Shown here: one piece after another, positions 1-32,125 of the stretch
How the letters are laid out: the number at the start of each line of letters is the position of its first letter
Position numbering within the stretch: the stretch's first letter is position 1
Source of the DNA: a virus
Taxonomy: Duplodnaviria > Heunggongvirae > Uroviricota > Caudoviricetes
Virus record (IMG/VR): IMGVR_UViG_2703718850_000013
Reading direction: 5' to 3' (one strand)
DNA length: 32,125 nt
Program-made: the position numbers and the translations under genes
Notes under the pieces: model-generated
Seen by the model: only the letters and a program-made list of their open reading frames with translations
The model's database searches: none
What the model was told of the DNA's origin: nothing

Positions 1-489
1 ATGGCAAATAAAGCACGAGATTACGACAATACACCATTCCTACGCATTGCGGGGAATTTTGGAGACTATGACAACGATCTTACACCAGAAGCAAAACAGA
101 TAATTGATGAAGCAATAGCATCAGTCCCAATGGGTAACGGTAAGCCATATAGTGGATTTAAGATCTATTACATCGTTTTCAATTTGATCACATTCAGTAC
201 TGAGAAAGTTTTAGCCAGGTTACATCTTTACCAGGACTATCATATAAAAGAAGTTCAGGAACGTGTAAGTGAATCTACCGCAGTAAAGGTAAGGCGTGTA
301 GCAACCGCAGTATCAAAAGCTCTTATAGCAGCACATAAACGCAAAGTGAAGCTATTCAAAGTGCAAAAGGACGGAATGCACTACATAGACAACAAACAGT
401 TCTATGAGACGTTAGCAAACGCACATGATAGCGGAGCATCAGCAGAGGAACTAATTATTATTCTACAGGGTTTCATTGATGGTAAATGA
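1..489 (+). CDS. hypothetical protein (162 aa), function unknown
   Basis: Uninterrupted ORF starting with ATG at window position 1; no recognisable motif. May be N-terminally truncated by the window edge. Confidence 0.45.
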   Translation: MANKARDYDNTPFLRIAGNFGDYDNDLTPEAKQIIDEAIASVPMGNGKPYSGFKIYYIVFNLITFSTEKVLARLHLYQDYHIKEVQERVSESTAVKVRRVATAVSKALIAAHKRKVKLFKVQKDGMHYIDNKQFYETLANAHDSGASAEELIIILQGFIDGK

Positions 490-502
490 AGCATTTTTTA
501 AC

Positions 503-631
503 TCCATTAATGGAATGAGTTAATCCACTAATAGAGATTTTATTCCATTAATGGAGTGTTATATTCCAACATATATGGCTTGAAACCCGCATTCTACCGT
601 TGAAATTGTGAATTTTACTTCATTAATGGAA
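503..631. promoter_or_regulatory. cluster of three 12-bp palindromic sites (TCCATTAATGGA at 503-514 and 544-555; variant TCATTAATGGA at 620-630), operator-like
   Basis: Exact repeated dyad-symmetric sequence read directly from the intergenic region after the first ORF; a TCCACTAAT half-site also occurs at about 524-532. Confidence 0.4.
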
Positions 632-1117
632 CACTATAATATAATAACACATATAAAATGGACTGAAGTCCGAAGATCAAAACCTCGCAAGCTCGCCTTT
701 GATCTTAGAATTTATAACCAGACTTTCGCCCTTTCAGGTCGAGCAAGTCCTTTACTTGCTTTCGCTCAAACAAACCCCATGTACTCACCAAAGTGATTAA
801 TAAAGTATTTGGGGTCGACCTACGGTCTAAAGTATTCGTGAGTACTACGCGGTCGTAAACTCCCTTGTTTGGGTCGTTCGCTGTTGAAGCTCACTAAAGT
901 GAACCACTACCCATACTAGCTAGGAACTTAATTAATTAAAGTGTGAAGCCGCACCGCCGGATGAATACGCAACACACAAGCCACCGAGAGGCATACTATG
1001 AGGAAATGAAAGTGAGTAGGGAGTCTGTGTATACCCATTAGACTATGAAAATAAACTGGCCTTTATTATAGAATCACACCTTTTTAATAAATACCAGTAC
1101 TACAGAGGATAATAAAA

Positions 1118-1429
1118 ATGAAATTACTAAAAACTGAAGAGTATGATCTGTTTCACCGATACACGTATGAGGATCACAGTACTATGACAGTATTCACGGA
1201 TCAGATTGTCTACTTTAATCACCCAACACGTGTAGTACTGCAACGAGAAGGACTACAATTCTATCATCAGAAGATTGATGGTACTCAAATAAATGAAACA
1301 CCTGATCTATCTAGGATGAGTGAATCAGAACTATTCCAAGCAAGCTTAGCACTGCAAACAGAGATCGACATTAATCGATTAATTATTATTCAAACACAAA
1401 TGAATAAAATAAGTGAGGACTACGAATGA
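1118..1429 (+). CDS. hypothetical small protein (103 aa)
   Basis: ORF with GAGGA Shine-Dalgarno about 9 nt upstream of ATG; ATGA overlap with the next ORF suggests translational coupling. Confidence 0.5.
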   Translation: MKLLKTEEYDLFHRYTYEDHSTMTVFTDQIVYFNHPTRVVLQREGLQFYHQKIDGTQINETPDLSRMSESELFQASLALQTEIDINRLIIIQTQMNKISEDYE

Positions 1430-1626
1430 AAGGCGTCAATTTTATACACCATAACTATGGAGAGTACATCTATGAGTTTGATTTTAAAAAAGGAATTGTA
1501 GAAGTACTAGAGCTAGGTTATCAAGTAATTGAAAAGCATAACATACAATTATTGCAAGAACTACCTAGTACTAATCTACACAGAGATTTACTAATAGAAA
1601 TTTATTCAAAACACCAGATGCAATGA
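1426..1626 (+). CDS. hypothetical small protein (66 aa)
   Basis: ORF overlapping the upstream stop by 4 nt (ATGA). Confidence 0.4.
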   Translation: MKGVNFIHHNYGEYIYEFDFKKGIVEVLELGYQVIEKHNIQLLQELPSTNLHRDLLIEIYSKHQMQ

Positions 1627-1776
1627 TAAATCCGGTGTTTTAGAACTGATGCTTATTTGGGAAATGTAAACGTTTCTTTAATATGCATCCTTAATGATTT
1701 TGAATCAAGTATGACTTTTTCTATTAAGTCATCAGTAATTCTACAAACTTAATAGGTTTGCAAGATAGGGTATTAA

Positions 1777-2520
1777 TCATTTTTTCTTTAGAGTTATGAA
1801 GTTATCAATTGGATAGTTATCATCATATATATCTTTTATGAAAGATGAAATCTTATTGTGAAGTGAAATTGCTTTTGACTGTATAACGAAAAGCTCACTA
1901 CTAGTTTGATCCCTCACACATTCATCGGCCTGTATAAGTGCAGGAACCTCAGAACTTGCAATATAGAAATCGATACTCAGTCCGTTATATTCATCAATAT
2001 TTAATTTAAGTTCAGCAATAATGTTTTTTGTGTATTCGCTTAAAGCATAATTAGTTCTATCAATAGATTTTAAGGAATTAATAACGGAGTAAGAAGTGAA
2101 GAATAAATCGGAAACAAGAGCATCTGTTTCCTTCATAAACTCATCATGTGAATCTTGGGGTATGGTCTCGTTTTTTAAATGATTGCGATATTTTTTGGAG
2201 AATGTCACTAATTGATGTTTTAAAATTAAGGTTGAAGTACGTACTTTATTAAGATCTTGATAAATTGCTTTCTCAATAACACCATATACTACATCATAAT
2301 GTTTTTGCGACAACCATTCAGGTGCTTTTAGGTATGCTTGGTAGGCTACCCATAGTGTACCTAATGTACCTACAGCACTACATAATGTTCCAATTAAAGT
2401 TACCCACTCCCATCCTTTCGAACCAGAAAATAATATTTTTACACCAACTAATATAGCAATTAGCAGCAGTAATAGTACGGTACTTAGTAGTATTAAATTA
2501 TATTTTTTAATATTAAGCAT
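1777..2520 (-). CDS. 2TM membrane protein, paralog of 3498..4199 (start re-chosen at internal ATG)
   Basis: N-terminus MLNIKKYN...VKILFSGSKGWEW parallels MNIKTIN...VKVLFAGSRGFEW of the 3498..4199 product; two hydrophobic helices then an about 180-aa helical soluble region. The track start at 2568 adds 16 residues absent from the paralog. Confidence 0.6.
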   Translation of the reverse strand: MLNIKKYNLILLSTVLLLLLIAILVGVKILFSGSKGWEWVTLIGTLCSAVGTLGTLWVAYQAYLKAPEWLSQKHYDVVYGVIEKAIYQDLNKVRTSTLILKHQLVTFSKKYRNHLKNETIPQDSHDEFMKETDALVSDLFFTSYSVINSLKSIDRTNYALSEYTKNIIAELKLNIDEYNGLSIDFYIASSEVPALIQADECVRDQTSSELFVIQSKAISLHNKISSFIKDIYDDNYPIDNFITLKKK

Positions 2521-2584
2521 GTTAATCTCATTTCTTAAATAAAAGACATAGATGTATATATGTAGCATTGATGGATATATATTC

Positions 2585-2602
2585 CACTAATCATGATTAG
2601 TG
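2585..2602. promoter_or_regulatory. perfect 18-bp palindrome CACTAATCATGATTAGTG between two minus-strand genes
   Basis: Read directly; lies in the 118-nt gap between the 2639..3460 stop and the 2520 start, so it could be an operator or an attenuator hairpin. Confidence 0.3.
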
Positions 2603-2638
2603 CCTCTCTGATTAATAATGTGATACATGTCCATGTAA

Positions 2639-3460
2639 TTAATAACGGAAACTCCATGTTTTTCTACTCAAAGCTAACTTCTTATGGACAAGTAGAAATA
2701 CAAATATCTCATGGAGATATGGAACCAGAGGTTCTCTTATCCCTTTACTGTGCTCAATGTTGTCAATATCATCTTTAAATTTAGAAATTAGATAATAATA
2801 AGGCTGCAACATATCAATGATTTCAAACACAATATAAGGTGAAACGTTTATTACTTTCCAGGAAAGTATATACTCATCAATTTGGCTTAAAATCGCACCA
2901 TCAAGACCTCTATTCCAGGTGTAACCGTATGCTTTGTATTTGTCGGCCCATAAATTTAATTCTCTTTCTAGTTTTTGTTTTCTAGAATCAGTAATGTGTT
3001 TACGGAAGCAAGAATTAATTATTTCGTTCCACTGTGCTAACGGATCTTTGACTTCTTTTTTGCCTTTTACAATTTTATCAAGATTATAATATCTTGAAGC
3101 ATCAGCGAATTCAGAAAGCATTTCTAATATGAGGTTTTGCTGCCAGTTTAATTCCCACTCCAAATTGGGTAAATGGCTAGCACCATAGCTTGAACAGTTT
3201 TTATGAAGCTCCGCAATATTATGGCTGAATTTTTTAAGTGTACGGAAGTCTGGCTTCTCAAGATTATTTTCGATCATATGATTGAGTATGAAGATAATCT
3301 TAAAAAACCTTTCTATGCCAATTGATAATTGAAAGAAGCTGCTATAGAAGCTACCTTTATCATGTGCTCTACATTTCCGCACAGCAGTAAGCCCACCACC
3401 TATTGAGGTACTGGACAAATAAGACTCTACCATGAATTGATTAAATGACTCCCCAAGCAT
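2639..3460 (-). CDS. hypothetical cytoplasmic protein (273 aa), possible Abi/HEPN-like (weak)
   Basis: ORF with AAGGA Shine-Dalgarno 6 nt upstream of ATG at 3460; no TM segment; an R-x4-H motif (RKCRAH) near the N-terminus is the only HEPN-like hint. Confidence 0.55.
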   Translation of the reverse strand: MLGESFNQFMVESYLSSTSIGGGLTAVRKCRAHDKGSFYSSFFQLSIGIERFFKIIFILNHMIENNLEKPDFRTLKKFSHNIAELHKNCSSYGASHLPNLEWELNWQQNLILEMLSEFADASRYYNLDKIVKGKKEVKDPLAQWNEIINSCFRKHITDSRKQKLERELNLWADKYKAYGYTWNRGLDGAILSQIDEYILSWKVINVSPYIVFEIIDMLQPYYYLISKFKDDIDNIEHSKGIREPLVPYLHEIFVFLLVHKKLALSRKTWSFRY

Positions 3461-3497
3461 AAGCTTTCCTTTTTATTTACATCAATTAACTATAAAT

Positions 3498-4199
3498 TTA
3501 GCTGAACGAATAATCAGTATCAATATTTGTTTCACATAGCTCGTACTGAAATATGGCAGCTAGCTCTCTTTTAACACTTTCAAGATTTTCTGTAGCTGCA
3601 ATTACGTCCTCATGCTTGGGGCAATTAATATGTTTGCATATGGTCAATAGATATATATATTGATTGTCTAAATATGACTGCCTTAACTCTAATATATTTT
3701 TAAATAAATTTTCAAGCCGTTCGCTTAACTTAATATCAAACCTGGCTAGCATTGACCTTGTCGTATATAGCTTAGCAAGTTCAGATAAATCACTTGTGGC
3801 CTTTTTATTAATTTCAGCAGCAACTTTAGATTTTATTTCATCTGTCAGTTCTTTATTATCCTGAACATATTTCCTGATGGAAGCACGAACTATACCATCA
3901 TTATATAAACGTGAATTTATTTCCCATAACTGCATCTCAAATTTCATAGCCAACTGATGTGAGGTAGAAAGGGATTTTAATTTTTTATTCTGAACGAACC
4001 AATTATTTGCTACAAAAGCAGCACAAAGAGCTGTAGACGCAATCACGATATTGCATAACGCACTTGTTAAATCAGCTGCGTTCCCCCATTCAAACCCCCT
4101 GCTACCAGCGAATAGAACCTTAACGAGTACTAAGACTGCTAAAAACAGAAGTACTGCAACAATGCCGACAAGAGTAGAGTTTATAGTTTTTATATTCAT
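3498..4199 (-). CDS. 2TM membrane protein, paralog of 1777..2520
   Basis: Two N-terminal hydrophobic helices then a helical soluble domain; its ATG overlaps the upstream gene's TGA (ATGA at 4196-4199), implying coupling. Confidence 0.6.
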   Translation of the reverse strand: MNIKTINSTLVGIVAVLLFLAVLVLVKVLFAGSRGFEWGNAADLTSALCNIVIASTALCAAFVANNWFVQNKKLKSLSTSHQLAMKFEMQLWEINSRLYNDGIVRASIRKYVQDNKELTDEIKSKVAAEINKKATSDLSELAKLYTTRSMLARFDIKLSERLENLFKNILELRQSYLDNQYIYLLTICKHINCPKHEDVIAATENLESVKRELAAIFQYELCETNIDTDYSFS

Positions 4200-4747
4200 A
4201 ATTTATCAGCTATGTTAACTTCACTATAGAGCAAGCCTTTCAATTTCATCAAAGCTTCCCAAATTTCAGTTGGCTTACCGCTACAATTTCTAAGTAATAT
4301 TTCATCGTTTTCTTGTTTACTCAATGATGAATCATAAAACCGTGCTCCCAATTCTTCAAAATCATTTATAGCATTAGTAACCGTCCAAATCGCATCGTGA
4401 ATTTGTGGTGTCATGTATAATGTATAATCGAGAAGGAAGTCACTTGCTTTACTTTTAATTAAATCCTGTTTATAAAGCATAATTTGATCTAAAAGATCAC
4501 CATCATCATAAAAATTAAAATTTTCTGGAAGATTCAAAGAATTAATAAACTGAATGAAAGGTTTAATAGTTTGCTTTTTTTCTTTTAATTCATCTTCGAG
4601 TATTTTGAATAAAAGTTGTTTTTTTAGTTTTTCGTTCTCATATTTTTTAGTGATTAATTGGCTTGCCAATGTTACACCCGCAGCTATTAATGCACCGCCT
4701 AAAGTACCACCGACTGCAATGAGTTGTGTAATGGTTTCAGCTTCCAT
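4196..4747 (-). CDS. single-pass membrane protein (first gene of the putative four-gene operon; start re-chosen)
   Basis: One N-terminal TM helix (ITQLIAVGGTLGGALIAAGVTLA) then an about 150-aa soluble domain. The track start at 4771 is TTG; the ATG at 4745-4747 (MEAETITQ) is used here. No strong SD, so the start is uncertain. Confidence 0.5.
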   Translation of the reverse strand: MEAETITQLIAVGGTLGGALIAAGVTLASQLITKKYENEKLKKQLLFKILEDELKEKKQTIKPFIQFINSLNLPENFNFYDDGDLLDQIMLYKQDLIKSKASDFLLDYTLYMTPQIHDAIWTVTNAINDFEELGARFYDSSLSKQENDEILLRNCSGKPTEIWEALMKLKGLLYSEVNIADKL

Positions 4748-4818
4748 TTTTTTAGAAATCCAATATATCAAAGTGAAAAATGAACTTTACCATAATAACC
4801 ATTCTGGCGTAAACTATT

Positions 4819-4880
4819 AGCGACACGCCCCACTCATAAAGGGTAGGTTTGTTTAGTTGGTGTGTGTGGGACGTGTCGCT
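4819..4880. repeat. inverted repeat: 9-bp arms AGCGACACG (4819-4827) and CGTGTCGCT (4872-4880) with a 44-nt spacer
   Basis: Read directly; relatively GC-rich arms in an AT-rich intergenic region next to the octamer array. Confidence 0.5.
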
Positions 4881-4896
4881 GAACAGTTGGACTATG

Positions 4897-5024
4897 TTCT
4901 TATGTTCTTATGTTCTTATGTTCTTATGTTCTTATGTTCTTATGTTCTTATGTTCTTATGTTCTTATGTTCTTATGTTCTTATGTTCTTATGTTCTTATG
5001 TTCTTATGTTCTTATGTTCTTATG
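4897..5024. repeat. perfect tandem array, 16 x TTCTTATG (CATAAGAA on the minus strand)
   Basis: 128 nt of uninterrupted 8-nt periodicity read directly; intergenic between the HNH gene stop (5053) and the start of the 4747 operon. Confidence 0.95.
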
Positions 5025-5052
5025 TCTATATTTCTCAACCTTTAGTTGAAAA

Positions 5053-5856
5053 TCATTTAGGATAACTAACACAAGTATGACCAGAAATTACCATCATAAA
5101 TTGATTATTCTTTAAACCTACAAAGGGAAATGAAGCATAATCAATATTAGCCGTTGTCATATTAAAATGAAGAGATTGATCATATTGAGTCATTTCAGTT
5201 GCATGAATAGGAAATGTTCCTTGCTCCTTCAGTGTAACCAAAAAAGATATTGGGAAAAAATGTAAGCAAGAACATATACTATGATGTCCATTATTGTAGA
5301 ATGTAACTGACTGAGCAGTAATTTGTTTTCTGAATGGATAAAACCAATAGTAAATATTATGAGTTGCCCCAATGTCTGGATTCCTGCCTAATACAAAATT
5401 TCTCAATGGAGTATAAAAAGGACTATCAACAATAGGCTTCATACAATCTTTTACTGAAGTTGCAGCCAGAAGGTGTCCAATCATTGCTCTTAGAAATTTA
5501 TCCGCATCAAATTTTAATGAAATATAATTTTTGTAAAAGAACTTACCACTAAAATAATCATTTAACTTTTCGATGAATTCAGTTGTAACACGGCCTATTT
5601 CTGCATCCATTGATCCTAAAATATTCGAGTTACAATTGTGACAAATGGTACGAAAAGTTGTCCCGCTTTTTGCTTTAATTGGTGGTACTCGAGTATTAGA
5701 GAAATACTCAGAAATCGTTTTTTGTAACATAGGTGAAGGTTTAGATGCACATTGCGGGGGAACATGGTCTTTTTTTAATTTGCCAAAATTACCACATATT
5801 ACACAATATCCATTAGCTATTTTTACATGGTCAATTCTTTCAGAGACAAATTTCAT
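5053..5856 (-). CDS. HNH-endonuclease-domain protein with about 200-aa C-terminal extension of unknown function
   Basis: N-terminal CVICG-x7-DHVPP ... TICHNCN matches the HNH zinc-finger/His-Me pattern (CxxCG...DH..P...CxxCN). Confidence 0.6.
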   Translation of the reverse strand: MKFVSERIDHVKIANGYCVICGNFGKLKKDHVPPQCASKPSPMLQKTISEYFSNTRVPPIKAKSGTTFRTICHNCNSNILGSMDAEIGRVTTEFIEKLNDYFSGKFFYKNYISLKFDADKFLRAMIGHLLAATSVKDCMKPIVDSPFYTPLRNFVLGRNPDIGATHNIYYWFYPFRKQITAQSVTFYNNGHHSICSCLHFFPISFLVTLKEQGTFPIHATEMTQYDQSLHFNMTTANIDYASFPFVGLKNNQFMMVISGHTCVSYPK

Positions 5857-6179
5857 TCTGCAATCTCAAAAGTTAACATCACCAAAATATAGAGCATTCA
5901 AACACAATGTTCAATATGATTTTACTCTAACCAGTGTGCTATTTTTTATGCAAACTTATACATGGACGAATACTCAAACTGCGATAATAAACTGAAAATA
6001 TCGATATAAGAATTGATTTTATGAGTAATCATCATTATAGCCTATACCATGTAGCATTAACACTTTACCACCAAATAGAACATACATATACTATTGATTA
6101 TCGACCTAGGGTAAGTTTATCAATTATGGTACGATAGAATCTAAATAATCTATAGTAGCAAGAGGCTTAGGGGGAGATA

Positions 6180-6854
6180 ATGGAGTGGAAGAAAGAGCTT
6201 AGAGCAAAGTTTGAAAGAGACGAACTTAGAAGATTAATTTCTAATGTAAACTGGATTATATTCAAACCTAAAATAAAAAAGCAATTAGAAATACTATCAA
6301 CCCAATTATCAGGAGAGCATATAAGATTTAATATAATTGATATGCAAGATGAACCAGATGGTTATGGTTTTGATTGCCTGACATTTCAGATCGCTGATCG
6401 TATGACTGGAAATATGCGGCAGGAAAAAACTACCGAAAGCATAAAGTTTAATCATCATTGGCAAAAAGGAGCCGCACTTTCAATTACATATAGTGCGACG
6501 GGGGCTGTGCATATAATTCTTTTTCCGTCTACTTCAGATGATTCATTAGCAACACATGATTCCTTGATTGTCCATCATTCATATAACGTTAAACACATAA
6601 CACCAAAAAAAATAGAGAAAGCAGTAAAGAATTTACTTCATTATCACCGTGTTACAGGTGTTTTACACAAGGCCGCATTAAAAGATTTAATTTTAATCCG
6701 CTTACTGAAAATTAAGATGTTTTTTATTCAGTATAACGACAAAGAGAACAAGTTTAGAAGAGTTACAGCATTATATATACCTACATTAAGTCTTATAGTT
6801 TCGTTGGCTGCCGCAGTAGCATCTATTCTGGCATTAGTATCTGTTAAATCATGA
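6180..6854 (+). CDS. tail-anchored membrane protein (224 aa), unknown function
   Basis: Strong SD (GGGGGAG) before the ATG; single C-terminal hydrophobic helix (LSLIVSLAAAVASILALVSV); the only plus-strand gene in the island, convergent with the nucleotidyltransferase gene. Confidence 0.55.
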   Translation: MEWKKELRAKFERDELRRLISNVNWIIFKPKIKKQLEILSTQLSGEHIRFNIIDMQDEPDGYGFDCLTFQIADRMTGNMRQEKTTESIKFNHHWQKGAALSITYSATGAVHIILFPSTSDDSLATHDSLIVHHSYNVKHITPKKIEKAVKNLLHYHRVTGVLHKAALKDLILIRLLKIKMFFIQYNDKENKFRRVTALYIPTLSLIVSLAAAVASILALVSVKS

Positions 6855-6860
6855 TGATTA

Positions 6861-6890
6861 TAAGCCAGCAACTAACTGGCTTATAAATTA
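6861..6890 (+). terminator. putative intrinsic terminator after 6180..6854
   Basis: Stem TAAGCCAG / CTGGCTTA with 7-nt loop, followed by a T/A-rich tail, 7 nt after the stop codon. Confidence 0.45.
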
Positions 6891-7099
6891 GAAATTGGAA
6901 ACTATCTCTTCTCACAAAACTGCTATCTTTAGCGATAAGGGAATGTAATCTCCTGATACTGATGGTAGAGGAGCGGGTCATACAATCTTAGCAATCTCAT
7001 TTAGCTGTACGACGGTGGAATGTTTCAACTGTACTCAATTCTTACAAGTAAAAATATCGAGAATGATTTTTTGGATTCAAGCAAAGACAATGAGCTGTA

Positions 7100-7127
7100 C
7101 CCCCTTATAATTAGTAATATAAGGGGG
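7100..7127. terminator. hairpin CCCCCTTATA-loop-TATAAGGGGG between convergent genes
   Basis: 10-bp perfect stem with 8-nt loop, 5 nt downstream of the 7133..7909 stop; possibly bidirectional. Confidence 0.45.
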
Positions 7128-7132
7128 CAAGA

Positions 7133-7909
7133 TTATTTTATGGGTAAAATTTTCTTTATTTCATTTTCGGCGGCAAAATGATTGTTTAACTGCTCATAAT
7201 ATTTTGACATCATAACTGAATTTTTTAGACGCTGAATCTTATCTTTTTTCCATTGTGCGAGATAATAGGAACCTGAAAGTTGTTCTACAGCAGAGTAAAA
7301 ATATTCTTTAAGGGTAGAGCACCAAAAATAGTTAAAGCTAACAATATCTTTTTCAAGTTGATACGACTCAAAGACATAACCTGCATTGGCATTCCAATAT
7401 TTCATTATGCGAATAAGAGGCTTAATTAAATTGTTATTATTTTTATTGCAATTAGTTAAATCAGTATTGAACGCATTGGGATCGGTATTCATCCAACGGT
7501 TCAAAAAATCCTGGTTGGAAGGGATTTGATAACCAAATAAAATATTATGAGATGCAGGGACAAGCTCGAAAGTAATATGATTAAGGTTCAATTGAATAGT
7601 AGGGTGGCTTTGCTTTATTTCAGATGTACGATAGTAATAATTTACAAAACCCCTTAGCTTGTTTAGGTAGGTCTGAGGCTGATATATTACATTTTTGAAT
7701 ACAACCATATAATCAACATCAGAAGAAGGATCATAGCTACGAGGAAGCATTGTATTACGTGAATATGAGCCAAATACAAAATGACTAACAAGTTCACCAG
7801 CAAAATAACCATTCAGTCTGTTTTTTATGGTTGCAATTGAATTCGTTATTGTAATATCTCTTTGATAAGCATTGCTTTTAATAGACTCAAGATAGGTACT
7901 GACTGTCAT
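7133..7909 (-). CDS. pol-beta-type nucleotidyltransferase, SMODS/CD-NTase-like
   Basis: FGSYSRNT...SDVDY (hG[GS]-x9-13-DxD) plus a later acidic residue (FELVP); AAGGAA SD 6 nt upstream; start lies 2 nt after the upstream gene's stop. Confidence 0.6.
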   Translation of the reverse strand: MTVSTYLESIKSNAYQRDITITNSIATIKNRLNGYFAGELVSHFVFGSYSRNTMLPRSYDPSSDVDYMVVFKNVIYQPQTYLNKLRGFVNYYYRTSEIKQSHPTIQLNLNHITFELVPASHNILFGYQIPSNQDFLNRWMNTDPNAFNTDLTNCNKNNNNLIKPLIRIMKYWNANAGYVFESYQLEKDIVSFNYFWCSTLKEYFYSAVEQLSGSYYLAQWKKDKIQRLKNSVMMSKYYEQLNNHFAAENEIKKILPIK

Positions 7910-7911
7910 GT

Positions 7912-8415
7912 TTATTCCTTGTCAATATTATACTTAGTAAAGCCTTGGTTAACATCTCTTTGAGTTTTCTCATAAGCCCACCGAGGAATATTTGGCGAAC
8001 TTGAATTAAGTTGATTGCGTCGATCAGAGTAACTCGTAAGTTTTTCAATCAAAGTTTTATCAGTAAAATCAAAATTAGAAGTCAATATTTCCCTAAATAT
8101 TCTAACTTCATTCTTTAATTTATTATATTCATTTGCTGCTGATTTATGAAGTGCAGCACGCTTACTTGGGTTAAGAGACGTATTTAATGCAGTTAGAATT
8201 GTAGCAGTTATGGAAATAGCTACAACAGCATTGGCTGTACTCTTGATTGCGGCAATACCACTCAAAGCGGTTAAGATTGCTAATGGTACACCGAACCACA
8301 GATTCAGCTTATCCCATCTATCAGAAACATTATAATGAGATTTAGAAGAGTACAGAGCGTCCTCTTCTATACGATGACACTCAGAAATGACTGTTTGGAT
8401 GAGCTTCTGATTCAT
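7912..8415 (-). CDS. 2TM membrane protein, SLATT-like effector candidate (start re-chosen)
   Basis: About 40-aa N-terminal region, two TM helices (LWFGVPLAILTALSGIAAI; AVVAISITATILTAL), helical C-terminal region; tightly coupled to the nucleotidyltransferase gene. ATG at 8413-8415 has a GGAG SD; the track start is a GTG two codons upstream. Confidence 0.55.
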   Translation of the reverse strand: MNQKLIQTVISECHRIEEDALYSSKSHYNVSDRWDKLNLWFGVPLAILTALSGIAAIKSTANAVVAISITATILTALNTSLNPSKRAALHKSAANEYNKLKNEVRIFREILTSNFDFTDKTLIEKLTSYSDRRNQLNSSSPNIPRWAYEKTQRDVNQGFTKYNIDKE

Positions 8416-8579
8416 AAACACTCCAACAAATCCGATTCCCTAACAGTATAACATGGTAGGGTTAATAAATACTATAGGTACTTCCCTCTGAATAGACACA
8501 ATCGGGAAGTTTCGCCGCGAACTATTTTTTTTGCATATTAAATATTTTAAATAACACAAACAAAACCTGGATAAACAAA

Positions 8580-9101
8580 TTGAACGATAGATATACAACA
8601 AACGAAATTGCAGAACGTATGGGAGTTAATGACAGTACTGTAAGCCGTGAATGGGCAAAACGTGGAATGCCACACCCAAAGAAAGCAAGTAAAAAAGAAA
8701 TAGATCAATGGATACTAATTAATATTATCCAACCATTGCGAAATACTGATGTAAAAGAACAGATTGAAAAAGAGAAATTACGCAAGATATCACTTGAAGC
8801 AGATTTAGTTGAGATTGAATTAAATATCAGTACTGAAAAGGTATTGAGTACTGATTATGTAACTCAAACACTAACTGGTTATTTTGCAGCACTACGCGGA
8901 GTACTAAGAAGTATTCCGGCATCTATCTATGTAGAACTATTTGAAAGTGAAGATGCGGATACATTGCGGATAAAACTAGAAGAAAGGATTGATGAGAAAC
9001 TAAGGGAATTAGGATCATATGAGTACGAAGAACAGCCAGAAGAAGATGATGAAGATTCTGAACCAGAGTCTGAAATCAATATTACCCCCACCGAAGATTA
9101 A
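8580..9101 (+). CDS. terminase small subunit, lambda Nu1-like
   Basis: N-terminal HTH TNEIAERMGVNDSTVSREWAKRGMP resembles Nu1 (…IRTIQNWQEQGMP) and EKEKLRK resembles Nu1 ENEKLRR; acidic C-terminus. Track start is TTG with no clear SD, so the true start is uncertain. Confidence 0.6.
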   Translation: MNDRYTTNEIAERMGVNDSTVSREWAKRGMPHPKKASKKEIDQWILINIIQPLRNTDVKEQIEKEKLRKISLEADLVEIELNISTEKVLSTDYVTQTLTGYFAALRGVLRSIPASIYVELFESEDADTLRIKLEERIDEKLRELGSYEYEEQPEEDDEDSEPESEINITPTED

Positions 9102-10938
9102 ACCATCTGAATGGTGTGAACAATATACTGTATTTCCAGATGGACCACTGGCACAACAAAAAACTAAATTATTTTCATTTCAAGTAGAACCCCTAAACGC
9201 CACAGTAGATCCATCAGTACAGAAGATCTGTTTAATGAGTAGTGCACAATTACTCAAGACAACAATACTACAAAATGCAATGCTTTACAGGATGGCAAAT
9301 AAACCCTCCCATATGATATTTGCGGGTAGTAGTGGTAGTACTGTGAAAAAGTTCCGTACTGGTAAATGGATGGATACTATTAATGCGTGTCCAAACCTTC
9401 AAGCATTAATCACTGACAAATCAGATAAGAATGCAGTAAACGATCTACACACTCAACAGAACGTTGACGGTACTAAGACATACTTTGTTAACCTCAATTC
9501 TAGCCAGTCCCTACGCTCGCTTACAGTTCCTGCAATCTTCATTGATGAATTATCAGGTGTAGATCCAGAACAAGATGAGGGCAACCCCCTATCACTCATA
9601 GAACAGCGTGCAACTCAGTTTGGTAAGAACTCCCTGATCGTGATGGCCTCCACACCATTAGTACAGGACGATATGATCTGCCAGCAATGGGAACTCTCAG
9701 ACCAGAGACATTTTCATGTCGTGTGTCCACATTGTGATCATGACCATATTTTAGAATGGGAGAATATAAAGTTTGAATGGGTGAAGTTCAACGAACGACG
9801 TAATGCACCAGAACCCACTACAGCACGCCTACACTGTCCAGGATGTGATGAAGTAATCACTGAAGGGCAACGTGCACGGATGGTTGCAAAAGGTTACTGG
9901 AAAGCACACAGACTGCATGTGATGGGTTTCAGGGGATACCATGTTAATAGACTATATTCACCGATTACTACTATTGAGAAGATTGTTGAAGACTTTAAGA
10001 ACTCATGGATAAACTTTGAAGAACAATCTTTCTATAATAACGTACTCGGTTTACCGTGGGTAGATAAGAATAATATTAAAGAAGATCTTACAGTACTGGA
10101 AAACTTACGCGACTTTGATTTAGATGTAAAACATATTCCAGATAATGCACTTGGTATTGTACTGGCATGTGACCAACAGATAGACCGCTTAGAATGTAGT
10201 ACTATTGCATTTGATGAAAAGAATATATGGGTTCTGGACCACCGTATGTTTTATGGTGTCGATTGTACTAAGTATGAAGATAAGGCATATACTGAACTAC
10301 TTAATTATAGTAAGAGTATATTTAAAACCACTTCAGGTAGAAAAGTACCAGTACTGAGATCCTTTATTGATAGCTCAAACGGATCTGCAACCAGTTCCAT
10401 ATATCGCTTTTGTTCTTCCAGTGGGGGACGATGGCATGCAATTAAGGGTGCAAACACACAGACTGGTCCCATCACGAAGGATTCCACAACGGCAGGACAT
10501 CAACTGGTTAATATTAATACTCAAGTACTGAAGCACCAGGTTAAGAAGTTATTACGACAGGCATGTGAAGGGGGAGAGTATAGTACTAATATACACTTCA
10601 GTCATTCCCTTGTCGATGATTACTTCCTCCAACTTACAGCAGAAAAACTAGTACGAAAAGGTTCAGTGATGGTATGGGAGAATCCAAATGGAGAGCGTAA
10701 CGAATGTCTCGATACGCTCGTCTACTCATTAGCAGCGATTGATCACAAGATACAGGCACTTGGTGCACAACCGTATAGGAAGTTGCGAGAGTATAGAGCT
10801 AAACAAAAAGAACTAAATACTAAAGTAGAAGAATCCATAAAAACTAAAGCAGAACAACAACCAGTACAGAAAGAGAAGCAGAAATCAAAACCTAAGAAAA
10901 AAGGACTTTCAGCACTTAATAATCGTAACTGGTTTTAA
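9019..10938 (+). CDS. terminase large subunit, GpA-like
   Basis: 639 aa, immediately after TerS, with cysteine/histidine clusters (CPHCDHDH; CPGCDE); AGGA SD before ATG 9019; overlaps TerS by 83 nt (alternative ATGs at 9046/9049). Confidence 0.8.
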   Translation: MSTKNSQKKMMKILNQSLKSILPPPKIKPSEWCEQYTVFPDGPLAQQKTKLFSFQVEPLNATVDPSVQKICLMSSAQLLKTTILQNAMLYRMANKPSHMIFAGSSGSTVKKFRTGKWMDTINACPNLQALITDKSDKNAVNDLHTQQNVDGTKTYFVNLNSSQSLRSLTVPAIFIDELSGVDPEQDEGNPLSLIEQRATQFGKNSLIVMASTPLVQDDMICQQWELSDQRHFHVVCPHCDHDHILEWENIKFEWVKFNERRNAPEPTTARLHCPGCDEVITEGQRARMVAKGYWKAHRLHVMGFRGYHVNRLYSPITTIEKIVEDFKNSWINFEEQSFYNNVLGLPWVDKNNIKEDLTVLENLRDFDLDVKHIPDNALGIVLACDQQIDRLECSTIAFDEKNIWVLDHRMFYGVDCTKYEDKAYTELLNYSKSIFKTTSGRKVPVLRSFIDSSNGSATSSIYRFCSSSGGRWHAIKGANTQTGPITKDSTTAGHQLVNINTQVLKHQVKKLLRQACEGGEYSTNIHFSHSLVDDYFLQLTAEKLVRKGSVMVWENPNGERNECLDTLVYSLAAIDHKIQALGAQPYRKLREYRAKQKELNTKVEESIKTKAEQQPVQKEKQKSKPKKKGLSALNNRNWF

Positions 10939-10950
10939 TAAGGAATTAAT

Positions 10951-11427
10951 ATGAATCCACGTAAGACGGACTTAACTAGCCCGATCTTTATTGGTGAAAC
11001 TATAGTACTAGACTTCCCATCAACAGCAACGATTAAAATCATTGATGCAAAAGGTAATGAGCAAGAATACTTTCCAAATTTACCCATTGATACATCTCAA
11101 TGGGTAGCTGGTGTCAGTACTGCAATTATTAGCGATGGTAGTATGTCTGTACAACTTTTCACTGTTAAAGATCCACTTGAAGCAGCAAATAAAATAAATC
11201 AGTTACAGGAATTGATCGATGAAATTGATATGGTTATTGAATCCAAGATTCTTGGGGGTGGTACTACACAACTTACCATTAATAATAAAACACTAGTAAC
11301 AGAAAGTGCTGAAGTACTTTACCGTATGCGACAAGTATATGCAAAGAAACTTGCAGATGAAAAGGCACGTGTACGAAAAGTTAAGACGGGCAACCCCATC
11401 AAATCAATTACACGTTTTACAAGATAA
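10951..11427 (+). CDS. hypothetical head protein (158 aa) between terminase and portal
   Basis: ORF in the position lambda gives to W; no motif recognised. Confidence 0.45.
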   Translation: MNPRKTDLTSPIFIGETIVLDFPSTATIKIIDAKGNEQEYFPNLPIDTSQWVAGVSTAIISDGSMSVQLFTVKDPLEAANKINQLQELIDEIDMVIESKILGGGTTQLTINNKTLVTESAEVLYRMRQVYAKKLADEKARVRKVKTGNPIKSITRFTR

Positions 11428-11436
11428 GAGGGGAAT

Positions 11437-12429
11437 ATGTTTAATTTTAATTTTAGAAAGGCAAAGGAACAGCCAAAAGAAGAACCAAAACTATATATTG
11501 GTAAGGCAAAAATACGTACTGAACCAGTACTTGGTAATTTAGGTATTGAAACCAAACGTTCCATTTCTTCCATCGGTAACGGTAACGCAGCCGCACAACT
11601 TGGTACATTTGGTGCAGTTGGTAAGAGTGGCTCGATCAATGCCGTAATTAACCGTGTATTGAACACGGCAGTACTACAAAGTCGCCAGCTTAGTATGAGT
11701 AACCCAATTCATAAGAAGTATATTGCACAGAATGCCAGTAGTGTATGTGGTGCAAATGGTATTACGTATCGTCCATGTGTTCACGTTGCTGAAGATGACA
11801 ATGTTAATAATGATATTAATAAACGTCTCGCCGATGCGTTCTACTCATGGTGTGAAGACCCCGCACGTTTTTCCCTAAATGGAAAACTTGAAATGTCCAA
11901 ATTCCAGTCACTGGTAGAGAAGACACGTTCAATTGATGGTAGTTGTTTTATTCGTATCCATCCTGGTATGAAGATTGAAGTACTAGACAGTACTGTAATT
12001 GATACGAAAGGTAATCAATGGCTAAGTAATGGTAACTATCGTTCAAATGGTATTGAGTTTGAAAAAGGCACTGGTAAACCCGTTGCTTACTTTCTAACAC
12101 AATATGACCCCGTATCGTACTCAGTTAGTACTGAAGCAGAACGTGTACCCGCAGAAGAGATCCTTCACTTATTCAGTACTGACTATCCAGAACAGCAACG
12201 CGGCATTCCCGATATATTTTGCGGTACTGGACTACTGGCAGACCTGGATAAATTCATGAGGGCGTCAATCAAGACGCGACAATTAGCAGCGGAAAGCATG
12301 GGTTTTATCACGAATGCGTCACGTGATGCATCATTTGAAGATATTGATGATGATGACGATTCTGATGTAGATGAATACCAGGTTGCACGTATGGAGGGTG
12401 GAGTACTGTTAGAACTTCGTGAGGGTTAA
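11437..12429 (+). CDS. portal protein, N-terminal segment (ends at an in-frame TAA)
   Basis: Position after TerL; weak resemblance to lambda gpB from memory; followed in the same frame by 12433..12948. Confidence 0.6.
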   Translation: MFNFNFRKAKEQPKEEPKLYIGKAKIRTEPVLGNLGIETKRSISSIGNGNAAAQLGTFGAVGKSGSINAVINRVLNTAVLQSRQLSMSNPIHKKYIAQNASSVCGANGITYRPCVHVAEDDNVNNDINKRLADAFYSWCEDPARFSLNGKLEMSKFQSLVEKTRSIDGSCFIRIHPGMKIEVLDSTVIDTKGNQWLSNGNYRSNGIEFEKGTGKPVAYFLTQYDPVSYSVSTEAERVPAEEILHLFSTDYPEQQRGIPDIFCGTGLLADLDKFMRASIKTRQLAAESMGFITNASRDASFEDIDDDDDSDVDEYQVARMEGGVLLELREG

Positions 12430-12898
12430 GATGTGAAGTCACTCAGTCCATCACAAACATTCGACGCACTACAGGAATTTCTAGATAACCAGTTGATTTT
12501 CATAGGGATGTCACTCGATCTTACACCACAGACGTTAACAGGTTCGACCGCAGGGGCATCATTCAGTGCCTCGAAGTTAACAGACAAAATTCAGCAAAAT
12601 ACATTTCTTGCAAAACAAAACAACCTGGTTAAGTCAGTACTTCAACCTTTGTATATTAAGTGGCTCAAGAATGAAATGCTAAATAACCCGATGTTGAAGG
12701 ATTTGCCATTTAGTAAATTTACTGAACTAACTGAATGTAATTTCATTCCACAACGTCATATTAGTCTAGACCCACTGAAAGATTTACAGACTGAGATTCT
12801 CGCAATGGAAAATGGATTAAAGAGTAAAGAACAAATAATTTCTGAGATGGGCTATTCACCAGTACTAACCCATGAGCAGATTACTAAGGAAGAAACAG

Positions 12899-15014
<2,116 letters not shown>

Positions 15015-15015
<1 letters not shown>

Positions 15016-15452
15016 TGCGAACTTCAGACTACACAATACGGAAATTTTTGATTAATAATCTCAGTACTTTGGTAAATCTTCAATATCAATCGAGAGCAAC
15101 GGTAGACGACAAACCAATGTTATACATCGGTGACAGTACTGTAACACGTTCACGCATTCAAAAAGCAAATACATTAATTAATGGTCAATTAATACCACGT
15201 GGGATTAATTATCTCTGTGAATTTAGAGTGGACTTTGTAGCAGTAGGCGAAAATTATAAACTTGCATCAGATGAAATTAGTAAAGTGATTGATGCAATCT
15301 ATGCAAGTGGTTTTATTAATGAATTGAACAAACTACTTCCAATGGATGTTTTCAATGTTGTTCTGGAAGAGAGCTTAATGACTACCCAGGCCGAAGCAAC
15401 TAATACGATGTATGTGCATACACAAACTATATCTTTTAGCTATGGGGAATAA
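15015..15452 (+). CDS. hypothetical neck / tail-terminator-like protein (145 aa)
   Basis: Position only. Confidence 0.4.
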
Positions 15453-15455
15453 TTT

Positions 15456-17138
15456 ATGGCTTTTATTACTAACAACACAAGTGTATGGATTAACACCGAC
15501 ACATTAAACAGTGACCCCAAATCGAAGGGATTTAAAGAAGTACCAGAATTAAGCGGGTTCCCTTCATTCGGTCACAGTACTGCAACCCTTGCTATTGAAA
15601 CATATGACTCTGAATACATCGAAAAAGTAGCAGGTGATAGCACATATGGTGATGTCACTATTACGGTTAACTGGGTTCCTGCTAAACATAAGTTTCTTGA
15701 TGACATCGTAAAAAGTCGCCAATTAGTACAAATGAAGGTAGAGATCCCCGATGAAGGACAGAATGACCTTACGGTTAACTATGCACTTTATAATGGTTAT
15801 CTGGCTTCTGTATCCACCAGTGGTGATTATGATTCTGTTACTTCCCGTTCCTACGTATTCACCCCAAACGAACAACTTTCTTCGGGTATTCTTGACAGTA
15901 CGATAGTCCCTCTAAATCGCGGAGACTGGGGCGTAGGTGCAAACGGTATTGAGTTTCCAAGTTATCAGGGGCGTGACGGTAATGCTTTTATTAAGATCCC
16001 TGGTGCAGGTTCACCAACAGGGACAGATGTACTCGGTATTAATAACCTTGATTCGAACTTTGGTACACAATTGGTTATCAGTAAGACAGGTACGCCAATA
16101 ATTAACGTGCGTAACTATGGTGCATCTATGGGGGCATGGTACAAGGTCTATACCAGTGCTGATAAACCTACACTGACAGAACTGGGTGCTGCATCAAGTG
16201 CATCCCTTGCAGACTACGTACCGATTACCCGTACTATCAATAGCAAACCACTAACTGCTAATATTACACTACTGGCTTCTGATATCGCTGATGTATACAG
16301 TAAGACGTATATAGATCAGAACGTAGTCCCAAAAGTATTCCAGTTAAACGGTCATGCACTATCCGGTACGGCATTAAACTTAGTTGCCGCAGATATTCTT
16401 GATGTGTATTCACAGACTCAGGTTGATACTTCATTTGTTAAAAAAACAACTACTGTTAACGGTTTAAGTCTTTCCCAGAATATAACACTGACAGCCGCAC
16501 AACTCCCAGATATGGCAAGTATTGTTTTTACTAATAACACATATGTACCAAAAACATACTTAATCAACAATAAGCCATTATCAGGAACTAACATTCAATT
16601 AGTTGCTGCTGATATTCCTGATGTGTACTCACGTACCCAGTCAAATGATCTATTTGCACTACGTATCACCACTATTAACGGGTATGCTCTTAACAGTAAT
16701 ATAGTACTGAATTTTGATGATGTAGGAACATATTCAAAGAAACAGATCGATGACAAAGACAAGGTTCTGAAGGAAGATATTGATACGAAGGTAACAATTG
16801 TAGATGATATTCTTAAACTAAATACCCTTGTAAATAATTCATTAGAAATAGATTTGAGTGATAGTAAAACTACATTCACCGTGACTCTATCACAACCAAC
16901 GTCAAACTTCTCTGTACTAAATGCAAGTGGTAATGACAAAAAGAGTCAAACATTTCAGGTGCTTATTAAGCAGGGTACAGGGGCAAATAAAATATCCTGG
17001 CCTACAAACATTTTATGGTCTTATGGGCGTGTTCCAGTATTAACCTTTACAAAAGATTCTACTGATGTATTTCAGTTTGTCACAGTAGACGGGGGTAGTA
17101 CTTGGTACGGCTCTCTACTAATGGCAGATATGAAATAA
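15456..17138 (+). CDS. tail-tube-domain protein with C-terminal tail-fibre-like tandem repeats
   Basis: N-terminal region (…ITVNWVP…YALYNGYLASVSTSGDYDSVTSRSYVFTPNE) is homologous to the 158-aa protein at 20048 (…LSVNWKPG…YSIVNGYISSDVVGGDFDAVATREFVMTITGE); the C-terminus carries about five 35-aa repeats (xNGxxLSxNIxLxAADIxDVYS…). Confidence 0.6.
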   Translation: MAFITNNTSVWINTDTLNSDPKSKGFKEVPELSGFPSFGHSTATLAIETYDSEYIEKVAGDSTYGDVTITVNWVPAKHKFLDDIVKSRQLVQMKVEIPDEGQNDLTVNYALYNGYLASVSTSGDYDSVTSRSYVFTPNEQLSSGILDSTIVPLNRGDWGVGANGIEFPSYQGRDGNAFIKIPGAGSPTGTDVLGINNLDSNFGTQLVISKTGTPIINVRNYGASMGAWYKVYTSADKPTLTELGAASSASLADYVPITRTINSKPLTANITLLASDIADVYSKTYIDQNVVPKVFQLNGHALSGTALNLVAADILDVYSQTQVDTSFVKKTTTVNGLSLSQNITLTAAQLPDMASIVFTNNTYVPKTYLINNKPLSGTNIQLVAADIPDVYSRTQSNDLFALRITTINGYALNSNIVLNFDDVGTYSKKQIDDKDKVLKEDIDTKVTIVDDILKLNTLVNNSLEIDLSDSKTTFTVTLSQPTSNFSVLNASGNDKKSQTFQVLIKQGTGANKISWPTNILWSYGRVPVLTFTKDSTDVFQFVTVDGGSTWYGSLLMADMK

Positions 17139-19996
17139 TGAAACCACACAATATAGATAATGCATATCAAATGATCGAAGGTCAGTTTAAGTTCTTGGCA
17201 CGTAATACTGGCCTTACAACAAATAATAAGACACAGCACTATGTATTAAACCCAGATAATGTACTTGCAAACAACCGTCACTTTATTGCAGAAACTGGAT
17301 GGGAGGCACAGCCGGAAGGTGATGCAACTACAGAAGGTCAAAGCCTCCAGATTCTGGGGGCAATATATGTGTATCAGGCAACTAAAGACCCTTTCTATCT
17401 ACAGAAGGCAAAAGAGTACTTTAACGCATATCACAAGGCGTTCTATCGTGGTGCACCATTTCCAGATCCACCGAGTTCATCACTACGCTGTAATTGGATT
17501 TGTAATGGGAAGGCTCCAGTACTGGCACACTACCCATTAGATCCAGAATATCCGACGCATGGCGGTTTTAAAGGGACACTATTCACATGGGCTAATGGCC
17601 TTACAAAGATCCCACATGGTGCACCACACTGGGGTGAATACCTCGATGCAGTATGGTTTGCCTTCCCTAAGCGTGCGGGACTTGGCTGGAATCAGGTTAA
17701 CGCAACTGCTTATCTGTGGCTTGCCAATGAAGACTCAATAGACTGGGACACTAAAGCACCAACCTATGACGTCGAATGGATCATTGATCGTACCGGACGT
17801 AAGGTAGACTCAAACGGCACTGTACTGCAATCCGGTCTAACTGGTCAGGAAGGTACAGTACAGTTAAAGAATAAAACCATTACTGGTGAATATCGTTTTA
17901 ACTATGCAACCCGAAACCCTGTAGAACATGGCGGGTATATGTTCAAGCGTAATGAACGCTGGCATAACCGACCTGTACACGTACCGATTGATAACTATGG
18001 TTCTTTGGACTTCTCTGATAATGCATCAGATGCCGAATTATGGTTTTGTCAGGCAGCCAAGCTACTTTGGGATATTACAGGAGAACGCCAGTATTATCTT
18101 GCGTGGCAATGTGCACTATTAACCTGTTATGGATATTCAGATATTGACAAGTACGATATGTTCTTTCGTAAATCTACTATTGCCGTAACACCTTTTACTG
18201 ATGGTATTTCATACGACTACTTCTACCCAAGTGAGCAAGTAGCATCATATTCCCGTGATGCACAGGGTTATATTGTAATAAATCAAAGTGCATCCGCACA
18301 GACGATGTTAGAACAACAATCAATCTGGTTTAAATTCAATAATAACTCAAAGTTTCATATTGAATATGGTGGTGTTGATAATACCAGTACTGCAATGTCA
18401 GTTTCTGCTGAAGTCACAGTGAATAAAACAAAAACAGAAGAAGGTGCAATTGATTATCGGTGTGGTCTACCAATGACTAATCCAGATGGCTCTATCACTA
18501 CAATGGACATTCCTATGAATCGTTTTACACGTGTAATGAAACCAGATGGCTCTAATTATATGACTGCTGATCTACGTATGATCGCCGATTATGGAGATAA
18601 CACGGTAACAAACTTTGAATATCAGAGTGGAGTACTTGGAAATTATTACGATAACGTCGTGTCTACAACAATGGATGGTGACGGGGGACAGGTGGTGGGG
18701 TTTTGGATATTCACACCAGAGACTGCCAATATTCAATCTTTTACCTATCGTTCATATGATGATGATTTTAACTTTCGTATAAGTGATGATAATAAATGGC
18801 GTTGGTGGGCTATGCTCCCTGCAACAAATGGTGAATGGGTTACAAAGACTTTTACTATTGCTGACTTCAAACTAAACGGTTATCAACCCGATCACCCCGA
18901 AATTGAAGATCCAGATAACCCAGGAGAATGGATTCAACCTGATCCTATTCCCGCAAGCCCAGTACTAACGAACCGTGAATCTTTCACACTGCTACTTGAT
19001 GCAGATCCAGTAAATGGTGTGAATGGGAAGATTGACTGGTATTGTATTAATGATTTGCCTGCGATGTATACAGATGGTGGGACAGGTGATTATTCGGTCA
19101 CAGTACTGCTTACGTTTAACGACACAACTGGTAATGGTTACACAGCCCGTTTAGGTGACTGTACTATTAAGGATTATATGCTAGATAGTCTTGCGTATAC
19201 TCCGGGTTTAATTCCGTTCTCTAACATTACCGATCCCTATGCCCAGTTATATTCTGGGTGGCGTGGTCTACCGTATCCGGGTTATCAACTACCGGCGATC
19301 TGGTGCTTTAAAGGAACAGAAATAGATCATACTCGCTTAAATAACAGTATCAATTTTCTATATGATTCTCAGGCATGGTTTACAAATAAATTTAAACCAT
19401 CATTACCAGGACCATGTGCACAGGCTTTCGTATGGAACAGACAGGACGCTTTAGCATATGCCCCTGATGGTAAGCCAGATCAATTCATAATGCAGCACTG
19501 GTACGCCGAAGCATGGAGTGGATACGAACCAAGGGCTTTCTTTGGTGGGTGTGATGCAGTACATGAATTATGGTCACGACAAGACAGTACTGTAATACCT
19601 CCTAAACTAATATCTTTCTGCCAGAACTGGATGAACTATCTAAAATGGTTCATGAAAAATAATGGCGGTAAAGCTCCTACCTATTTTAGGGATAATGGTT
19701 CTGTAGAATATGATGGCTTTACCCCTCATATGTCCGGTCTATGGTTAGCAGGGGCATGTATGATGGCTATCGCCGGATATCCAGATCATGAGCTAATTCA
19801 ATTACTATTTGATGAAATACAACTTAACTATGCAGTTATTTCACCAAATCATGTAATGAATGGTACATGGCCTGCGTCAATCAGAACAGGTAATGAAACA
19901 ACTGCCGAAAACAATAGTATGTTCTTTGGTTTCTATTCGGGTGAACTTTTACGCGGATTGGGGCTATATGTGCATTACTACAATCTTCATAAATAA
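17138..19996 (+). CDS. large virion-associated protein (953 aa), possible carbohydrate-active tailspike or depolymerase
   Basis: TAATG overlap with the upstream gene (track start 17102 is TTG); aromatic-rich (many W/Y); no catalytic motif identified. Confidence 0.5.
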   Translation: MKPHNIDNAYQMIEGQFKFLARNTGLTTNNKTQHYVLNPDNVLANNRHFIAETGWEAQPEGDATTEGQSLQILGAIYVYQATKDPFYLQKAKEYFNAYHKAFYRGAPFPDPPSSSLRCNWICNGKAPVLAHYPLDPEYPTHGGFKGTLFTWANGLTKIPHGAPHWGEYLDAVWFAFPKRAGLGWNQVNATAYLWLANEDSIDWDTKAPTYDVEWIIDRTGRKVDSNGTVLQSGLTGQEGTVQLKNKTITGEYRFNYATRNPVEHGGYMFKRNERWHNRPVHVPIDNYGSLDFSDNASDAELWFCQAAKLLWDITGERQYYLAWQCALLTCYGYSDIDKYDMFFRKSTIAVTPFTDGISYDYFYPSEQVASYSRDAQGYIVINQSASAQTMLEQQSIWFKFNNNSKFHIEYGGVDNTSTAMSVSAEVTVNKTKTEEGAIDYRCGLPMTNPDGSITTMDIPMNRFTRVMKPDGSNYMTADLRMIADYGDNTVTNFEYQSGVLGNYYDNVVSTTMDGDGGQVVGFWIFTPETANIQSFTYRSYDDDFNFRISDDNKWRWWAMLPATNGEWVTKTFTIADFKLNGYQPDHPEIEDPDNPGEWIQPDPIPASPVLTNRESFTLLLDADPVNGVNGKIDWYCINDLPAMYTDGGTGDYSVTVLLTFNDTTGNGYTARLGDCTIKDYMLDSLAYTPGLIPFSNITDPYAQLYSGWRGLPYPGYQLPAIWCFKGTEIDHTRLNNSINFLYDSQAWFTNKFKPSLPGPCAQAFVWNRQDALAYAPDGKPDQFIMQHWYAEAWSGYEPRAFFGGCDAVHELWSRQDSTVIPPKLISFCQNWMNYLKWFMKNNGGKAPTYFRDNGSVEYDGFTPHMSGLWLAGACMMAIAGYPDHELIQLLFDEIQLNYAVISPNHVMNGTWPASIRTGNETTAENNSMFFGFYSGELLRGLGLYVHYYNLHK

Positions 19997-20007
19997 AAAA
20001 AGGAAAC

Positions 20008-20026
20008 GGGTAACAGGACGTTACCC
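20008..20026 (+). terminator. stem-loop GGGTAAC-AGGAC-GTTACCC just upstream of the major tail gene
   Basis: 7-bp perfect stem, 5-nt loop, A-rich before and AT-rich after; may be an attenuator or RNA stability element. Confidence 0.35.
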
Positions 20027-20047
20027 TAATTAAATAAGGAAATTAAA

Positions 20048-20524
20048 ATGGCTTTTAATCGAATTTTCGCAGCGAATAACGTTGTAGTAGAAATTGCAGA
20101 AGCACCAGCAGGTGGTGGTCAGGCAACCACTTTTACAGTAATTGAAGAAGTTGCAGCTTTCCCGGCAGCAGCAGGTGCTGAGTCTACAATTATCTCAGTA
20201 AATACATTTGGTAAGCAGTACGCACAGAAGCTTTTAGGATCTCGTTCTGTGCCAGATCTAACCCTATCGGTGAACTGGAAACCAGGGGCAGTAGGTCAAG
20301 AGATGTTAGTTACCGCAGCTCAAAAACAGACGCTTATGCAGGTAAAAGTAACTTATTACGAAAACATCGCTGATACCGATGGAGTGGGTTATTACTCGAT
20401 AGTTAATGGCTATATTAGTTCTGATGTTGTCGGTGGCGATTTTGACGCTGTAGCAACACGTGAATTTGTTATGACAATCACGGGCGAACCTGTAGCAGTT
20501 GGTGAAATTGCAGCAAAACCATAA
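20048..20524 (+). CDS. major tail (tube) protein, lambda V-like position
   Basis: 158 aa, immediately upstream of the chaperone/frameshift pair and the tape measure gene; shares its fold-level motifs with the N-terminus of 15456..17138. Confidence 0.65.
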   Translation: MAFNRIFAANNVVVEIAEAPAGGGQATTFTVIEEVAAFPAAAGAESTIISVNTFGKQYAQKLLGSRSVPDLTLSVNWKPGAVGQEMLVTAAQKQTLMQVKVTYYENIADTDGVGYYSIVNGYISSDVVGGDFDAVATREFVMTITGEPVAVGEIAAKP

Positions 20525-20556
20525 TATAAAATAATCATAATAAGGAAAAAATACAC

Positions 20557-20847
20557 ATGGATCTATCTAATCTAATGACAGCAATTGGTGTCAAAAAACA
20601 TGCCTTTGAACTTGCTCCGGGGTTTACTGTTTATATTCGTCTTCCAGCTATTTCTAAGTATAGTGAATGTAGTGACCCGTACACTACAATCCATTACTGT
20701 GTAGTTGATGCCAATGGTAAACAACTTTTTAAATCACCAGAACAGGTAGAGAGCGAAATTGACATGGTTTATCAAATCAAACTTAATACCGAAATCACGC
20801 GTATTTTTACCGAAGCTATGAATATTGAAGAAATTGAAAAAAAGTAA
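20557..20847 (+). CDS. tail assembly chaperone (G-like)
   Basis: 96-aa ORF between the major tail and tape measure genes, ending in a slippery heptamer. Confidence 0.6.
   Translation: MDLSNLMTAIGVKKHAFELAPGFTVYIRLPAISKYSECSDPYTTIHYCVVDANGKQLFKSPEQVESEIDMVYQIKLNTEITRIFTEAMNIEEIEKK
20838..20844 (+). promoter_or_regulatory. -1 programmed ribosomal frameshift site A_AAA_AAG
   Basis: The heptamer sits in the X_XXY_YYZ register of the 20557 frame (codons GAA AAA AAG TAA); the -1 frame is open from 20838 through to the stop at 21170. Confidence 0.6.
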
Positions 20848-20879
20848 GGGGCGATCCGTTTCTTAAACTTTCTCTAAAA

Positions 20880-21170
20880 ATGCTGATGACAAAAGGGTGT
20901 GGTGTGGAAGATCTCTGCACCATGCCCTTTTCGCTTTTTATCTATCTATTTGTATATGACACTTTTGTAGAACCAAATTCTTCCAGAATTGAACAGGTAA
21001 GACATACCGAAATACTCCAGGCTATATGGCTCAGTACTGGGAATATTAAGAAGGAAGACTTAAAGAAATTCAGTATCACAGAATTGGATTCTCTTAATAT
21101 CATCAACAATAAGACCATTAAAGAACAAGCCGAAGAGAGAGAAACGGATCGCCGAAGAACAGAGAGCTAA
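20880..21170 (+). CDS. T-like extension, probably expressed as a G-T fusion by -1 frameshifting rather than from its own ATG
   Basis: In the -1 frame relative to 20557..20847, with that frame open upstream across the slippery site. Confidence 0.5.
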   Translation: MLMTKGCGVEDLCTMPFSLFIYLFVYDTFVEPNSSRIEQVRHTEILQAIWLSTGNIKKEDLKKFSITELDSLNIINNKTIKEQAEERETDRRRTES

Positions 21171-21199
21171 CATGTTAAACTGGATGGGAAGAAAATAAT

Positions 21200-23461
21200 A
21201 TGGCAGGGAATAAACAACAGATGATTTTTGAAATCACTGGTGATGAATCTGGGTTACAAAAATCTTTAAAAAGTGCTGGCAATGGACTTGCCGACTTTGG
21301 TGATCGTGCTGGTGGTGTATTTGGTGGTATTAGTGGTGGACTAAGCACAATGGCAACTGGTCTTGGTGGTGTTGGTAATGCGGCAACCTTGGCAATTACA
21401 GCTATTACAGCACTGACTACATATACAATTGGTCTTGCAAACGAGATCAACGCATTGACCCGTACAACCGGACTGAGTGCCGAGCAACTTCAGCAGTGGT
21501 CAGGAGCATTCAAAACCATAGGATTATCTATGGAAGAAGTTGGTTCGATTAACGAAGCAGTGATGGACCAGCTTGGTATTGCGTCTGCTGACGGTTCTGG
21601 TGTTGGTGCCGACTTAAAAACATTCGGCGTAGATGTAAATAGCCTAATACCGACATTAAAACAGGCAGATGGTGGTTTACAGGCATTGTCAAAAGTCTTT
21701 TTTGATATGAAAAAGAATGGTGCAAATCTTGCCGAAATAACAAATATGATCAACGCCCTCGGTGGTGATGCTGCAAAACTAATACCGACATTCAACTCTT
21801 TTAACAGTGAGATTGAATTTAATAACTCTCTTGCAGCCCAGAACGTAGCAATGACTAATGAACAGGCAAAAACATTTGATCTGTTAAGTCAGAATACTTC
21901 AGGTCTTGGTAGTGGACTGAAAACTCTTGCATTTGAAATTGTTACACCCCTCATTGATATTTTTAATGGACTCGTAAAAGCCTGTAAGGAAATATATCAA
22001 TGGTTTGACAACCTCAAAACAAAAGCAGTTGAGTTTATTAATTCATTCTTTAACTGGGATTCAAATAATACGATCATACAGTCGTTATACGATCAGGTAA
22101 TTAAATTCTATGACATGATCCGTAATGTAGGCTCAAAGATTGGCCTTGAATTACCCGAGTTTACACCAGAGCAAATAGCAAAAGGACGTAAACACGTACA
22201 GACAGCAGCCGATGCAGTTTTCTCACCACTAGGCCCAGGTATTGGTGGTCTTGCTGCCCTTGCCCGTGGATATTCTCAGGAAGACTATAAACCAACCACA
22301 AAGGCATATACAGGAACGACAAAAGAGCGTTCTAACTTTGATGATGGTAAAGCAGGGGAAGAAGCGAAAAAAGCCAGTGATAAGGCCGCAAAGGATCGTA
22401 TTCAGGCTGCCAAAGTACTGGAACAGACTATGAATGGTATTGCAGGTAATGGTGCTGCCCTCCAGCTACAGCAATTTAATAAGACCCAGGATGAAATAGA
22501 ACAACGCATTAAAACAAGTGCAACTACTCTCGGTAAAACTGAAGCTGAAAAGACTGAACTATTAAGAAAGCAGACTGATTCACGTAAACGCCTGTATAAA
22601 GAAATGGTTGATTCAATGCTCACCGAAAGTGACCCACTTAAACTTGCCCAGAATATTTCAGCAATTGGTGGTTCTATGTCAGGGAAAGACCTTAATTCAG
22701 TACTGGCAGGTCAAAACGAACGTATGGGACTTAATCAAGATCCATTCAATATGAGTGCCGATCAGAACACGCTCGATACATTAGCAACAGAAGGACAGGC
22801 CGAATTAGCACTGAATCAAAGTCTGTATGAACAGAAGTTATTAAGTTATCAGGATTACCAAGATCGCATGGTAGCAATTCAACAATCTACTACAGACAAA
22901 ATGAGTCAGGCTAATATTGATGCCCAGCAAAAGACACTTTCTATGTATGCAACGGGTGCTCAGGATCTCGGTACTACTCTTGCAGGTGTATTTGGTGAAA
23001 GTAATGCTATGGCAAAAGCTGCATTTGCAATGAGCAAAGGGATCGCAGTTGCCCAGTCTATTATCAATATTCAGCAGGGTATTTCAGAGGCTATGAAACT
23101 TGGATGGCCTATGGGGATTCCAGCAGGGCTTAAAGTAGCTGCCGAAGGTGCCAATATTGTCAGTACGATTAAGGGTACAAAGATTGAAGGGCAGGCACAT
23201 GATGGCTGGGACTCACTACCGAAGACTGGTACATATAATCTTGAAAAAGGTGAACGTGTTGTAGGTAAATCTCTGAACCAGGACTTGACACAGTACTTGA
23301 ATAATAAGGGTGGTGATAAAGGCGGTGATATTAAAATTGATGCCCCTTTAATTATTCAGGGTGCCGGAGAACTCACAGATTCAAAATTCCAGAGTATGTG
23401 TGATAAACACGCCGATACTATCACTCAGGCAGTACGTAAAAGCCAACAGAGGAACGTCTAA
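21200..23461 (+). CDS. tail tape measure protein
   Basis: 753 aa, Gly/Ala-rich hydrophobic segments near the N-terminus, long helical body, directly after the chaperone pair. Confidence 0.8.
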   Translation: MAGNKQQMIFEITGDESGLQKSLKSAGNGLADFGDRAGGVFGGISGGLSTMATGLGGVGNAATLAITAITALTTYTIGLANEINALTRTTGLSAEQLQQWSGAFKTIGLSMEEVGSINEAVMDQLGIASADGSGVGADLKTFGVDVNSLIPTLKQADGGLQALSKVFFDMKKNGANLAEITNMINALGGDAAKLIPTFNSFNSEIEFNNSLAAQNVAMTNEQAKTFDLLSQNTSGLGSGLKTLAFEIVTPLIDIFNGLVKACKEIYQWFDNLKTKAVEFINSFFNWDSNNTIIQSLYDQVIKFYDMIRNVGSKIGLELPEFTPEQIAKGRKHVQTAADAVFSPLGPGIGGLAALARGYSQEDYKPTTKAYTGTTKERSNFDDGKAGEEAKKASDKAAKDRIQAAKVLEQTMNGIAGNGAALQLQQFNKTQDEIEQRIKTSATTLGKTEAEKTELLRKQTDSRKRLYKEMVDSMLTESDPLKLAQNISAIGGSMSGKDLNSVLAGQNERMGLNQDPFNMSADQNTLDTLATEGQAELALNQSLYEQKLLSYQDYQDRMVAIQQSTTDKMSQANIDAQQKTLSMYATGAQDLGTTLAGVFGESNAMAKAAFAMSKGIAVAQSIINIQQGISEAMKLGWPMGIPAGLKVAAEGANIVSTIKGTKIEGQAHDGWDSLPKTGTYNLEKGERVVGKSLNQDLTQYLNNKGGDKGGDIKIDAPLIIQGAGELTDSKFQSMCDKHADTITQAVRKSQQRNV

Positions 23462-23474
23462 GTAAATACAGTAT

Positions 23475-23497
23475 GCCCACATTCATGTGGGCTTTAT
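23475..23497 (+). terminator. hairpin GCCCACA-TTCA-TGTGGGC followed by TTTAT, after the tape measure stop
   Basis: 7-bp GC-rich stem, 4-nt loop, T-rich tail; probably a partial terminator inside the tail operon. Confidence 0.4.
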
Positions 23498-23508
23498 AAG
23501 GAAAATAT

Positions 23509-24063
23509 ATGTTTAATAACTCTCTAATAAGTGATTTTATACTTTCTGATAATATCCCCCAATACCAAAACAAAACATGGTCTGGTGAGGTAATTACCCG
23601 TATTGTCGGAACACAGTACTTCAGCATAAGTTTTAAGGTTACAACAAATAAAAAATACAGAACCGATTTAACAAACTTTCTTGCACTCTATTCTAGTGGC
23701 AGACCTTTTGATATGTCTCTTGGTTGGTGGGGCGATTATTCAGGCAATCAGGCGACGGGTATACAGGTAACAGCAGCCCGTACTGCCGGAGCTACATCTA
23801 TTCAGACCAATACTAATAACCTTTCCCCTGGTGATTTAATTCAATTCTCAGGACACAAAAAACTCTATCGTGTTATTGCCCGTAGTGGAACGACTCTGAA
23901 TATCTACCCTGGACTGATCCGAAATCTCCAGATAGGGGAAACTGTAAAATACGATAATCTAATGGGTTCTTTTATTCTTACACCTGCTAACTCTACATAT
24001 GATCTACCAAGTACAAATATTATTGAGATGACAATTACGGCAACTGAGAATATAAGGGGGTAA
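23509..24063 (+). CDS. minor tail protein (lambda M-like position)
   Basis: AAGGAAA SD; gene order after the tape measure gene. Confidence 0.45.
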   Translation: MFNNSLISDFILSDNIPQYQNKTWSGEVITRIVGTQYFSISFKVTTNKKYRTDLTNFLALYSSGRPFDMSLGWWGDYSGNQATGIQVTAARTAGATSIQTNTNNLSPGDLIQFSGHKKLYRVIARSGTTLNIYPGLIRNLQIGETVKYDNLMGSFILTPANSTYDLPSTNIIEMTITATENIRG

Positions 24064-24064
24064 T

Positions 24065-24709
24065 ATGGCAATTCCAAACGATGTACTAAGTAACCCAGAA
24101 TTAGTAAAGTACTGGAATCTAATGAGAGGTGATAATAAGTCAGTTCTTACAGAAAGGGAATTATACCAGTGTGGAATCATGGTAAAACTGATTGATCTGT
24201 TACCTCCTACAGGAAGTAATTTATATCTTACTGATGCAGTAGTAGAACAGAATATTAATGGCATTGTATATAAACCAATTCCAGATCTAATTGATTCATC
24301 CTTTGCGAACTATGTAGAAAAGAATCAGATTAATAATACCGGTACTACGTTTAAGATTAGTAACGTAAGCCAGGATTATCTTTCCCTTGCTTTAAGAGGA
24401 TTGTGGAAAGATGCCAAAGTTAATATCTGGATGGGGATCGTTAACCCTGCAACAGGTGCACTTCTTTACCGTTATCGTATTTTTAGTGGGTATATAGATT
24501 ATTTTAGCAGTGATTTTTCTGTAGATGGAACTAACACACAGAATGAAACCACTGTTAATCTTAATTCTATATGGAAGAAATTAGACCAGACACAACGTCT
24601 ACTATCAAGTACATCAATTCACCAATCAACCCACAAGGGTGATAAGTTCTTTGACCTAATCGGAATACTAAATAGTTCAGAACAGTTTTGGCAAGCGAGT
24701 AAAAAATAA
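24065..24709 (+). CDS. minor tail protein (lambda L-like position)
   Basis: Gene order; TAATG coupling to the next gene. Confidence 0.45.
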   Translation: MAIPNDVLSNPELVKYWNLMRGDNKSVLTERELYQCGIMVKLIDLLPPTGSNLYLTDAVVEQNINGIVYKPIPDLIDSSFANYVEKNQINNTGTTFKISNVSQDYLSLALRGLWKDAKVNIWMGIVNPATGALLYRYRIFSGYIDYFSSDFSVDGTNTQNETTVNLNSIWKKLDQTQRLLSSTSIHQSTHKGDKFFDLIGILNSSEQFWQASKK

Positions 24710-25098
24710 TGAATGGATTTATTACAGAATATCTTAGTACTCTAATCGGTCAGCCAATTGTATACGGTGAAAATGATTGTCATATCATGTCGCTGACTGT
24801 TATTGATATGCTTCTTGGTACAAATTACAGGGACGAAATCTATCAGAGATATACGTCACCTACTGGCGGTCGAAAGTACGCAAAAGAACATTGTTCATAT
24901 AAATCACTAAATGCCCTATGTAATGATCTGGGTACAAAACAAGTAGAACCATTTGATGGGGATATCCTAATTACTGGCTCCCAATCTACTGTGTACTGGA
25001 GAGGCAAAGTAATCATTTCAATCGATGGTGTTTATGCAGTAATGAAATATGAACCAATAGAAAACAATTATAAAATTTATAGATTCGGAGGGAAATAA
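24709..25098 (+). CDS. minor tail protein (lambda K/I-like position)
   Basis: Gene order; a possible Cys/His pair (ENDCH) is not enough to call a peptidase. Confidence 0.4.
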   Translation: MNGFITEYLSTLIGQPIVYGENDCHIMSLTVIDMLLGTNYRDEIYQRYTSPTGGRKYAKEHCSYKSLNALCNDLGTKQVEPFDGDILITGSQSTVYWRGKVIISIDGVYAVMKYEPIENNYKIYRFGGK

Positions 25099-25099
25099 C

Positions 25100-28000
25100 A
25101 TGGCAGTAGCAGCCGTATTAACAGCAGTAATAGCAGGTGCATCAGCCGCCGCCGCTGCCTATGCAGCCGTAGGTCTTGCTGCATCTATCGCTATTGGTGT
25201 TGGTGTAGCAGCACTATCTTACGTTGCATCCTCCCAGATGATGCGTGTTGGAGATCAGGGGGTAAACTATCCCAGTACTGGGACGGTTAACTCTCGAAGT
25301 ACTTCACCCAGTACTGGGATACCGATTGTATATGGCGGTACTAATAGAAGCCTGACCGAAGAATCATTTGTTAAGGTAGGTTCCATCGTCGTATGGCAGA
25401 ACGTCTATAAGGGACAAAGTAACCAGCTATGTACAGTACATGCTATTAGTATCGGGGAGATCGGACGTGCTCCAGGTGCACAATCTGGTGCCGTAATTAA
25501 ACAGGTATACTTTGATAACAGTCCAATCTTGCTGGATGATGCCGAAATAACCAGTGAGGGTATTGTTTCTACATCCCTTATGCGTGAGAAGTATCGTAAC
25601 TTCCTCCAACTCGAAATTCGTTTTGGAAAGCCGTCTTATGGTGGTTCTATGACACTTGCCCGGCAATATGGCGGGTCTCGCTGGACTGATGAAATGCGTG
25701 GTGATGGATTAGTACAGGTTTGTTCGGTTATCCGTAAGACTAATGGTAGTCTGACCGATGGTATTTTAGTGAATCAAAACTATGCACTTTCATTGGAGAT
25801 GAAAGGACGTCTAATTTATGACCTTACTGATAACATTCGTAAACCCTCCAGTAATCCACCAAGCCAGTTATATGACTTTATCACAAATAATGAATTTGGT
25901 TTCAACACTGATCCTAATGATATTGATATTGCATCATTTCGTAATTGTGCAATGTACTGTAAGAATAATGAACTATATTCAAATGGTGCTATTGCCTATG
26001 ATAAGTCATATAAAGAAAACCTTGAAAGCATCTTGTCTACATTCGGTGGTGTAATATATGAATCGAATGGCATTATGTATCTCACCGTAGATACTGCTGA
26101 TGTTCCACTATATCATTTTGATGAAAAAAACATTCTCGGTACTGTGAATATCACAACTGGTTCTAATACGGATTATGCGAATACATTCGATGTGACCTAT
26201 ACAAACCCAGGCGGGGATTATTCAGAAGATATTATTCGTTATCCAAGTGATACGCTTACAAATGAAACAGTGGTACGGGATGGTTTAATCATTAAAAAAG
26301 ACCTTAATCTAAAATGGATTCAGGACAAAAAACAACTGGCTAAAATGGCTAATACCGAGCTATTAAAATCTAAGTATGTTCTTAATAGTATAACTTTTAA
26401 CACATACGTTACCGATCTCACAGTCTACGATGTTTTTACACTCAGTTTCAAAGAAGCCGGATTTGTTAATAATAAGTTCCGTGTAATACAACGTACTGTA
26501 CCGATGACCGTAGATAAGACTGGTGTCGTACAGATTACCGCTATAGCCTATGCGGACGGCATATATCAGGGGAAAGACCCTGGACGATTCCCACTGGACG
26601 GGATCACAAATCTACCAAACGCGACATACGTAGAACCTCCATCAAACTTGCAGGTACAGAAACTCGGTGCAACCGTTAACGGCAATGCCGTGCTTATGAC
26701 ATGGGATTTAAGCCAGGATTCAAGCGTACGGGGTTATAAGATTAGATATAAACGCAGTGATTCGAATACATGGATCTCGATTGGTAACGTAGGACAGTAC
26801 ACCACAGAGTTTCAGATACTGAATCTAATCCACGGTGTTAAATATGATTTTGGTATTGAGGCGTATAACACTCTCGGTTATTCATCTGAGTTAGTTGCAA
26901 TTTATAATCAAACGCCACAGGTGATTTTTGCCCTACCAAAGATTACTAATCTTGATATGACTAACGATAATATGGGCTTGAACCAGACTTATTCACAAGA
27001 TTTTATATTCAGATGGGATGATCAAAGTACTTTGCCAGTAAATGGAAAACGATTCTCTGATTTTTTCAAATATTATGAAATTCGTGTGTATGACCGTTAT
27101 CGTACATATATTAAGTCGTACTTTACAACGGACTTTAACTGGACATATACCTTTGCAATGAATCAATCTGATGGACTTAACAGATATCGTGTAATTGGTA
27201 TTATTGCCCACGGTCACGGTACTGGAATTTATTCAGAAGAGGTACAGATTGAAGTAAGTAACCCACAGCACCCCCAATTACTTGGTGTACGTTTGCGTAA
27301 TGGCTATGATAATGTGTTCTTAGAATGGGATGAATCAAACGTACCAGACTATTCTGGTGTAGTGTTCCAGTGTGCTAAGGATGAGGGTTTTAGTTCAGAT
27401 GTTCACTATTTCAGTTCTTCTAACCGCTTCTCTGCTTCATTTGGGATAGAGGATGGATCGTGGTTCGGACGTCTTGCAGCATATGATGTAATGGGACAGG
27501 ATGAATTAGTATGGTCGCCAACTATTGGTTTTAATCAGAATACTAAAGTTCCGTACTCAAAGCTAAATGATGATGTTGTAGATGAATTACTGAATTCAGA
27601 TGTTGCCACAGGCATTATTGAGAAACATATTGTTGATGACCTTGGATCACACTGGCAGGTTCAGGTGACGAATAACGGCAACGTATCAGGTGTATCACTT
27701 GCTAATGACGGGAAAAACTCAGCATTTACAGTAATGGCAGACCGTTTCAGTATAATCAGTACCGACAGTGCTAAACAGACTGATAAGGTATATCCGTTTG
27801 TAGTTCAGAATGGTAAGACTTATATCAATAGTGCGGTCATTGGAGACGCGAGCATAAACACAGGGCAGATAAATGACCTTGCTGTGACGCGGGCAAAAAT
27901 TCAGATAGCAGCAATCGACTCAGCCCGCATAGCCCAGGCCTCAATCCTTAATGGTCATATAGTTAATGGGGTTATCGACTCAGCAAAAATATCCCAGCAA

Positions 28001-28657
28001 ATTCAATCTACAAACTGGAATGGTAGTACAGGCTGGATGATCAATAAGAATGGTAAGGCAAGCTTCCAGGACGTATCAGTACGGGGTAATATTCAGGCAA
28101 CCAGTGGAACCATGAATAATGTTACTATTAACCAGGACTGTACAATTCTCGGTACCCTTAATGCATCACGTATTGTTGGTGATCAGTGCAGACCTCAAAG
28201 TACTGGTGTTAATCGACAGGGGAACGTTTGGGCACCACCGGGGGTAGAATTCCCAGAAAACTATAAGCCAGAACCAGGTAGATTATATGTAGGATTGCGT
28301 ATTAAGGGGGAGGACTTTGCAAGGACTCTGAATAGTAATATGAGTTTTTATTTTACATGCTGGAAATGGAACTATTTTCAGGTGTTTGTTGGTGGGGATG
28401 GAATAGCAAACCGTCTATTATGGGGTTATGATGCAGGTTCCGGTGGTGAAGATACGCCAGTTTCATATAAAATTGATAATATTCAAATTCCTGCTGTAGG
28501 TAGGGGTAAGATGAATTATCTATATGTAATGGCTTCAGATGGTCGTAGTGGTTCATGTGGACTGGATATAGGCGAACATCAGGGGAACAATAATCTACCA
28601 GGTGACAGACTTGATCTCTTCTTATTCCGTAGTGGTGAGAATCCTGTTAGTAACTAA
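25100..28657 (+). CDS. central tail fibre / host-specificity protein, lambda J-like, with fibronectin-III-like domain
   Basis: 1185 aa; SGTMNNVTINQDCTILGTLNASRIVGD matches lambda J SGTLSNVTIAENCTINGTLRAEKIVGD; FN3-like segment around LMTWDLSQDSSVRGYKIRYK; GGAGGG SD. Confidence 0.75.
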   Translation: MAVAAVLTAVIAGASAAAAAYAAVGLAASIAIGVGVAALSYVASSQMMRVGDQGVNYPSTGTVNSRSTSPSTGIPIVYGGTNRSLTEESFVKVGSIVVWQNVYKGQSNQLCTVHAISIGEIGRAPGAQSGAVIKQVYFDNSPILLDDAEITSEGIVSTSLMREKYRNFLQLEIRFGKPSYGGSMTLARQYGGSRWTDEMRGDGLVQVCSVIRKTNGSLTDGILVNQNYALSLEMKGRLIYDLTDNIRKPSSNPPSQLYDFITNNEFGFNTDPNDIDIASFRNCAMYCKNNELYSNGAIAYDKSYKENLESILSTFGGVIYESNGIMYLTVDTADVPLYHFDEKNILGTVNITTGSNTDYANTFDVTYTNPGGDYSEDIIRYPSDTLTNETVVRDGLIIKKDLNLKWIQDKKQLAKMANTELLKSKYVLNSITFNTYVTDLTVYDVFTLSFKEAGFVNNKFRVIQRTVPMTVDKTGVVQITAIAYADGIYQGKDPGRFPLDGITNLPNATYVEPPSNLQVQKLGATVNGNAVLMTWDLSQDSSVRGYKIRYKRSDSNTWISIGNVGQYTTEFQILNLIHGVKYDFGIEAYNTLGYSSELVAIYNQTPQVIFALPKITNLDMTNDNMGLNQTYSQDFIFRWDDQSTLPVNGKRFSDFFKYYEIRVYDRYRTYIKSYFTTDFNWTYTFAMNQSDGLNRYRVIGIIAHGHGTGIYSEEVQIEVSNPQHPQLLGVRLRNGYDNVFLEWDESNVPDYSGVVFQCAKDEGFSSDVHYFSSSNRFSASFGIEDGSWFGRLAAYDVMGQDELVWSPTIGFNQNTKVPYSKLNDDVVDELLNSDVATGIIEKHIVDDLGSHWQVQVTNNGNVSGVSLANDGKNSAFTVMADRFSIISTDSAKQTDKVYPFVVQNGKTYINSAVIGDASINTGQINDLAVTRAKIQIAAIDSARIAQASILNGHIVNGVIDSAKISQQIQSTNWNGSTGWMINKNGKASFQDVSVRGNIQATSGTMNNVTINQDCTILGTLNASRIVGDQCRPQSTGVNRQGNVWAPPGVEFPENYKPEPGRLYVGLRIKGEDFARTLNSNMSFYFTCWKWNYFQVFVGGDGIANRLLWGYDAGSGGEDTPVSYKIDNIQIPAVGRGKMNYLYVMASDGRSGSCGLDIGEHQGNNNLPGDRLDLFLFRSGENPVSN

Positions 28658-28716
28658 AACTAAATAATTATGGGTAGCCTAAAAACCACCTATAATAATA
28701 AAAGGAACTAAAGGGA

Positions 28717-28983
28717 ATGGTAGAATTAGTAATTGCAGGGATTGCAGTTTTTCTAACTTTTGTAGCATTAATCTGGACTATCATTCGTGATAATAAGACC
28801 GATGATGCAGAAATAGAAGCACGTCTTGCCTCTGTAGAAACACGACTTGCACTTGTAGAACAATCTGTTACTACATTACGAAGTGAGCATGAAGCTATGA
28901 AGATTACTCTTAAGTCAGTTGATGAATCAATCAGACGACTTGAAGTAGATATTGCACGTATTCTTGTGATACTTGAAAAATAA
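28717..28983 (+). CDS. small membrane protein with coiled coil (88 aa); lysis-associated candidate
   Basis: N-terminal TM helix (LVIAGIAVFLTFVALIWTII) followed by a heptad-like helical region. Confidence 0.4.
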   Translation: MVELVIAGIAVFLTFVALIWTIIRDNKTDDAEIEARLASVETRLALVEQSVTTLRSEHEAMKITLKSVDESIRRLEVDIARILVILEK

Positions 28984-28985
28984 AA

Positions 28986-29010
28986 GGGGCATTAATGCCC
29001 CTTTTTATTT
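28986..29010. terminator. bidirectional intrinsic terminator GGGGCATTAATGCCCC + T-tract
   Basis: Perfect 16-bp palindrome flanked by an A-run upstream and a T-run downstream, between convergent genes; it overlaps the endolysin stop codon. Confidence 0.7.
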
Positions 29011-29451
29011 GTTAATTAAATCTTTAATCATCTGGTTAAGTCTATTCGGTGTCTGACGATACCATAAACTATCCTTTGCCTGTTTAATTGCTTCTGTGTA
29101 ATTATTGTTTAGTAATGCAATGATCATCTTTTTAAACTTCTTAGTACCACTTAAGCCTAACTGAAAAATCATGATAACCATGAAGTCTTCCCAGTCCTGT
29201 GGTAATTTCAAATTTAAGGTAGATAAATTACGTTTGGCAATGCCAATATCTTTATCCAGTAGTTTATCTGCTTCATCCTCGTTAATGCCGTTAGGGAACG
29301 TCTCAGAGGCTTTTAGAAGATGTCCATATCCAATCGTATCTTTGTTCTCACTACATTTATACACCCAGAATTTACCATTGCGATAATAACCCATATGGGC
29401 CTGGTATTCTTTCGTACCTTCATATATTTTTAATTTTTCTATTAAACACAT
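29005..29451 (-). CDS. endolysin, GH24 T4-lysozyme-like (start corrected)
   Basis: DTIGYGHLL and SLWYRQTPNRLNQMI align with T4 lysozyme TIGIGHLL and SRWYNQTPNRAKRVI; the ATG at 29449-29451 has a GAGG SD, whereas the track start at 29505 adds 18 residues with no counterpart. Confidence 0.85.
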   Translation of the reverse strand: MCLIEKLKIYEGTKEYQAHMGYYRNGKFWVYKCSENKDTIGYGHLLKASETFPNGINEDEADKLLDKDIGIAKRNLSTLNLKLPQDWEDFMVIMIFQLGLSGTKKFKKMIIALLNNNYTEAIKQAKDSLWYRQTPNRLNQMIKDLINK

Positions 29452-29487
29452 AAATACCTCATAAACTATTATTTGTGGGGTATTTAT

Positions 29488-29916
29488 ATGAAATGGACAA
29501 TGCATGATCCTGAGACATGGGATTATGAAGATATAAATGACGGGAGGTATGCAGCTTTTGTATATATGATCACTTTTGACGATGGTTCATATTATTTTGG
29601 TGTAAAGTCAATCTTCAAAAGTATTCGGGATGTAAAGAAGCTGAAGCCAACTACAAAGGAATCCAACTGGGAGAATTATTATTCTTCCTCGAAGAAGGTG
29701 CAGGCAATGGTTGATTCAGGCCTGAACTATGAAAAACAAATACTATGGTGTTTCAGAACGACGAATGAAGCTGAGCAAGTAGAAGCGGCATTGATTCTAT
29801 TCTTAGGACAGCAATCAAATAATTTAAATCTTGCCGTGATGTGCAAAGTACGGCTTGGTAAAAATCGTTCTGAAACATTCAAAGTACTGCAACAATTATT
29901 AGAGAGGTTATCATGA
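29488..29916 (+). CDS. hypothetical protein, possible stand-alone GIY-YIG nuclease domain
   Basis: FVY-x10-YFG then Arg, Glu and Asn at roughly GIY-YIG spacing; weak. Start set at ATG 29488 (track start 29473 is TTG). Confidence 0.35.
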   Translation: MKWTMHDPETWDYEDINDGRYAAFVYMITFDDGSYYFGVKSIFKSIRDVKKLKPTTKESNWENYYSSSKKVQAMVDSGLNYEKQILWCFRTTNEAEQVEAALILFLGQQSNNLNLAVMCKVRLGKNRSETFKVLQQLLERLS

Positions 29917-30506
29917 AATGGAAAAATGGTCATTCACCAGATGATATGAAGAAATTTGTTAATAAAAATTCCCCAAAGATCGGTAAAGACTTCAAAAAAG
30001 AACTAAGTAACCGTATGCGTAATGTTACCCAACAGATACAGCAGAAAATTAACCAGGAAGTAGAGGGTGGTGTAATTCCATATACGGGTAGGGCGATGTA
30101 CTTTAATTTTAAACGGCTTAATGAATTTGAGAGTGTAAACCAGATTATAGTACTGGGAAATCAGGCGAGATACTTAAAGCATATTATTGACCCTGATTAT
30201 GTAGGGAATAAGGAATATAAAGCGATCCCATACCAAAACGCCAAGAAGACAAAACAGGGCAATATAACTCAACTTAAATCAAAGCGTAAGAACGATAAAT
30301 ATAAAAAAGTGAAGAGTAAGACGTCTGGAAAGACATATCTAATCGACACTACCAAGAAGACGAAAACGAGTAAGGAACGTGTTATTGGTTATTATGGAAG
30401 TGTTGGAAGAAAACCAATATTTGATTTTTATGACACAACCGAAAAAATGGTATTACGACAACTTCAAACTATGCGTGGTACATTCGAATATAAATGGAGA
30501 AAATAA
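29913..30506 (+). CDS. hypothetical lysine-rich protein (197 aa)
   Basis: ORF with ATGA overlap to the upstream gene; highly basic. Confidence 0.45.
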   Translation: MKWKNGHSPDDMKKFVNKNSPKIGKDFKKELSNRMRNVTQQIQQKINQEVEGGVIPYTGRAMYFNFKRLNEFESVNQIIVLGNQARYLKHIIDPDYVGNKEYKAIPYQNAKKTKQGNITQLKSKRKNDKYKKVKSKTSGKTYLIDTTKKTKTSKERVIGYYGSVGRKPIFDFYDTTEKMVLRQLQTMRGTFEYKWRK

Positions 30507-30826
30507 TGAATATACTTGATCAATATCCCTGTTATGACCATACCGTACTGGATGAATTCCTATTTCAAAACGTCAAACCTGTAAGTGTTACTTTGCCATA
30601 TGACAAAGTGTTTTCGGGTAGCAAGTTAATTAAAAAGAAGGTAGATAAGAGTAAAGGGGATTTGATCGTATTCAGTTTCAATCTAAACAATATTCCGAAT
30701 GTTAATGATGGTGATGTACTCGATACAGTATGTCTTGGTGATAATAAGACAGTAGCAGTACTGTCATGCTTTAATCAAGTCTACAAAGGTCATCGCGTTT
30801 GGTCTGTCGTATGCCAGTTACAATAA
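30494..30826 (+). CDS. hypothetical protein (110 aa)
   Basis: ORF overlapping the upstream gene end; no motif. Confidence 0.4.
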   Translation: MEKIMNILDQYPCYDHTVLDEFLFQNVKPVSVTLPYDKVFSGSKLIKKKVDKSKGDLIVFSFNLNNIPNVNDGDVLDTVCLGDNKTVAVLSCFNQVYKGHRVWSVVCQLQ

Positions 30827-30837
30827 GGAAATGAAAT

Positions 30838-31131
30838 ATGATAAATGCAATATCCGTATTAATTAGTACAATAATGAGTGTTTTTACAAAGACAAAATTA
30901 ATTGAAAAAGAGGAACATAGAACTAACACTGAAGGACAGATTGAGACAAATAAAATTGAAATTGAGCAAAACACCTTTCACTGGAGAAACTTCCTTGGTT
31001 TTGTACTTTCCCTAATCATTTTATATAATTGGATAATTGTACCTGTTCTTGATGCGTTTGGTATTGTATTAATACAAGTTCCACTAGGTGAGCTACTACA
31101 GATACTTTTAATCATGGTGGGTGGTGGTTGA
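30838..31131 (+). CDS. small membrane protein, holin-like candidate (97 aa)
   Basis: AAGGAAA SD; two C-terminal hydrophobic helices (FLGFVLSLIILYNWIIVPVL; LLQILLIMVGG). Confidence 0.4.
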   Translation: MINAISVLISTIMSVFTKTKLIEKEEHRTNTEGQIETNKIEIEQNTFHWRNFLGFVLSLIILYNWIIVPVLDAFGIVLIQVPLGELLQILLIMVGGG

Positions 31132-31135
31132 TATT

Positions 31136-31159
31136 GAAAGGCTACAATTGTAGCCTTTC
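31136..31159. terminator. hairpin GAAAGGCTACA-AT-TGTAGCCTTTC between convergent genes
   Basis: Near-perfect palindrome 5 nt after the 30838..31131 stop; no strong T-tract. Confidence 0.35.
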
Positions 31160-31162
31160 ATA

Positions 31163-32125
31163 TTAATCTATACGTTTATTATTGTACGTATCGTGACTAA
31201 ATCTATTTGTCTGTCTTTTTTCTGCTGACTCTAAGAATTGGACTACTGGGCTTATATATTCATCCCAACGAGTCTTATTAAATTTAGATACTATTCTATA
31301 AACCATAAAAATAGGTTGATTAGTAAATGTATAGTTGCTAAACCATCTGTTTCCTATTTTGTTTTTTAATCTTTTGAAATATTTATGGTAATTAACTTTA
31401 CCATCTTCTTCTAAAAATTGAATGTCTTTAGAAAAATTTATGATCTCTAAGGTTTCTTTTTTTTCTCTGCAAATATCCTTGAGACTAAGCATTATATTTT
31501 TATTGGAATTTTCATCAGTTGTTTTATCTAGCCAAGAATGAAGTTCATTTTCTTTATCTTTAAATACATTGTTTATTTTGTCTTCGTCGATTTCATCCAT
31601 CATATTTTTTAAATTTAACTCCGGCTTTCCCTTTATATTTTTTTTTGACAGGAGAGCCGTTGGAATATTGAAGCTAGTTATATGTTGACTTATCTGTTCT
31701 GTTATTTCTTCTAACATCTCTGGGATGAAATCACCTTCATATATTTTAGAAATCATATCTTCTATTTCACGCTTGCTAATATCACCATCGACTACGCCAA
31801 CTACTTCCAGTACCTTTTCATTCCCTGTTTTTATTAATTCTTTAGAATATAGTAGGCACCCAGCTAATGATATAATTATATTAGCCCACGAACCACATCG
31901 CCTAAAATTAAATGATCCTACATTCATTTTCCGATATGATAATGAATGAATAATTAATTCCTCAGCTACTTTGTCTTCGCAAAAAACAATAACAGGAGGA
32001 ATATTGTATGAATTGAAACTACGGGTGTTTGTTATTATAATTTCAGATGTATCACCATGATTGGTTTTCGTAATTGTTTGAGTACCAATTACACCTATTC
32101 CACAATTTATTTTATATTTGTTCAT
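31163..32125 (-). CDS. TOPRIM-like nuclease-domain protein (OLD / AriB-like candidate)
   Basis: Conserved Glu in VIVFCEDKVAEEL followed about 65 residues later by VVGVVDGD (DxD); the ATG sits exactly at the window edge, so the N-terminus and any upstream partner gene cannot be assessed. Confidence 0.45.
   Translation of the reverse strand: MNKYKINCGIGVIGTQTITKTNHGDTSEIIITNTRSFNSYNIPPVIVFCEDKVAEELIIHSLSYRKMNVGSFNFRRCGSWANIIISLAGCLLYSKELIKTGNEKVLEVVGVVDGDISKREIEDMISKIYEGDFIPEMLEEITEQISQHITSFNIPTALLSKKNIKGKPELNLKNMMDEIDEDKINNVFKDKENELHSWLDKTTDENSNKNIMLSLKDICREKKETLEIINFSKDIQFLEEDGKVNYHKYFKRLKNKIGNRWFSNYTFTNQPIFMVYRIVSKFNKTRWDEYISPVVQFLESAEKRQTNRFSHDTYNNKRID

What the first reader, a model, noticed from the sequence alone, without database searches (positions are those of the whole stretch)
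8416..8579. Candidate cos / packaging region upstream of the Nu1-like small terminase
The terminase pair is lambda-like (Nu1/GpA), and lambda-like phages carry cos immediately upstream of the small-subunit gene. This intergenic region contains a GC-rich, nearly two-fold-symmetric core TTCGCCGCGAA (8511-8521) in an AT-rich context, and a 7-bp inverted repeat ACTTCCC / GGGAAGT (8480-8510).
Basis: inference. Interest (0 to 1): 0.4.

Follow-up and report, generated by a model that had tools for sequence, protein, structure and literature searches.

The report
Lambda-type cos site of a prophage

Summary
On their own they are not remarkable. A perfect 7-bp inverted repeat occurs in 38% of shuffles, and neither symmetry is kept in relatives.

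The same bases belong to a multi-box non-coding element found in at least 23 distinct related prophages (TerL 40-60% identical). There is one copy per locus, and it sits at the edge of a variable defence-cargo slot.
- Box A is AGGTWCTYC (window 8476-8485).
- Box B is CGSGAGTTTTCG.. (8503-8519), a fixed 25-28 bp downstream.
- T/A tracts and two weaker boxes follow, reaching towards TerS.

Box A matches the lambda cosQ position. The window's 10-mer AGGTACTTCC is the only copy in phage ECOO78. It lies 29 bp before that phage's deposited 13-nt cohesive end, and it is the best Box A PWM hit in that genome.

CG dinucleotides sit at offsets ~28 and ~43 from Box A in lambda, BZS1, the Jilinvirus phages and this family. 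TerS is a Nu1 homologue and TerL is a gpA-family terminase.

Most likely this is cosQ-cosN-cosB. The predicted overhang is about 8505-8517 (GGAAGTTTCGCCG).

It is a new member of a known kind and of modest interest. The ends remain unmeasured.

The parts
8416..8579 (+). Whole intergenic region: candidate cos (cosQ-cosN-cosB) of the prophage. It must also hold the promoter of the divergent CBASS operon.
   Evidence: Conserved multi-box element in at least 23 related loci. One copy per locus. One copy in each of 88 E. coli genomes.
8462..8471 (+). Weakly conserved AT-rich stretch (TAATAAATAC) just upstream of Box A.
   Evidence: Similar (G)TAAATAAA(C) strings lie 5-25 nt upstream of Box A in L004, L094, L096, L180, L181, L183 and L186. 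Information content is low.
8476..8485 (+). Box A, AGGTACTTCC: the cosQ-like box (family consensus AGGTWCTYC).
   Evidence: AGGT.CT is near-invariant in 23 loci. The identical 10-mer is unique in phage ECOO78, lies 29 nt before its deposited 13-nt cohesive end, and is the top Box A PWM hit of 82,552 positions. Lambda GGGTCCT lies 30 nt before its nick, BZS1 GGGTCCTTCCC 31 nt and KA2-1 GGGTCCTTCC 28 nt.
8486..8502 (.). Variable spacer between Box A and Box B. Its length is kept and its sequence is not.
   Evidence: Information content is near zero. The Box A to Box B offset is 25-28, mode 27.
8503..8519 (+). Box B, CG-GGAAGTTTCGCCG-CG: predicted cosN. The predicted 5' cohesive end is about 8505-8517 (or 8505-8515), flanked by CG 8503-8504 and CG 8518-8519 (or 8516-8517).
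   Evidence: G.AG.TTTCG is strongly conserved and the 3' half is variable. CG sits at offsets 26-29 and 40-43 in nearly all family members, as in lambda, BZS1, ECOO78/Bas97 and KA2-1. Conserved CG flanks and a conserved left half of the overhang are reported for lambda-like phages (PMC4669245). The nick positions are inferred.
8520..8579 (+). cosB-like segment: T-run 8525-8532, a degenerate Box C region (about 8533-8545), A/T tracts, and Box D ACACAAACAAAAC (8554-8566).
   Evidence: A T-rich run, [CT]GTG[AGT][AG] at offsets 59-61 in 11 of 23 relatives and at 60-61 in Jilinvirus phages, then either ACAAACAA or TCCCGCnCCGCA. The window itself has no clean Box C match. Protein binding was not tested.
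8580..9101 (+). Small terminase (TerS), a Nu1 homologue with TTG start.
   Evidence: PHROG 57, 8.1e-20. Family alignment A3. hhalign to lambda Nu1 gives 92.8% probability (E 3.9e-7) and to ECOO78 TerS 98.3% (E 1.2e-14).
9019..10938 (+). Large terminase (TerL), gpA family, with ATPase and endonuclease domains.
   Evidence: Pfam GpA_ATPase 3.3e-52 and GpA_nuclease 1.3e-45. PHROG 15, 1.6e-132.
7133..8415 (-). CBASS type I-like cargo (cyclase 7133-7909, 2TM/SLATT effector 7912-8415). It occupies the variable slot that ends at the cos-like element and is not part of cos.
   Evidence: PADLOC cyclase 3.5e-113 and 2TM effector 2.3e-70. Pfam SMODS 4.9e-31. Relatives carry other cargo in this slot.

Best explanation
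Window 8462-8579 is the cos site of a lambda-type (Nu1/gpA terminase) temperate prophage of E. coli.

**Proposed mechanism, by analogy with lambda**
- TerS (8580-9101) binds the cosB-like segment (about 8520-8579). Intrinsic A/T-tract or IHF bending probably helps.
- This positions the gpA-family TerL on Box B (cosN, about 8503-8519).
- TerL makes staggered nicks next to the two CG dinucleotides. That leaves a 5' cohesive end of about 11-13 nt, predicted as GGAAGTTTCGCCG at 8505-8517.
- Packaging then runs rightwards into TerS/TerL and the head and tail genes.
- Box A (8476-8485, AGGTACTTCC) is the cosQ equivalent. At the end of a genome length it would be needed for the terminating cut at the next cos.

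**Shown:** the conservation, single copy, position, box similarity and shared geometry with phages that have deposited ends, and the terminase homology.

**Inferred:** the cutting itself, the exact nick positions, the overhang polarity and the role of each box.
For: **1. Conservation.** The two boxes and their spacing recur upstream of TerS in at least 23 distinct loci whose TerL is only 40-60% identical. These come from Klebsiella, Yersinia, Mangrovibacter, E. coli and metagenomes. The sequence between the boxes and the genes to the left are unrelated.

**2. Copy number.** There is one copy per locus and one per genome in 88 of 5,426 complete E. coli genomes.

**3. Not tied to the TerS start.** In L098, L096, L097 and L010 a minus-strand gene lies between the element and TerS. 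The element stays intact about 630 bp upstream.

**4. Box A equals the cosQ position.**
- Lambda has GGGTCCT at 48473-48479, 30 nt before the nick.
- BZS1 has an annotated cosL, with GGGTCCTTCCC 31 nt before its end.
- ECOO78 is deposited with GGGGCATTGGTCC at both ends. AGGTACTTCC starts 29 nt before it. This is the identical 10-mer to the window's, unique in that genome (0.08 expected), and the rank 1 Box A PWM hit of 82,552 positions even with the window's 10-mer left out of the PWM.
- The KA2-1 record starts at the same point and has GGGTCCTTCC there.

**5. Shared geometry.** CG sits at offsets 26-29 and 40-43 from Box A in the family, lambda, BZS1 and the Jilinvirus phages. Box C sits at offsets 59-61 in 11 of 23 family members and at 60-61 in Jilinvirus.

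**6. Conservation pattern inside Box B.** The left part is strongly conserved and the right part variable, with CG flanks. This matches what Feiss et al. report for lambda-like cosN (PMC4669245).

**7. The enzymes fit.** TerL is gpA family. TerS is homologous to Nu1 and to ECOO78 TerS.

**8. Wider gpA context.** Many metagenome contigs of distant gpA-type phages start 370-630 nt upstream of TerL, as expected if cos lies just upstream of TerS across this terminase family.
Against: - No physical end of any member of this family was found. Contigs that break nearby start 7, 30, 72 and 75 nt upstream of Box A (L095, L179, L102, L170), not at the predicted nick. These are most simply assembly breaks at the variable cargo boundary.
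- A profile HMM of the element finds neither the lambda nor the ECOO78 cos region. The similarity is limited to short boxes and spacing.
- Lambda's own cosQ ranks only 709th of about 97,000 positions with the family Box A PWM.
- Box B also resembles the sequence just right of the overhang in lambda (nt 13-25, CGCGGGTTTTCGC). That site is the 2nd best Box B PWM hit of about 97,000. This would place the cut in the variable spacer instead, so the nick position is ambiguous.
- No clear repeated R-type TerS sites or consensus IHF site were identified.
- The window itself has no clean Box C match.
- This prophage copy has a nonsense codon in its portal gene, so cos may not be in use in this strain.
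Confidence: 0.8

Rival explanations
1. The conserved element is mainly a transcriptional control region. It would hold the late promoter of the TerS-to-tail operon with a phage activator site at Box A and Box B, and perhaps the divergent promoter of the cargo genes, rather than the packaging site.
For: - The 20-kb structural operon starts here and no promoter is otherwise evident.
- TATA-like strings (TATAAT in L170 and L179, TATATG or ATATGTG in others) lie about 25-35 nt after Box B.
- A weak or absent -35 box is typical of activator-dependent late promoters.
- A single late operon would also explain the single copy.
Against: - The consensus scan finds no sigma-70-like promoter in 8416-8579.
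- Box A and Box B are not sigma-70 hexamers, and their 35-bp spacing does not fit a -35/-10 pair.
- In several relatives a minus-strand gene lies between the element and TerS.
- This reading does not explain why Box A equals the box 28-31 nt before the deposited ends of ECOO78, KA2-1, BZS1 and lambda, nor the shared CG geometry.
- A promoter could still coexist with cos inside the same gap.
Confidence: 0.1
2. The element works as RNA or as a single-stranded hairpin. It could be an intrinsic terminator or insulator (GC core followed by the T-run) or a small structured RNA.
For: In the window and some relatives the GC core is followed by a run of 8 T. The inverted repeat could form a 7-bp stem.
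Against: - The terminator scan finds nothing here.
- The TTCGC-C-GCGAA palindrome leaves a one-base loop.
- The T-run is absent in L007, L102 and L011.
- There is no covariation: 55% of cells paired against 57% in shuffles.
- The fold z-score is -1.3.
- There is no Rfam match at E up to 1.
Confidence: 0.03
3. The phage packages from a site elsewhere or by a headful mechanism. The conserved element would then be something else, for example a boundary or recombination site of the cargo hotspot.
For: No ends have been measured. The element marks the exact edge of the variable cargo region, and several assemblies break just upstream of it.
Against: - gpA-family terminases with Nu1-type TerS are the lambda-type cos enzymes (PMC4669245).
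- The element's boxes and geometry match sites where related terminases cut.
- No second copy that could serve as a recombination partner was seen.
Confidence: 0.05
4. The features are chance sequence in an ordinary intergenic spacer.
For: The inverted repeat and the GC core are individually at chance level.
Against: The boxes and their spacing are conserved across at least 23 divergent loci with unrelated flanks. nhmmer E-values run down to 3.6e-14.
Confidence: 0.02

Closest known systems
Bacteriophage lambda cos (cosQ-cosN-I2-cosB), cut by the Nu1/gpA terminase
   Same: - It sits directly upstream of a Nu1-homologous TerS and a gpA-family TerL.
- It is about 120-200 bp long.
- A 7-10 bp box (lambda GGGTCCT, here AGGTACT) lies about 28-30 bp before a CG dinucleotide, and a second CG follows 12-14 bp later.
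- The left part of the putative overhang is conserved and the right part variable.
- A/T-rich, probably bent DNA lies between the cut site and TerS.
   Different: - The putative overhang sequence (GGAAGTTTCGCCG) is unrelated to GGGCGGCGACCT and is probably 11-13 nt rather than 12.
- Box A differs from cosQ at 2 of 7 positions.
- No R1-R3-type repeats or clear IHF site were seen.
- A profile search does not connect the two.
- The upstream neighbour is a divergently transcribed defence cargo, not the lysis genes.
cos of Jilinvirus phages (ECOO78, ep3, Bas97, Arya, KA2-1)
   Same: - The 10-mer AGGTACTTCC is identical and in the same position.
- CG sits at offsets 28 and 43.
- A [CT]GTG[AGT][AG] box sits at offset 60-61, as in 11 of 23 family members (offsets 59-61).
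- An AATCAAAA-type tract follows.
- The deposited ends (13-nt GGGGCATTGGTCC in ECOO78) fall exactly between the two CGs.
   Different: - TerL is only about 27% identical.
- The overhang sequence differs.
- The Jilinvirus spacer is G+C-rich.
- The upstream neighbour there is the spanin gene.
- No significant profile-level similarity was found.
[quoted passage not shown] 2022, PMC9122126)
   Same: A slot of highly variable, mostly defence-type cargo lies directly next to the packaging site. Here the cargo includes CBASS, an OLD nuclease, PLD+DUF2971 and mSLOG/DUF488/DuOB.
   Different: The phage lineage and terminase family are different, and integration is by a large serine recombinase. Only the gene arrangement was seen here. 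Defence activity was not tested.

Membership tests
Lambda-type cos site (cosQ-cosN-cosB) of Nu1/gpA terminase phages | Lies next to genes for a Nu1-type small terminase and a gpA-type large terminase. | tested here: met
   TerL hits Pfam GpA_ATPase 3.3e-52 and GpA_nuclease 1.3e-45. TerS aligns to Nu1 by hhalign at 92.8% probability, E 3.9e-7. The element lies 58 bp (window) to about 630 bp (L098) upstream of TerS.
Lambda-type cos site (cosQ-cosN-cosB) of Nu1/gpA terminase phages | A conserved short cosQ element about 30 bp upstream of the first nick. | tested here: met
   Box A AGGTWCT is near-invariant. It is identical to, and the top PWM hit at, the site 29 nt before the ECOO78 cohesive end. 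Lambda, BZS1 and KA2-1 have GGGTCCT at 30, 31 and 28 nt. Caveat: lambda's cosQ scores poorly with the family PWM, rank 709. Function was not tested.
Lambda-type cos site (cosQ-cosN-cosB) of Nu1/gpA terminase phages | A cosN with conserved CG dinucleotides flanking nick positions about 12 nt apart, a conserved left half and a variable right half. | tested here: met
   CG sits at offsets 26-29 and 40-43 in nearly all 23 members, as in lambda, BZS1 and Jilinvirus. The literature criterion is from PMC4669245.
Lambda-type cos site (cosQ-cosN-cosB) of Nu1/gpA terminase phages | Terminase makes staggered nicks that give complementary single-stranded ends on virion DNA. | not testable with these tools
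   No virion DNA or read data are available. No contig of the family starts at the predicted nick.
Lambda-type cos site (cosQ-cosN-cosB) of Nu1/gpA terminase phages | A cosB with repeated TerS-binding (R) sites and an IHF or bend site between cosN and the TerS gene. | tested here: inconclusive
   Conserved T-run, Box C, A-run and Box D are present. No convincing repeated R-type sites and no consensus IHF site were found.
Lambda-type cos site (cosQ-cosN-cosB) of Nu1/gpA terminase phages | One copy per phage genome. | tested here: met
   One nhmmer hit per locus. One place in each of 88 E. coli genomes.
Lambda-type cos site (cosQ-cosN-cosB) of Nu1/gpA terminase phages | Detectable sequence homology of the whole site to a cos with known ends. 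| tested here: not met
   A profile HMM of the family element gives no hit at the lambda or ECOO78 cos. Only box-level and geometric similarity was found. This is not a defining feature of cos function, but it limits any claim of common descent.
Intrinsic (rho-independent) terminator | A stable G+C-rich hairpin with a loop of at least 3 nt, followed by a T-run, and conserved. | tested here: not met
   No terminator-like site in the gap. No covariation. The T-run is absent in several relatives.
Sigma-70 promoter | -35 and -10 hexamers with a 16-18 bp spacer. | tested here: not met
   No promoter-like site in 8416-8579 at the scan threshold. An activator-dependent promoter cannot be excluded.

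The most novel reading that the evidence does not exclude
The family may use a rearranged cos.

Box B is nearly identical to the sequence that lies just outside the cohesive end in lambda and Jilinvirus (CGCGnnnTTTCGC, the start of lambda's I2 segment). In this family it occupies the position of the cohesive end itself. Two readings follow.
- The terminase cuts inside what is a flanking recognition box in its relatives, so the cut site has shifted relative to the ancestral sequence.
- The terminase cuts in the hypervariable 17-bp spacer and measures from conserved flanks, with no sequence requirement at the nick.

Either would be an unusual way for a gpA-type nuclease to choose its cut site.
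Probability: 0.15. Interest if true: 0.5.

Novelty: new member of a known kind. Interest (0 to 1): 0.3.

Why it matters
- This prophage family is widespread in Enterobacterales. The exact element is in 88 of 5,426 complete E. coli genomes, and relatives occur in Klebsiella, Citrobacter, Serratia, Yersinia and others. No cultured phage has a TerL more than 34% identical. A defined packaging site gives a genome start point for annotation.
- It also gives a concrete prediction for end-mapping: a left end starting near 8505 with GGAAGTTTCGCCG.
- The signature (RGGTNCTYC, about 18 bp, CG, 12-13 nt, CG) recurs in lambda, BZS1, Jilinvirus and this family. It could serve as a computational cos finder for gpA-type phages.
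- It marks the edge of a defence-cargo hotspot, as at the P2 and P4 cos sites. This is useful for mining defence systems.

Tried and rejected
**Relatives among cultured phages**
- megablast and blastn of the region against 50,697 phage records found no relatives.

**Physical ends in assemblies**
- I looked for ends using contig starts. Four contigs start 7-75 nt upstream of Box A, at no common position, and none starts at the predicted nick. I take these as assembly breaks at the variable cargo edge, not virion ends.
- The 14-15-mer Box B scans of viral contigs gave mostly random matches.

**A mapping I dropped**
- I first mapped Box A onto lambda AGGTTACG, directly left of the nick, which implied a ~20-nt overhang in the spacer (note).
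- I dropped this when ECOO78, KA2-1 and BZS1 showed that the homologous box is the one about 30 nt upstream, at cosQ, and that the overall geometry from Box A to Box C is the same length.

**Searches that failed or were negative**
- Profile HMM searches of lambda and ECOO78 with the family element were negative.
- The TerS alignment was too divergent to seed a metagenome scan.
- The first genome-collection scan with a single TerL found nothing.
- RNA readings were rejected on Rfam, folding and covariation.
- The terminator and sigma-70 scans were negative.
- A literature search for the ends of ECOO78 found nothing useful.
- A search for extra, satellite-borne copies of the element in E. coli genomes found none.

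Full report
**Observation**

The region reads exactly as described.
- ACTTCCC is at 8480-8486 and GGGAAGT at 8504-8510.
- TTCGCCGCGAA is at 8511-8521.
- The gap 8416-8579 runs from the ATG of a minus-strand gene (8413-8415) to the TTG start of the small terminase at 8580.
- The TTG start is supported by the N-terminal alignment with relatives: MNDRYTTNEIAERMGVN against MKENYTNEEIAIRYGVN.

The symmetries are not unusual on their own.
- A perfect 7-bp inverted repeat with a 3-40 nt gap appears in 38% of dinucleotide-preserving shuffles. It appears about once per 164 nt across the whole window.
- The G+C-rich core is no richer than the best 9-mer in shuffles.
- The DNA fold has a z-score of -1.3.
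- There is no Rfam match and no promoter-like or terminator-like site in the gap.

**Context**

Downstream on the plus strand:
- a small terminase (PHROG 57)
- a gpA-family large terminase (Pfam GpA_ATPase 3.3e-52, GpA_nuclease 1.3e-45)
- a head-tail joining protein
- a lambda-family portal
- a protease-capsid fusion, followed by tail genes

The TerS family aligns to lambda Nu1 (hhalign 92.8%, E 3.9e-7) and to the TerS of phage ECOO78 (98.3%, E 1.2e-14). The "Nu1/gpA" premise therefore holds.

Upstream on the minus strand is a two-gene CBASS-like module. PADLOC gives the cyclase 3.5e-113 and the 2TM effector 2.3e-70.

The window is 100% identical over 2.7 kb to E. coli N61 (NZ_AP028880.1). No cultured phage has a TerL more than 34% identical. 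Relatives are prophages of Enterobacterales that integrate with a large serine recombinase.

**A conserved element**

I compared the DNA upstream of TerS in loci with TerL 40-60% identical. This showed a multi-box element in at least 23 distinct loci.
- Box A is AGGTWCTYC.
- A spacer of fixed length but free sequence follows.
- Box B is CGSGAGTTTTCG plus a variable tail. It starts 25-28 nt (mode 27) after the start of Box A.
- A T-rich run follows, then a [CT]GTG[AGT][AG] box at offsets 59-61 in 11 of 23 loci, then an A/T tract.
- Last comes either ACAAACAA or TCCCGCnCCGCA.

A profile of the element finds exactly one copy per locus, with E-values down to 3.6e-14. The exact window version occurs once in each of 88 of 5,426 complete E. 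coli genomes and is unannotated.

Across 19 sequences, 55% of cells pair against 57% in shuffles, and covariation is below the shuffle mean.

In the close relative L002, one arm of the inverted repeat and the centre of the palindrome have changed.

The genes left of Box A differ from locus to locus:
- CBASS
- an OLD-family nuclease
- PLDc_2 plus DUF2971
- mSLOG/DUF4326 plus DUF488 plus DuOB
- LprI
- no recognised defence gene (at most a 126-aa ORF of unknown function, as in L005)

In L098, L096, L097 and L010 a minus-strand gene sits between the element and TerS. The element stays intact about 630 bp upstream.

**Comparison with sites of known ends**

I read the lambda ends from NC_001416. The junction is:

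...CGGGTCCTTTCCGGTGATCCGACAGGTTACG | GGGCGGCGACCT | CGCGGGTTTTCGC...

- GGGTCCT at 48473-48479 lies 30 nt before the nick, which is the cosQ position.
- Feiss et al. (PMC4669245) describe cos as cosQ, cosN and cosB plus the I2 segment. [quoted passage not shown] Positions 7-12 vary, and the CG dinucleotides flanking both nicks are highly conserved.

Serratia phage BZS1 has cosL annotated at 1-12. It has GGGTCCTTCCC 31 nt before its end.

E. coli phage Bas97 (TerL 27% identical) has this sequence upstream of TerS:

AGGTACTTCC-N17-CG GGGGCATTGGTCC CGCGTAATTCGCG

A blastn of that region shows deposited genome termini exactly there.
- ECOO78 carries GGGGCATTGGTCC at both ends of its linear record.
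- The KA2-1 record starts with GGGGCAGTGCCAC, and its cosQ-position box reads GGGTCCTTCC.

So AGGTACTTCC and GGGTCCTTCC are alternative forms of the same box in one phage group.

The Box A PWM was built without the window's own 10-mer. Its best hit of 82,552 positions in ECOO78 is the site 29 nt before the cohesive end. The exact 10-mer is unique there, with 0.08 expected.

Laid out from the first base of Box A, the CG dinucleotides fall as follows:

| Phage or family | First CG | Second CG |
|---|---|---|
| lambda | 29 | 43 |
| BZS1 | 29 | 43 |
| ECOO78 / Bas97 | 28 | 43 |
| KA2-1 | 27 | 42 |
| nearly all 23 family members | 26-29 | 40-43 |

The [CT]GTG[AGT][AG] box falls at 60-61 in the Jilinvirus phages and at 59-61 in the family. 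The overall geometry is therefore the same.

**Interpretation**

The element is best read as a lambda-type cos.
- Box A (window 8476-8485) is the cosQ equivalent.
- Box B (8503-8519) is cosN. The predicted 5' cohesive end is GGAAGTTTCGCCG (8505-8517), or 11 nt ending at 8515, between CG 8503-8504 and CG 8518-8519 (or 8516-8517).
- 8520-8579 is the cosB-like TerS-binding and bending segment.

The conservation profile inside Box B has a strong left part and a variable right part. This matches the pattern described for lambda-like cosN.

Packaging would proceed rightwards. The variable cargo slot would then be the last DNA to enter the head, as with the cos-adjacent hotspots of P2 and P4 (PMC9122126).

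**Weak points**

- No physical ends are available for this family. The four contigs that break nearby start 7, 30, 72 and 75 nt upstream of Box A. I take these as assembly breaks at the cargo boundary.
- A profile HMM of the element detects neither the lambda nor the ECOO78 cos.
- Lambda's cosQ scores poorly with the family Box A PWM, at rank 709.
- Box B is also very like lambda nt 13-25, just right of the overhang. That site is the 2nd best of about 97,000 positions and is one mismatch from a family instance. This alternative register would place the cut in the variable spacer. I prefer the cosQ-anchored register because the whole Box A to Box C length and both CG positions are conserved. 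Even so, the nick positions are uncertain by a few bases.
- No R-type repeats or clear IHF site were found.
- The window has no clean Box C match.
- A late promoter may share the gap.
- This particular prophage copy has a TAA in its portal gene, where a 100%-TerL relative has CAA. It is probably not producing particles.

**Verdict**

The finding is a new member of a known kind: a lambda-type cos in an uncharacterised but common prophage lineage. It has an overhang sequence of its own and a useful cross-family signature. Interest is modest.

Noticed in passing
window 12427-12429 (portal gene 11437-12948): An in-frame TAA splits the lambda-family portal gene into 330-aa and 171-aa ORFs. The relative with a 100% identical TerL (L003, GCA_012605595.1) has CAA and an intact 503-aa portal. 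This prophage copy is probably defective.
   Followed up: yes
window 7133-8415 (minus strand): A two-gene CBASS type I-like module directly abuts the cos-like element and is transcribed away from it. It comprises a SMODS cyclase (PADLOC 3.5e-113) and a 2TM/SLATT effector (PADLOC 2.3e-70).
   Followed up: partly
Left of Box A in L002, L004, L005, L007, L171, L172, L259, L261; between Box D and TerS in L098, L096, L097, L010: The slot next to the cos-like element holds different cargo in each relative: an OLD-family nuclease, PLDc_2+DUF2971, mSLOG/DUF4326+DUF488+DuOB, LprI, or no recognised defence gene. Some relatives have a second insertion point between the element and TerS, holding a 187-aa minus-strand gene. 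This resembles the cos-adjacent defence hotspots of P2 and P4.
   Followed up: partly
window about 9470 (inside TerL): 87 other complete E. coli genomes match window 8300-9470 at 99.7% and then stop matching. This points to a recombination breakpoint inside the large terminase gene. The SLATT end, cos and TerS would travel as one module.
   Followed up: no
window 29005-29916: A GIY-YIG SegE-like endonuclease ORF (29473-29916, Pfam 3.8e-17) overlaps the 5' end of the oppositely oriented phage lysozyme gene (29005-29505, minus strand). It may be a homing-endonuclease insertion.
   Followed up: no
L189-L258 (metagenome contigs of distant gpA-type phages, TerL 25-31% identical): About half of the contigs that are cut upstream start 370-630 nt before TerL. 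This is roughly three times more than an even spread would give, and it looks like physical cos ends just upstream of TerS in marine gpA-type phages.
   Followed up: no
L270 (KA2-1, PQ571296.1, last 110 nt): The KA2-1 record starts exactly at the cohesive end. Its 3' end carries the cosQ box and the 13-mer followed by 56 nt of other sequence, so the deposited right end does not stop at cos. This may be an assembly or deposition artefact.
   Followed up: no

Follow-up and report, generated by a model that had tools for sequence, protein, structure and literature searches.

Results

A serine-recombinase prophage-like element with a cargo island

The window, by which we mean the whole 32,125-nt stretch of DNA analysed here, is a prophage-like element of E. 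coli (37% GC) of the serine-recombinase type. It belongs to a family of prophage-like elements, roughly 33–36 kb long and of 36–44% GC, that occur in Enterobacterales and are equipped with a large serine recombinase. The head and packaging module encodes TerS, a gpA-type TerL, a head-tail joining protein, the portal, a protease-capsid fusion and two small genes, and ends within the start of the first tail gene; the tail module supplies major tail and fibre-like proteins, a tape measure, RcGTA/phiJL001-like distal tail genes and a tail tip fibre (Table 1). The right arm carries genes for an 88-aa protein, a lysozyme (minus strand), a GIY-YIG nuclease, a 197-aa basic protein, a 110-aa protein and a holin-like protein. 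Between the left arm and the head module lies a cargo island, a remnant of which survives in other genomes of E. coli; 88 E. coli genomes share TerS but hold only a remnant of the same element. The E. coli Chi sequence occurs once in the window.

Table 1 Modules and selected genes of the element, with their AGTACT content.
Feature	Position	Strand	Details
Left-arm backbone segment	196–1572		7 AGTACT (196, 841, 1096, 1178, 1234, 1503, 1567), 4.4 per kb
Cargo island	1777–8421	genes mostly minus	GC 31–34%; 2 AGTACT (4126, 4150) vs 1.2–1.5 expected
Type I CBASS pair in cargo island	7133–7909 (cyclase), 7912–8421 (2TM effector)
Head/packaging module	8580–15581	+	38 AGTACT, ~5.4 per kb, highest density
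Small terminase subunit, N-terminal HTH	8580–9101	+	phrog_57, E = 8e-20; weak excisionase-type HTH match
Tail module	15456–28657	+	22 AGTACT including 15576, ~1.5–2.5 per kb
Right-arm core genes	28717–31131		3 AGTACT (29883, 30149, 30757)
SegE-like GIY-YIG nuclease, 147 aa, core	29473–29916	+	Pfam PF19835, E = 3.8e-17
Very basic core protein, 197 aa, family-restricted	29913–30506	+	5′ end of the gene overlaps the 3′ end of the GIY-YIG gene

AGTACT is in excess throughout the backbone, and its unit is the pentamer AGTAC

Exact counting gave 71 copies of AGTACT in the window, against 9.41 ± 2.73 (maximum 17) in 100 dinucleotide-preserving shuffles, a stronger excess than the 60–70 copies over about 10 expected that a sequence-only reading of this DNA had estimated. 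Fifty-five copies lie wholly within 8580–25300, where that reading had placed about 50, and another straddles the end of the range at 25298–25303; beyond it, seven fall at 196–1572 and six from 25310 to 30762. The cargo island, thought to hold about two, holds exactly that number, close to expectation, and with its lower GC and CBASS pair it bears out the proposal that core and cargo are set apart by the word. In the N61 copy of the element, the excess likewise extends over the left arm (11 vs 1.0 expected), the stretch from TerS to MCP (34 vs 2.1) and the tail (26 vs 4.2). Sites are about three times denser in the head module of the window than in its tail module, a gap for which module history accounts as well as function does.

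AGTACT (6.6-fold) is the sole strongly enriched palindromic hexamer in the window, with GTGCAC second at 2.65-fold. It is commonly preceded by C (38/71) and followed by G (40/71), and the octamer CAGTACTG is present in 26 copies, against 0.4 expected; after synonymous-codon shuffling the octamer figures are 25 observed and 1.7 expected. The hexamer sits mainly in two codon registers, Val-Leu (xxA-GTA-CTx, 33 copies) and Ser-Thr (AGT-ACT, 29 copies), with five further copies in a Tyr register and four between genes. Within core genes, synonymous-codon shuffling leaves 16.5–16.7 ± 3.6 copies where 61–62 are observed (z ~12), so codon usage does not explain the excess, and shuffling of codon order leaves 9.8 ± 3.0. 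The bias is strong enough to be felt in the encoded peptides, with 57 Ser-Thr pairs (38.8 expected) and 57 Val-Leu pairs (37.3 expected), while the same residues in the opposite order show no such rise (TS 26, LV 31); AGT-ACT encodes 27 of the 57 Ser-Thr pairs, compared with ~11% expected from codon usage.

The pentamers that make up the hexamer are equally enriched on the sense strand (AGTAC 92 vs 39.8 expected, GTACT 96 vs 44.0). Together with the two registers and the survival of the excess under synonymous shuffling, this supports the original suggestion that the pressure acts on DNA and not on protein or codons. On the plus strand of the window AGTAC and GTACT occur 110 and 117 times, without orientation skew, and the preferences of the two AGTACT half-sites combine nearly multiplicatively (odds ratio 2.3). 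Spacing of sites is Poisson-like (CV 1.04); a search for regular or phased spacing, or for a second favoured arrangement of inverted AGTAC pairs, found neither, the overlapping arrangement alone being enriched. The underlying unit is an asymmetric pentamer, AGTAC (often CAGTAC), on either strand, and AGTACT is two overlapping inverted copies of it. The first description, a palindrome over-represented in the structural module, holds as to the excess but needs revision on three counts: the unit is AGTAC, the enrichment covers the whole backbone, and the trait is that of an element family (see below). Under a maximal-order Markov model AGTACT looks unremarkable; we rejected this null because AGTAC and GTACT themselves already carry the signal.

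The excess belongs to the element family and not to the host

AGTACT was at least threefold enriched in 77 of 91 related loci (median 9.8-fold, maximum 18.5), with an observed/expected ratio of at least 5 in 69 and of 3–5 in 8 more; in eight diverse elements it was counted 391 times, against 32 expected. AGTAC[A/C/G] was enriched in 88 of the 91 loci (median 2.7-fold), whereas [C/G/T]GTAC[A/C/G] stood at 1.08. For the 18 loci that come from genomes, the named hosts fall into at least 15 genera, all of them Enterobacterales, and the family is highly mosaic, its head and tail modules having different histories. A megablast search of a phage collection matched no family member, and a plasmid search and the first scan of a genome collection found nothing. 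Host DNA does not share the trait: in E. coli, where enough flanking sequence was at hand for the comparison, 50 kb of flanks contain 2 AGTACT (4.2 expected) and 40 AGTAC (43 expected). Neither the host chromosome nor recently acquired cargo carries the excess, which characterises the element family as a whole.

The same genomes are also marked by missing words. GCGC is absent from the window (0 vs 28.7 expected) and wholly missing from every complete element, though it occurs ~8 times per kb in the host, and CGTACG and GGTACC have family-wide observed/expected ratios of 0.0–0.3. These losses of GCGC, CGTACG and GGTACC are the classical avoidance of restriction sites that phages, like other mobile elements, display (e.g. 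PMC4176335). AGTACT, in contrast, shows no such depletion in the window and is instead roughly 7–18-fold in excess there and in most of the family, the reverse of the palindrome avoidance usual in phages, as the sequence-only reading had recognised. A literature search on over-representation of AGTACT or CAGTACTG and on GCGC avoidance returned nothing relevant.

The word also varies between lineages. In a sister clade (class B) AGTACT has been purged (1 vs 27 expected), so that here the avoidance extends to AGTACT itself, while the AGTAC excess is retained; the clade's own word, AGTACCG (46 vs 3.2 expected), is non-palindromic and used on both strands. An added restriction-type pressure may have removed the palindrome there and left the AGTAC excess in place. 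Class C elements favour CAGGACT. Such differences between lineages are seen in one and the same host species, E. coli, which argues for a reader encoded by the element.

Individual sites turn over while density is maintained

In codon alignments of TerL, portal and MCP, 55 of 69 AGTACT site columns were private to one element, and between the window and the homologous tail of a related locus (L005) 3 of 23 sites were shared (13%, against 14.2% for all hexamers). Tree parsimony over 13 related loci counted 91 AGTACT gains, compared with 13.7 per control hexamer (~6.6 times background), and a loss per occurrence of 0.166, compared with 0.251 for controls (0.66×). Gains arose at every position of the word, by transitions and transversions, and included both synonymous and amino-acid-changing substitutions. 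AGTACT is thus gained at some 6–7 times the background rate and lost slightly more slowly, so that density stands at a steady state, fed by constant gain through ordinary point substitutions, while single positions turn over. Site conservation is barely above neutral; for a functional site, stronger conservation is often expected.

Candidate readers encoded by the element

Searches of the window proteins against Pfam, PHROG, NCBIfam and PADLOC detected no methyltransferase, Vsr or known sequence-specific binder, and a Pfam scan of class B left-arm proteins likewise detected no methyltransferase, Vsr or known DNA binder. Besides the recombinase and the terminase, the GIY-YIG nuclease is the only family-conserved DNA-acting enzyme, with orthologues 45–50% identical in two related loci (L005 and L111). 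We infer that this nuclease may read AGTAC or GCGC, that the 197-aa basic protein beside it may be its DNA-binding partner, and that the small terminase subunit is a further candidate sequence reader. The 197-aa protein matched no family and no PDB profile, and its AlphaFold model (pLDDT 39) was unusable.

Discussion

Within this family AGTAC and AGTACT have been built up to one copy per 170–500 bp, even at the price of amino-acid changes, and such active build-up implies that some sequence-specific activity is directed at the DNA of the element itself. Our leading interpretation, held tentatively and at a little under an even chance, is that AGTAC is a self-recognition word under selection, read by a putative element-encoded factor, with AGTACT as its overlapping inverted pair. 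AGTAC would be the recognition site of a trans-acting DNA function of the element, which would bind, nick or modify DNA bearing it and so mark that DNA as 'self' for packaging, for protection, or for replication and recombination. Selection would then act on the number of copies and not on any particular one, and the reader might be either the small terminase or the core GIY-YIG nuclease together with the basic 197-aa protein encoded next to it. Weighing against this reading are the profile searches, which showed no known sequence-specific binder among the window proteins, the weak conservation of individual sites, and the difference in density between head and tail modules, for which module history is an equally good account.

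An extension of this reading, which we regard as unlikely, brings in the missing GCGC as the second half of a two-word identity system: AGTAC would be the positive 'self' tag, recognised by an element-encoded protein that nicks, binds or modifies DNA (the GIY-YIG nuclease, paired with the basic 197-aa protein, is one possibility), and GCGC would be the site at which another nuclease encoded by the element attacks the DNA of the host or of rivals and destroys it. The clade without AGTACT may then carry a weapon retargeted against AGTACT-rich rivals. If true, phages would possess a novel type of identity system, one written in their sequence.

A rival explanation that we also think unlikely is a molecular drive without benefit to the organism, in which word-bearing alleles are transmitted preferentially when related elements recombine; fragments with the word may be better protected, packaged or used as donors, much as biased uptake and recombination lead uptake sequences to accumulate. 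Dispersed, orientation-independent, intragenic copies that turn over, a raised gain rate with little positional conservation, and the mosaic structure of the family all speak for such a drive. It still requires a sequence-specific reader, however, and so overlaps with the self-recognition explanation, and, judging by the gains that alter amino acids, each site would bring a considerable advantage. Sequence data by themselves would leave copy-number selection and a copy-favouring drive impossible to tell apart.

The uptake sequences of Neisseria (DUS) and Pasteurellaceae (USS) are words of 9–12 bp, spread over the whole chromosome of naturally transformable bacteria, whose competence machinery recognises them. 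They are asymmetric, occur in both orientations at about one or more per kb, lie within genes, where they alter encoded peptides, and are thought to be kept as a 'self' tag by transmission bias acting on copy number and not on sites. AGTAC resembles them in being dispersed, in both orientations and turning over within genes; unlike them it is only 5–6 bp long and restricted to a prophage family. Chi (GCTGGTGG) and KOPS are over-represented words that modulate DNA-processing machines and mark or protect 'self' DNA, but they are strongly orientation-skewed, which AGTAC is not. As the identity of the word itself, Chi and LexA half-sites were both rejected on flanks and counts.

The closest analogue is the HIP1 word of cyanobacteria (GCGATCGC), which passages in PMC4390886 and PMC5861425 describe as a palindrome with a hexamer core and an octamer extension, more than tenfold enriched, intragenic in several reading frames without explanation from codon usage, and lost or replaced in some lineages. 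AGTACT is similarly intragenic and in excess of composition and codon usage, both in the window and in the eight diverse elements, and class B is a lineage that has lost it. HIP1, by contrast, is chromosome-wide in bacteria, whereas AGTACT is confined to a mobile element, with no excess in E. coli flanks or the cargo island. HIP1 also co-occurs with cognate methyltransferases, according to passages in Elhai 2015 (PMC4390886), and its sites are described as conserved between genomes above background in passages of Xu et al. 2018 (PMC5861425); the window proteins contain no methyltransferase domain, AGTACT sites are shared no more than hexamers in general, and the unit here is an asymmetric pentamer.

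We think it improbable that the word arises from methylation-linked biased mismatch repair of the very-short-patch type, in which a methyltransferase and repair pair converts near-cognates to AGTACT. Elhai is said to have explained HIP1 in this way, reportedly with deviants at outer positions as the pattern, and the word here does extend from a palindromic core to an octamer, its single-base deviants clustering at the outer positions. A comparable case is the excess of CCWGG in E. coli, a palindromic methylation site whose abundance is raised at the DNA level by Dcm and Vsr very-short-patch repair. Under such repair the neighbours derived from T:G mismatches should be depleted and gains should be confined to a single transition type, whereas the transition neighbours AATACT/AGTATT are undepleted (observed/expected 0.93 in the window and 1.16 in class A) and just 6 of ~40 single-step gains follow the T:G to C:G route, the rest being other transitions and transversions. 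The lack of methyltransferase and Vsr domains in the window, the unaffected host DNA and the asymmetric unit also speak against it.

Two further explanations appear very unlikely, and equally so. One is that a conserved Enterobacterales host protein, for example the nucleoid-occlusion factor SlmA, is titrated or activated by phage DNA. SlmA is regarded as conserved across Enterobacterales, the order of all named hosts of the family, and its site, which we take to be the 12-bp palindrome GTGAGTACTCAC, has AGTACT at its centre, with G and C next to this core and GT and AC at the ends of the site. Neither the full site GTGAGTACTCAC nor GAGTACTC occurs in the window, however; G at −1 (8/71) and C at +1 (2/71) are the least used flanks, there is no outer GT/AC preference, and the purging of AGTACT, or the use of different words, by sister elements in E. 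coli is not what a conserved host reader predicts. The other is a compositional signature inherited from a low-GC, word-rich reservoir host, with the elements of E. coli, Klebsiella and other hosts as recent immigrants. Element GC does lie 10–20 points below that of present hosts. Against this, family members with only 40–60% TerL identity occupy many high-GC genera, all with the trait and with private positions; new copies are still being gained within a group of recent divergence; none of the sources named for the 120 closest relatives by TerL is a low-GC genus (such as Proteus or Providencia); and the cargo of the same element has no excess.

A by-product of codon, codon-pair or dipeptide preference in structural proteins is scarcely credible, since, although Ser-Thr and Val-Leu are common and AGT, ACT and GTA are preferred codons, it is refuted by the synonymous shuffles, and one hexamer serves two registers, AGT-ACT is over-used for Ser-Thr, the reverse dipeptides are uninflated and the non-palindromic class B word is used on both strands. 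An RNA-level explanation is ruled out by the shuffles and by the use of the class B word on both strands.

Hyper-abundant genomic words such as HIP1 have gone unexplained for decades, and a 35-kb inducible element with few candidate genes is a far more tractable setting for how and why such words persist. Absence of GCGC together with an excess of AGTAC shows where these elements begin and end and tells backbone from cargo with single-gene precision, and digestion with ScaI or RsaI offers an immediate experimental handle.

AGTACT counts and codon-level controls

Exact counting found 71 AGTACT sites in the window (32,125 bp) against 9.41 ± 2.73 expected (maximum 17 in 100 dinucleotide-preserving shuffles), in line with the roughly 60–70 copies counted by eye, against about 10 expected, in the sequence-only reading. 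When palindromic hexamers were ranked, AGTACT alone was strongly enriched (6.6-fold; runner-up GTGCAC, 2.65-fold). The 5′ neighbour was C in 38/71 sites and the 3′ neighbour G in 40/71, with CAGTACTG observed 26 times against 0.4 expected. Enrichment of the structural module, put earlier at about 50 copies in 8.6–25.3 kb, was borne out: 55 sites lay wholly within 8580–25300 and one straddled its end. The word was not confined there, however, since seven sites fell in 196–1572 and six downstream, from 25310 to 30762. The cargo island held exactly two, as had been estimated, which is no excess over the 1.2–1.5 expected. Spacing of the sites was Poisson-like (CV 1.04). The capsid gene has 12 sites. 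One unit has been duplicated to give the sites at 13456 and 13561, within a Glu-rich internal direct repeat of the protease-capsid fusion gene.

Sites were read as Val-Leu (33), Ser-Thr (29) and Tyr (5), with four intergenic, so that a third register joins the two already noticed. Core genes contained 61–62 sites, compared with 16.5–16.7 ± 3.6 after shuffling synonymous codons within each gene; the proposed pressure at the DNA level withstood this control, and codon or dipeptide usage is excluded as the cause of the excess. The expectation fell to 9.8 ± 3.0 when codon order was shuffled, and the two kinds of shuffle together indicate that codon choice and amino-acid sequence are both bent towards AGTACT. 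In the core genes, AGT-ACT encoded 27 of the 57 Ser-Thr pairs, and the dipeptides ST (57 vs 38.8 expected) and VL (57 vs 37.3 expected) were inflated, while TS and LV were not.

The excess is a trait of the element family

The gene set of the window is that of a siphovirus-like element, comprising small terminase, gpA-type large terminase, head-tail joining protein, portal and protease-capsid fusion on the head side; tail proteins, tape measure, RcGTA/phiJL001-like distal tail genes and a tail tip fibre on the tail side; and lysozyme and a holin-like protein. A near-identical copy, interrupted by an IS3 insertion, lies between yggS and yggR in the chromosome of Escherichia coli N61, and its left end carries a large serine recombinase (GC 37% in the element vs 51% in the host). 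The portal gene of the window is cut in two by an in-frame TAA where the N61 copy reads CAA (Gln), so the window portal appears to be broken or to carry a sequencing error. Other E. coli relatives reside in ybhA (L005) and yegD (L111), and further ones were found in Klebsiella, Edwardsiella and metagenomes. In the phage collection, the window had no close DNA relative (top TerL match only 34% identical), and no member of the element family matched it. Three complete elements (L004, L005 and L111) share a core of recombinase, 49-aa protein, TerS, TerL, head and tail genes, 88-aa protein, lysozyme, 142–151-aa GIY-YIG nuclease, basic 197-aa protein, 106-aa protein and holin-like protein. It has no conserved DNA enzyme beyond the serine recombinase, terminase and small GIY-YIG nuclease, and it contained no recognisable replication, repressor, anti-repressor or methyltransferase gene.

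A TerL profile search yielded 18 genome loci (Pseudocitrobacter, Pseudescherichia, Serratia, Mangrovibacter, Phytobacter, Yersinia, Leclercia, Enterobacter, Buttiauxella, Pluralibacter, Rouxiella, Escherichia and Atlantibacter) and 80 IMG/VR loci, with GC of 36–50% throughout. Over ~12 kb from the TerL start, the observed/expected ratio (o/e) of AGTACT was at least 5 in 69/91 loci and 3–5 in another 8 (median 9.8, maximum 18.5); the Leclercia tamurae locus had 74 sites vs 4.7 expected. AGTACT came first among palindromic hexamers in all seven enriched elements that were ranked. Comparison with host frequencies, suggested by the sequence-only reading, revealed no excess in 50 kb of flanking E. 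coli DNA (AGTACT 2 vs 4.2 expected; AGTAC 40 vs 43). The excess is a trait of the element family, not of the host.

AGTAC as the unit and its lineage variants

AGTACA, AGTACC and AGTACG were also enriched family-wide (1.8–4.4-fold), whereas GTAC without flanking A or T stayed at ~1.0–1.5 o/e. The preferences for A on the 5′ side and T on the 3′ side of GTAC combined almost multiplicatively (odds ratio 2.3), so AGTACT acts as a pair of inverted AGTAC words that overlap; in 377 kb of sequence from AGTACT-rich (class A) members (1226 AGTACT), AGTAC pairs, whether inverted or direct, favoured no other spacing. The strands of the window were balanced (110 AGTAC vs 117 GTACT), and both orientations exceeded synonymous shuffles in core genes (92 vs 39.8 and 96 vs 44.0, respectively). 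CGTACG and GGTACC were depleted family-wide (o/e 0.0–0.3). CATG was low in every class (~0.5–0.6) and in the E. coli flanks (0.47), and CTAG was low in most classes (0.36 in the window, 0.10 in the host). These deficits look like ordinary restriction-type avoidance beside the AGTACT excess.

One TerL subclade (class B: L011, L038, L041, L044, L111 and others) retained a roughly threefold excess of AGTAC[A/C/G] and eliminated the palindrome itself, four of its elements together having one AGTACT vs 27.2 expected. Its complete 33-kb member L111 had none vs 13.6 expected, with AGTACCG present 46 times vs 3.2. L034–L036 (class C) preferred CAGGACT instead, and flank preference differed among lineages (CAGTACTG, AAGTACT and AGTACTA types). 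E. coli hosts both AGTACT-rich and AGTACT-free types, which argues for a reader of the word that the element itself encodes or that co-evolves with it. Neither trait was present in the outgroups L013 (TerL ~40% identical to that of the window), L027 and L028 (34–38%).

Turnover of sites

When the TerL, portal and capsid genes of six elements were aligned by codon, 55/69 AGTACT site columns were private to one element, and the sites aligned with ungapped hexamers, indicating origin by substitution. The tail modules of the window and L005 (68% nucleotide identity) had 3/23 AGTACT in common (13%), against 14.2% conservation for all hexamers. Tree parsimony over 13 related loci (~79–95% identical) gave 91 gains and 117 losses, where 179 composition-matched control hexamers averaged 13.7 gains each; loss per occurrence was 0.166 for AGTACT vs 0.251 for controls. 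A gain rate raised ~6.6-fold together with a ~0.66-fold loss rate reproduces the standing ~tenfold excess. Gains affected every position, by transitions and transversions alike, from precursors including AGTACC, GGTACT, ACTACT, AGTAAT, AATACT and AGTTCT.

Possible origins of the excess

An element-specific, orientation-independent process at the DNA level raises the fixation of any substitution that creates the word. We tentatively suggest that AGTAC is a site recognised by an element-encoded function, in which case selection would target the copy number of the word. Candidate readers, and no more than that, are TerS, the GIY-YIG nuclease and the basic 197-aa protein beside it, which is restricted to the family (AlphaFold model pLDDT 39). 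Pure transmission drive, inseparable from such selection by sequence alone, seems rather improbable. Generation of AGTACT by VSP-type repair is disfavoured by its broad gain spectrum, by transition neighbours that are not depleted (o/e 0.93–1.16) and by the lack of a detected methyltransferase or Vsr. That the excess is the signature of a reservoir host is unlikely, since gains are still ongoing and members that diverged deeply, in many high-GC genera, have sites of their own. A site for a host protein such as SlmA does not fit: the window contains neither a full match to the SlmA consensus nor any GAGTACTC, its AGTACT sites are flanked least often by G at −1 and C at +1, and the word variants among lineages within one host species speak against a host reader.

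A recognition word borne by the element would share with uptake sequences, dispersed "self" tags whose copies turn over, the same logic in a different context. The nearest analogue, likewise a hyper-abundant genomic word, is the cyanobacterial palindrome HIP1, whose function is reported as unresolved (PMC4390886, PMC5861425). HIP1 is reported to be chromosome-wide, positionally conserved and methyltransferase-associated, whereas the AGTACT word is neither chromosome-wide nor conserved in position above background, and no methyltransferase was detected among the proteins of the window. We place AGTAC/AGTACT among iterated genomic words, in this case borne by a mobile element.

GCGC absence and the cargo island

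The window lacked GCGC entirely, against 28.7 expected under a dinucleotide model and 18.7 in core genes under synonymous shuffling. No GCGC occurred in 86/91 family loci, L042 being an exception, nor anywhere in the complete elements L005 and L111, even in their cargo (39 and 46 expected). The N61 copy had GCGC only inside the IS3 insertion, with ~8 per kb in the host flanks, and the GCGC-free zone traced element borders. Strict GCGC avoidance thus accompanies the AGTAC excess; the two may share a mechanistic link.

Coordinates of features in the window and related elements
Feature	Sequence	Position	Strand
GCGC-free zone	window	1–32125	
GCGC-free zone	L005	1990–37600	
GCGC-free zone	L111	9080–42300	
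GCGC-free zone	L004	7560–44150	
Cargo island	window	1777–8421	
Tandem repeat TATGTTCT	window	4893–5025	
CBASS oligonucleotide cyclase (SMODS)	window	7133–7909	minus
CBASS 2TM SLATT effector	window	7912–8421	minus
Portal gene, first part	window	11437–12429	
In-frame TAA of portal gene	window	12427–12429	
Portal gene, second part	window	12433–12948	
Glu-rich direct repeat	window	13436–13610	
TGAGTAA repeat	L011	7043–7135	

Among the cargo genes are the cyclase and the 2TM effector of a type I CBASS pair; the six other genes of the island matched no family. An intergenic gap of the island holds a perfect 8-bp tandem repeat (16.6 copies), and L011 has 13 copies of a 7-bp repeat upstream of an OLD-family nuclease; both arrays look like phase-variation-type simple repeats adjoining defence genes. 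In ~88 complete E. coli genomes, the match was restricted to the first 891 bases, at 99.8% identity, and thus to TerS and the beginning of TerL. In L112 (E. coli 357900, NZ_CP038859.1), the single case inspected, the remnant contains the cargo island, TerS and a truncated TerL beside IS3, and looks like a domesticated defence island.

What the first reader, a model, noticed from the sequence alone, without database searches (positions are those of the whole stretch)
12427..12435. Portal gene interrupted by a single in-frame TAA
Both portal segments are in the same reading frame and are separated only by TAA followed by GAT and GTG. The second segment resembles the lambda portal C-terminus, so this is one gene split by a stop. 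Possible explanations are a sequencing error, a genuine ochre mutation (defective or suppressor-dependent phage), stop-codon readthrough, or reinitiation producing a two-piece portal.
Basis: seen in the sequence. Interest (0 to 1): 0.65.

Follow-up and report, generated by a model that had tools for sequence, protein, structure and literature searches.

The report
Nonsense mutation in prophage portal gene
The portal gene of an E. coli prophage is cut in two by a single C-to-T change that turns an invariant glutamine codon into a stop; this is an ordinary inactivating mutation in a decaying prophage, not a new translation mechanism.

Summary
ORF 11437-12429 (330 aa) ends in TAA at 12427-12429. 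After GAT, the in-frame GTG at 12433 opens a 171-aa ORF. Together the two ORFs make one lambda-family portal protein (Pfam PF05136: 129 bits for the first piece, 162 bits merged).

The cause is a point mutation. The same prophage in E. coli N61 is 99.98% identical over 14.5 kb and reads CAA (Gln) where the window reads TAA. The intact 503-aa protein, identical apart from Q331, is on 39 contigs. Q331 is invariant in 20 homologues down to 35% identity.

It is not a sequencing error. The TAA allele recurs in at least four NCBI assemblies and in Logan read assemblies. It always travels with a second private lesion, a 2-bp deletion in the tail-chaperone gene, on copies that differ in the copy number of an 8-bp tandem repeat.

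Recoding is excluded: TAA ends 25 of 33 ORFs here and the window encodes no tRNA.

The stop aligns with the clip domain of lambda gpB. The 330-aa product therefore lacks the second stem helix, tunnel loop, inner wing and crown.

Reinitiation at GTG 12433, which has GAGGG 8 nt upstream, is possible. Nothing suggests that a two-piece portal would work.

Verdict: an ordinary pseudogene, of low interest.

The parts
11437..12948 (+). Complete portal gene (503 codons) of a lambda-family type, here interrupted at codon 331
   Evidence: Merged translation hits PF05136 positions 11-341 of 354 at E=3e-47. It is identical to the intact 503-aa protein P0022 except at Q331. The E. coli N61 annotation has one 1512-nt CDS, 'phage portal protein'.
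11437..12429 (+). N-terminal portal fragment ORF (330 aa): outer wing, first stem helix and most of the clip
   Evidence: Deposited as a separate 330-aa 'phage portal protein' in four NCBI assemblies. Domain mapping comes from the alignment to lambda gpB and the published gpB domain limits (PMC10721106).
12427..12429 (+). Ochre stop TAA, derived from CAA (Gln331) by a C-to-T transition at 12427
   Evidence: At window 12427 the base is T; it is C in L001 (E. coli N61) and in four E. albertii loci. Q331 is invariant in 20 homologues.
12433..12948 (+). C-terminal portal fragment ORF (171 aa from GTG): end of clip, second stem helix, tunnel loop, inner wing helix and crown
   Evidence: It aligns to lambda gpB residues about 339-483 and to 8gtd. 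It is deposited as a 'hypothetical protein' next to the 330-aa fragment in the same four assemblies.
12421..12425 (+). Shine-Dalgarno-like GAGGG, with 7 nt between it and GTG 12433 (GAGG core 8 nt upstream); it could support reinitiation, but it is simply the codons for Glu-Gly in the intact gene
   Evidence: Sequence read. The same bases are present in the intact N61 allele.
21134..21141 (+). Second lesion private to the TAA lineage: (AG)4 where every CAA-carrying copy has (AG)5. This 2-bp deletion rewrites the C-terminus of the gpT-like part of the tail assembly chaperone
   Evidence: The ORF is 96 aa in the window and 106 aa in L007, ending ...EERETDRRRTES* instead of ...EEREKRIAEEQRANMLNWMGRK*.

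Best explanation
A genuine single-base substitution (C to T at 12427, CAA Gln331 to TAA) arose recently in one lineage of an E. coli prophage. The prophage has lambda-type head genes and a siphovirus-type tail, and in strain N61 it sits next to yggS. The substitution ends portal translation after 330 of 503 residues, inside the clip domain. The main product therefore lacks the second stem helix, the tunnel loop, the inner wing helix and the crown, so it should not build a working dodecameric DNA channel. Without a portal there is no DNA packaging and no head-tail joining. This prophage copy should be unable to make infectious particles unless the host carries an ochre suppressor. What is shown: the mutation, its direction, its reproducibility, the conservation of the residue and the domain it falls in. 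What is inferred: the loss of function.
For: The N61 prophage differs from the window at only 3 positions in 14.5 kb, and one of them is 12427, C versus T. Four E. albertii copies (99.8% identical) also read CAA. The intact protein P0022 is identical to the window protein apart from Q331 and is seen on 39 contigs, against about 5-7 contigs for the truncated form. Q331 is invariant in 20 homologues of 35-100% identity, within the motif EL..GQD(I/V)K. TAA recurs in L002, L003 and L004, which come from different samples, and in four pairs of adjacent NCBI protein accessions. These copies differ from one another in the copy number of the 8-bp tandem repeat (16, 8 and 4 copies) and at SNP 13486. 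All TAA copies long enough to show it also carry a derived 2-bp deletion in the tail-chaperone gene. Other copies of the prophage carry their own lesions, namely an IS3 insertion in a tail gene in N61 and a frameshifted portal, P0024 plus P0036, so decay is common in this element. Q331 aligns to gpB D337, inside the lambda clip domain, residues 280-342 (PMC10721106). The AlphaFold secondary structure places helices 265-287 and 344-360 on either side of the site.
Against: Loss of function was not tested. GTG 12433 lies 3 nt after the stop with GAGGG upstream, so the C-terminal piece may also be made, and fragment complementation cannot be formally excluded. The host genome is not in the window, so an ochre suppressor tRNA cannot be excluded. 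The structure model has low confidence in the clip region (pLDDT below 50 for residues 279-331), so the domain assignment rests on the alignment to lambda gpB.
Confidence: 0.9

Rival explanations
1. Sequencing or assembly error: the true base at 12427 is C and the gene is intact.
For: It is a single-base difference from a 99.98% identical relative.
Against: The same T is present in L002 (GCA_900480535.1), L003 (GCA_017721715.1) and L004 (Logan ERR1100463). The exact 330-aa and 171-aa products are deposited as adjacent genes in four NCBI assemblies. The allele co-segregates with a second private change, (AG)4, and sits on copies that differ in tandem-repeat copy number.
Confidence: 0.02
2. Termination followed by reinitiation at GTG 12433 makes a two-piece portal (330 aa plus 171 aa) that assembles non-covalently and still works.
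For: The GTG is 3 nt after the stop, and GAGGG lies upstream at a workable spacing. The break falls in the clip domain between two stem helices. In principle a break at such a domain edge could be tolerated (inference).
Against: None of the 20 homologues, and no other contig in the 90% cluster, has a split at this position. The SD-like bases and the GTG are just the codons for E-G and V in the intact gene, and that V is I in many homologues, so nothing has evolved for reinitiation. The residue lost is invariant. The TAA copies are 99.99-100% identical to each other, so the change is recent and has not been tested by selection. The same lineage carries a second lesion.
Confidence: 0.05
3. Programmed stop-codon readthrough, a reassigned TAA, or suppressor-dependent expression yields a full-length portal.
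For: The downstream frame is fully open and intact. The host genome could not be examined for suppressor tRNAs.
Against: TAA terminates 25 of the 33 main ORFs in the window. The window encodes no tRNA. The stop is absent from all relatives. From general knowledge, the stop is followed by G, and UAAG is an efficient terminator in E. coli, while known bacterial and phage readthrough cases use UGA.
Confidence: 0.03

Closest known systems
Classical nonsense (amber or ochre) mutants of phage portal genes, such as lambda B amber mutants (from general knowledge)
   Same: A single stop codon inside a lambda-family portal gene. The expected phenotype is no functional portal, and hence no packaging, unless a suppressor tRNA is present.
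   Different: This one arose naturally in a resident prophage and is inherited in a bacterial lineage. It is ochre rather than amber, and nothing shows it is conditionally rescued.
Point-mutational decay of cryptic or defective prophages in Enterobacteriaceae (from general knowledge)
   Same: Different copies of the same prophage carry different inactivating lesions. These are the ochre stop plus a 2-bp deletion in the window lineage, IS3 in a tail gene in N61, and a frameshifted portal in another strain.
   Different: The element is still nearly full length and most copies keep an intact portal (39 contigs), so this is very early decay rather than an old remnant.
Lambda portal protein gpB (PDB 8k38; PMC10721106)
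   Same: Same Pfam family (PF05136). The alignment covers gpB residues 261-483. The gene lies after a gpA-type large terminase gene and a head-tail joining gene, and before the head protease and capsid gene.
   Different: The similarity is distant (E=0.0055 by phmmer). The best match among isolated phages is below 30% amino-acid identity. The capsid gene here is a protease/scaffold-capsid fusion.

Membership tests
Lambda-family phage portal protein (Pfam PF05136, Phage_portal_2) | Sequence match to the family profile above the curated gathering score | tested here: met
   129 bits for the 330-aa piece and 162 bits for the merged sequence, against a cut-off of 32.9.
Lambda-family phage portal protein (Pfam PF05136, Phage_portal_2) | One continuous polypeptide spanning wing, stem, clip, stem, wing and crown | tested here: not met
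   The window copy is interrupted at codon 331, inside the clip. Relatives have single chains of 476-514 aa.
Lambda-family phage portal protein (Pfam PF05136, Phage_portal_2) | Position in the head module, between the large terminase gene and the head protease/capsid gene | tested here: met
   The gpA-type TerL gene is at 9019..10938, the head-tail joining gene at 10951..11427, the portal gene next, and the protease-capsid fusion at 12872..14713.
Lambda-family phage portal protein (Pfam PF05136, Phage_portal_2) | Assembly into a dodecameric ring at one capsid vertex | not testable with these tools
   Needs protein expression and electron microscopy. The monomer model has low confidence (pLDDT 56.8).
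Pseudogene by nonsense point mutation | Close relatives carry a sense codon at the same position and differ by one base | tested here: met
   CAA in L001 and L005-L008; TAA in the window and L002-L004.
Pseudogene by nonsense point mutation | The allele is real, that is, reproducible in independent assemblies | tested here: met
   Seven contigs from several samples and four pairs of NCBI accessions. The copies differ in tandem-repeat copy number.
Pseudogene by nonsense point mutation | Loss of the protein's function | not testable with these tools
   Inferred from the invariance of Q331 and from the loss of stem helix 2, tunnel loop, inner wing and crown.
Programmed stop-codon readthrough or stop-codon reassignment | The in-frame stop is conserved among relatives | tested here: not met
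   All 20 homologues and every CAA-carrying locus have Gln at this position.
Programmed stop-codon readthrough or stop-codon reassignment | The codon is not used as the ordinary terminator in the same genome | tested here: not met
   25 of the 33 main ORFs in the window end in TAA.
Programmed stop-codon readthrough or stop-codon reassignment | A cognate suppressor tRNA is available | tested here: inconclusive
   The window encodes no tRNA. The host chromosome was not available.
Naturally split (two-gene) protein | The split is conserved, and the downstream piece has its own evolved start signal | tested here: not met
   The split is found only in one near-clonal lineage. The GTG and GAGGG are ordinary sense codons of the intact allele.

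The most novel reading that the evidence does not exclude
The ribosome terminates at TAA and restarts at GTG 12433. The two portal fragments, split at the edge of the clip domain, then co-assemble into a functional ring, which would be a naturally occurring two-piece portal.
Probability: 0.03. Interest if true: 0.5.

Novelty: already known. Interest (0 to 1): 0.08.

Why it matters
It matters little beyond annotation. The two ORFs should be annotated as one portal pseudogene with an internal stop, and this prophage copy should be scored as probably defective. The case is a clean, dated example of early prophage decay: two private lesions on an otherwise 99.98% identical element whose other copies carry different lesions. 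It is also a reminder that an in-frame stop in a phage gene should be checked against near-identical relatives before recoding is proposed.

Tried and rejected
A megablast search of the portal region against 50,697 phage records found nothing. The exact-pattern scan of genome contigs for either allele also found nothing, so the species-representative genomes do not carry this prophage.

The AlphaFold model, built on only 19 sequences, was too uncertain around the clip (pLDDT below 50 for residues 279-345) for a fold search. Domain mapping was done instead through the phmmer alignment to lambda gpB and the published domain limits.

A literature search for premature stops in prophage portal genes returned nothing specific to this element.

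The other same-frame neighbouring ORF pairs, with stops at 11425 and 15450, were checked and are simply adjacent genes.

Full report
**Observation.** The sequence at 12418-12438 reads CGT GAG GGT TAA GAT GTG AAG. ORF 11437..12429 (330 aa) and ORF 12433..12948 (171 aa) are in the same frame and are separated only by TAA and GAT. The first ORF matches Pfam PF05136 (Phage_portal_2, lambda family) over profile positions 11-290 of 354 at 129 bits. The second ORF alone gives no Pfam hit. When the two are joined, the match extends to position 341 and rises to 162 bits. tblastn against phage records gives single alignments that cross the stop and cover up to 92% of the joined protein, for example Wolbachia phage WO, Roseobacter phages and S-CBS3, all below 30% identity. 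phmmer against PDB chains aligns residues 258-472 with lambda gpB (8k38) and residues 167-473 with another portal (8gtd), again straight across the stop. In detail: this is one portal gene cut by one stop.

**Cause.** A search of 5.8 billion proteins returned a 503-aa E. albertii portal at 99% identity with Gln at position 331. The only complete E. coli genome with this DNA is strain N61 (NZ_AP028880.1). There the portal is annotated as one 1512-nt CDS, inside a prophage that lies next to yggS and begins with a large recombinase-family gene.
- The window and N61 differ at only three positions across 14,520 aligned bases. One of them is window 12427, T versus C, that is TAA versus CAA.
- Four E. 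albertii copies, about 99.8% identical, also read CAA.
- The cluster look-up shows an E. coli protein, P0022, identical to the window's joined translation except for Q331. It is on 39 contigs.
- In an alignment of 20 homologues at 35-100% identity, Q331 is one of the invariant columns, within the motif EL..GQD(I/V)K.

The ancestral state is therefore CAA. The window carries a derived C-to-T transition that creates an ochre codon at an invariant residue.

**Not a sequencing error.** The exact 330-aa product is encoded on seven contigs from several samples. Three were fetched: L002 from GCA_900480535.1, L003 from GCA_017721715.1 and L004 from the Logan assembly of ERR1100463. All three read TAA and are 99.99-100% identical to the window. 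The 330-aa and 171-aa products are deposited under adjacent accession numbers in four NCBI assemblies. The TAA copies are not all the same sequence. They carry 16, 8 and 4 copies of an 8-bp tandem repeat at 4893-5020, and the window has a private synonymous change at 13486.

**Not recoding or programmed readthrough.**
- TAA is the terminator of 25 of the 33 main ORFs in the window, and TGA ends the other 8.
- The window has no tRNA gene.
- The stop is absent from every relative.
- The base after the stop is G. From general knowledge, UAAG is an efficient termination signal in E. coli.

**Consequence for the protein.** Q331 aligns with D337 of lambda gpB. In the published lambda structure the clip domain is residues 280-342, the stem is 250-279 and 343-367, the wing is 24-249 and 368-452, and the crown is 453-511 (PMC10721106). 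The stop therefore falls near the C-terminal edge of the clip.

An AlphaFold model of the intact E. albertii protein is poor overall (pLDDT 56.8) and disordered in the clip. Its secondary structure nevertheless agrees with this mapping: helix 265-287, an unstructured stretch containing residue 331, helix 344-360, a loop, the long helix 379-416, then short C-terminal helices.

The 330-aa product keeps the outer wing, the first stem helix and most of the clip. It lacks the second stem helix, the tunnel loop, the inner wing helix and the crown, which together form half of the channel wall. I infer that it cannot form a working portal. This was not tested.

**Reinitiation.** GTG 12433 lies 3 nt past the stop, and GAGGG at 12421-12425 is a plausible ribosome-binding site. 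Some synthesis of the 171-aa piece is therefore mechanically plausible. However, these bases are simply the Glu-Gly and Val codons of the intact allele, and the Val is Ile in many homologues. No relative is split here. The TAA lineage is too young for selection to have acted on it.

**Context supports decay.** The window is the late region of a siphovirus-type prophage. Its genes in order are:
- a putative small terminase gene, a gpA-type large terminase gene and a head-tail joining gene;
- the portal gene and a protease/scaffold-capsid fusion gene;
- tail genes, major tail protein, a G/GT-type chaperone pair and the tape measure;
- a gpJ-like tip fibre gene, then lysozyme and holin genes.

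All TAA copies that reach far enough also share a second derived lesion. They have (AG)4 at 21134-21141 where every CAA copy has (AG)5. This 2-bp deletion replaces the last 18 residues of the gpT-like ORF with 8 unrelated ones and separates its stop from the tape-measure start.

Other copies of the element have their own lesions. N61 has IS3 inserted in the large tail gene. Another E. coli strain has a frameshifted portal, 396 aa plus 90 aa. The element is evidently being eroded independently in different hosts, although most copies still have an intact portal.

**Comparison and verdict.** This is a natural counterpart of the classical nonsense mutants of phage portal genes, and a routine case of prophage pseudogenisation. 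It belongs to the lambda portal family by sequence and by gene order, but it fails the 'single continuous chain' feature because of the mutation. It fails every tested criterion for programmed readthrough, codon reassignment or an evolved split gene. Novelty: already known kind. Interest: low. The one non-trivial reading left open is a functional two-piece portal by termination-reinitiation. I put that at about 3%.

Noticed in passing
window 20557-21200: ORF 20557..20847 ends GAA AAA AAG TAA. This contains an A_AAA_AAG slippery heptamer, and the -1 frame is open from there into ORF 20880..21170, the arrangement of the lambda G/GT tail-chaperone programmed frameshift. In the window lineage a 2-bp deletion, (AG)4 at 21134-21141 against (AG)5 elsewhere, rewrites the C-terminus of the T part and uncouples it from the tape-measure start at 21200.
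   Followed up: partly
window 4893-5020: There is a perfect 8-bp tandem repeat, TATGTTCT x16, in the intergenic space between two minus-strand ORFs (4196..4771 and 5053..5856). Copy number is hypervariable between otherwise near-identical prophage copies: 16 in the window, 8 in L002, 5 in N61, 4 in L003 and fewer than 3 in E. albertii. It may be a phase-variable spacer or promoter element; its function is unknown.
   Followed up: partly
window 7133-8421 (- strand): A SMODS nucleotidyltransferase (7133..7909) and a SLATT-type two-transmembrane effector (7912..8421) form a pair just upstream of the terminase genes. It looks like a minimal CBASS-like defence cassette carried by the prophage.
   Followed up: no
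window 12872-14713: The 613-aa head gene is a fusion. The N-terminal ~320 residues match 'major head and protease' and head maturation protease PHROGs. The C-terminal part, residues 348-609, is an HK97-type Phage_capsid domain. The gene overlaps the end of the portal gene by about 50-77 nt.
   Followed up: no
window 29005-29916: A GIY-YIG SegE-like homing endonuclease ORF (29473..29916) lies beside, and slightly overlaps, a minus-strand phage lysozyme gene (29005..29505). A GTA-type 3-TM holin-like ORF follows at 30838..31131.
   Followed up: no
whole window; L001 (NZ_AP028880.1 791837-823348): No sequenced isolated phage resembles this prophage at the DNA level, and the best portal match among phage records is below 30% amino-acid identity. 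In E. coli N61 the element sits next to yggS, begins with a large recombinase-family gene and carries an IS3 insertion in the 964-aa tail gene. It also occurs in E. albertii at 99.8% identity.
   Followed up: partly
protein cluster of the portal (P0024 + P0036): A different E. coli assembly (HBJ0965570.1 and HBJ0965569.1) carries an independent disruption of the same portal gene. A frameshift near residue 394 gives 396-aa and 90-aa pieces.
   Followed up: partly

What the first reader, a model, noticed from the sequence alone, without database searches (positions are those of the whole stretch)
15456..20524. Duplicated tail-tube domain, one copy fused to fibre repeats, flanking a 953-aa aromatic-rich protein
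The proteins at 15456 and 20048 share an N-terminal domain (…VNW.P… and …NGY.S…D.V..R.FV motifs). The longer one continues into about five 35-residue tail-fibre-like repeats. Between them lies a 953-aa protein with no lambda counterpart. A lambda-like tail operon normally has a single tube protein, so this looks like an inserted module, possibly tail-decorating fibrils plus a depolymerase.
Basis: partly seen in the sequence, partly recalled or inferred. Interest (0 to 1): 0.6.

Follow-up and report, generated by a model that had tools for sequence, protein, structure and literature searches.

The report
Tube-anchored phage fibre carrying glycosidase-like protein
A prophage tail operon encodes a side fibre whose base is a copy of the tail-tube protein and whose tip is built to hold a large sugar-cleaving-type protein; the layout is widespread and conserved, and I found no description of it.

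Summary

The reading "inserted module" is only partly right. A fibre with a tube-fold N-terminus, followed by a plain tube gene, is ancestral to this lineage: all 69 assessable IMG/VR relatives have both. Tubes group with tubes and fibre domains with fibre domains across genomes.

Only the distal end was exchanged. The last ~100 aa of the 560-aa protein plus the 952-aa gene form a cassette also found in rV5-like and P2-like myoviruses. In rV5 both homologues (gp43, gp42) were detected in virions.

The 952-aa protein models confidently (pLDDT 88) as an (alpha/alpha)6 barrel. Its closest structures are GH48, GH105 and GH8 enzymes, not beta-helix depolymerases.

All three genes are under purifying selection (dN/dS 0.05-0.09).

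Best reading: the tube paralogue forms a ring that anchors side fibres tipped with a glycan-active protein. Ring position, copy number and substrate are inferred, not shown.

The parts
15015..15452 (+). 145-aa gene directly upstream; candidate tail terminator / tail completion protein (context)
   Evidence: Position after the FII-like 98-aa gene (Pfam Phage_attach, E=0.005, below cut-off). An orthologue in L010 weakly matches Pfam Tail_completion_gp17 (E=0.01). The assignment is weak.
15456..15896 (+). 560-aa protein, residues 1-147: tail-tube-fold N-terminal domain (the anchor)
15897..16190 (+). 560-aa protein, residues 148-245: conserved 'shoulder' region ending ..VYTSADKPTLTELGA
   Evidence: Conserved together with the tube-fold domain in more than 190 fibres of 460-1563 aa (phmmer) and in phage DCP80 (residues 3-245). 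The AF2 model is of low confidence here.
16212..16760 (+). 560-aa protein, residues 253-435: five ~36-37-aa fibre repeats (..Y/FVP.T..INGK.LS.NI.L.A.DI.DVYS...)
   Evidence: Self-diagonal scores at offsets 37, 73 and 110 far above shuffles. Matches PHROG tail-fibre families and Vibrio phage fibres at 31-33% identity.
16830..17138 (+). 560-aa protein, residues 459-560 plus stop: adaptor C-terminal domain (motif QGTGANKISWP.N..W.YGR.PVLTF)
   Evidence: 44-53% identical to the C-terminus of rV5 gp43-type proteins. A homologous domain ends the gene immediately upstream of every 950-aa family member examined (L012, L013, L014, PVP-SE1; E 3e-15 to 3e-24).
17138..19996 (+). 952-aa tail protein, rV5 gp42 family; predicted (alpha/alpha)6 six-hairpin barrel with two beta-rich inserts
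20008..20026 (+). Stem-loop GGGTAAC-AGGAC-GTTACCC between the 952-aa gene and the tube gene
   Evidence: Equivalent hairpins with different stems, and GGA in the loop in 27 of 34, occur upstream of the tube gene in relatives.
20048..20524 (+). 158-aa plain tail tube protein (the major tube candidate)
   Evidence: PHROG 158, 3.7e-16; Pfam Phage_TTP_12, E=8e-4, below cut-off. Lies immediately upstream of two 96-aa ORFs in the tail-chaperone position and of the tape-measure gene (PHROG 13674, 1.5e-56). Orthologues of 149-167 aa are present in all relatives.

Best explanation
The 158-aa protein is the major tail tube protein. The 560-aa protein is a side-fibre subunit that is anchored not by a separate collar or adaptor but by its own N-terminal domain, an ancient paralogue of the tube protein.

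Proposed mechanism:
1. The tube-fold domain assembles as a ring, or part of a ring, in register with the tube.
2. A conserved shoulder region and a five-repeat shaft project outward from it.
3. The last ~100 residues form a docking domain for the product of the translationally coupled next gene.
4. That 952-aa product has an (alpha/alpha)6 glycoside-hydrolase-like fold. It binds, and probably cleaves, a surface or matrix glycan during adsorption.

What is shown: homology, fold predictions, synteny, cassette sharing, purifying selection, and virion presence of the rV5 homologues.

What is inferred: ring formation and its position on the tail, copy number, physical docking of the 952-aa protein on the C-terminal domain, catalysis and substrate.
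For: Tube fold of the fibre N-terminus:

Ancient, retained duplication:
- Tubes score higher with tubes of other genomes (59-119 bits), and fibre N-domains with fibre N-domains (35-95 bits for the window's own; 117-129 between L008 and L010).
- The two paralogues within one genome score 44-68 bits.

Universal pairing:
- 69 of 69 assessable IMG/VR loci have the fibre followed by a 149-167-aa tube gene. In 55 the two are directly adjacent.
- The same order occurs in E. coli, Enterobacter and other prophages and in phage DCP80.

The anchored proteins are real fibres:
- More than 190 relatives of 460-1563 aa share the N-terminal ~235 aa.
- Among the fibre relatives listed, most carry S74 chaperone, Collar or 'pyocin knob' C-termini.

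Exchangeable distal end:
- DCP80 keeps residues 3-245 but has a different shaft.
- Its downstream gene has a T4 gp37-like N-terminus instead of the 952-aa type.

Adaptor-plus-950-aa cassette:
- The C-terminal domain always precedes a family member, with overlapping or abutting stop and start. This was seen in four unrelated tail contexts.

Other support:
- rV5 gp42 and gp43 were detected in virions by mass spectrometry (PMC3606486).
- The 952-aa fold is six-hairpin glycosidase-like. It has many invariant acidic and aromatic residues across 37 homologues of 41-78% identity.
- dN/dS is 0.089, 0.053 and 0.093 for the three genes.
Against: - No virion data exist for this lineage. The closest isolated phage shares only ~30% capsid identity.
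- The 560-aa model is confident only for residues ~10-147 (mean pLDDT 51.5).
- No multimer modelling was possible, so ring formation and the fit between six-fold ring symmetry and three-fold fibre symmetry are untested.
- The 952-aa protein matches no CAZy-type Pfam or NCBIfam model. At sequence level it gives only a weak GH76 hairpin match (E=0.027), so catalysis is not established.
- No fusion of adaptor and 950-aa protein was found that would prove their interaction.
- In this window the portal gene carries an in-frame stop, so this particular copy may be defective.
Confidence: 0.6

Rival explanations
1. Minor tube variant that co-polymerises with the 158-aa protein along the whole tail. 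Fibres or fibrils tipped with the 952-aa protein would then decorate the tail shaft, in the manner of SPP1 gp17.1*, the lactococcal tail-protein extensions, or the first reader's 'tail-decorating fibrils'.
For: The N-domain has the complete tube fold and aligns with the tube protein without large indels. Nothing in the sequence restricts it to one ring.
Against: Known shaft decorations are small Ig or FN3 domains made from the same gene, which I state from my own knowledge of SPP1. Here the appendage is a fibre of up to 1563 aa with trimer-type C-termini, which is hard to fit at many rings. The N-domains form their own orthologous group, which evolves faster than the tubes (61% against 76% identity between the window and L004). 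That suggests a specialised interface.
Confidence: 0.2
2. The tube-fold domain forms the head-proximal ring next to the terminator, giving neck or whisker-type fibres rather than tip-proximal side fibres.
For: Gene order: the fibre gene lies between the putative terminator (145 aa) and the tube gene in every relative. Only two small genes separate the capsid gene from the fibre gene.
Confidence: 0.15
3. The 952-aa protein is a non-catalytic receptor-binding or structural tip protein that merely uses a six-hairpin scaffold.
Confidence: 0.3
4. The module is decaying cargo of a defective prophage and has no current function.
For: The portal ORF of this window is interrupted by an in-frame TAA at 12430-12432.
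Against: dN/dS is 0.05-0.09 for all three genes against a 98-99% identical relative whose portal is intact. Intact ORFs occur in hundreds of genomes and in 80 viral contigs.
Confidence: 0.05

Closest known systems
rV5 gp43 + gp42 (Vequintavirinae; PVP-SE1 genes 51 and 50)
   Same: The 952-aa protein is 54% identical over its full length to gp42-type proteins. The last ~100 aa of the 560-aa protein are 44-53% identical to the gp43 C-terminus. Gene order and stop/start overlap are the same. Both rV5 proteins are virion components (PMC3606486).
   Different: In rV5 the adaptor is a ~222-aa protein with a P22-tailspike-like N-terminal domain, on a contractile-tail baseplate. Here the adaptor domain sits at the end of a repeat shaft anchored by a tube-protein paralogue in a lambda-like non-contractile tail. 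The function of gp42 is undetermined in rV5 too.
T5 collar system (p140 tube-like ring, p132 collar, pb1 L-shaped fibres)
   Different: In T5 the ring, the collar and the fibre are three separate proteins, and the fibre binds the collar. Here the tube fold and the fibre are one polypeptide and no collar gene is evident.
Ur-lambda Stf, monocin and F-pyocin side-fibre attachment
   Same: Trimeric side fibres are attached to a six-fold tail through N-terminal domains that form a ring (PMC13455828, section 2.3).
   Different: Those use Ig-like or OB domains that encircle the distal tail protein or the central fibre, or a galectin domain on the distal tail protein. None uses a tube-fold domain fused to the fibre.
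SPP1 gp17.1 / gp17.1* (tube protein and its extended form)
   Same: Two tube-type proteins with the same core, one carrying a C-terminal extension that is displayed outside the tube.
   Different: From my own knowledge, SPP1 makes both forms from one gene by frameshifting and the extension is a small domain. Here the two are separate ancient paralogues (29% identity) and the extension is a full fibre.
Six-hairpin (alpha/alpha)6 glycoside hydrolases (GH48, GH105/GH88, GH8, GH76)
   Different: 7-12% identity and no family-level sequence match. Two large beta-rich inserts (about residues 120-290 and 358-680) interrupt the barrel. Catalytic residues are not assigned.

Membership tests
Siphovirus tail tube protein (lambda gpV-type) | Sequence match to tube-protein profiles | tested here: inconclusive
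   PHROG 158 'major tail protein' is matched by both proteins (1.8e-18 and 3.7e-16). Pfam Phage_TTP_11/12 are matched only below the curated cut-offs (14-20 bits against 26-28).
Siphovirus tail tube protein (lambda gpV-type) | Tail tube fold (beta-sandwich plus helix plus long hairpin) | tested here: met
Siphovirus tail tube protein (lambda gpV-type) | Gene immediately upstream of the tail assembly chaperone pair and the tape measure gene | tested here: met
   Met for the 158-aa gene, with the caveat that the chaperone identity rests on position only (Pfam Phage_TAC_13, E=0.059); the tape measure is well supported. Not met for the 560-aa gene, which lies one or two genes further upstream in every relative.
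Siphovirus tail tube protein (lambda gpV-type) | Polymerises as stacked hexameric rings around the tape measure protein | not testable with these tools
   No multimer prediction or virion data were available.
rV5 gp43-gp42 type adaptor + tail-protein cassette | Full-length homology of the ~950-aa protein | tested here: met
   54% identity over 99-100% coverage to 520 phage records; PHROG 2871, 1215 bits.
rV5 gp43-gp42 type adaptor + tail-protein cassette | Upstream gene ends in the conserved ~100-aa C-terminal domain, with overlapping or abutting stop and start | tested here: met
   The same holds in L012, L013, L014 and PVP-SE1.
rV5 gp43-gp42 type adaptor + tail-protein cassette | Both proteins present in virions | not testable with these tools
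   Shown for rV5 only (mass spectrometry, PMC3606486).
Six-hairpin glycoside hydrolases (clans containing GH8/GH48, GH88/GH105, GH76) | (alpha/alpha)6 barrel fold | tested here: met
Six-hairpin glycoside hydrolases (clans containing GH8/GH48, GH88/GH105, GH76) | Sequence membership of a defined GH family | tested here: not met
   No Pfam or NCBIfam hit. A profile search of PDB sequences gives only GH76 at E=0.027 over 29 residues.
Six-hairpin glycoside hydrolases (clans containing GH8/GH48, GH88/GH105, GH76) | Catalytic acid/base residues in the barrel centre; measurable activity | not testable with these tools
   Invariant D63, E67, D299, E301, D341, E393, D771 and E937 exist (numbering of alignment A1; subtract 1 to number from Met at 17138). 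No structural superposition or assay was available.
Beta-helix tailspike depolymerases | Right-handed parallel beta-helix catalytic domain | tested here: not met
Trimeric tail fibres with C-terminal S74 intramolecular chaperone | Peptidase_S74 domain at the C-terminus | tested here: not met
   Absent from the 560-aa protein. Present in many fibres that share its N-terminal anchor. The window's fibre has replaced that end with the adaptor domain.

The most novel reading that the evidence does not exclude
These phages use a mode of side-fibre attachment that I did not find described. The fibre polypeptide begins with its own tail-tube paralogue, which is built into the tube as a dedicated ring, so no collar or distal-tail-protein decoration is needed. 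On this socket, distal modules are exchanged freely. One such module is a portable 'adaptor domain + six-hairpin enzyme' cassette that moves between contractile and non-contractile tails and targets a glycan common to many Gram-negative hosts.
Probability: 0.4. Interest if true: 0.7.

Novelty: new variant of a known kind. Interest (0 to 1): 0.55.

Why it matters
How side fibres are fixed to six-fold tails is an active structural question. Ur-lambda, monocin, T5 and F-pyocin each turned out to differ (PMC13455828). A fibre that carries its own tube-fold ring would be a further solution.

The layout is common. It occurs in more than 190 protein clusters, in 80 IMG/VR contigs, and in prophages of Enterobacter, Cronobacter, Klebsiella, E. 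coli, Pantoea and Salmonella.

The conserved N-terminal ~235 aa could serve as a fixed socket for engineering host range.

The adaptor-plus-950-aa cassette links these prophages to the poorly understood conserved part of the Vequintavirinae fibre locus. It gives a testable hypothesis, a six-hairpin glycan-active enzyme, for a protein found in more than 500 sequenced phages.

Tried and rejected
Searches that found nothing:
- Megablast of the region against phage genomes: no match.
- Sequence searches of PDB with the 560-aa and 952-aa proteins: nothing meaningful. A profile search gave only a weak GH76 hairpin match.
- Pfam and NCBIfam: no family for the 952-aa protein.
- Search among 120 homologues for a fusion of the adaptor domain with the 950-aa protein: none. 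Their extra length is C-terminal, or in one case an N-terminal P2 gpI domain.
- A close isolated phage, which would give a known virion morphology: none. The best is DCP80 at ~30% capsid identity, and its record looks taxonomically inconsistent.
- Literature searches for tube-fold-fused fibres or six-hairpin tail proteins: no description found in the library. That library is incomplete.

Searches that gave too little:
- AF2 of the whole 560-aa protein: only the N-domain is usable.
- Compositional test for recent insertion of the cassette: GC3 is not distinct.
- The search for related loci with a broad alignment failed for lack of conserved stretches.
- The genome-contig scan returned only two Pseudescherichia loci, so the host of the window was not identified.

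Full report
**1. What is in the sequence**

The window is the structural half of a lambda-like, non-contractile-tailed prophage. Its gene order is:
- gpA-type large terminase, then a 158-aa ORF
- portal
- a fused protease-capsid protein
- a 98-aa FII-like protein and a 145-aa protein
- the 560-aa protein, the large protein, and the 158-aa protein
- two 96-aa ORFs in the chaperone position
- a 753-aa tape measure
- a distal-tail-protein-like 184-aa protein, then 214-aa and 129-aa proteins
- a 1185-aa J-like tip protein
- a lysozyme

The three ORFs of the finding are real. The large gene starts at ATG 17138, overlapping the TAA of the 560-aa gene (TAATG). It therefore encodes 952 aa rather than 953. 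The 99%-identical homologue P0121 is also 952 aa.

**2. The shared domain**

- The 560-aa and 158-aa proteins align at 29% identity over 95 residues (E=6e-13).
- Both match PHROG 158 'major tail protein'.
- Both match the Pfam lambda tube families only below threshold.
- An AlphaFold2 model of the 560-aa protein is confident only for residues ~10-147.

**3. The rest of the 560-aa protein**

- Residues 148-245 are a conserved 'shoulder' region.
- Residues ~253-435 are five 36-37-aa repeats, far above shuffled controls. They resemble repeats of Vibrio phage fibres.
- A predicted helix follows at residues 428-445.
- Residues 459-560 form a distinct C-terminal domain.

**4. This is a lineage-wide ground plan, not a local insertion**

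An exhaustive HMMER search with residues 1-160 found 131 clusters at 50% identity. About 100 of these are proteins of 600-1600 aa with the domain at the extreme N-terminus. About 15 are plain ~150-aa tubes.

More than 190 collected proteins share the first ~235 residues. Among the fibre relatives listed, most end in S74 chaperone, Collar or 'pyocin knob' domains and are named tail-fibre proteins by their sources.

In prophages of E. coli, Enterobacter and others, and in metagenomic contigs, the gene order is the same as in the window. In E. coli ESBLEC_MG48 the element is ~35.6 kb, lies in ybhA, and has a serine recombinase at one end.

In 80 IMG/VR contigs, typically 25-36 kb long, 69 loci could be assessed:
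- All 69 have the fibre gene followed by a 149-167-aa tube paralogue.
- 55 have the two genes directly adjacent.
- 10 have a small extra ORF between them.
- 1 has a split fibre gene.
- 3 have the window's 560 + 952 + tube layout.

Across five genomes, tubes score best with tubes and fibre N-domains with fibre N-domains. The duplication therefore predates the divergence of the lineage.

**5. What was exchanged**

Phage DCP80 keeps residues 3-245 but has a different shaft. Its downstream gene has an N-terminus like T4 gp37-type distal fibre subunits.

In the window's subfamily, the distal end is a cassette shared with Vequintavirinae:
- The 952-aa protein is 54% identical over its full length to rV5 gp42-type proteins.
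- Residues 459-560 of the fibre are 44-53% identical to the C-terminus of the small gp43-type protein encoded immediately upstream of gp42.

The same pairing, with overlapping or abutting stop and start, occurs in three further contexts:
- a P2/HP1-like Pseudomonas prophage
- a Salmonella prophage with contractile-tail genes
- an rV5-like contig

The upstream protein is 173-226 aa in those cases, and each has its own N-terminal part. In rV5, gp42 and gp43 were both detected in virions, and the gp43 N-terminus resembles the P22 tailspike particle-binding domain (PMC3606486).

The C-terminal domain is therefore best read as the dock for the ~950-aa protein, and the N-terminal part as the phage-specific anchor. 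No fusion protein that would prove the interaction was found.

**6. The 952-aa protein**

With 37 homologues, AlphaFold2 gives pLDDT 88.2 and pTM 0.84. The model is an (alpha/alpha)6 barrel. It is assembled from helices at both ends and in the middle, and is interrupted by two beta-rich inserts.

- GH88 and GH76, ranked just below

No beta-helix protein appears.

There is no sequence-level family membership, and I could not map catalytic residues. The family is unusually conserved for a host-recognition protein. It keeps 40-55% identity across phages and prophages of Enterobacterales, Pseudomonas, Stenotrophomonas and Shewanella, with many invariant acidic and aromatic residues. This suggests an enzyme acting on a widely shared glycan. 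The BASEL study reached a similar general view for the conserved part of the Vequintavirinae fibre locus, and also stated that the roles of those genes are unclear (PMC8594841).

**7. Selection**

Against a relative 98-99% identical in these proteins and with an intact portal, dN/dS is 0.089 for the fibre gene, 0.053 for the 952-aa gene and 0.093 for the tube gene. GC3 of the cassette does not differ from its neighbours.

**8. Mechanism and its limits**

I propose the following:
- The tube paralogue forms a ring in line with the tube.
- The fibres project from that ring.
- The fibre tip holds a glycan-active protein.

The closest precedent is T5, where a tube-like ring underlies the collar that anchors the fibres. 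There, however, ring, collar and fibre are separate proteins. A 2026 review-style section lists four attachment modes for flexible tails, and none uses a tube fold fused to the fibre (PMC13455828).

These tools cannot decide whether the ring is distal, proximal or repeated along the shaft. They also cannot decide how trimeric fibres fit a six-fold ring.

**9. Verdict**

This is an uncharacterised but widespread variant of side-fibre architecture, joined to a mobile adaptor-enzyme cassette.

Noticed in passing
window 20008-20047 (stem-loop 20008-20026; Shine-Dalgarno AAGGAA 20037-20042); also L004 14520-14567, L008 11627-11673, L010 14064-14115 and 30 further IMG/VR loci: A hairpin is conserved just upstream of the plain tube gene. 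In 34 distinct intergenic regions there is a 7-13-bp stem of differing sequence (compensatory changes). Mean z is -3.7 against shuffles. The loop contains GGA in 27 of 34 cases, and the hairpin is followed 15-30 nt later by a TATAAGGA-type ribosome-binding site. A hairpin-loop GGA plus a Shine-Dalgarno GGA is the layout of CsrA/RsmA-repressed leaders. A terminator or RNA-processing hairpin between the fibre and tube cistrons is the alternative.
   Followed up: partly
window 7133-8421, minus strand: A two-gene CBASS-type defence system (oligonucleotide cyclase 7133-7909; 2TM/SLATT effector 7912-8421; PADLOC 373 and 234 bits) sits just upstream of the small terminase gene. In the close relative L003 and in the E. 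coli relative (L007), the same slot holds an OLD-family ATP-dependent nuclease. This looks like a defence-cargo hot spot of this prophage family.
   Followed up: partly
window 12430-12432: An in-frame TAA splits the portal gene into 330-aa and 171-aa ORFs (..ELREG*DVKSL..). Relatives have an intact 506-510-aa portal. Either this copy is defective or it is a sequencing error.
   Followed up: partly
L002 (PQ671644.1, Escherichia phage DCP80) 1-23000: The record is labelled Straboviridae/Gaprivervirus and is 141 kb long. Its first ~23 kb are nevertheless a lambda-like siphovirus head-tail module of the same lineage as the window, and nearly all genes are annotated 'hypothetical'. This may be a chimeric assembly or a mislabelled record.
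   Followed up: no
window 29473-29916: A SegE-like GIY-YIG homing endonuclease ORF (Pfam, 3.8e-17) lies next to the lysozyme gene (29005-29505, minus strand). The E. coli relative also carries a GIY-YIG nuclease, but at a different place.
   Followed up: no
P0240 (1097 aa), and P0210 and P0221-P0239 (1425-1657 aa), homologues of the 952-aa protein: Some family members are fused to other tail parts. One has an N-terminal P2 gpI baseplate domain (PF09684). Several have 500-700-aa C-terminal extensions, some with PF21722. So the six-hairpin module can be wired directly into a baseplate and is not always the distal end.
   Followed up: partly

What the first reader, a model, noticed from the sequence alone, without database searches (positions are those of the whole stretch)
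20836..20882. Canonical -1 frameshift heptamer at the end of the tail chaperone gene
A_AAA_AAG sits in the correct register two codons before the chaperone stop, and the -1 frame stays open from there to 21170. A slip would therefore give a chaperone-extension fusion of about 200 aa, the conserved arrangement upstream of tape measure genes.
Basis: partly seen in the sequence, partly recalled or inferred. Interest (0 to 1): 0.45.

Follow-up and report, generated by a model that had tools for sequence, protein, structure and literature searches.

The report
Phage tail chaperone G/GT frameshift site
An E. coli prophage makes a second, longer tail-assembly chaperone by letting a fraction of ribosomes slip back one base at A_AAA_AAG; this is the well-known phage G/GT device, left unannotated in this family, and two conserved RNA structures lie downstream of it.

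Summary
A_AAA_AAG (20838-20844) lies in the right register as the last two sense codons of a 96-aa ORF (20557-20847). That ORF sits between a major tail protein gene and a tape measure gene. The -1 frame is closed by TGA at 20835-20837 and then open to 21170, so the heptamer is the only place a shift can join the two frames.

Relatives support the reading (56 G/T junctions readable, 41 distinct sequences aligned). The T-frame protein is conserved from the first codon after the slip site. That codon is GTA or ATA in most loci, so it is not a start, and the window's ATG 20880 is Leu elsewhere. G models as the HK97 tail-assembly-chaperone fold.

The family-wide invariant is only the tetramer A_AAR followed directly by the stop. 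The full heptamer occurs in just two lineages.

Two extra elements turned up:
- An 18-bp hairpin (20891-20931) with covariation and strong synonymous-site conservation.
- A 15-bp long-range helix (20850-20864 with 21139-21153) that starts 5 nt after the heptamer.

The window also carries a 2-nt deletion that truncates T.

Verdict: an ordinary G/GT frameshift and a new member of a known kind. The RNA elements are modestly interesting and their roles are inferred.

The parts
20048..20524 (+). Major tail (tube) protein gene, directly upstream of G.
   Evidence: phrog_158 'major tail protein' E 3.7e-16. Weak Pfam Phage_TTP_12 match, E 8e-4. RefSeq calls it 'phage tail protein' in E. coli N61.
20557..20847 (+). 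G: tail assembly chaperone ORF, 96 aa, ending ...IEEIEKK*.
   Evidence: AlphaFold model pLDDT 77. Top PDB fold hit is 2ob9, HK97 tail assembly chaperone. BFVD hits include many named 'tail assembly chaperone'. Phage_TAC_13 matches below threshold in 14 of 15 homologues. The length of 96 codons is invariant in all 56 junctions read.
20835..20837 (+). TGA in the -1 frame, immediately 5' of the heptamer. It closes the -1 frame upstream, so the shift must occur at the heptamer.
   Evidence: Translation of the -1 frame.
20838..20844 (+). Slippery heptamer A_AAA_AAG. P-site codon AAA is 20839-41 and A-site codon AAG is 20842-44. The core tetramer A_AAG is 20841-20844.
   Evidence: Read. In the family, the A_AAR tetramer directly before the stop is invariant, while the penultimate codon varies (GCA, GTA, GGA, TCA, ACA, AAA) with its third base always A.
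20845..20847 (+). TAA stop of G, directly 3' of the heptamer (a 'shifty stop' arrangement).
   Evidence: The stop is TAA or TGA at the same position in all relatives.
20844..21170 (+). T: -1 frame extension, 108 codons in this window (VRGDPFLKLSLKMLMTKGCGVEDLCTMP...ERETDRRRTES*). It has no start codon before ATG 20880.
   Evidence: Homologues P0001-P0004 align from the first codon. pN/pS is 0.38 in the T frame for 20844-20879. The ORF is truncated here by a 2-nt deletion.
20850..20864 (+). H1 5' arm (GGCGAUCCGUUUCUU) of the candidate long-range helix, starting 5 nt after the heptamer.
   Evidence: Present in both the MFE and the centroid fold of 20830-21210 and in the RNAalifold consensus. Duplex energy is -28.5 kcal/mol, with 0 of 183 control tiles as good. 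82% of cells are paired over 41 sequences. The core GCGAUC is invariant, and the helix is weak in one clade. Synonymous variation dips here.
21139..21153 (+). H1 3' arm (GAGAAACGGAUCGCC), near the end of T and 46 nt upstream of the tape measure ATG.
   Evidence: It uses the rare Arg codon CGG. L012 has AGG here, matching a CCG to CCU change in the 5' arm.
20891..20931 (+). H2: conserved 18-bp RNA hairpin with a 5-nt loop, inside T, 46 nt 3' of the heptamer and followed by a U-rich tract.
   Evidence: Region 20845-20945 folds with z = -4.8. It is flagged terminator-like. 96.7% of cells are paired over 41 sequences. Pair 65/99 takes the forms CG, UA, AU and GC; pair 72/92 takes AU, GC and GU. 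Four G.U pairs are conserved. It has the lowest synonymous variation of the whole G-T region, 0.06-0.19 against a mean of 0.38. No Rfam family matches.
21135..21142 (+). (GA)4 run that is (GA)5 in near-identical loci. The 2-nt deletion shifts the end of T out of frame.
   Evidence: Alignment with L007 and L008. Three complete E. coli genomes match 1303 nt against the 1301-nt query. The +1 frame of the window encodes KRIAEEQRANMLNWMGRK*, which matches the conserved family C-terminus.
21200..23461 (+). Tape measure protein gene, directly downstream.
   Evidence: phrog_13674 'tail length tape measure protein', E 1.5e-56 over 11-750.

Best explanation
This is the programmed -1 ribosomal frameshift of a siphophage tail-assembly-chaperone gene pair (lambda G/GT type) in an E. 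coli prophage.

Mechanism. Most ribosomes translate G (96 aa) and terminate at TAA 20845. A minority slip back one base, with the two Lys-tRNAs moving from AAA_AAG (20839-44) to A_AAA_AA (20838-43). They then read GUA (20844) and continue through T to give a G-T fusion. By analogy with lambda, the G part would bind the tape measure protein and the T part would recruit the major tail protein.

What is shown and what is inferred.
- Shown: the sequence layout, its conservation in the family, coding-type conservation of T from the slip site, and the chaperone fold of G.
- Inferred: the slip itself and its frequency.
- The conserved core in the family is the single-tRNA site A_AAR abutting the stop. 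This window's lineage has extended it to the tandem-slip heptamer.
- More tentative (about 0.4): the long-range helix H1, whose 5' arm begins 5 nt after the heptamer, is the 3' stimulator.
- The conserved hairpin H2 is a real RNA element whose role is undetermined.
For: - Register and frame geometry were read directly.
- The flanking genes are a major tail protein and a tape measure protein.
- In 56 related junctions, G is always 96 codons and ends xxA AAR + stop. The penultimate codon takes six forms coding six amino acids, all ending in A.
- The first T-frame codon is GTA or ATA in most relatives. It is GTG only where the stop is TGA.
- T-frame protein conservation starts at the slip site. 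pN/pS is 0.38 in that frame, and the other two frames carry stops.
- ATG 20880 aligns with Leu in most relatives (one clade also has ATG there) and has no Shine-Dalgarno motif upstream.
- G has the chaperone fold: 2ob9, prob 1.00; BFVD chaperone hits; Phage_TAC_13 below threshold in 14 of 15 homologues.
- The host is E. coli, where A_AAA_AAG is among the most shift-prone heptamers and A_AAG is the best tetramer. The tetramer needs a stimulator (PMC5009743; PMC4066793).
- H1.
- H2.
Against: - There is no protein or ribosome-profiling evidence, and no public record annotates a frameshift here. RefSeq calls G and a GTG-started T as separate hypothetical proteins.
- G and T match no PHROG, and Pfam only below threshold.
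- The fold-search E-value is modest (0.028).
- Heptamers of this kind are common in this AT-rich window.
- H1 is degenerate in the largest clade (6 + 5 bp around a 3x3 loop; energy not better than controls). It shows little covariation, so its role as stimulator is unproven.
- T in this window is truncated, so the fusion here may be non-functional.
Confidence: 0.85

Rival explanations
1. T is a separate protein made by independent initiation, either at ATG 20880 or at GTG 20904 as RefSeq annotates it. The heptamer would then be incidental.
For: ATG 20880 is in frame. Gene callers in public records call T separately, as a 123-aa protein from GTG/ATG in relatives and as a 98-aa protein from GTG in E. 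coli N61 and FDN-24. In relatives whose stop is TGA, a GTG overlaps the stop (AAGTGA), which could allow termination-reinitiation.
Against: The 12 codons upstream of ATG 20880 are conserved as protein in the T frame. Most relatives have GTA or ATA there, so no start. ATG 20880 is Leu in most relatives. There is no Shine-Dalgarno motif within 15 nt of 20880. GTG 20904 lies inside the H2 stem. The third base of the penultimate G codon is fixed as A while its amino acid varies six ways. That constraint is explained by slippage and not by reinitiation.
Confidence: 0.06
2. The fusion arises mainly from transcriptional slippage. RNA polymerase adds one A in the A7 run (20837-20843), and ordinary translation of the edited mRNA gives the same G-T protein.
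For: The window has seven consecutive A, and L039 and L043 have eight. Homopolymer slippage is used productively in some bacterial genes (PMC5009743).
Against: Most family members have only AAA (GCAAAG and similar) at the site, too short for polymerase slippage, yet keep the same architecture. From general knowledge, E. coli RNA polymerase slippage is usually substantial only at runs of about nine or more. The A_AAR register and the adjoining stop are features of ribosomal slippage.
Confidence: 0.05
3. The heptamer is a chance feature of an AT-rich, decaying prophage, and no G-T fusion of any consequence is made here.
For: The motif is common in the window. T is truncated by a 2-nt deletion. 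The prophage is rare, in 3 of 5426 complete E. coli genomes, and one copy carries an IS3 insertion in the tail/head region.
Against: The site, the frame relation and T coding are conserved across about 40 distinct sequences from several Enterobacterales. Synonymous sites are constrained at the slip site. The deletion may make the product defective in this strain, but it does not affect the recoding signal.
Confidence: 0.04
4. H1 and H2 are not frameshift stimulators. They serve other needs of a stretch of mRNA that is rarely translated. H2 could be a partial intrinsic terminator, or an RNA-stability or processing hairpin, that steps expression down between the abundant tube/G proteins and the scarce tape measure and tip proteins. 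H1 could couple G translation to tape measure initiation, or protect the T region from Rho or RNases.
For: H2 is 46 nt from the slip site, outside the usual 5-9 nt spacing (PMC5009743). It matches a terminator pattern: a GC-based stem followed by UUUUCGCUUUUU. The H1 3' arm lies 46 nt before the tape measure ATG, so a ribosome stopping at TAA 20845 would melt H1. H1 is weak in one clade that keeps the same slip site.
Against: The H1 5' arm sits at the classical stimulator spacing (5-6 nt) in every clade. The A_AAG tetramer alone is near background in E. coli and needs a stimulator (PMC4066793). The 18-bp H2 stem is long for an intrinsic terminator. No direct data support either reading.
Confidence: 0.35

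Closest known systems
Phage lambda G/GT (and HK97, P2 E/E') tail assembly chaperone programmed -1 frameshift (Levin, Hendrix and Casjens 1993; Xu, Hendrix and Duda 2004, 2013, 2014; summarised in PMC5009743)
   Same: Two small ORFs lie between the major tail protein and tape measure genes. The second ORF is in the -1 frame and has no start of its own. The slippery site sits at the very end of the first ORF. G has the HK97 chaperone fold.
   Different: There is no detectable sequence similarity to lambda G or T, no PHROG match, and Pfam matches only below threshold. The site is A_AAA_AAG rather than G_GGA_AAG, and it abuts the stop. The conserved core in the family is only a tetramer. Conserved downstream RNA structure is present here; as far as I recall, none is required in lambda.
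E. coli dnaX frameshift cassette (A_AAA_AAG, upstream Shine-Dalgarno-like element, stem-loop 6 nt downstream)
   Same: Identical heptamer, decoded by the same single tRNA-Lys. A helix begins 5 nt downstream.
   Different: No Shine-Dalgarno-like element lies 6-17 nt upstream (read). The downstream helix is closed by a partner 275 nt away, not by a local hairpin. The outcome is an extended product, not a truncated one.
A_AAG tetramer sites in IS3-family elements (IS1222 G_CGA_AAG, B. subtilis cdd A_CGA_AAG) and 'shifty stop' sites
   Same: Relatives of this locus carry only N_NNA_AAG. The Lys codon is followed directly by a stop, which should slow A-site decoding. The tetramer depends on a stimulator (PMC4066793).
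   Different: In the IS elements the stimulators are local pseudoknots or an upstream Shine-Dalgarno. Here the candidates are a long-range helix and a distal hairpin.
Long-range frameshift stimulators: barley yellow dwarf virus (4 kb), IS ALIL pseudoknots (second stem-loop 44-104 nt 3'), phage T7 gene 10 (element more than 200 nt 3')
   Same: An element far 3' of the shift site is implicated by sequence. H2 lies 46 nt from the site, and the H1 partner about 275 nt from its 5' arm.
   Different: In those cases a local stem-loop next to the site is modified by a distant loop. Here the site-proximal strand itself pairs with the distant strand. No loop-loop pairing involving H2 is conserved. All of this is untested.

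Membership tests
Phage tail assembly chaperone G/GT programmed frameshift (lambda type) | The gene pair lies between the major tail (tube) protein gene and the tape measure gene. | tested here: met
   phrog_158 for 20048-20524 and phrog_13674 for 21200-23461. The same gene order is seen in L001, L002 and L005.
Phage tail assembly chaperone G/GT programmed frameshift (lambda type) | The second ORF overlaps the end of the first in another frame and lacks its own conserved start and ribosome-binding site. | tested here: met
   It is in the -1 frame. The first codon is GTA here and GTA or ATA in most relatives. ATG 20880 is not conserved and has no Shine-Dalgarno motif.
Phage tail assembly chaperone G/GT programmed frameshift (lambda type) | A slippery sequence lies in the correct register within the overlap and is conserved among relatives. 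| tested here: met
   A_AAA_AAG at 20838-20844. The A_AAR tetramer is invariant at the same position in 56 junctions, with the third base of the preceding codon fixed as A.
Phage tail assembly chaperone G/GT programmed frameshift (lambda type) | The downstream frame is under protein-coding selection from the slip site onward. | tested here: met
   pN/pS is 0.38 in the T frame for the 12 codons before ATG 20880, and the other frames contain stops. Alignment A3 shows the conservation.
Phage tail assembly chaperone G/GT programmed frameshift (lambda type) | G has the tail-assembly-chaperone fold. | tested here: met
   The AlphaFold model (pLDDT 77) has 2ob9, the HK97 chaperone, as its top PDB hit (prob 1.00, TM 0.59, E 0.028), and the next hits have E above 2. 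BFVD hits are named tail assembly chaperones.
Phage tail assembly chaperone G/GT programmed frameshift (lambda type) | The fusion protein is actually produced at a low fixed ratio and is required for tail assembly. | not testable with these tools
   This needs mass spectrometry or western blots, reporter assays and genetics.
Pfam PF16459 Phage_TAC_13 | Score at or above the curated gathering threshold of 28.8 bits. | tested here: not met
   The window's G scores 14.2 bits, E 0.059. 14 of 15 homologues match below threshold, best E 4.6e-4. G is therefore a distant relative at most, not a formal member.
dnaX-type cassette | A_AAA_AAG plus an upstream Shine-Dalgarno-like element plus a local stem-loop about 6 nt downstream. 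| tested here: inconclusive
   The heptamer is present. No GGAG, GAGG or AGGA lies 6-17 nt upstream. The local hairpin 20845-20865 is not supported above shuffles. A long-range helix starts 5 nt downstream instead.
Intrinsic (Rho-independent) terminator, considered for H2 | A GC-rich stem-loop followed directly by a U tract, causing transcript 3' ends. | tested here: inconclusive
   The pattern scan flags 20891-20931 plus CGCTTTTTAT. The stem is unusually long, the U tract is also coding sequence, and termination itself cannot be tested here.
Rfam RNA families | A match to any curated covariance model in 20300-21500. | tested here: not met
   The only match is a chance snoU18 hit on the minus strand, E 0.37.

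The most novel reading that the evidence does not exclude
In this chaperone family the frameshift is driven by a minimal 'shifty stop' site (A_AAR plus stop) whose stimulator is a long-range helix. The strand 5-6 nt after the slip site pairs with the end of the T ORF about 275 nt away, so the helix encloses the whole rarely translated T region. A strictly conserved internal hairpin (H2) helps that domain fold, or acts as an attenuator. Because a frameshifted ribosome would melt the helix as it translates T, recoding frequency would be linked to how often T is occupied by ribosomes, and possibly to tape measure expression. I know of no described case of a helix spanning the whole ORF acting as stimulator in a phage G/GT system.
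Probability: 0.3. Interest if true: 0.65.

Novelty: new member of a known kind. Interest (0 to 1): 0.33.

Why it matters
- Annotation. In RefSeq E. coli genomes and in metagenome gene calls, G and T of this prophage family are 'hypothetical proteins', and T is given arbitrary starts (one of them inside a conserved hairpin). They should be annotated as a tail assembly chaperone with ribosomal slippage.
- Biology. The family is a natural series running from a bare A_AAG-plus-stop site to a full A_AAA_AAG heptamer, with a downstream helix ranging from weak to strong. That series suits a study of how G:GT stoichiometry is set.
- RNA elements. If the long-range helix or the conserved hairpin controls recoding or downstream expression, it would add a new type of 3' element to bacterial frameshifting.
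- Otherwise this is a routine example of a well-known phage device.

Tried and rejected
- Similarity to isolated phages: megablast of 20000-21300 and tblastn of the fusion against 50,697 phage records gave no match, so no annotated precedent could be read.
- Protein families: PHROGs gave nothing for G, T or the fusion. A PDB sequence-profile search gave nothing meaningful.
- Rfam: nothing.
- The local hairpin starting at the stop codon (20845-20865), which appears in the short-range fold, was tested on 41 sequences. It is 74% paired and no better than shuffles, and it starts 0 nt from the site. I rejected it as the conserved stimulator, although it could compete with H1.
- Pairing between the H2 loop and the GAUC of the H1 arm (an ALIL-like pseudoknot) was considered. 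The H2 loop sequence is not conserved (AGAUC, AGAAC, UGAAC, CGAAC and others), so I rejected it.
- A ribosome-collision model, with the leading ribosome paused at H2, was considered. The spacing leaves the trailing ribosome free to reach the slip site, so I rejected it.
- The GTG start seen in P0002 and relatives is explained as a by-product of the TGA stop.
- The metagenome scan added no new clades, so covariation support for H1 could not be improved.
- Upstream Shine-Dalgarno-like stimulator: none in the window. GAGG next to the site in some relatives is simply a Glu-Gly/Ala/Val codon pair and is not invariant.

Full report
**1. The observation**

The sequence at 20820-20850 reads ...ATG AAT ATT GAA GAA ATT GAA AAA AAG TAA in the frame of the ORF 20557-20847, which is 96 aa and ends ...IEEIEKK*. 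A_AAA_AAG therefore occupies 20838-20844 in the X_XXY_YYZ register. AAA (20839) and AAG (20842) are the last two sense codons, and TAA (20845) follows at once.

In the -1 frame, a TGA sits at 20835-20837. The frame then reads AAA AAA GTA AGG GGC GAT CCG TTT CTT AAA CTT TCT CTA AAA ATG(20880)... and stays open to TAA 21168-21170. The only stretch where a -1 shift could join the two frames is 20838-20847, which is the heptamer. The predicted fusion is 96 + 108 = 204 aa. The description is accurate.

The motif alone is not significant in this 37% GC window:
- AAAAAAG occurs 19 times against 11.3 expected.
- There are 57 in-frame slippery heptamers in 9872 codons, three of them A_AAA_AAG.
- What sets this one apart is its context. 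It lies at a gene end and opens a 108-codon -1 ORF, whereas every other in-frame heptamer opens 34 codons or fewer.

**2. Context**

The gene upstream (20048-20524) matches major tail protein families, and the gene downstream (21200-23461) matches tape measure proteins at E 1.5e-56. The two small ORFs match no PHROG. Pfam gives only a weak Phage_TAC_13 match, E 0.059.

The window comes from an E. coli prophage:
- G is identical to an E. coli 'hypothetical protein'.
- Three of 5426 complete E. coli genomes carry the region at 96.6-99.8% identity.
- RefSeq annotates G and a GTG-started T as separate hypothetical proteins, with no slippage noted.
- No isolated phage in the phage collection has a detectable relative.

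**3. Relatives**

I fetched about 70 related loci from Pseudescherichia and Escherichia genomes, viral contigs and metagenomes. They include 41 distinct sequences across the junction, falling into about 15 groups below 97% identity. Gene order is the same throughout.

At every one of the 56 junctions that could be read:
- G is exactly 96 codons.
- G ends xxA AAG (or AAA AAA), followed directly by TAA or TGA.
- The penultimate codon is GCA, GTA, GGA, TCA, ACA or AAA. That is six amino acids, yet the third base is always A.

The constraint is therefore on the nucleotide tetramer A_AAR next to the stop, and not on the protein. The full tandem-slip heptamer exists only in the window's lineage (A_AAA_AAG) and in L039 and L043 (A_AAA_AAA).

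The first T-frame codon is GTA, or ATA in L039 and L043. It is GTG only where the stop happens to be TGA. The GTG/ATG 'start' used by gene callers for the 123-aa T proteins is thus a by-product of the stop codon.

T-frame protein conservation begins at that first codon (VR[RGS]DP.LKL.L). Over the 12 codons that precede the window's ATG 20880, pN/pS is 0.38 in the T frame. The other two frames contain stops in several sequences. ATG 20880 aligns with Leu codons in most relatives (only L012's clade also has ATG there) and has no Shine-Dalgarno motif upstream. In this window, 20844-20879 can only be translated after a shift from G.

**4. Identity of G**

An AlphaFold model built on 15 homologues has pLDDT 77. 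Its best PDB match is 2ob9, the HK97 tail assembly chaperone (prob 1.00, TM 0.59/0.53, 93 columns), and all other hits have E above 2. Named hits in BFVD are largely tail assembly chaperones. Fourteen of fifteen homologues give sub-threshold Phage_TAC_13 matches. G is a chaperone by fold and position, but it is not a formal member of any curated sequence family.

**5. Mechanism**

E. coli decodes AAA and AAG with one tRNA-Lys. A_AAA_AAG is among the most shift-prone heptamers in that host and is the dnaX site (PMC5009743). A_AAG is by far the best tetramer, but on its own it is barely above background. It reaches percent levels only with a 3' stimulator (PMC4066793).

The best-supported explanation is a tandem -1 slip in the window. 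In the relatives, a single-tRNA slip would occur with the slowly decoded stop in the A site. Either gives a G-T fusion of the lambda G/GT kind, whose ratio to G matters for tail assembly (PMC5009743). The slip itself and its frequency are inferred.

Transcriptional slippage on the A7 run would give the same protein. It cannot explain the relatives, which have only AAA at the site.

**6. Conserved RNA downstream**

A synonymous-difference profile over 15 diverse G-T sequences has a mean of 0.38 and three dips:
- The slip site and the following 8 codons: 0.18-0.27.
- Fusion codons 110-125: 0.06-0.19.
- The KRIAE region near the end of T: 0.20-0.26.

The deepest dip is H2, an 18-bp hairpin with a 5-nt loop at 20891-20931.
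- Region 20845-20945 folds with z = -4.8.
- RNAalifold recovers it.
- On 41 sequences, 96.7% of cells are paired. One pair takes all four Watson-Crick forms (CG 28, UA 7, AU 4, GC 2) and another takes AU 23, GC 17, GU 1.
- Four conserved G.U pairs show that it is an RNA structure on the sense strand.
- It lies 46 nt from the heptamer, too far for a classical stimulator.
- It is followed by a U-rich tract and matches a terminator pattern.

The other two dips are complementary to each other. This is H1: 20850-20864 (GGCGAUCCGUUUCUU) pairs with 21139-21153 (GAGAAACGGAUCGCC), giving 14 Watson-Crick pairs plus one G.U.
- It begins 5 nt after the heptamer.
- It appears in both the MFE and the centroid fold of 20830-21210 and in the alifold consensus.
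- Its duplex energy of -28.5 kcal/mol beats all 183 control tiles. Most clades behave the same way.
- There are a few compensatory changes: CCG/CGG to CCU/AGG in L012, and a G-C to C-G change at the outer pair.
- In the largest clade (KKIA) the helix is reduced to 6 + 5 bp and is no better than controls.

I regard H2 as a real conserved RNA element of undetermined role. I regard H1 as a plausible stimulator (about 0.4). Alternative roles include a partial terminator or stability element, coupling to tape measure initiation, and protection of a rarely translated segment. Precedents for distant 3' elements exist (BYDV, IS ALIL pseudoknots, T7 gene 10; PMC5009743). I know of none for a G/GT system.

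**7. A defect in this window**

Compared with L007, L008 and the three complete E. coli genomes, the window lacks 2 nt of a (GA)5 run (21135-21142). T therefore ends ...ERETDRRRTES* at 21170. In the other loci it ends ...EREKRIAEEQRANMLNWMGRK*, at the position equivalent to 21198. The lost NML.WMG motif is invariant in the family. This is either a real inactivating mutation or a sequencing error. It does not touch the recoding signal or the H1 pairing.

**8. Verdict**

This is a new, unannotated member of the well-known phage G/GT frameshift class, so it is ordinary in kind. The added value is threefold: the family-level view (a tetramer-plus-stop core, upgraded to a heptamer in this lineage), a conserved hairpin with covariation, and a candidate long-range helix. 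Interest is modest at 0.33, and would be higher if the long-range helix proves to control recoding.

Noticed in passing
window 21135-21142 (consequence: T stop at 21168-21170 instead of 21196-21198): There is a 2-nt deletion in a (GA)5 run relative to L007, L008 and three complete E. coli genomes. It replaces the conserved T C-terminus (KRIAEEQRANMLNWMGRK) with TDRRRTES. It is either a real inactivating mutation or a sequencing error.
   Followed up: partly
window 20891-20931: A strictly conserved 18-bp RNA hairpin lies inside the T ORF, with covarying pairs, conserved G.U pairs and a U-rich 3' tail. No Rfam family matches it. It has the lowest synonymous variation in the G-T region.
   Followed up: yes
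window 20850-20864 with 21139-21153: A 15-bp long-range complementarity (-28.5 kcal/mol) brackets the whole T ORF. Both arms contain GATC (Dam sites). The 3' arm uses the rare Arg codons CGG or AGG.
   Followed up: yes
L056 (E. coli N61) 12905-13201; L057 (FDN-24) 1205-1501; equivalent to window 20904 onward: RefSeq/PGAP starts T at a GTG inside the H2 stem and labels both G and T 'hypothetical protein'. No ribosomal slippage is annotated in any public copy.
   Followed up: yes
L056 10269-11431 (E. coli N61): In strain N61 an IS3-family element, itself annotated with a programmed frameshift, is inserted in the homologue of the window's 964-aa ORF (17102-19996), just upstream of the tail genes. 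That prophage copy is probably defective.
   Followed up: no
window 15456-17138 and 17102-19996: Two large ORFs (560 and 964 aa) of unknown function lie between the head genes and the major tail protein gene. The second is called with a TTG start and overlaps the first by 37 nt. Relatives carry 561-aa and 951-aa counterparts with no Pfam hits.
   Followed up: no
whole window: At 37.2% GC the window is very AT-rich for an E. coli prophage. The element is rare in E. coli (3 of 5426 complete genomes). Relatives occur in Pseudescherichia, Klebsiella, Enterobacter and Duffyella.
   Followed up: partly
L043 about 3274-3673 (A6/A8 columns 333-353): One relative has a 21-nt (7-codon) in-frame insertion (NKIQATN) in the T C-terminal region, just after the H1 3' arm. 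It also has a mismatched pair in H2 (C/A at columns 73/91) and the weakest H2 energy, -17.8 kcal/mol.
   Followed up: no

What the first reader, a model, noticed from the sequence alone, without database searches (positions are those of the whole stretch)
28984..29451. Solitary reversed endolysin with bidirectional terminator and no adjacent holin
The GH24 lysozyme gene is on the minus strand between plus-strand genes and ends inside a perfect palindromic terminator shared with the upstream gene. No holin-like gene is co-oriented with it; the small membrane proteins nearby are on the other strand. The encoded N-terminus has no signal or SAR segment. Lysis timing must therefore be organised unconventionally, or the lysozyme has another role.
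Basis: partly seen in the sequence, partly recalled or inferred. Interest (0 to 1): 0.4.

Follow-up and report, generated by a model that had tools for sequence, protein, structure and literature searches.

The report
Reversed endolysin gene in prophage lysis module
The reversed gene is the ordinary cell-wall-cutting enzyme of an unstudied E. coli prophage; a holin gene sits 1.4 kb away on the other strand, so only the gene layout is unusual, not the likely way the cell is lysed.

Summary
Window 29005-29451 (-) encodes a 148-aa soluble T4-type (GH24) lysozyme. It lies between plus-strand genes and ends at a perfect bidirectional hairpin terminator shared with the upstream gene. It has no signal or SAR segment and no co-oriented holin.

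The inference that timing must be unconventional, or that the enzyme has another role, is not supported. The window is most of a ~35-kb, 37% GC prophage of Escherichia coli. The lysozyme is its only recognisable muralytic enzyme.

It belongs to a conserved module: tail-tip gene, 88-aa membrane-anchored coiled-coil protein (weakly DUF2730/Mu gp25-like), terminator, lysozyme, GIY-YIG protein, p197, p110, 97-aa 3TM-type holin (PF11351).
- Twelve of fourteen distinct related loci carrying the full module have the lysozyme reversed.
- Two distinct lineages (Yersinia pekkanenii and a 75%-identical viral contig) have the same gene order with the lysozyme co-linear and packed against the holin operon.
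- The catalytic Glu and Thr are kept. The Asp20 position is Cys, a substitution reported to retain activity.

Extra features are a conserved 22-41-bp dyad-symmetric spacer between the divergent starts, and no spanin. Unlinked lysis genes are documented in P1.

Verdict: a new layout variant of a known system, of low-to-moderate interest.

The parts
28717..28983 (+). 88-aa protein (called TMCC88 here) with an N-terminal transmembrane helix and an acidic coiled coil. It is the last gene before the terminator, so probably the last gene of the late structural operon. It is a distant DUF2730 (Mu gp25 'releasin')-like candidate.
   Evidence: TM-like segment at residues 1-19; K+R 11, D+E 15. The AlphaFold2 model is one long helix. 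The N-flank is always acidic and an R/K-D motif follows the TMD in all 11 family members, which suggests N-out/C-in topology. PF10805 matches are weak: 16.5 bits against a cut-off of 24.9, seen in 5/11 members. PF10805 is on record for 24/42 database relatives. UniRef names the E. marmotae copy 'DUF2730 family protein'. hhalign against Mu gp25 gives only 21% probability.
28982..29005 (.). Bidirectional intrinsic terminator, a perfect palindrome. It is shared by the convergent 28717-28983 gene and the lysozyme gene.
   Evidence: 10-bp stem with a 4-nt loop, -16.7/-16.9 kcal/mol, z -3.4/-3.9, U-tract on both strands. A G+C hairpin at the same junction is present in all reversed relatives, with different stem sequences.
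29005..29451 (-). Soluble GH24 (T4-type) lysozyme of 148 aa, the element's endolysin. Its catalytic positions are Glu11, Cys33 (T4L Asp20 position) and Thr39 (T4L Thr26).
   Evidence: It has no TM, signal or SAR segment. The exact protein occurs in many Escherichia genomes, named 'glycoside hydrolase family protein' or 'lysozyme'.
29447..29490 (.). Dyad-symmetric divergent junction. The 36-bp spacer (29452-29487) plus both start codons carries the two mirrored ribosome-binding regions. It is a candidate shared control region.
   Evidence: Inverted repeat I4, 19-nt arms, 84% complementary. As RNA it folds at -15.3 kcal/mol (lysozyme sense) and -18.0 kcal/mol (GIY sense), z -4.1/-5.5. The hairpin pairs the SD and AUG of the downstream gene. 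Its function is inferred, not shown.
29488..29916 (+). 142-aa SegE-like GIY-YIG nuclease-domain protein, the first gene of the divergent operon.
   Evidence: PF19835 E=3.5e-17; PHROG homing endonuclease E=7e-14. It lies next to the lysozyme in every related locus at 35-56% identity, so it is not a recent insertion. It is truncated in one E. coli copy, L003.
29913..30506 (+). 197-aa very basic protein (called p197 here) of unknown function.
   Evidence: K+R 45, D+E 18. No family match in Pfam, PHROGs, NCBIfam or PADLOC. Only 22 representatives among 1.84 billion proteins. Conserved in the module. The AlphaFold2 model is unusable, pLDDT 41.
30494..30826 (+). 110-aa protein (called p110 here) of unknown function.
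   Evidence: No family match. Sequence homologues were found only in the co-linear Yersinia-type loci and in near-identical copies. Other relatives carry an unrelated ~103-110-aa ORF at this position.
30838..31131 (+). 97-aa 3TM-type holin candidate (called HOL97 here), the last gene of the divergent operon.
   Evidence: PF11351 GTA_holin_3TM at 21.5 bits against a cut-off of 24.8 for this copy. Seven of 11 family members match, best E=2.2e-6. Two C-terminal TM-like segments plus an N-terminal amphipathic segment. Many relatives at about 70% identity are named '3TM-type holin' and carry PF11351. ICP1 TeaA, another PF11351 protein, behaved as a holin in expression assays (PMC7182436).

Best explanation
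What it is. Window 29005-29451 (-) is the endolysin gene of a ~35-kb, 37% GC siphovirus-type prophage of Escherichia coli. The prophage is inserted between yggS and yggR.

How it most likely works. The enzyme is a soluble T4-type lysozyme. It accumulates harmlessly in the cytoplasm and reaches the wall only when the 97-aa 3TM-type holin (30838-31131, +) permeabilises the inner membrane. This is the conventional holin-endolysin pathway, with timing set by the holin protein. Strand orientation of the lysozyme gene is therefore irrelevant to timing.

Transcription layout (inferred).
- The late structural operon ends with the membrane-anchored coiled-coil gene 28717-28983, at the hairpin 28982-29005.
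- The lysozyme is a monocistronic unit that runs into the same hairpin from the other side.
- The lysozyme and the GIY-YIG/p197/p110/holin operon start back to back across a 36-bp dyad-symmetric spacer. They are probably switched on together.

Accessory protein (inferred). The 88-aa protein is most likely an accessory membrane factor. It resembles the Mu gp25 DUF2730 type, or an antiholin-type factor, rather than a spanin.

Shown: gene identities, orientation, terminator structure, conservation of the module and its hairpins, and the co-linear variant in relatives.
Inferred: promoters, co-regulation, holin function and the role of the 88-aa protein.
For: Lysozyme identity and catalytic residues.
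- Lysozyme family matches.
- Glu11 and Thr39 are invariant. The T4L Asp20 position is Cys33 here and in the Yersinia pekkanenii relative L023.
- D20C/A are reported as the only Asp20 substitutions that keep T4L/P22 lysozyme activity, and as common in phage sequences (bioRxiv 10.1101/418723).
- The best PDB hit carries Cys at the T4L Asp20 position and aligns YKC with YKC.
- There is no TM, signal or SAR segment.
- No other muralytic enzyme was recognised among the structural and neighbouring genes.

Holin. PF11351 matches and '3TM-type holin' relatives. A PF11351 member behaved as a holin in expression assays.

Conservation. The module is conserved in 14 distinct related loci at 54-94% lysozyme identity. 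Twelve are reversed. Two lineages are co-linear, with the lysozyme stop overlapping or within 4 nt of the next gene's start.

Hairpins. The terminator is conserved with different stem sequences. The dyad spacer is conserved.

Precedent. P1 lysis genes sit in three unlinked operons (PMC9025707).
Against: - No convincing sigma-70 promoter was found for either divergent unit. The scan gave 10 promoter-like sites in the region against 20 expected from shuffles.
- The dyad hairpin would occlude both ribosome-binding sites in any transcript that starts upstream of it.
- The window's own holin copy scores below the Pfam cut-off.
- No spanin gene could be found, although the host is Gram-negative.
- The canonical Asp20 is replaced by Cys.
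- Some E. coli copies are decaying. Strain N61 has a 1-bp insertion that frameshifts the lysozyme.
- No function was tested experimentally.
Confidence: 0.65

Rival explanations
1. Partner is the 88-aa protein, not the 3TM protein. Lysis would then work more like the Mu system. A membrane-tethered DUF2730-type protein encoded convergently next door controls endolysin action, or is itself a single-TMD holin or antiholin. The 3TM protein would be accessory.
For: The gene directly abuts the lysozyme and shares its terminator in every relative. PF10805 is the only family-specific match that recurs: 5/11 members, 24/42 database relatives, and the UniRef name. Topology and size resemble Mu gp25. Chamblee et al. 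found DUF2730 genes within 5 genes of the endolysin, including next to endolysins without SAR domains (PMC9239132).
Against: All PF10805 scores are below the curated cut-off, and coiled-coil families match equally well. hhalign against Mu gp25 gives only 21% probability. The known releasin activity is release of SAR endolysins, and this lysozyme has no SAR domain. A soluble endolysin still needs a hole-forming holin, and a good candidate is present.
Confidence: 0.15
2. Mobile pair. The lysozyme gene and the GIY-YIG gene travel together as a homing-endonuclease-plus-flanking-marker unit. The reversed orientation would be a by-product of how that unit was acquired or rearranged, with no regulatory meaning.
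For: A SegE-like GIY-YIG gene lies next to the lysozyme in all relatives. An unrelated Aeromonas phage region also has a GIY-YIG gene divergent from a T4-type lysozyme across a 40-bp spacer. Both orientations occur within the family.
Against: The pair is stably inherited with its neighbours at 35-56% GIY-YIG identity, which is not the patchy distribution typical of homing genes. The protein is only 142 aa, and the family scans recognised nothing beyond the GIY-YIG nuclease domain. The conserved terminator and dyad at the two junctions point to selection on expression signals.
Confidence: 0.1
3. Non-lysis role. The lysozyme would be a virion-associated or entry enzyme, or a host-beneficial enzyme expressed from the prophage. 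Its separate orientation would reflect separate regulation.
For: The best PHROG match is to C-terminal lysozyme domains of baseplate-hub or tail-lysozyme proteins of jumbo phages (E=3e-36; 44% identity). The gene lies just after the tail genes. It is monocistronic.
Against: It is a bare 148-aa catalytic domain with no structural or anchoring domain. It is the only muralytic enzyme in an element that also carries a holin. In two lineages it heads the holin operon.
Confidence: 0.05
4. Rearrangement scar. The layout would be damage in a decaying, non-functional prophage and would have no working logic.
For: The element is rare, in 3 of 5426 complete E. coli genomes. Some copies carry frameshifts or truncations in the lysozyme, GIY-YIG or the 320-aa gene. 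No repressor or replication genes were recognised. No isolated phage is related.
Against: The reversed layout has intact ORFs, a terminator and a dyad in 12 loci from at least six genera at 54-63% lysozyme identity. That requires long-term purifying selection.
Confidence: 0.05

Closest known systems
T4 lysozyme (gene e) and other soluble GH24 endolysins such as P22 gp19
   Same: Same family (PF00959). The catalytic Glu11 and Thr26 equivalents are conserved. The protein is soluble and cytoplasmic, so it depends on a holin. In T4 the endolysin gene is also not next to the holin gene t (my own knowledge).
   Different: Only about 36% identical to T4L. It has a 13-residue insertion between Glu11 and the Asp20 position, shared with jumbo-phage tail lysozyme domains. 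The Asp20 position is Cys, the natural counterpart of the engineered D20C substitution in T4 lysozyme.
Phage P1 lysis system (Lyz; LydA/LydB; spanins)
   Same: Endolysin, holin/antiholin and other lysis genes sit in separate transcription units rather than one cassette (PMC9025707).
   Different: P1 Lyz is a SAR endolysin and its operons are far apart. Here the endolysin is soluble and the two units are back to back across 36 bp. No spanin was identified here.
Lambda S-R-Rz/Rz1 lysis cassette
   Same: Presumed functional logic: a holin times release of a cytoplasmic muralytic enzyme.
   Different: The genes are not contiguous and not co-transcribed. The endolysin is reversed. Three unrelated genes lie between the endolysin and the holin. 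The module sits after the tail genes, not before the terminase. No Rz/Rz1 equivalents were found.
Phage Mu gp22/gp25 (SAR endolysin and DUF2730 'releasin')
   Same: [quoted passage not shown]
   Different: Sequence similarity is marginal. The endolysin here has no SAR domain. A holin candidate is present, whereas Mu has none. The element has a lambda GpA-type terminase, which Mu-type transposable phages do not use (my own knowledge). Chamblee et al. found DUF2730 proteins only in transposable phages among isolated phages.
3TM holins of family PF11351 (ICP1 TeaA; gene-transfer-agent holin)
   Same: The 97-aa protein and its relatives match PF11351 and share the architecture. TeaA collapsed the proton motive force and was triggered by an energy poison in expression assays.
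   Different: The window copy is just below the Pfam cut-off. No antiholin partner such as ArrA was identified. Function is untested.

Membership tests
GH24 / T4-type phage lysozyme (PF00959) | Profile match above the curated cut-off | tested here: met
   37.7 bits against a cut-off of 22.3, E=3e-9. T4 lysozyme PDB chains at E~1e-12.
GH24 / T4-type phage lysozyme (PF00959) | Catalytic Glu (T4L Glu11) and Thr (T4L Thr26) | tested here: met
   Glu11 and Thr39 are invariant in the alignment with T4L and P22 lysozyme.
GH24 / T4-type phage lysozyme (PF00959) | Asp at the T4L Asp20 position | tested here: not met
   The position is Cys33 in the window, in L006 and in L023; it is Asp in the other aligned relatives. 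D20C is reported to retain activity and to occur naturally. The best PDB hit aligns YKC with YKC. This does not exclude membership.
GH24 / T4-type phage lysozyme (PF00959) | Muralytic activity | not testable with these tools
   Needs an enzyme assay.
Soluble (holin-dependent) endolysin, as opposed to SAR or signal-peptide endolysin | No N-terminal hydrophobic, signal or SAR segment | tested here: met
   No TM-like window was found. The N-terminus is hydrophilic and the catalytic Glu is at residue 11.
3TM-type holin (PF11351) for 30838-31131 | Profile match above the curated cut-off | tested here: inconclusive
   The window copy scores 21.5 bits against a cut-off of 24.8. Seven of 11 family members match, best E=2.2e-6. 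Relatives at about 70% identity carry PF11351 and the name '3TM-type holin'.
3TM-type holin (PF11351) for 30838-31131 | Small membrane protein with several TM segments, encoded in a lysis context | tested here: met
   97 aa. Two C-terminal TM-like segments plus a hydrophobic or amphipathic N-terminus. It lies in the same module as the endolysin in all relatives.
3TM-type holin (PF11351) for 30838-31131 | Hole formation, collapse of the proton motive force and triggering by energy poisons | not testable with these tools
   Needs expression assays.
DUF2730 / Mu gp25 releasin (PF10805) for 28717-28983 | Profile match above the curated cut-off | tested here: not met
   16.5 bits against a cut-off of 24.9. 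Five of 11 members match weakly, best E=0.0015, among many generic coiled-coil matches. hhalign against Mu gp25 gives 21% probability. PF10805 is on record for 24/42 relatives. The relationship is possible but unproven.
DUF2730 / Mu gp25 releasin (PF10805) for 28717-28983 | N-terminal TMD with N-out/C-in topology, an acidic cytoplasmic helical domain, and a gene within a few genes of the endolysin | tested here: met
   Charge distribution in 11 members. TM segment at 1-19 and net acidic composition. Single-helix model. The gene is adjacent to the lysozyme. The criteria come from PMC9239132.
Spanins (Rz/Rz1-type or unimolecular) | Outer-membrane lipoprotein with a lipobox, with or without a type II inner-membrane partner | tested here: not met
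   No plausible lipobox ORF was found in any frame of the window. The 88-aa protein has the opposite predicted topology to an i-spanin.
Lambda-type contiguous lysis cassette | Holin, endolysin and spanin genes adjacent, co-oriented and co-transcribed | tested here: not met
   The endolysin is reversed. Three other genes lie between it and the holin. No spanin was found.
Bidirectional intrinsic terminator | G+C-rich hairpin flanked by an A-run and a T-run, so that either strand reads a hairpin followed by a U-tract | tested here: met
   It is conserved with different stems in relatives. Termination itself was not tested.
Invertible (phase-variable) DNA segment | Inverted repeats flanking the segment, and both orientations present in one population | tested here: not met
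   Only a weak 16-nt, 81% repeat flanks the gene (I6). All three complete E. coli copies, and the four contigs fetched with their gene tables, are colinear with the window.

The most novel reading that the evidence does not exclude
The module could be a distinct 'lysis divergon'. In this reading the endolysin and the holin operon fire back to back from a 22-41-bp dyad-symmetric element. That element acts as a shared operator, or as an RNA hairpin that masks both ribosome-binding sites, and so couples or delays their expression. A DUF2730-like membrane protein made with the virion proteins modulates the holin or endolysin outside the Mu-type phages. Outer-membrane disruption is done without spanins, possibly by the very basic 197-aa protein.
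Probability: 0.15. Interest if true: 0.5.

Novelty: new variant of a known kind. Interest (0 to 1): 0.3.

Why it matters
If the reading is right, nothing about the mechanism of phage lysis needs revising. The finding is a clean example that endolysin and holin genes need not be co-oriented.

Three things give it modest value.
- It documents a conserved layout in a family of Enterobacterales prophages that has no isolated representative.
- The family contains natural 'inverted' and 'co-linear' versions of the same module. That is a ready-made comparison for asking whether gene orientation affects lysis timing.
- The family offers a DUF2730-like protein next to a soluble endolysin, a natural Cys at the Asp20 position of a GH24 lysozyme, and an apparently spanin-less system in E. 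coli. Each is directly testable in a tractable host.

Tried and rejected
- Megablast of the region against 50,697 phage records found nothing. tblastn of the holin candidate against the same records found nothing. The best large-terminase match is 34% identical. No isolated relative is therefore available to borrow annotation from.
- Rfam scan of the whole window found nothing.
- Spanin search by lipobox in all six frames, strict and relaxed, gave only spurious antisense ORFs.
- i-spanin reading of the 88-aa protein: rejected on its charge topology and the lack of a lipoprotein partner.
- hhalign of the 88-aa family against Mu gp25: 21% probability, inconclusive.
- AlphaFold2 of the 88-aa protein gave one long helix, which is uninformative.
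- AlphaFold2 of p197 with a 12-sequence alignment gave pLDDT 41, so no fold search was run.
- Exhaustive HMMER search with p197 gave 22 representatives and no link to a known family. NCBIfam and PADLOC gave nothing for p197, p110 or the 320-aa gene.
- Hidden minus-strand holin: a hydrophobic antisense ORF lies opposite the holin linker (30771-30974, -) and recurs in relatives. Its length and start vary, and it mirrors the K/E-rich sense sequence. It was judged an artefact.
- Site-specific inversion switch: there are no good flanking inverted repeats and no orientation polymorphism among E. coli copies.
- Sigma-70 promoter scan: no enrichment and no convincing site for either divergent unit.
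- A MAFFT alignment of the dyad spacers was not in register, so no formal covariation count was made. The concerted variation of the two arms is a by-eye observation.
- A literature search for reversed endolysin genes gave no direct precedent. The P1 paper gave the precedent for unlinked lysis genes.

Full report
**What is at the coordinates**

The minus-strand ORF listed as 29005-29505 most likely starts at the ATG at 29451. That ATG is preceded by GAGG, and the resulting 148-aa protein aligns from its first residue with its homologues.

The protein is a T4-type GH24 lysozyme:
- Pfam PF00959 at E=3e-9, above the curated cut-off.
- PHROG lysozyme families at up to E=3e-36.
- T4 lysozyme PDB chains at E~1e-12.

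Both neighbours are on the plus strand.

Between the stop of 28717-28983 and the lysozyme stop lies AAAAGGGGCATTAATGCCCCTTTT (28982-29005). The scan called it a terminator on both strands. It folds at about -17 kcal/mol in either sense, with z -3.4 and -3.9, and a U-run follows on each side. The stop codons touch only the A/T ends of the stem.

The N-terminus is hydrophilic and carries the catalytic Glu at residue 11. No TM-like segment is present.

**Where the window comes from**

The exact proteins occur in many Escherichia assemblies: E. coli, E. albertii, E. marmotae and E. fergusonii.

The element is about 35 kb. It has 37% G+C, in flanks of 51-53%. It is inserted between yggS and yggR/pilT and has a large serine recombinase about 3 kb left of the window.

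The window holds a complete siphovirus-type head and tail module and a type I CBASS system.

The element is rare. It is in 3 of 5426 complete E. coli genomes, always colinear with the window. It has no close relative among 50,697 deposited phage records.

**The module and its relatives**

Fourteen distinct related loci, from IMG/VR contigs and Enterobacterales genomes, carry the same gene set in the same order: tail-tip protein, 88-aa membrane-anchored coiled-coil protein, lysozyme, GIY-YIG protein, p197, a ~105-aa protein, and a 97-aa membrane protein. The genomes are Pluralibacter, Enterobacter, Pseudescherichia, Scandinavium, Pseudocitrobacter, Phytobacter and Yersinia. (L005, near-identical to the window, and L033, identical to L023, are not counted.) A degraded E. 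coli copy carries the lysozyme-to-holin part, also reversed. Lysozyme identity to the window is 54-94%.

In twelve of the fourteen the lysozyme alone is reversed, as in the window.

In two distinct lineages the order is identical but the lysozyme is co-linear. These are Yersinia pekkanenii L023 (identical to viral contig L033) and the 75%-identical L034. In them a terminator follows the 88-aa gene. Then comes a ~100-nt spacer with a conserved TTGATA-17-T(C/T)AAAT motif. Then the lysozyme, whose stop overlaps the GIY-YIG start or lies within 4 nt of it.

The same proteins therefore operate in either orientation. In both layouts the lysozyme-to-holin genes form transcription units separate from the structural operon.

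**The junctions are conserved as structures**

Every reversed locus has a G+C hairpin between the convergent stops. The stem sequences differ, for example GGGGCAT/ATGCCCC, GGGATGG/CCATCCC and GGGCAAG/CTTGCCC. In several loci the hairpin overlaps the last codons of the 88-aa gene.

The divergent starts are only 22-41 bp apart in all but one reversed locus. The spacer is a dyad: CAT-(AT)AAATACC...GGTATTT-ATG, or the AAATATTCC...GGAATATTT variant. In the window it folds at -15.3 and -18.0 kcal/mol, z -4.1 and -5.5, and pairs the Shine-Dalgarno and start codon of the downstream gene in either sense.

Part of the symmetry is simply two mirrored A/T-rich ribosome-binding regions of a type used elsewhere in the element. 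However, the arms vary together between loci, which suggests selection on the dyad itself. Whether it acts as a DNA operator or as an RNA hairpin is unknown. The sigma-70 scan gives no convincing promoter for either unit.

**The partners**

*The 97-aa protein (30838-31131).* It has a hydrophobic or amphipathic N-terminus, a hydrophilic linker and two C-terminal TM-like segments. It matches PF11351 GTA_holin_3TM just below the cut-off. Seven of 11 family members match, down to E=2.2e-6. Hundreds of relatives are known, many named '3TM-type holin'. ICP1 TeaA, another PF11351 protein, behaved as a holin in expression assays (PMC7182436).

*The 88-aa protein.* It is a single long helix. Its N-flank is acidic and an R/K-D motif follows the TMD in all members, which suggests N-out/C-in topology. 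That topology and size match Mu gp25, the DUF2730 'releasin'. Chamblee et al. found relatives of gp25 within five genes of endolysins, including endolysins without SAR domains (PMC9239132). Sequence support is marginal, so membership is unproven.

*Spanins.* None could be found.

*p197.* It is extremely basic, with net charge +27, and is confined to these elements. It gave no usable model.

**Is the enzyme active?**

Glu11 and Thr39 (T4L Thr26) are invariant. The T4L Asp20 position is Cys33 in the window, in L006 and in L023. It is Asp in the other aligned relatives.

D20C and D20A are reported as the only substitutions at this position that retain T4L/P22 lysozyme activity, and as common among phage sequences (bioRxiv 10.1101/418723). 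The best PDB hit carries Cys at the T4L Asp20 position and aligns YKC with YKC. Activity is therefore likely, though untested.

No other muralytic enzyme was recognised in the element.

**Best explanation**

This is a conventional holin-dependent lysis system with an unconventional but conserved gene layout. The soluble lysozyme accumulates in the cytoplasm, and the 3TM holin sets the time of lysis.

The reversed gene is a monocistronic unit. It starts back to back with the holin operon and ends at a terminator shared with the late operon.

Co-transcription is not needed for timing. P1 keeps its endolysin, holin/antiholin and spanin genes in three unlinked operons (PMC9025707).

I put about 0.65 on this. 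The rivals are:
- a Mu-like role for the 88-aa protein;
- a mobile GIY-YIG/lysozyme pair;
- a non-lysis role for the enzyme;
- a scar in a dead prophage.

Each of these has some support, but each fits the conservation data less well.

**Novelty and score**

This is a new layout variant of a known system, in a prophage family without cultured representatives. It is not surprising to a lysis specialist. It does offer natural inverted and co-linear versions of one module, a DUF2730-like protein outside Mu-type phages, a natural Cys at the Asp20 position, and an apparently spanin-less E. coli system. Interest is 0.3.

Noticed in passing
window 4893-5025: A perfect 8-bp microsatellite, TATGTTCT x16.6, lies between two minus-strand accessory genes. 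The position of the downstream gene differs by exactly 8 bp between strains (L014 against L015/L016). This indicates copy-number polymorphism and possible slipped-strand phase variation.
   Followed up: partly
window 7133-8421 (-): A type I CBASS defence system: oligonucleotide cyclase at 7133-7909 (PADLOC E=3.5e-113) and a 2TM effector at 7912-8421 (E=2.2e-70). It sits between the early region and the terminase genes.
   Followed up: partly
whole window plus L014 7137-10000 and L001 6981-8289: The element is about 35 kb with 37% G+C, in E. coli flanks of 51-53%. It lies between yggS and yggR/pilT and has a large serine recombinase at its left end. No repressor or replication genes were recognised, and no relative exists among deposited phages (best terminase identity 34%).
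   Followed up: partly
window ~29260; L003 9536-9745; L004 7328-8289: Some E. coli copies are decaying. A 1-bp insertion frameshifts the lysozyme in strain N61. The GIY-YIG gene is truncated to 69 aa in L003. The 320-aa gene is split in L004.
   Followed up: yes
window 29353-29355 (codon 33 of the lysozyme): A natural Cys occupies the T4 lysozyme Asp20 position. L023, which is only 54% identical, also has it, while the other aligned relatives have Asp. The window protein also has a Cys at residue 2.
   Followed up: partly
window 29913-30506 (+): A 197-aa protein with net charge +27 is conserved between the lysozyme and the holin in all relatives. It has only 22 representatives among 1.84 billion proteins. 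Its function is unknown. In an element without spanins it is a candidate outer-membrane-disrupting or nucleic-acid-binding factor.
   Followed up: partly
L028 7451-8447 (Aeromonas rivipollensis): An unrelated phage region also has a GIY-YIG gene divergent from a T4-type lysozyme across a 40-bp spacer, upstream of the terminase genes. This hints at a recurrent GIY-YIG/lysozyme association.
   Followed up: no
window 30771-30974 (-): A hydrophobic antisense ORF lies opposite the holin's hydrophilic linker, and similar ORFs occur in relatives. It was judged a mirror effect of K/E-rich codons rather than a gene.
   Followed up: partly
L008 460-711: One relative carries a second copy of the 88-aa-type membrane coiled-coil gene, just beyond the holin gene.
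   Followed up: no
window 31163-32125 (-): A 320-aa gene lies at the right end of the element, convergent with the holin gene with only 31 bp between them. It has no family match in four libraries. A 57%-identical homologue is at the same position in the Enterobacter relative L018.
   Followed up: no

What the first reader, a model, noticed from the sequence alone, without database searches (positions are those of the whole stretch)
29488..32125. Possible nuclease cargo at the right end: GIY-YIG-like and TOPRIM-like proteins
The 29488 product has a weak GIY-YIG pattern, and the minus-strand product at the window edge has a TOPRIM-type Glu...DxD pattern. TOPRIM proteins of this size usually work with an ATPase partner in OLD-type or PARIS-like systems, and such a partner would be encoded just beyond the window. 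Together with the left-hand island this suggests a second cargo or defence locus.
Basis: inference. Interest (0 to 1): 0.5.

Follow-up and report, generated by a model that had tools for sequence, protein, structure and literature searches.

The report
Partner-less Toprim-like gene in prophage end slot
The last gene of this E. coli prophage encodes a rare, unnamed protein that looks like the cutting half of the OLD/PARIS anti-phage nucleases but has no ATPase partner, and it sits in a swap-prone cargo slot. The neighbouring GIY-YIG gene is an ordinary fixed part of the phage.

Summary

No ATPase partner exists. The prophage ends 359 bp beyond the window, inside host gene yggR, and those 359 bp hold only a remnant of a methyltransferase-like gene. 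Family members are solo in every context examined.

The GIY-YIG gene and the next three genes are not cargo. They keep their order in at least nine related prophages from several enterobacterial genera.

Only the Toprim-like gene is cargo. It occupies a variable slot after the 97-aa gene. In relatives that slot holds DUF2806, DUF3800, membrane proteins, or a PD-T4-7-like defence gene together with this gene.

The family is rare (25 representatives among 1.84 billion proteins) and is unnamed in Pfam, PHROGs, NCBIfam and PADLOC.

Most likely it is a single-gene, metal-dependent Toprim nuclease used for anti-phage defence. The function is inferred, not shown.

The parts
31163..32125 (-). 320-aa Toprim/OLD-like protein without an ATPase. 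It is the single cargo gene in the prophage's right-end variable slot.
31135..31160 (.). Perfect 13+13 nt palindrome between the convergent 97-aa and 320-aa genes. It is a likely bidirectional terminator and marks the left edge of the cargo slot.
   Evidence: I6. Homology to the FDN-24 prophage stops at 31125.
29488..29916 (+). 142-aa protein consisting of a GIY-YIG domain only (SegE type). It is a conserved backbone gene of this prophage lineage, not cargo.
   Evidence: Pfam PF19835 E 3.5e-17. Motifs conserved. 142-149 aa in nine prophage variants, against 325-358 aa for phage Seg endonucleases. Syntenic in L005, L009 and L025-L029.
29913..30506 (+). 197-aa lysine-rich protein of unknown function. 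Its start overlaps the GIY-YIG stop (ATGA). It is a backbone gene.
   Evidence: No family hit. 30-34% identical orthologues at the same position in L009 and L025-L029.
30506..30826 (+). 106-aa protein of unknown function. Its start overlaps the stop of the 197-aa gene by 1 nt.
   Evidence: Gene calls. No family hit. Orthologues in L005, L006 and L030.
30838..31131 (+). 97-aa protein with a hydrophobic C-terminus, weakly holin-like. It is the last conserved backbone gene before the variable slot.
   Evidence: PHROG 2024 E 5.8e-8; PF11351 GTA_holin_3TM E 3.5e-4, below cutoff. 70-77% identical in eight other genera or species.
29005..29451 (-). Phage lysozyme (148 aa), divergent from the GIY-YIG operon.
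   Evidence: PF00959 E 3e-9; PHROG 13211 E 3e-36.
28982..29005 (.). Bidirectional terminator hairpin. It separates the tail operon from the lysozyme gene and the GIY-YIG unit.
29447..29490 (.). 19-nt inverted repeat spanning the start codons and ribosome-binding sites of both the lysozyme and GIY-YIG genes.
   Evidence: I3. Its role is unknown.

Best explanation
The finding region contains two different things.

(1) Backbone unit, 29488-31131. This four-gene unit (GIY-YIG domain protein, lysine-rich 197-aa protein, 106-aa protein, holin-like 97-aa protein) belongs to the conserved backbone of a family of enterobacterial prophages. It lies beside the endolysin gene. The GIY-YIG protein keeps the catalytic motifs but has no DNA-binding domain. 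It is best read as a domesticated small nuclease of the phage's late/lysis region, and it may work with the translationally coupled basic 197-aa protein. That pairing is inference.

(2) Cargo slot, 31126 to the attachment site. This is a cargo slot, and in this prophage it holds one gene. Its 320-aa product has an N-terminal beta-hairpin, a Toprim core (residues ~45-151) and a helical domain (167-308).
- The Toprim core carries the Glu (E50/D51), Gly (G78) and DxD (D113/D115) motifs.
- The first helix of the helical domain carries an invariant Glu (E169). Its position and spacing match the 'glutamate helix' E508 of Burkholderia OLD.
- The inferred mechanism is two-metal phosphodiester cleavage of DNA or tRNA, as in P2 Old and AriB, used by the prophage to block competing phages.
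- Because there is neither a fused nor a neighbouring ABC ATPase, the protein would have to be controlled in some other way. How is unknown.

Shown: gene order, slot variability, absence of a partner, motif conservation, fold ranking.
Inferred: nuclease activity, substrate, defence role.
For: No partner, and position at the prophage end:
- The exact protein lies next to yggR in many E. coli assemblies.
- Junction mapping against K-12 puts the prophage end 359 bp beyond the window, with a 2-bp overlap inside yggR.
- A large serine recombinase sits at the other end.

Variable slot:
- A 97%-identical prophage replaces the gene with unrelated 234-aa and 69-aa genes. The breakpoint is at 31125.
- In eight more related prophages the slot holds DUF2806, DUF3800 (PADLOC candidates PDC-M04A/S51), membrane proteins, a lipoprotein, or a PD-T4-7-like gene (E 1e-25 to 1e-31) plus this gene.

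Other mobile contexts: the family also occurs in unrelated elements, including an ICE, a P2/P4-like element and an island beside an integrase, and is always solo.

Fold:
- AF2 model, pLDDT 83.
- PH0156 is the best HHpred match of a lactococcal AriB, according to PMC11381338.

Motifs:
- 13 invariant columns, five of them acidic.
- The spacings E50 to D113 (63 residues) and D113 to E169 (56) compare with 55 and 53 in BpOLD (E400, D455, E508; PMC6755086).

Composition: GC 0.29.

GIY-YIG as backbone.
Against: - No sequence-level link to any Toprim family. Pfam at E<=10 on all 20 members gave none.
- Profile searches of PDB sequences found nothing.
- hhalign against the P2 Old C-terminus found nothing.
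- Foldseek against PDB and BFVD found nothing below E 0.1.
- I could not inspect the model's coordinates, so clustering of the acidic residues in space is inferred from their position in the secondary structure.
- No PADLOC model matches, and no experiment links the family to defence.
- A constitutively free nuclease would be expected to be toxic, and no regulator was identified.
Confidence: 0.55

Rival explanations
1. The 320-aa protein is one half of a two-gene system with the PD-T4-7-like protein. In this E. coli prophage the partner has been lost, leaving an orphan that may be inactive or may work differently.
For: In L006 (Klebsiella), L030 and L031 (Enterobacter), a 285-313 aa PD-T4-7-like gene lies directly upstream on the same strand, about 127 bp away.
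Against: The gene occurs without it in the window, L009/L034, L007, L011/12, L014, L020, L023, L035 and L036. The solo copies keep every invariant residue. PADLOC lists PD-T4-7 under a single name. The 127-bp gap allows separate promoters.
Confidence: 0.12
2. The protein has a Rossmann-like or receiver-like domain with an acidic pocket that is not a nuclease. It could be a phosphatase, a nucleotide-binding protein or a regulator, and the OLD resemblance would be convergent topology.
Confidence: 0.18
3. It is a PARIS-like AriB (Class 4 OLD) whose ABC ATPase partner is encoded elsewhere.
Against: Only 359 bp of prophage lie upstream, followed by chromosomal yggR on the other strand. No ATPase besides the terminase was found among the scanned ORFs of the window or in the annotated prophage ends. 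No member has an adjacent gene with an ATPase match in the contexts examined. No PF14491 hit and no PADLOC PARIS hit.
Confidence: 0.03
4. The GIY-YIG gene is a decaying remnant of a mobile homing endonuclease (cargo) rather than a functional backbone gene.
For: It matches only the N-terminal catalytic domain of 325-358 aa Seg-type homing endonucleases of T4-like phages.
Against: Its length is 142-149 aa in nine prophage variants that are only 35-56% identical to the window copy. There are no frameshifts, and the FVY, YxG, Glu and LN motifs and a conserved C-terminal tail are kept. Its position is always the same, between the lysozyme gene and the 197-aa gene. It is translationally coupled to the next gene.
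Confidence: 0.1

Closest known systems
OLD-family nucleases (Class 1 P2 Old / Thermus scotoductus OLD; Class 2 GajA / Burkholderia OLD)
   Different: No N-terminal ABC ATPase domain, which defines the OLD family (PMC10568477). No detectable sequence similarity. It has an extra N-terminal beta-hairpin. The helical domain is longer, about 140 residues against about 90.
AriB of PARIS (DUF4435, 'Class 4 OLD') and PH0156 (PDB 2p62)
   Different: AriB is held inactive by, and encoded next to, the ABC ATPase AriA (PMC11464382, PMC12409363). No such gene is present here in any context examined. No PF14491 match and no PADLOC PARIS match.
Seg-type GIY-YIG homing endonucleases of T4-like phages (SegE; PF19835) and I-TevI
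   Same: The GIY-YIG catalytic domain, with conserved Tyr, Tyr, Glu and Asn and the Seg-specific W..Y.SS motif.
   Different: 142 aa with no DNA-binding domain, against 325-358 aa. Its position is fixed in all related prophages, whereas homing endonucleases are distributed sporadically.
Prophage defence hotspots (P2 old/tin locus, P4 hotspot; Rousset 2022, Vassallo 2022)
   Same: A slot between conserved phage genes, next to the attachment site, whose content changes between near-identical prophages and includes a known defence gene (PD-T4-7-like).
   Different: It belongs to a different phage lineage: lambda-type terminase and portal, T5-like tail tip, serine recombinase. As far as my searches show, this slot has not been described as a hotspot.

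Membership tests
GIY-YIG superfamily, SegE_GIY-YIG (PF19835) | Profile match above the curated cutoff | tested here: met
   63.2 bits against a 25-bit cutoff, E 3.5e-17, residues 9-104.
GIY-YIG superfamily, SegE_GIY-YIG (PF19835) | Catalytic residues: Tyr of GIY, Tyr of YIG, Arg, Glu, Asn | tested here: inconclusive
   FVY, YxG, Glu and LN are invariant in nine orthologues, and the Glu-to-Asn spacing of 15 matches I-TevI. The Arg position is R or K, and its alignment to I-TevI R27 is uncertain.
Seg/Tev-type homing endonuclease | C-terminal DNA-binding domain joined to the GIY-YIG domain | tested here: not met
   142 aa in total. The phage homologues are 325-358 aa.
Seg/Tev-type homing endonuclease | Sporadic, mobile distribution among otherwise collinear genomes | tested here: not met
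   Present at the same position in all related prophages that reach this region: L005, L009, L025-L029, L033 and L034.
Toprim fold | Conserved Glu after strand 1, Gly after strand 2 and DxD after strand 3 of a four-stranded parallel sheet | tested here: met
   E50 after strand 45-49, G78 after strand 72-76, D113/D115 after strand 108-112. All are invariant in 20 sequences. The motif definition is from PMC6755086.
Toprim fold | Significant structural or profile similarity to known Toprim domains | tested here: inconclusive
OLD family nucleases (Classes 1-3) | N-terminal ABC ATPase domain fused to the Toprim domain | tested here: not met
   The ORF is complete at 320 aa with an upstream in-frame stop. 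Only 44 residues precede the Toprim core. No ATPase Pfam hit.
PARIS (AriA/AriB, Class 4 OLD) | Adjacent ABC ATPase gene (AriA) | tested here: not met
   359 bp of prophage lie upstream, then yggR. No adjacent gene with an ATPase match in any context whose neighbours had Pfam calls or were scanned. L035 and L036 were checked by ORF listing only.
PARIS (AriA/AriB, Class 4 OLD) | AriB matches DUF4435 (PF14491) or the PADLOC PARIS models | tested here: not met
   No hit at E<=10 in 20 members. No PADLOC hit for six members.
Prophage defence hotspot | Variable gene content between conserved flanks in related prophages, including known defence genes | tested here: met
   The flanks are the 97-aa gene and a methyltransferase-like gene or attR. 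The content differs among the window, L005 and L025-L032. PD-T4-7-like genes are present in L006, L030 and L031.
Anti-phage defence gene | Protection against phage shown experimentally | not testable with these tools
No paper found by four literature searches describes a stand-alone Toprim defence gene or this family.

The most novel reading that the evidence does not exclude
The 320-aa family is a new class of single-gene anti-phage effector. It would be an OLD-like Toprim nuclease that has dispensed with the ABC ATPase that regulates every characterised OLD-type system (Classes 1-4), and that is instead controlled by its own N-terminal hairpin or helical domain. It is spread by prophages, ICEs and islands across Enterobacteriaceae and beyond.
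Probability: 0.35. Interest if true: 0.6.

Novelty: new variant of a known kind. Interest (0 to 1): 0.45.

Why it matters
Every characterised OLD-type Toprim defence nuclease (P2 Old, Gabija GajA, retron Eco8, PARIS AriB) depends on an ABC ATPase for sensing or restraint. A conserved Toprim/OLD-like protein that always travels alone in mobile-element cargo slots would show that the nuclease module can be regulated in another way. It would also give a compact, testable candidate defence gene. In addition, the work defines a previously undescribed cargo hotspot at the right end of a widespread enterobacterial prophage lineage, which is useful for mining further candidates. The GIY-YIG part of the finding is ordinary phage backbone and should not be counted as defence cargo.

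Tried and rejected
Sequence-level placement of the 320-aa protein
- Pfam, PHROGs, PADLOC and NCBIfam gave nothing.
- Pfam at E<=10 on 20 members gave nothing relevant.
- PADLOC on five further members gave nothing.
- Profile searches of PDB sequences with A1 and A2 gave only chance hits.
- An exhaustive profile search of 1.84 billion representatives found only 25 family members and no bridge to a named family.

Profile-profile test against OLD
- hhalign of A2 against the single P2 Old C-terminal sequence found nothing.
- Attempts to build an OLD C-terminal profile failed. The homologue search returned 5 fragments. tblastn found none in plasmids and only P2 itself plus one weak partial hit (Burkholderia phage KS5) in phages.
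- I could not obtain AriB or DUF4435 sequences.

Fold searches
- Foldseek against PDB and BFVD found nothing below E 0.1.
- The afdb50 library was unavailable.

Other searches
- megablast of the region against phage genomes found no match.
- tblastn of the 320-aa protein against 50,697 phage genomes found no match.

Ideas considered and rejected
- That yggR (a PilT-type ATPase) could be the partner. It is a core chromosomal gene on the other strand, and it is interrupted by the insertion.
- That the ORF continues beyond the window. An in-frame TAG lies 9 nt upstream of the ATG.
Full report
**What the window is.**
The window is the larger part of a 36.6-kb prophage-like element of Escherichia coli. 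Its ORFs include a lambda-type large terminase, a portal, a capsid protein and a 1185-aa tail-tip protein. The exact 320-aa protein encoded at the right edge occurs in many E. coli assemblies. In those assemblies it is followed, after 345 bp, by the chromosomal genes yggR, ruvX, yqgE and gshB.

I aligned both junctions with E. coli K-12. The element is inserted 44 nt into the 5' end of yggR, with a 2-bp overlap. A large serine recombinase gene sits at the far (yggS) end. The right junction lies only 359 bp beyond window position 32125.

**Observation 1: GIY-YIG.**
The ORF at 29488-29916 (142 aa) matches Pfam SegE_GIY-YIG at E 3.5e-17, well above the curated cutoff. It also matches PHROG and PADLOC homing-endonuclease models. 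tblastn finds 29-37% identity to the N-terminal domains of annotated Seg-type homing endonucleases of T4-like Vibrio, Acinetobacter and Yersinia phages. Those proteins are 325-358 aa long.

In alignments with these proteins, with I-TevI (whose sequence I verified against PDB 1MK0) and with eight prophage orthologues, the FVY (GIY), YxG (YIG), Glu and Leu-Asn motifs are conserved. The Glu-to-Asn spacing equals that of I-TevI. The canonical Arg position is R or K.

The protein is a catalytic domain only, with no DNA-binding domain.

**Observation 2: Toprim-like.**
The ORF at 31163-32125(-) is complete. An in-frame TAG lies 9 nt upstream of its ATG. No Pfam, PHROG, PADLOC or NCBIfam model matches it.

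Homologue searches define a small family:
- 16 clusters in 5.8 billion proteins.
- 25 representatives among 1.84 billion proteins in an exhaustive profile search.
- Every public name that sources give it is 'hypothetical protein'.

Across 20 members that are 24-55% identical to it, 13 columns are invariant: E50, D51, G78, W80, N82, G89, D113, G114, D115, G131, E169, S232 and H247.

The AlphaFold2 model (pLDDT 83, pTM 0.77) has three parts: a beta-hairpin at 16-33, a beta-alpha-beta-alpha-beta-alpha-beta core at 45-151, and a helical domain at 167-308. E50/D51 follow strand 1, G78 follows strand 2, and D113/D115 follow strand 3. These are the positions of the three Toprim motifs as defined in PMC6755086.

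E169 opens the first helix of the helical domain, 56 residues after D113. In Burkholderia OLD, the metal-B ligand E508 opens the helical domain 53 residues after D455.

**Fold evidence.**

Against this:
- Foldseek found nothing below E 0.1 in PDB or BFVD.
- No sequence-profile method links the family to Toprim.

I therefore treat the Toprim/OLD-like fold as likely (about 0.7), not proven.

**Interpretation: the partner.**
The 359 bp that remain hold only the first ~52 codons of a methyltransferase-like gene on the other strand. That gene is full length (about 240 aa, with PADLOC mad2 and MTase_II hits) in related prophages. yggR comes next.

No ATPase other than the terminase was found among the scanned larger ORFs of the window, or in the annotated ends of the element outside it.

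Family members were examined in the following further contexts, and each is solo:
- Klebsiella.
- Enterobacter.
- Metagenomic prophages, beside a cI-type repressor.
- A Pectobacterium ICE.
- Distant members.
- Two IMG/VR contigs, checked by ORF listing only.

None has an adjacent gene with an ATPase match. The PARIS/OLD-partner idea is refuted.

**Interpretation: cargo.**
The two halves of the finding differ.

The unit made of lysozyme(-), GIY-YIG, the 197-aa gene, the 106-aa gene and the 97-aa gene keeps its order in a 97%-identical E. coli prophage integrated elsewhere. It also keeps its order in prophages of Enterobacter, Phytobacter, Pseudocitrobacter, Buttiauxella and Pluralibacter, at 30-77% protein identity. 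The GIY-YIG copies are all 142-149 aa with intact motifs. This is backbone, not cargo. Terminators at 28982-29005 and 31135-31160 bound it as a separate unit, and its genes overlap by 4 nt and 1 nt.

The stretch after the 97-aa gene, by contrast, is a variable slot. Homology to the near-identical prophage stops at 31125, and that prophage carries unrelated 234-aa and 69-aa genes instead. In other relatives the slot holds:
- a DUF2806 protein;
- a DUF3800 protein (PADLOC candidates PDC-M04A/S51);
- small membrane proteins;
- a lipoprotein;
- in three cases, a PD-T4-7-like gene (E 1e-25 to 1e-31) directly upstream of a homologue of the 320-aa gene.

The gene has the lowest GC of the region, 0.29 against 0.395 for the structural genes. 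Homologues in other elements lie near predicted conflict modules (DuOB-DUF488-mSLOG). This matches the published pattern of small defence hotspots in prophages (bioRxiv 10.1101/2022.05.12.491691).

**Most likely mechanism.**
The 320-aa protein is most likely a metal-dependent Toprim nuclease expressed by the lysogen. By analogy with P2 Old and AriB, which cut tRNA, and with GajA and Burkholderia OLD, which cut DNA, it would cleave nucleic acid during infection by a competing phage.

The fold and motifs are supported by the evidence above. Activity, substrate, trigger and the defence role are inferred. How a partner-less nuclease is kept harmless is unexplained.

Rivals:
- an orphaned half of a pair with PD-T4-7-like (0.12);
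- a non-nuclease Rossmann-like or receiver-like protein (0.18);
- AriB with a distant partner (0.03).

For the GIY-YIG protein, a functional small backbone nuclease, possibly working with the basic 197-aa protein, is favoured over a decaying homing endonuclease (0.10).

**Comparison and novelty.**
The protein works like the Toprim half of OLD-type systems, but it fails the defining tests for the OLD family (no ATPase domain) and for PARIS (no AriA, no DUF4435 match). It is best described as a new, ATPase-less variant of the Toprim-nuclease effector theme. It is rare and unnamed. The GIY-YIG gene is an ordinary member of a known superfamily in an unusual domain-only, fixed-position form.

**Verdict.**
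Interest is moderate (0.45): this is a concrete, testable single-gene defence candidate plus a newly delimited prophage hotspot, but with no functional evidence and only fold-level assignment.

Noticed in passing
window 7133-8421 (-): A SMODS nucleotidyltransferase (PF18144, E 5e-31) is directly followed by a weak SLATT 2TM effector match (E 2e-4, below the Pfam cutoff). PGAP names it a SLATT domain protein.
   Followed up: partly
window 1777-6854: Six ORFs of 191-273 aa at GC about 0.31-0.33 have no Pfam match. No repressor, replication gene or excisionase is recognisable here or in the annotated left end of the 36.6-kb element. The element may be defective or unusual.
   Followed up: no
beyond the window: L002 9642-10000 (359 bp past position 32125): The prophage's right end carries only the first ~52 codons of a methyltransferase-like gene. 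The gene is full length (236-242 aa, PADLOC mad2/MTase_II) in L026, L027, L028 and L031, and frameshifted in L009/L034.
   Followed up: partly
L016 3036/3037 (K-12 yggR); L010 22585; L004 9085: The element is inserted 44 nt into the yggR coding sequence with a 2-bp overlap, and a 596-aa serine recombinase sits at the yggS side. yggR is annotated 316 aa instead of 326 aa in lysogens.
   Followed up: yes
window 29447-29490: A 19-nt inverted repeat (84% complementary) covers the start codons and Shine-Dalgarno sequences of both the lysozyme(-) and GIY-YIG(+) genes, which lie 36 bp apart. It could be an operator or an RNA structure.
   Followed up: no
window 12427-12429: The lambda-family portal ORF (330 aa, covering profile positions 11-290 of 354) ends at a TAA. 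A 171-aa ORF continues in the same frame from 12433. This could be a split or nonsense-interrupted portal gene.
   Followed up: no
L006 6015-6872; L030 7358-8224; L031 1444-2385: PD-T4-7-like genes (PADLOC E 1e-25 to 1e-31) lie about 127 bp upstream of, and co-oriented with, homologues of the 320-aa gene in three prophages.
   Followed up: partly
L014 5469-5801; L036 5446-5922: An H-NS-type gene lies directly upstream of the Toprim-like homologue in two unrelated islands. It has a Pfam Histone_HNS match in L014. In L036 I judged it H-NS-like by eye only.
   Followed up: no
L006 12462-14160; L011 1680-3384; L012 496-2203: A three-gene DuOB / DUF488 / mSLOG-DUF4326 module recurs near family members in different elements.
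   Followed up: no
L004 (NZ_AP028880.1, strain N61) 5605-5877 and 8048-8725: In the only complete E. coli genome carrying the gene, both the lysozyme and the 320-aa gene are annotated as truncated (90 aa and 225 aa). The match is one base shorter than the query, which points to a frameshift, possibly a homopolymer assembly error.
   Followed up: no
window 29913-30506: The 197-aa protein has a very lysine-rich central stretch (residues ~110-155). Its only phage hit is a hypothetical protein of Escherichia phage DCP80, 35% identical over 95 aa.
   Followed up: no
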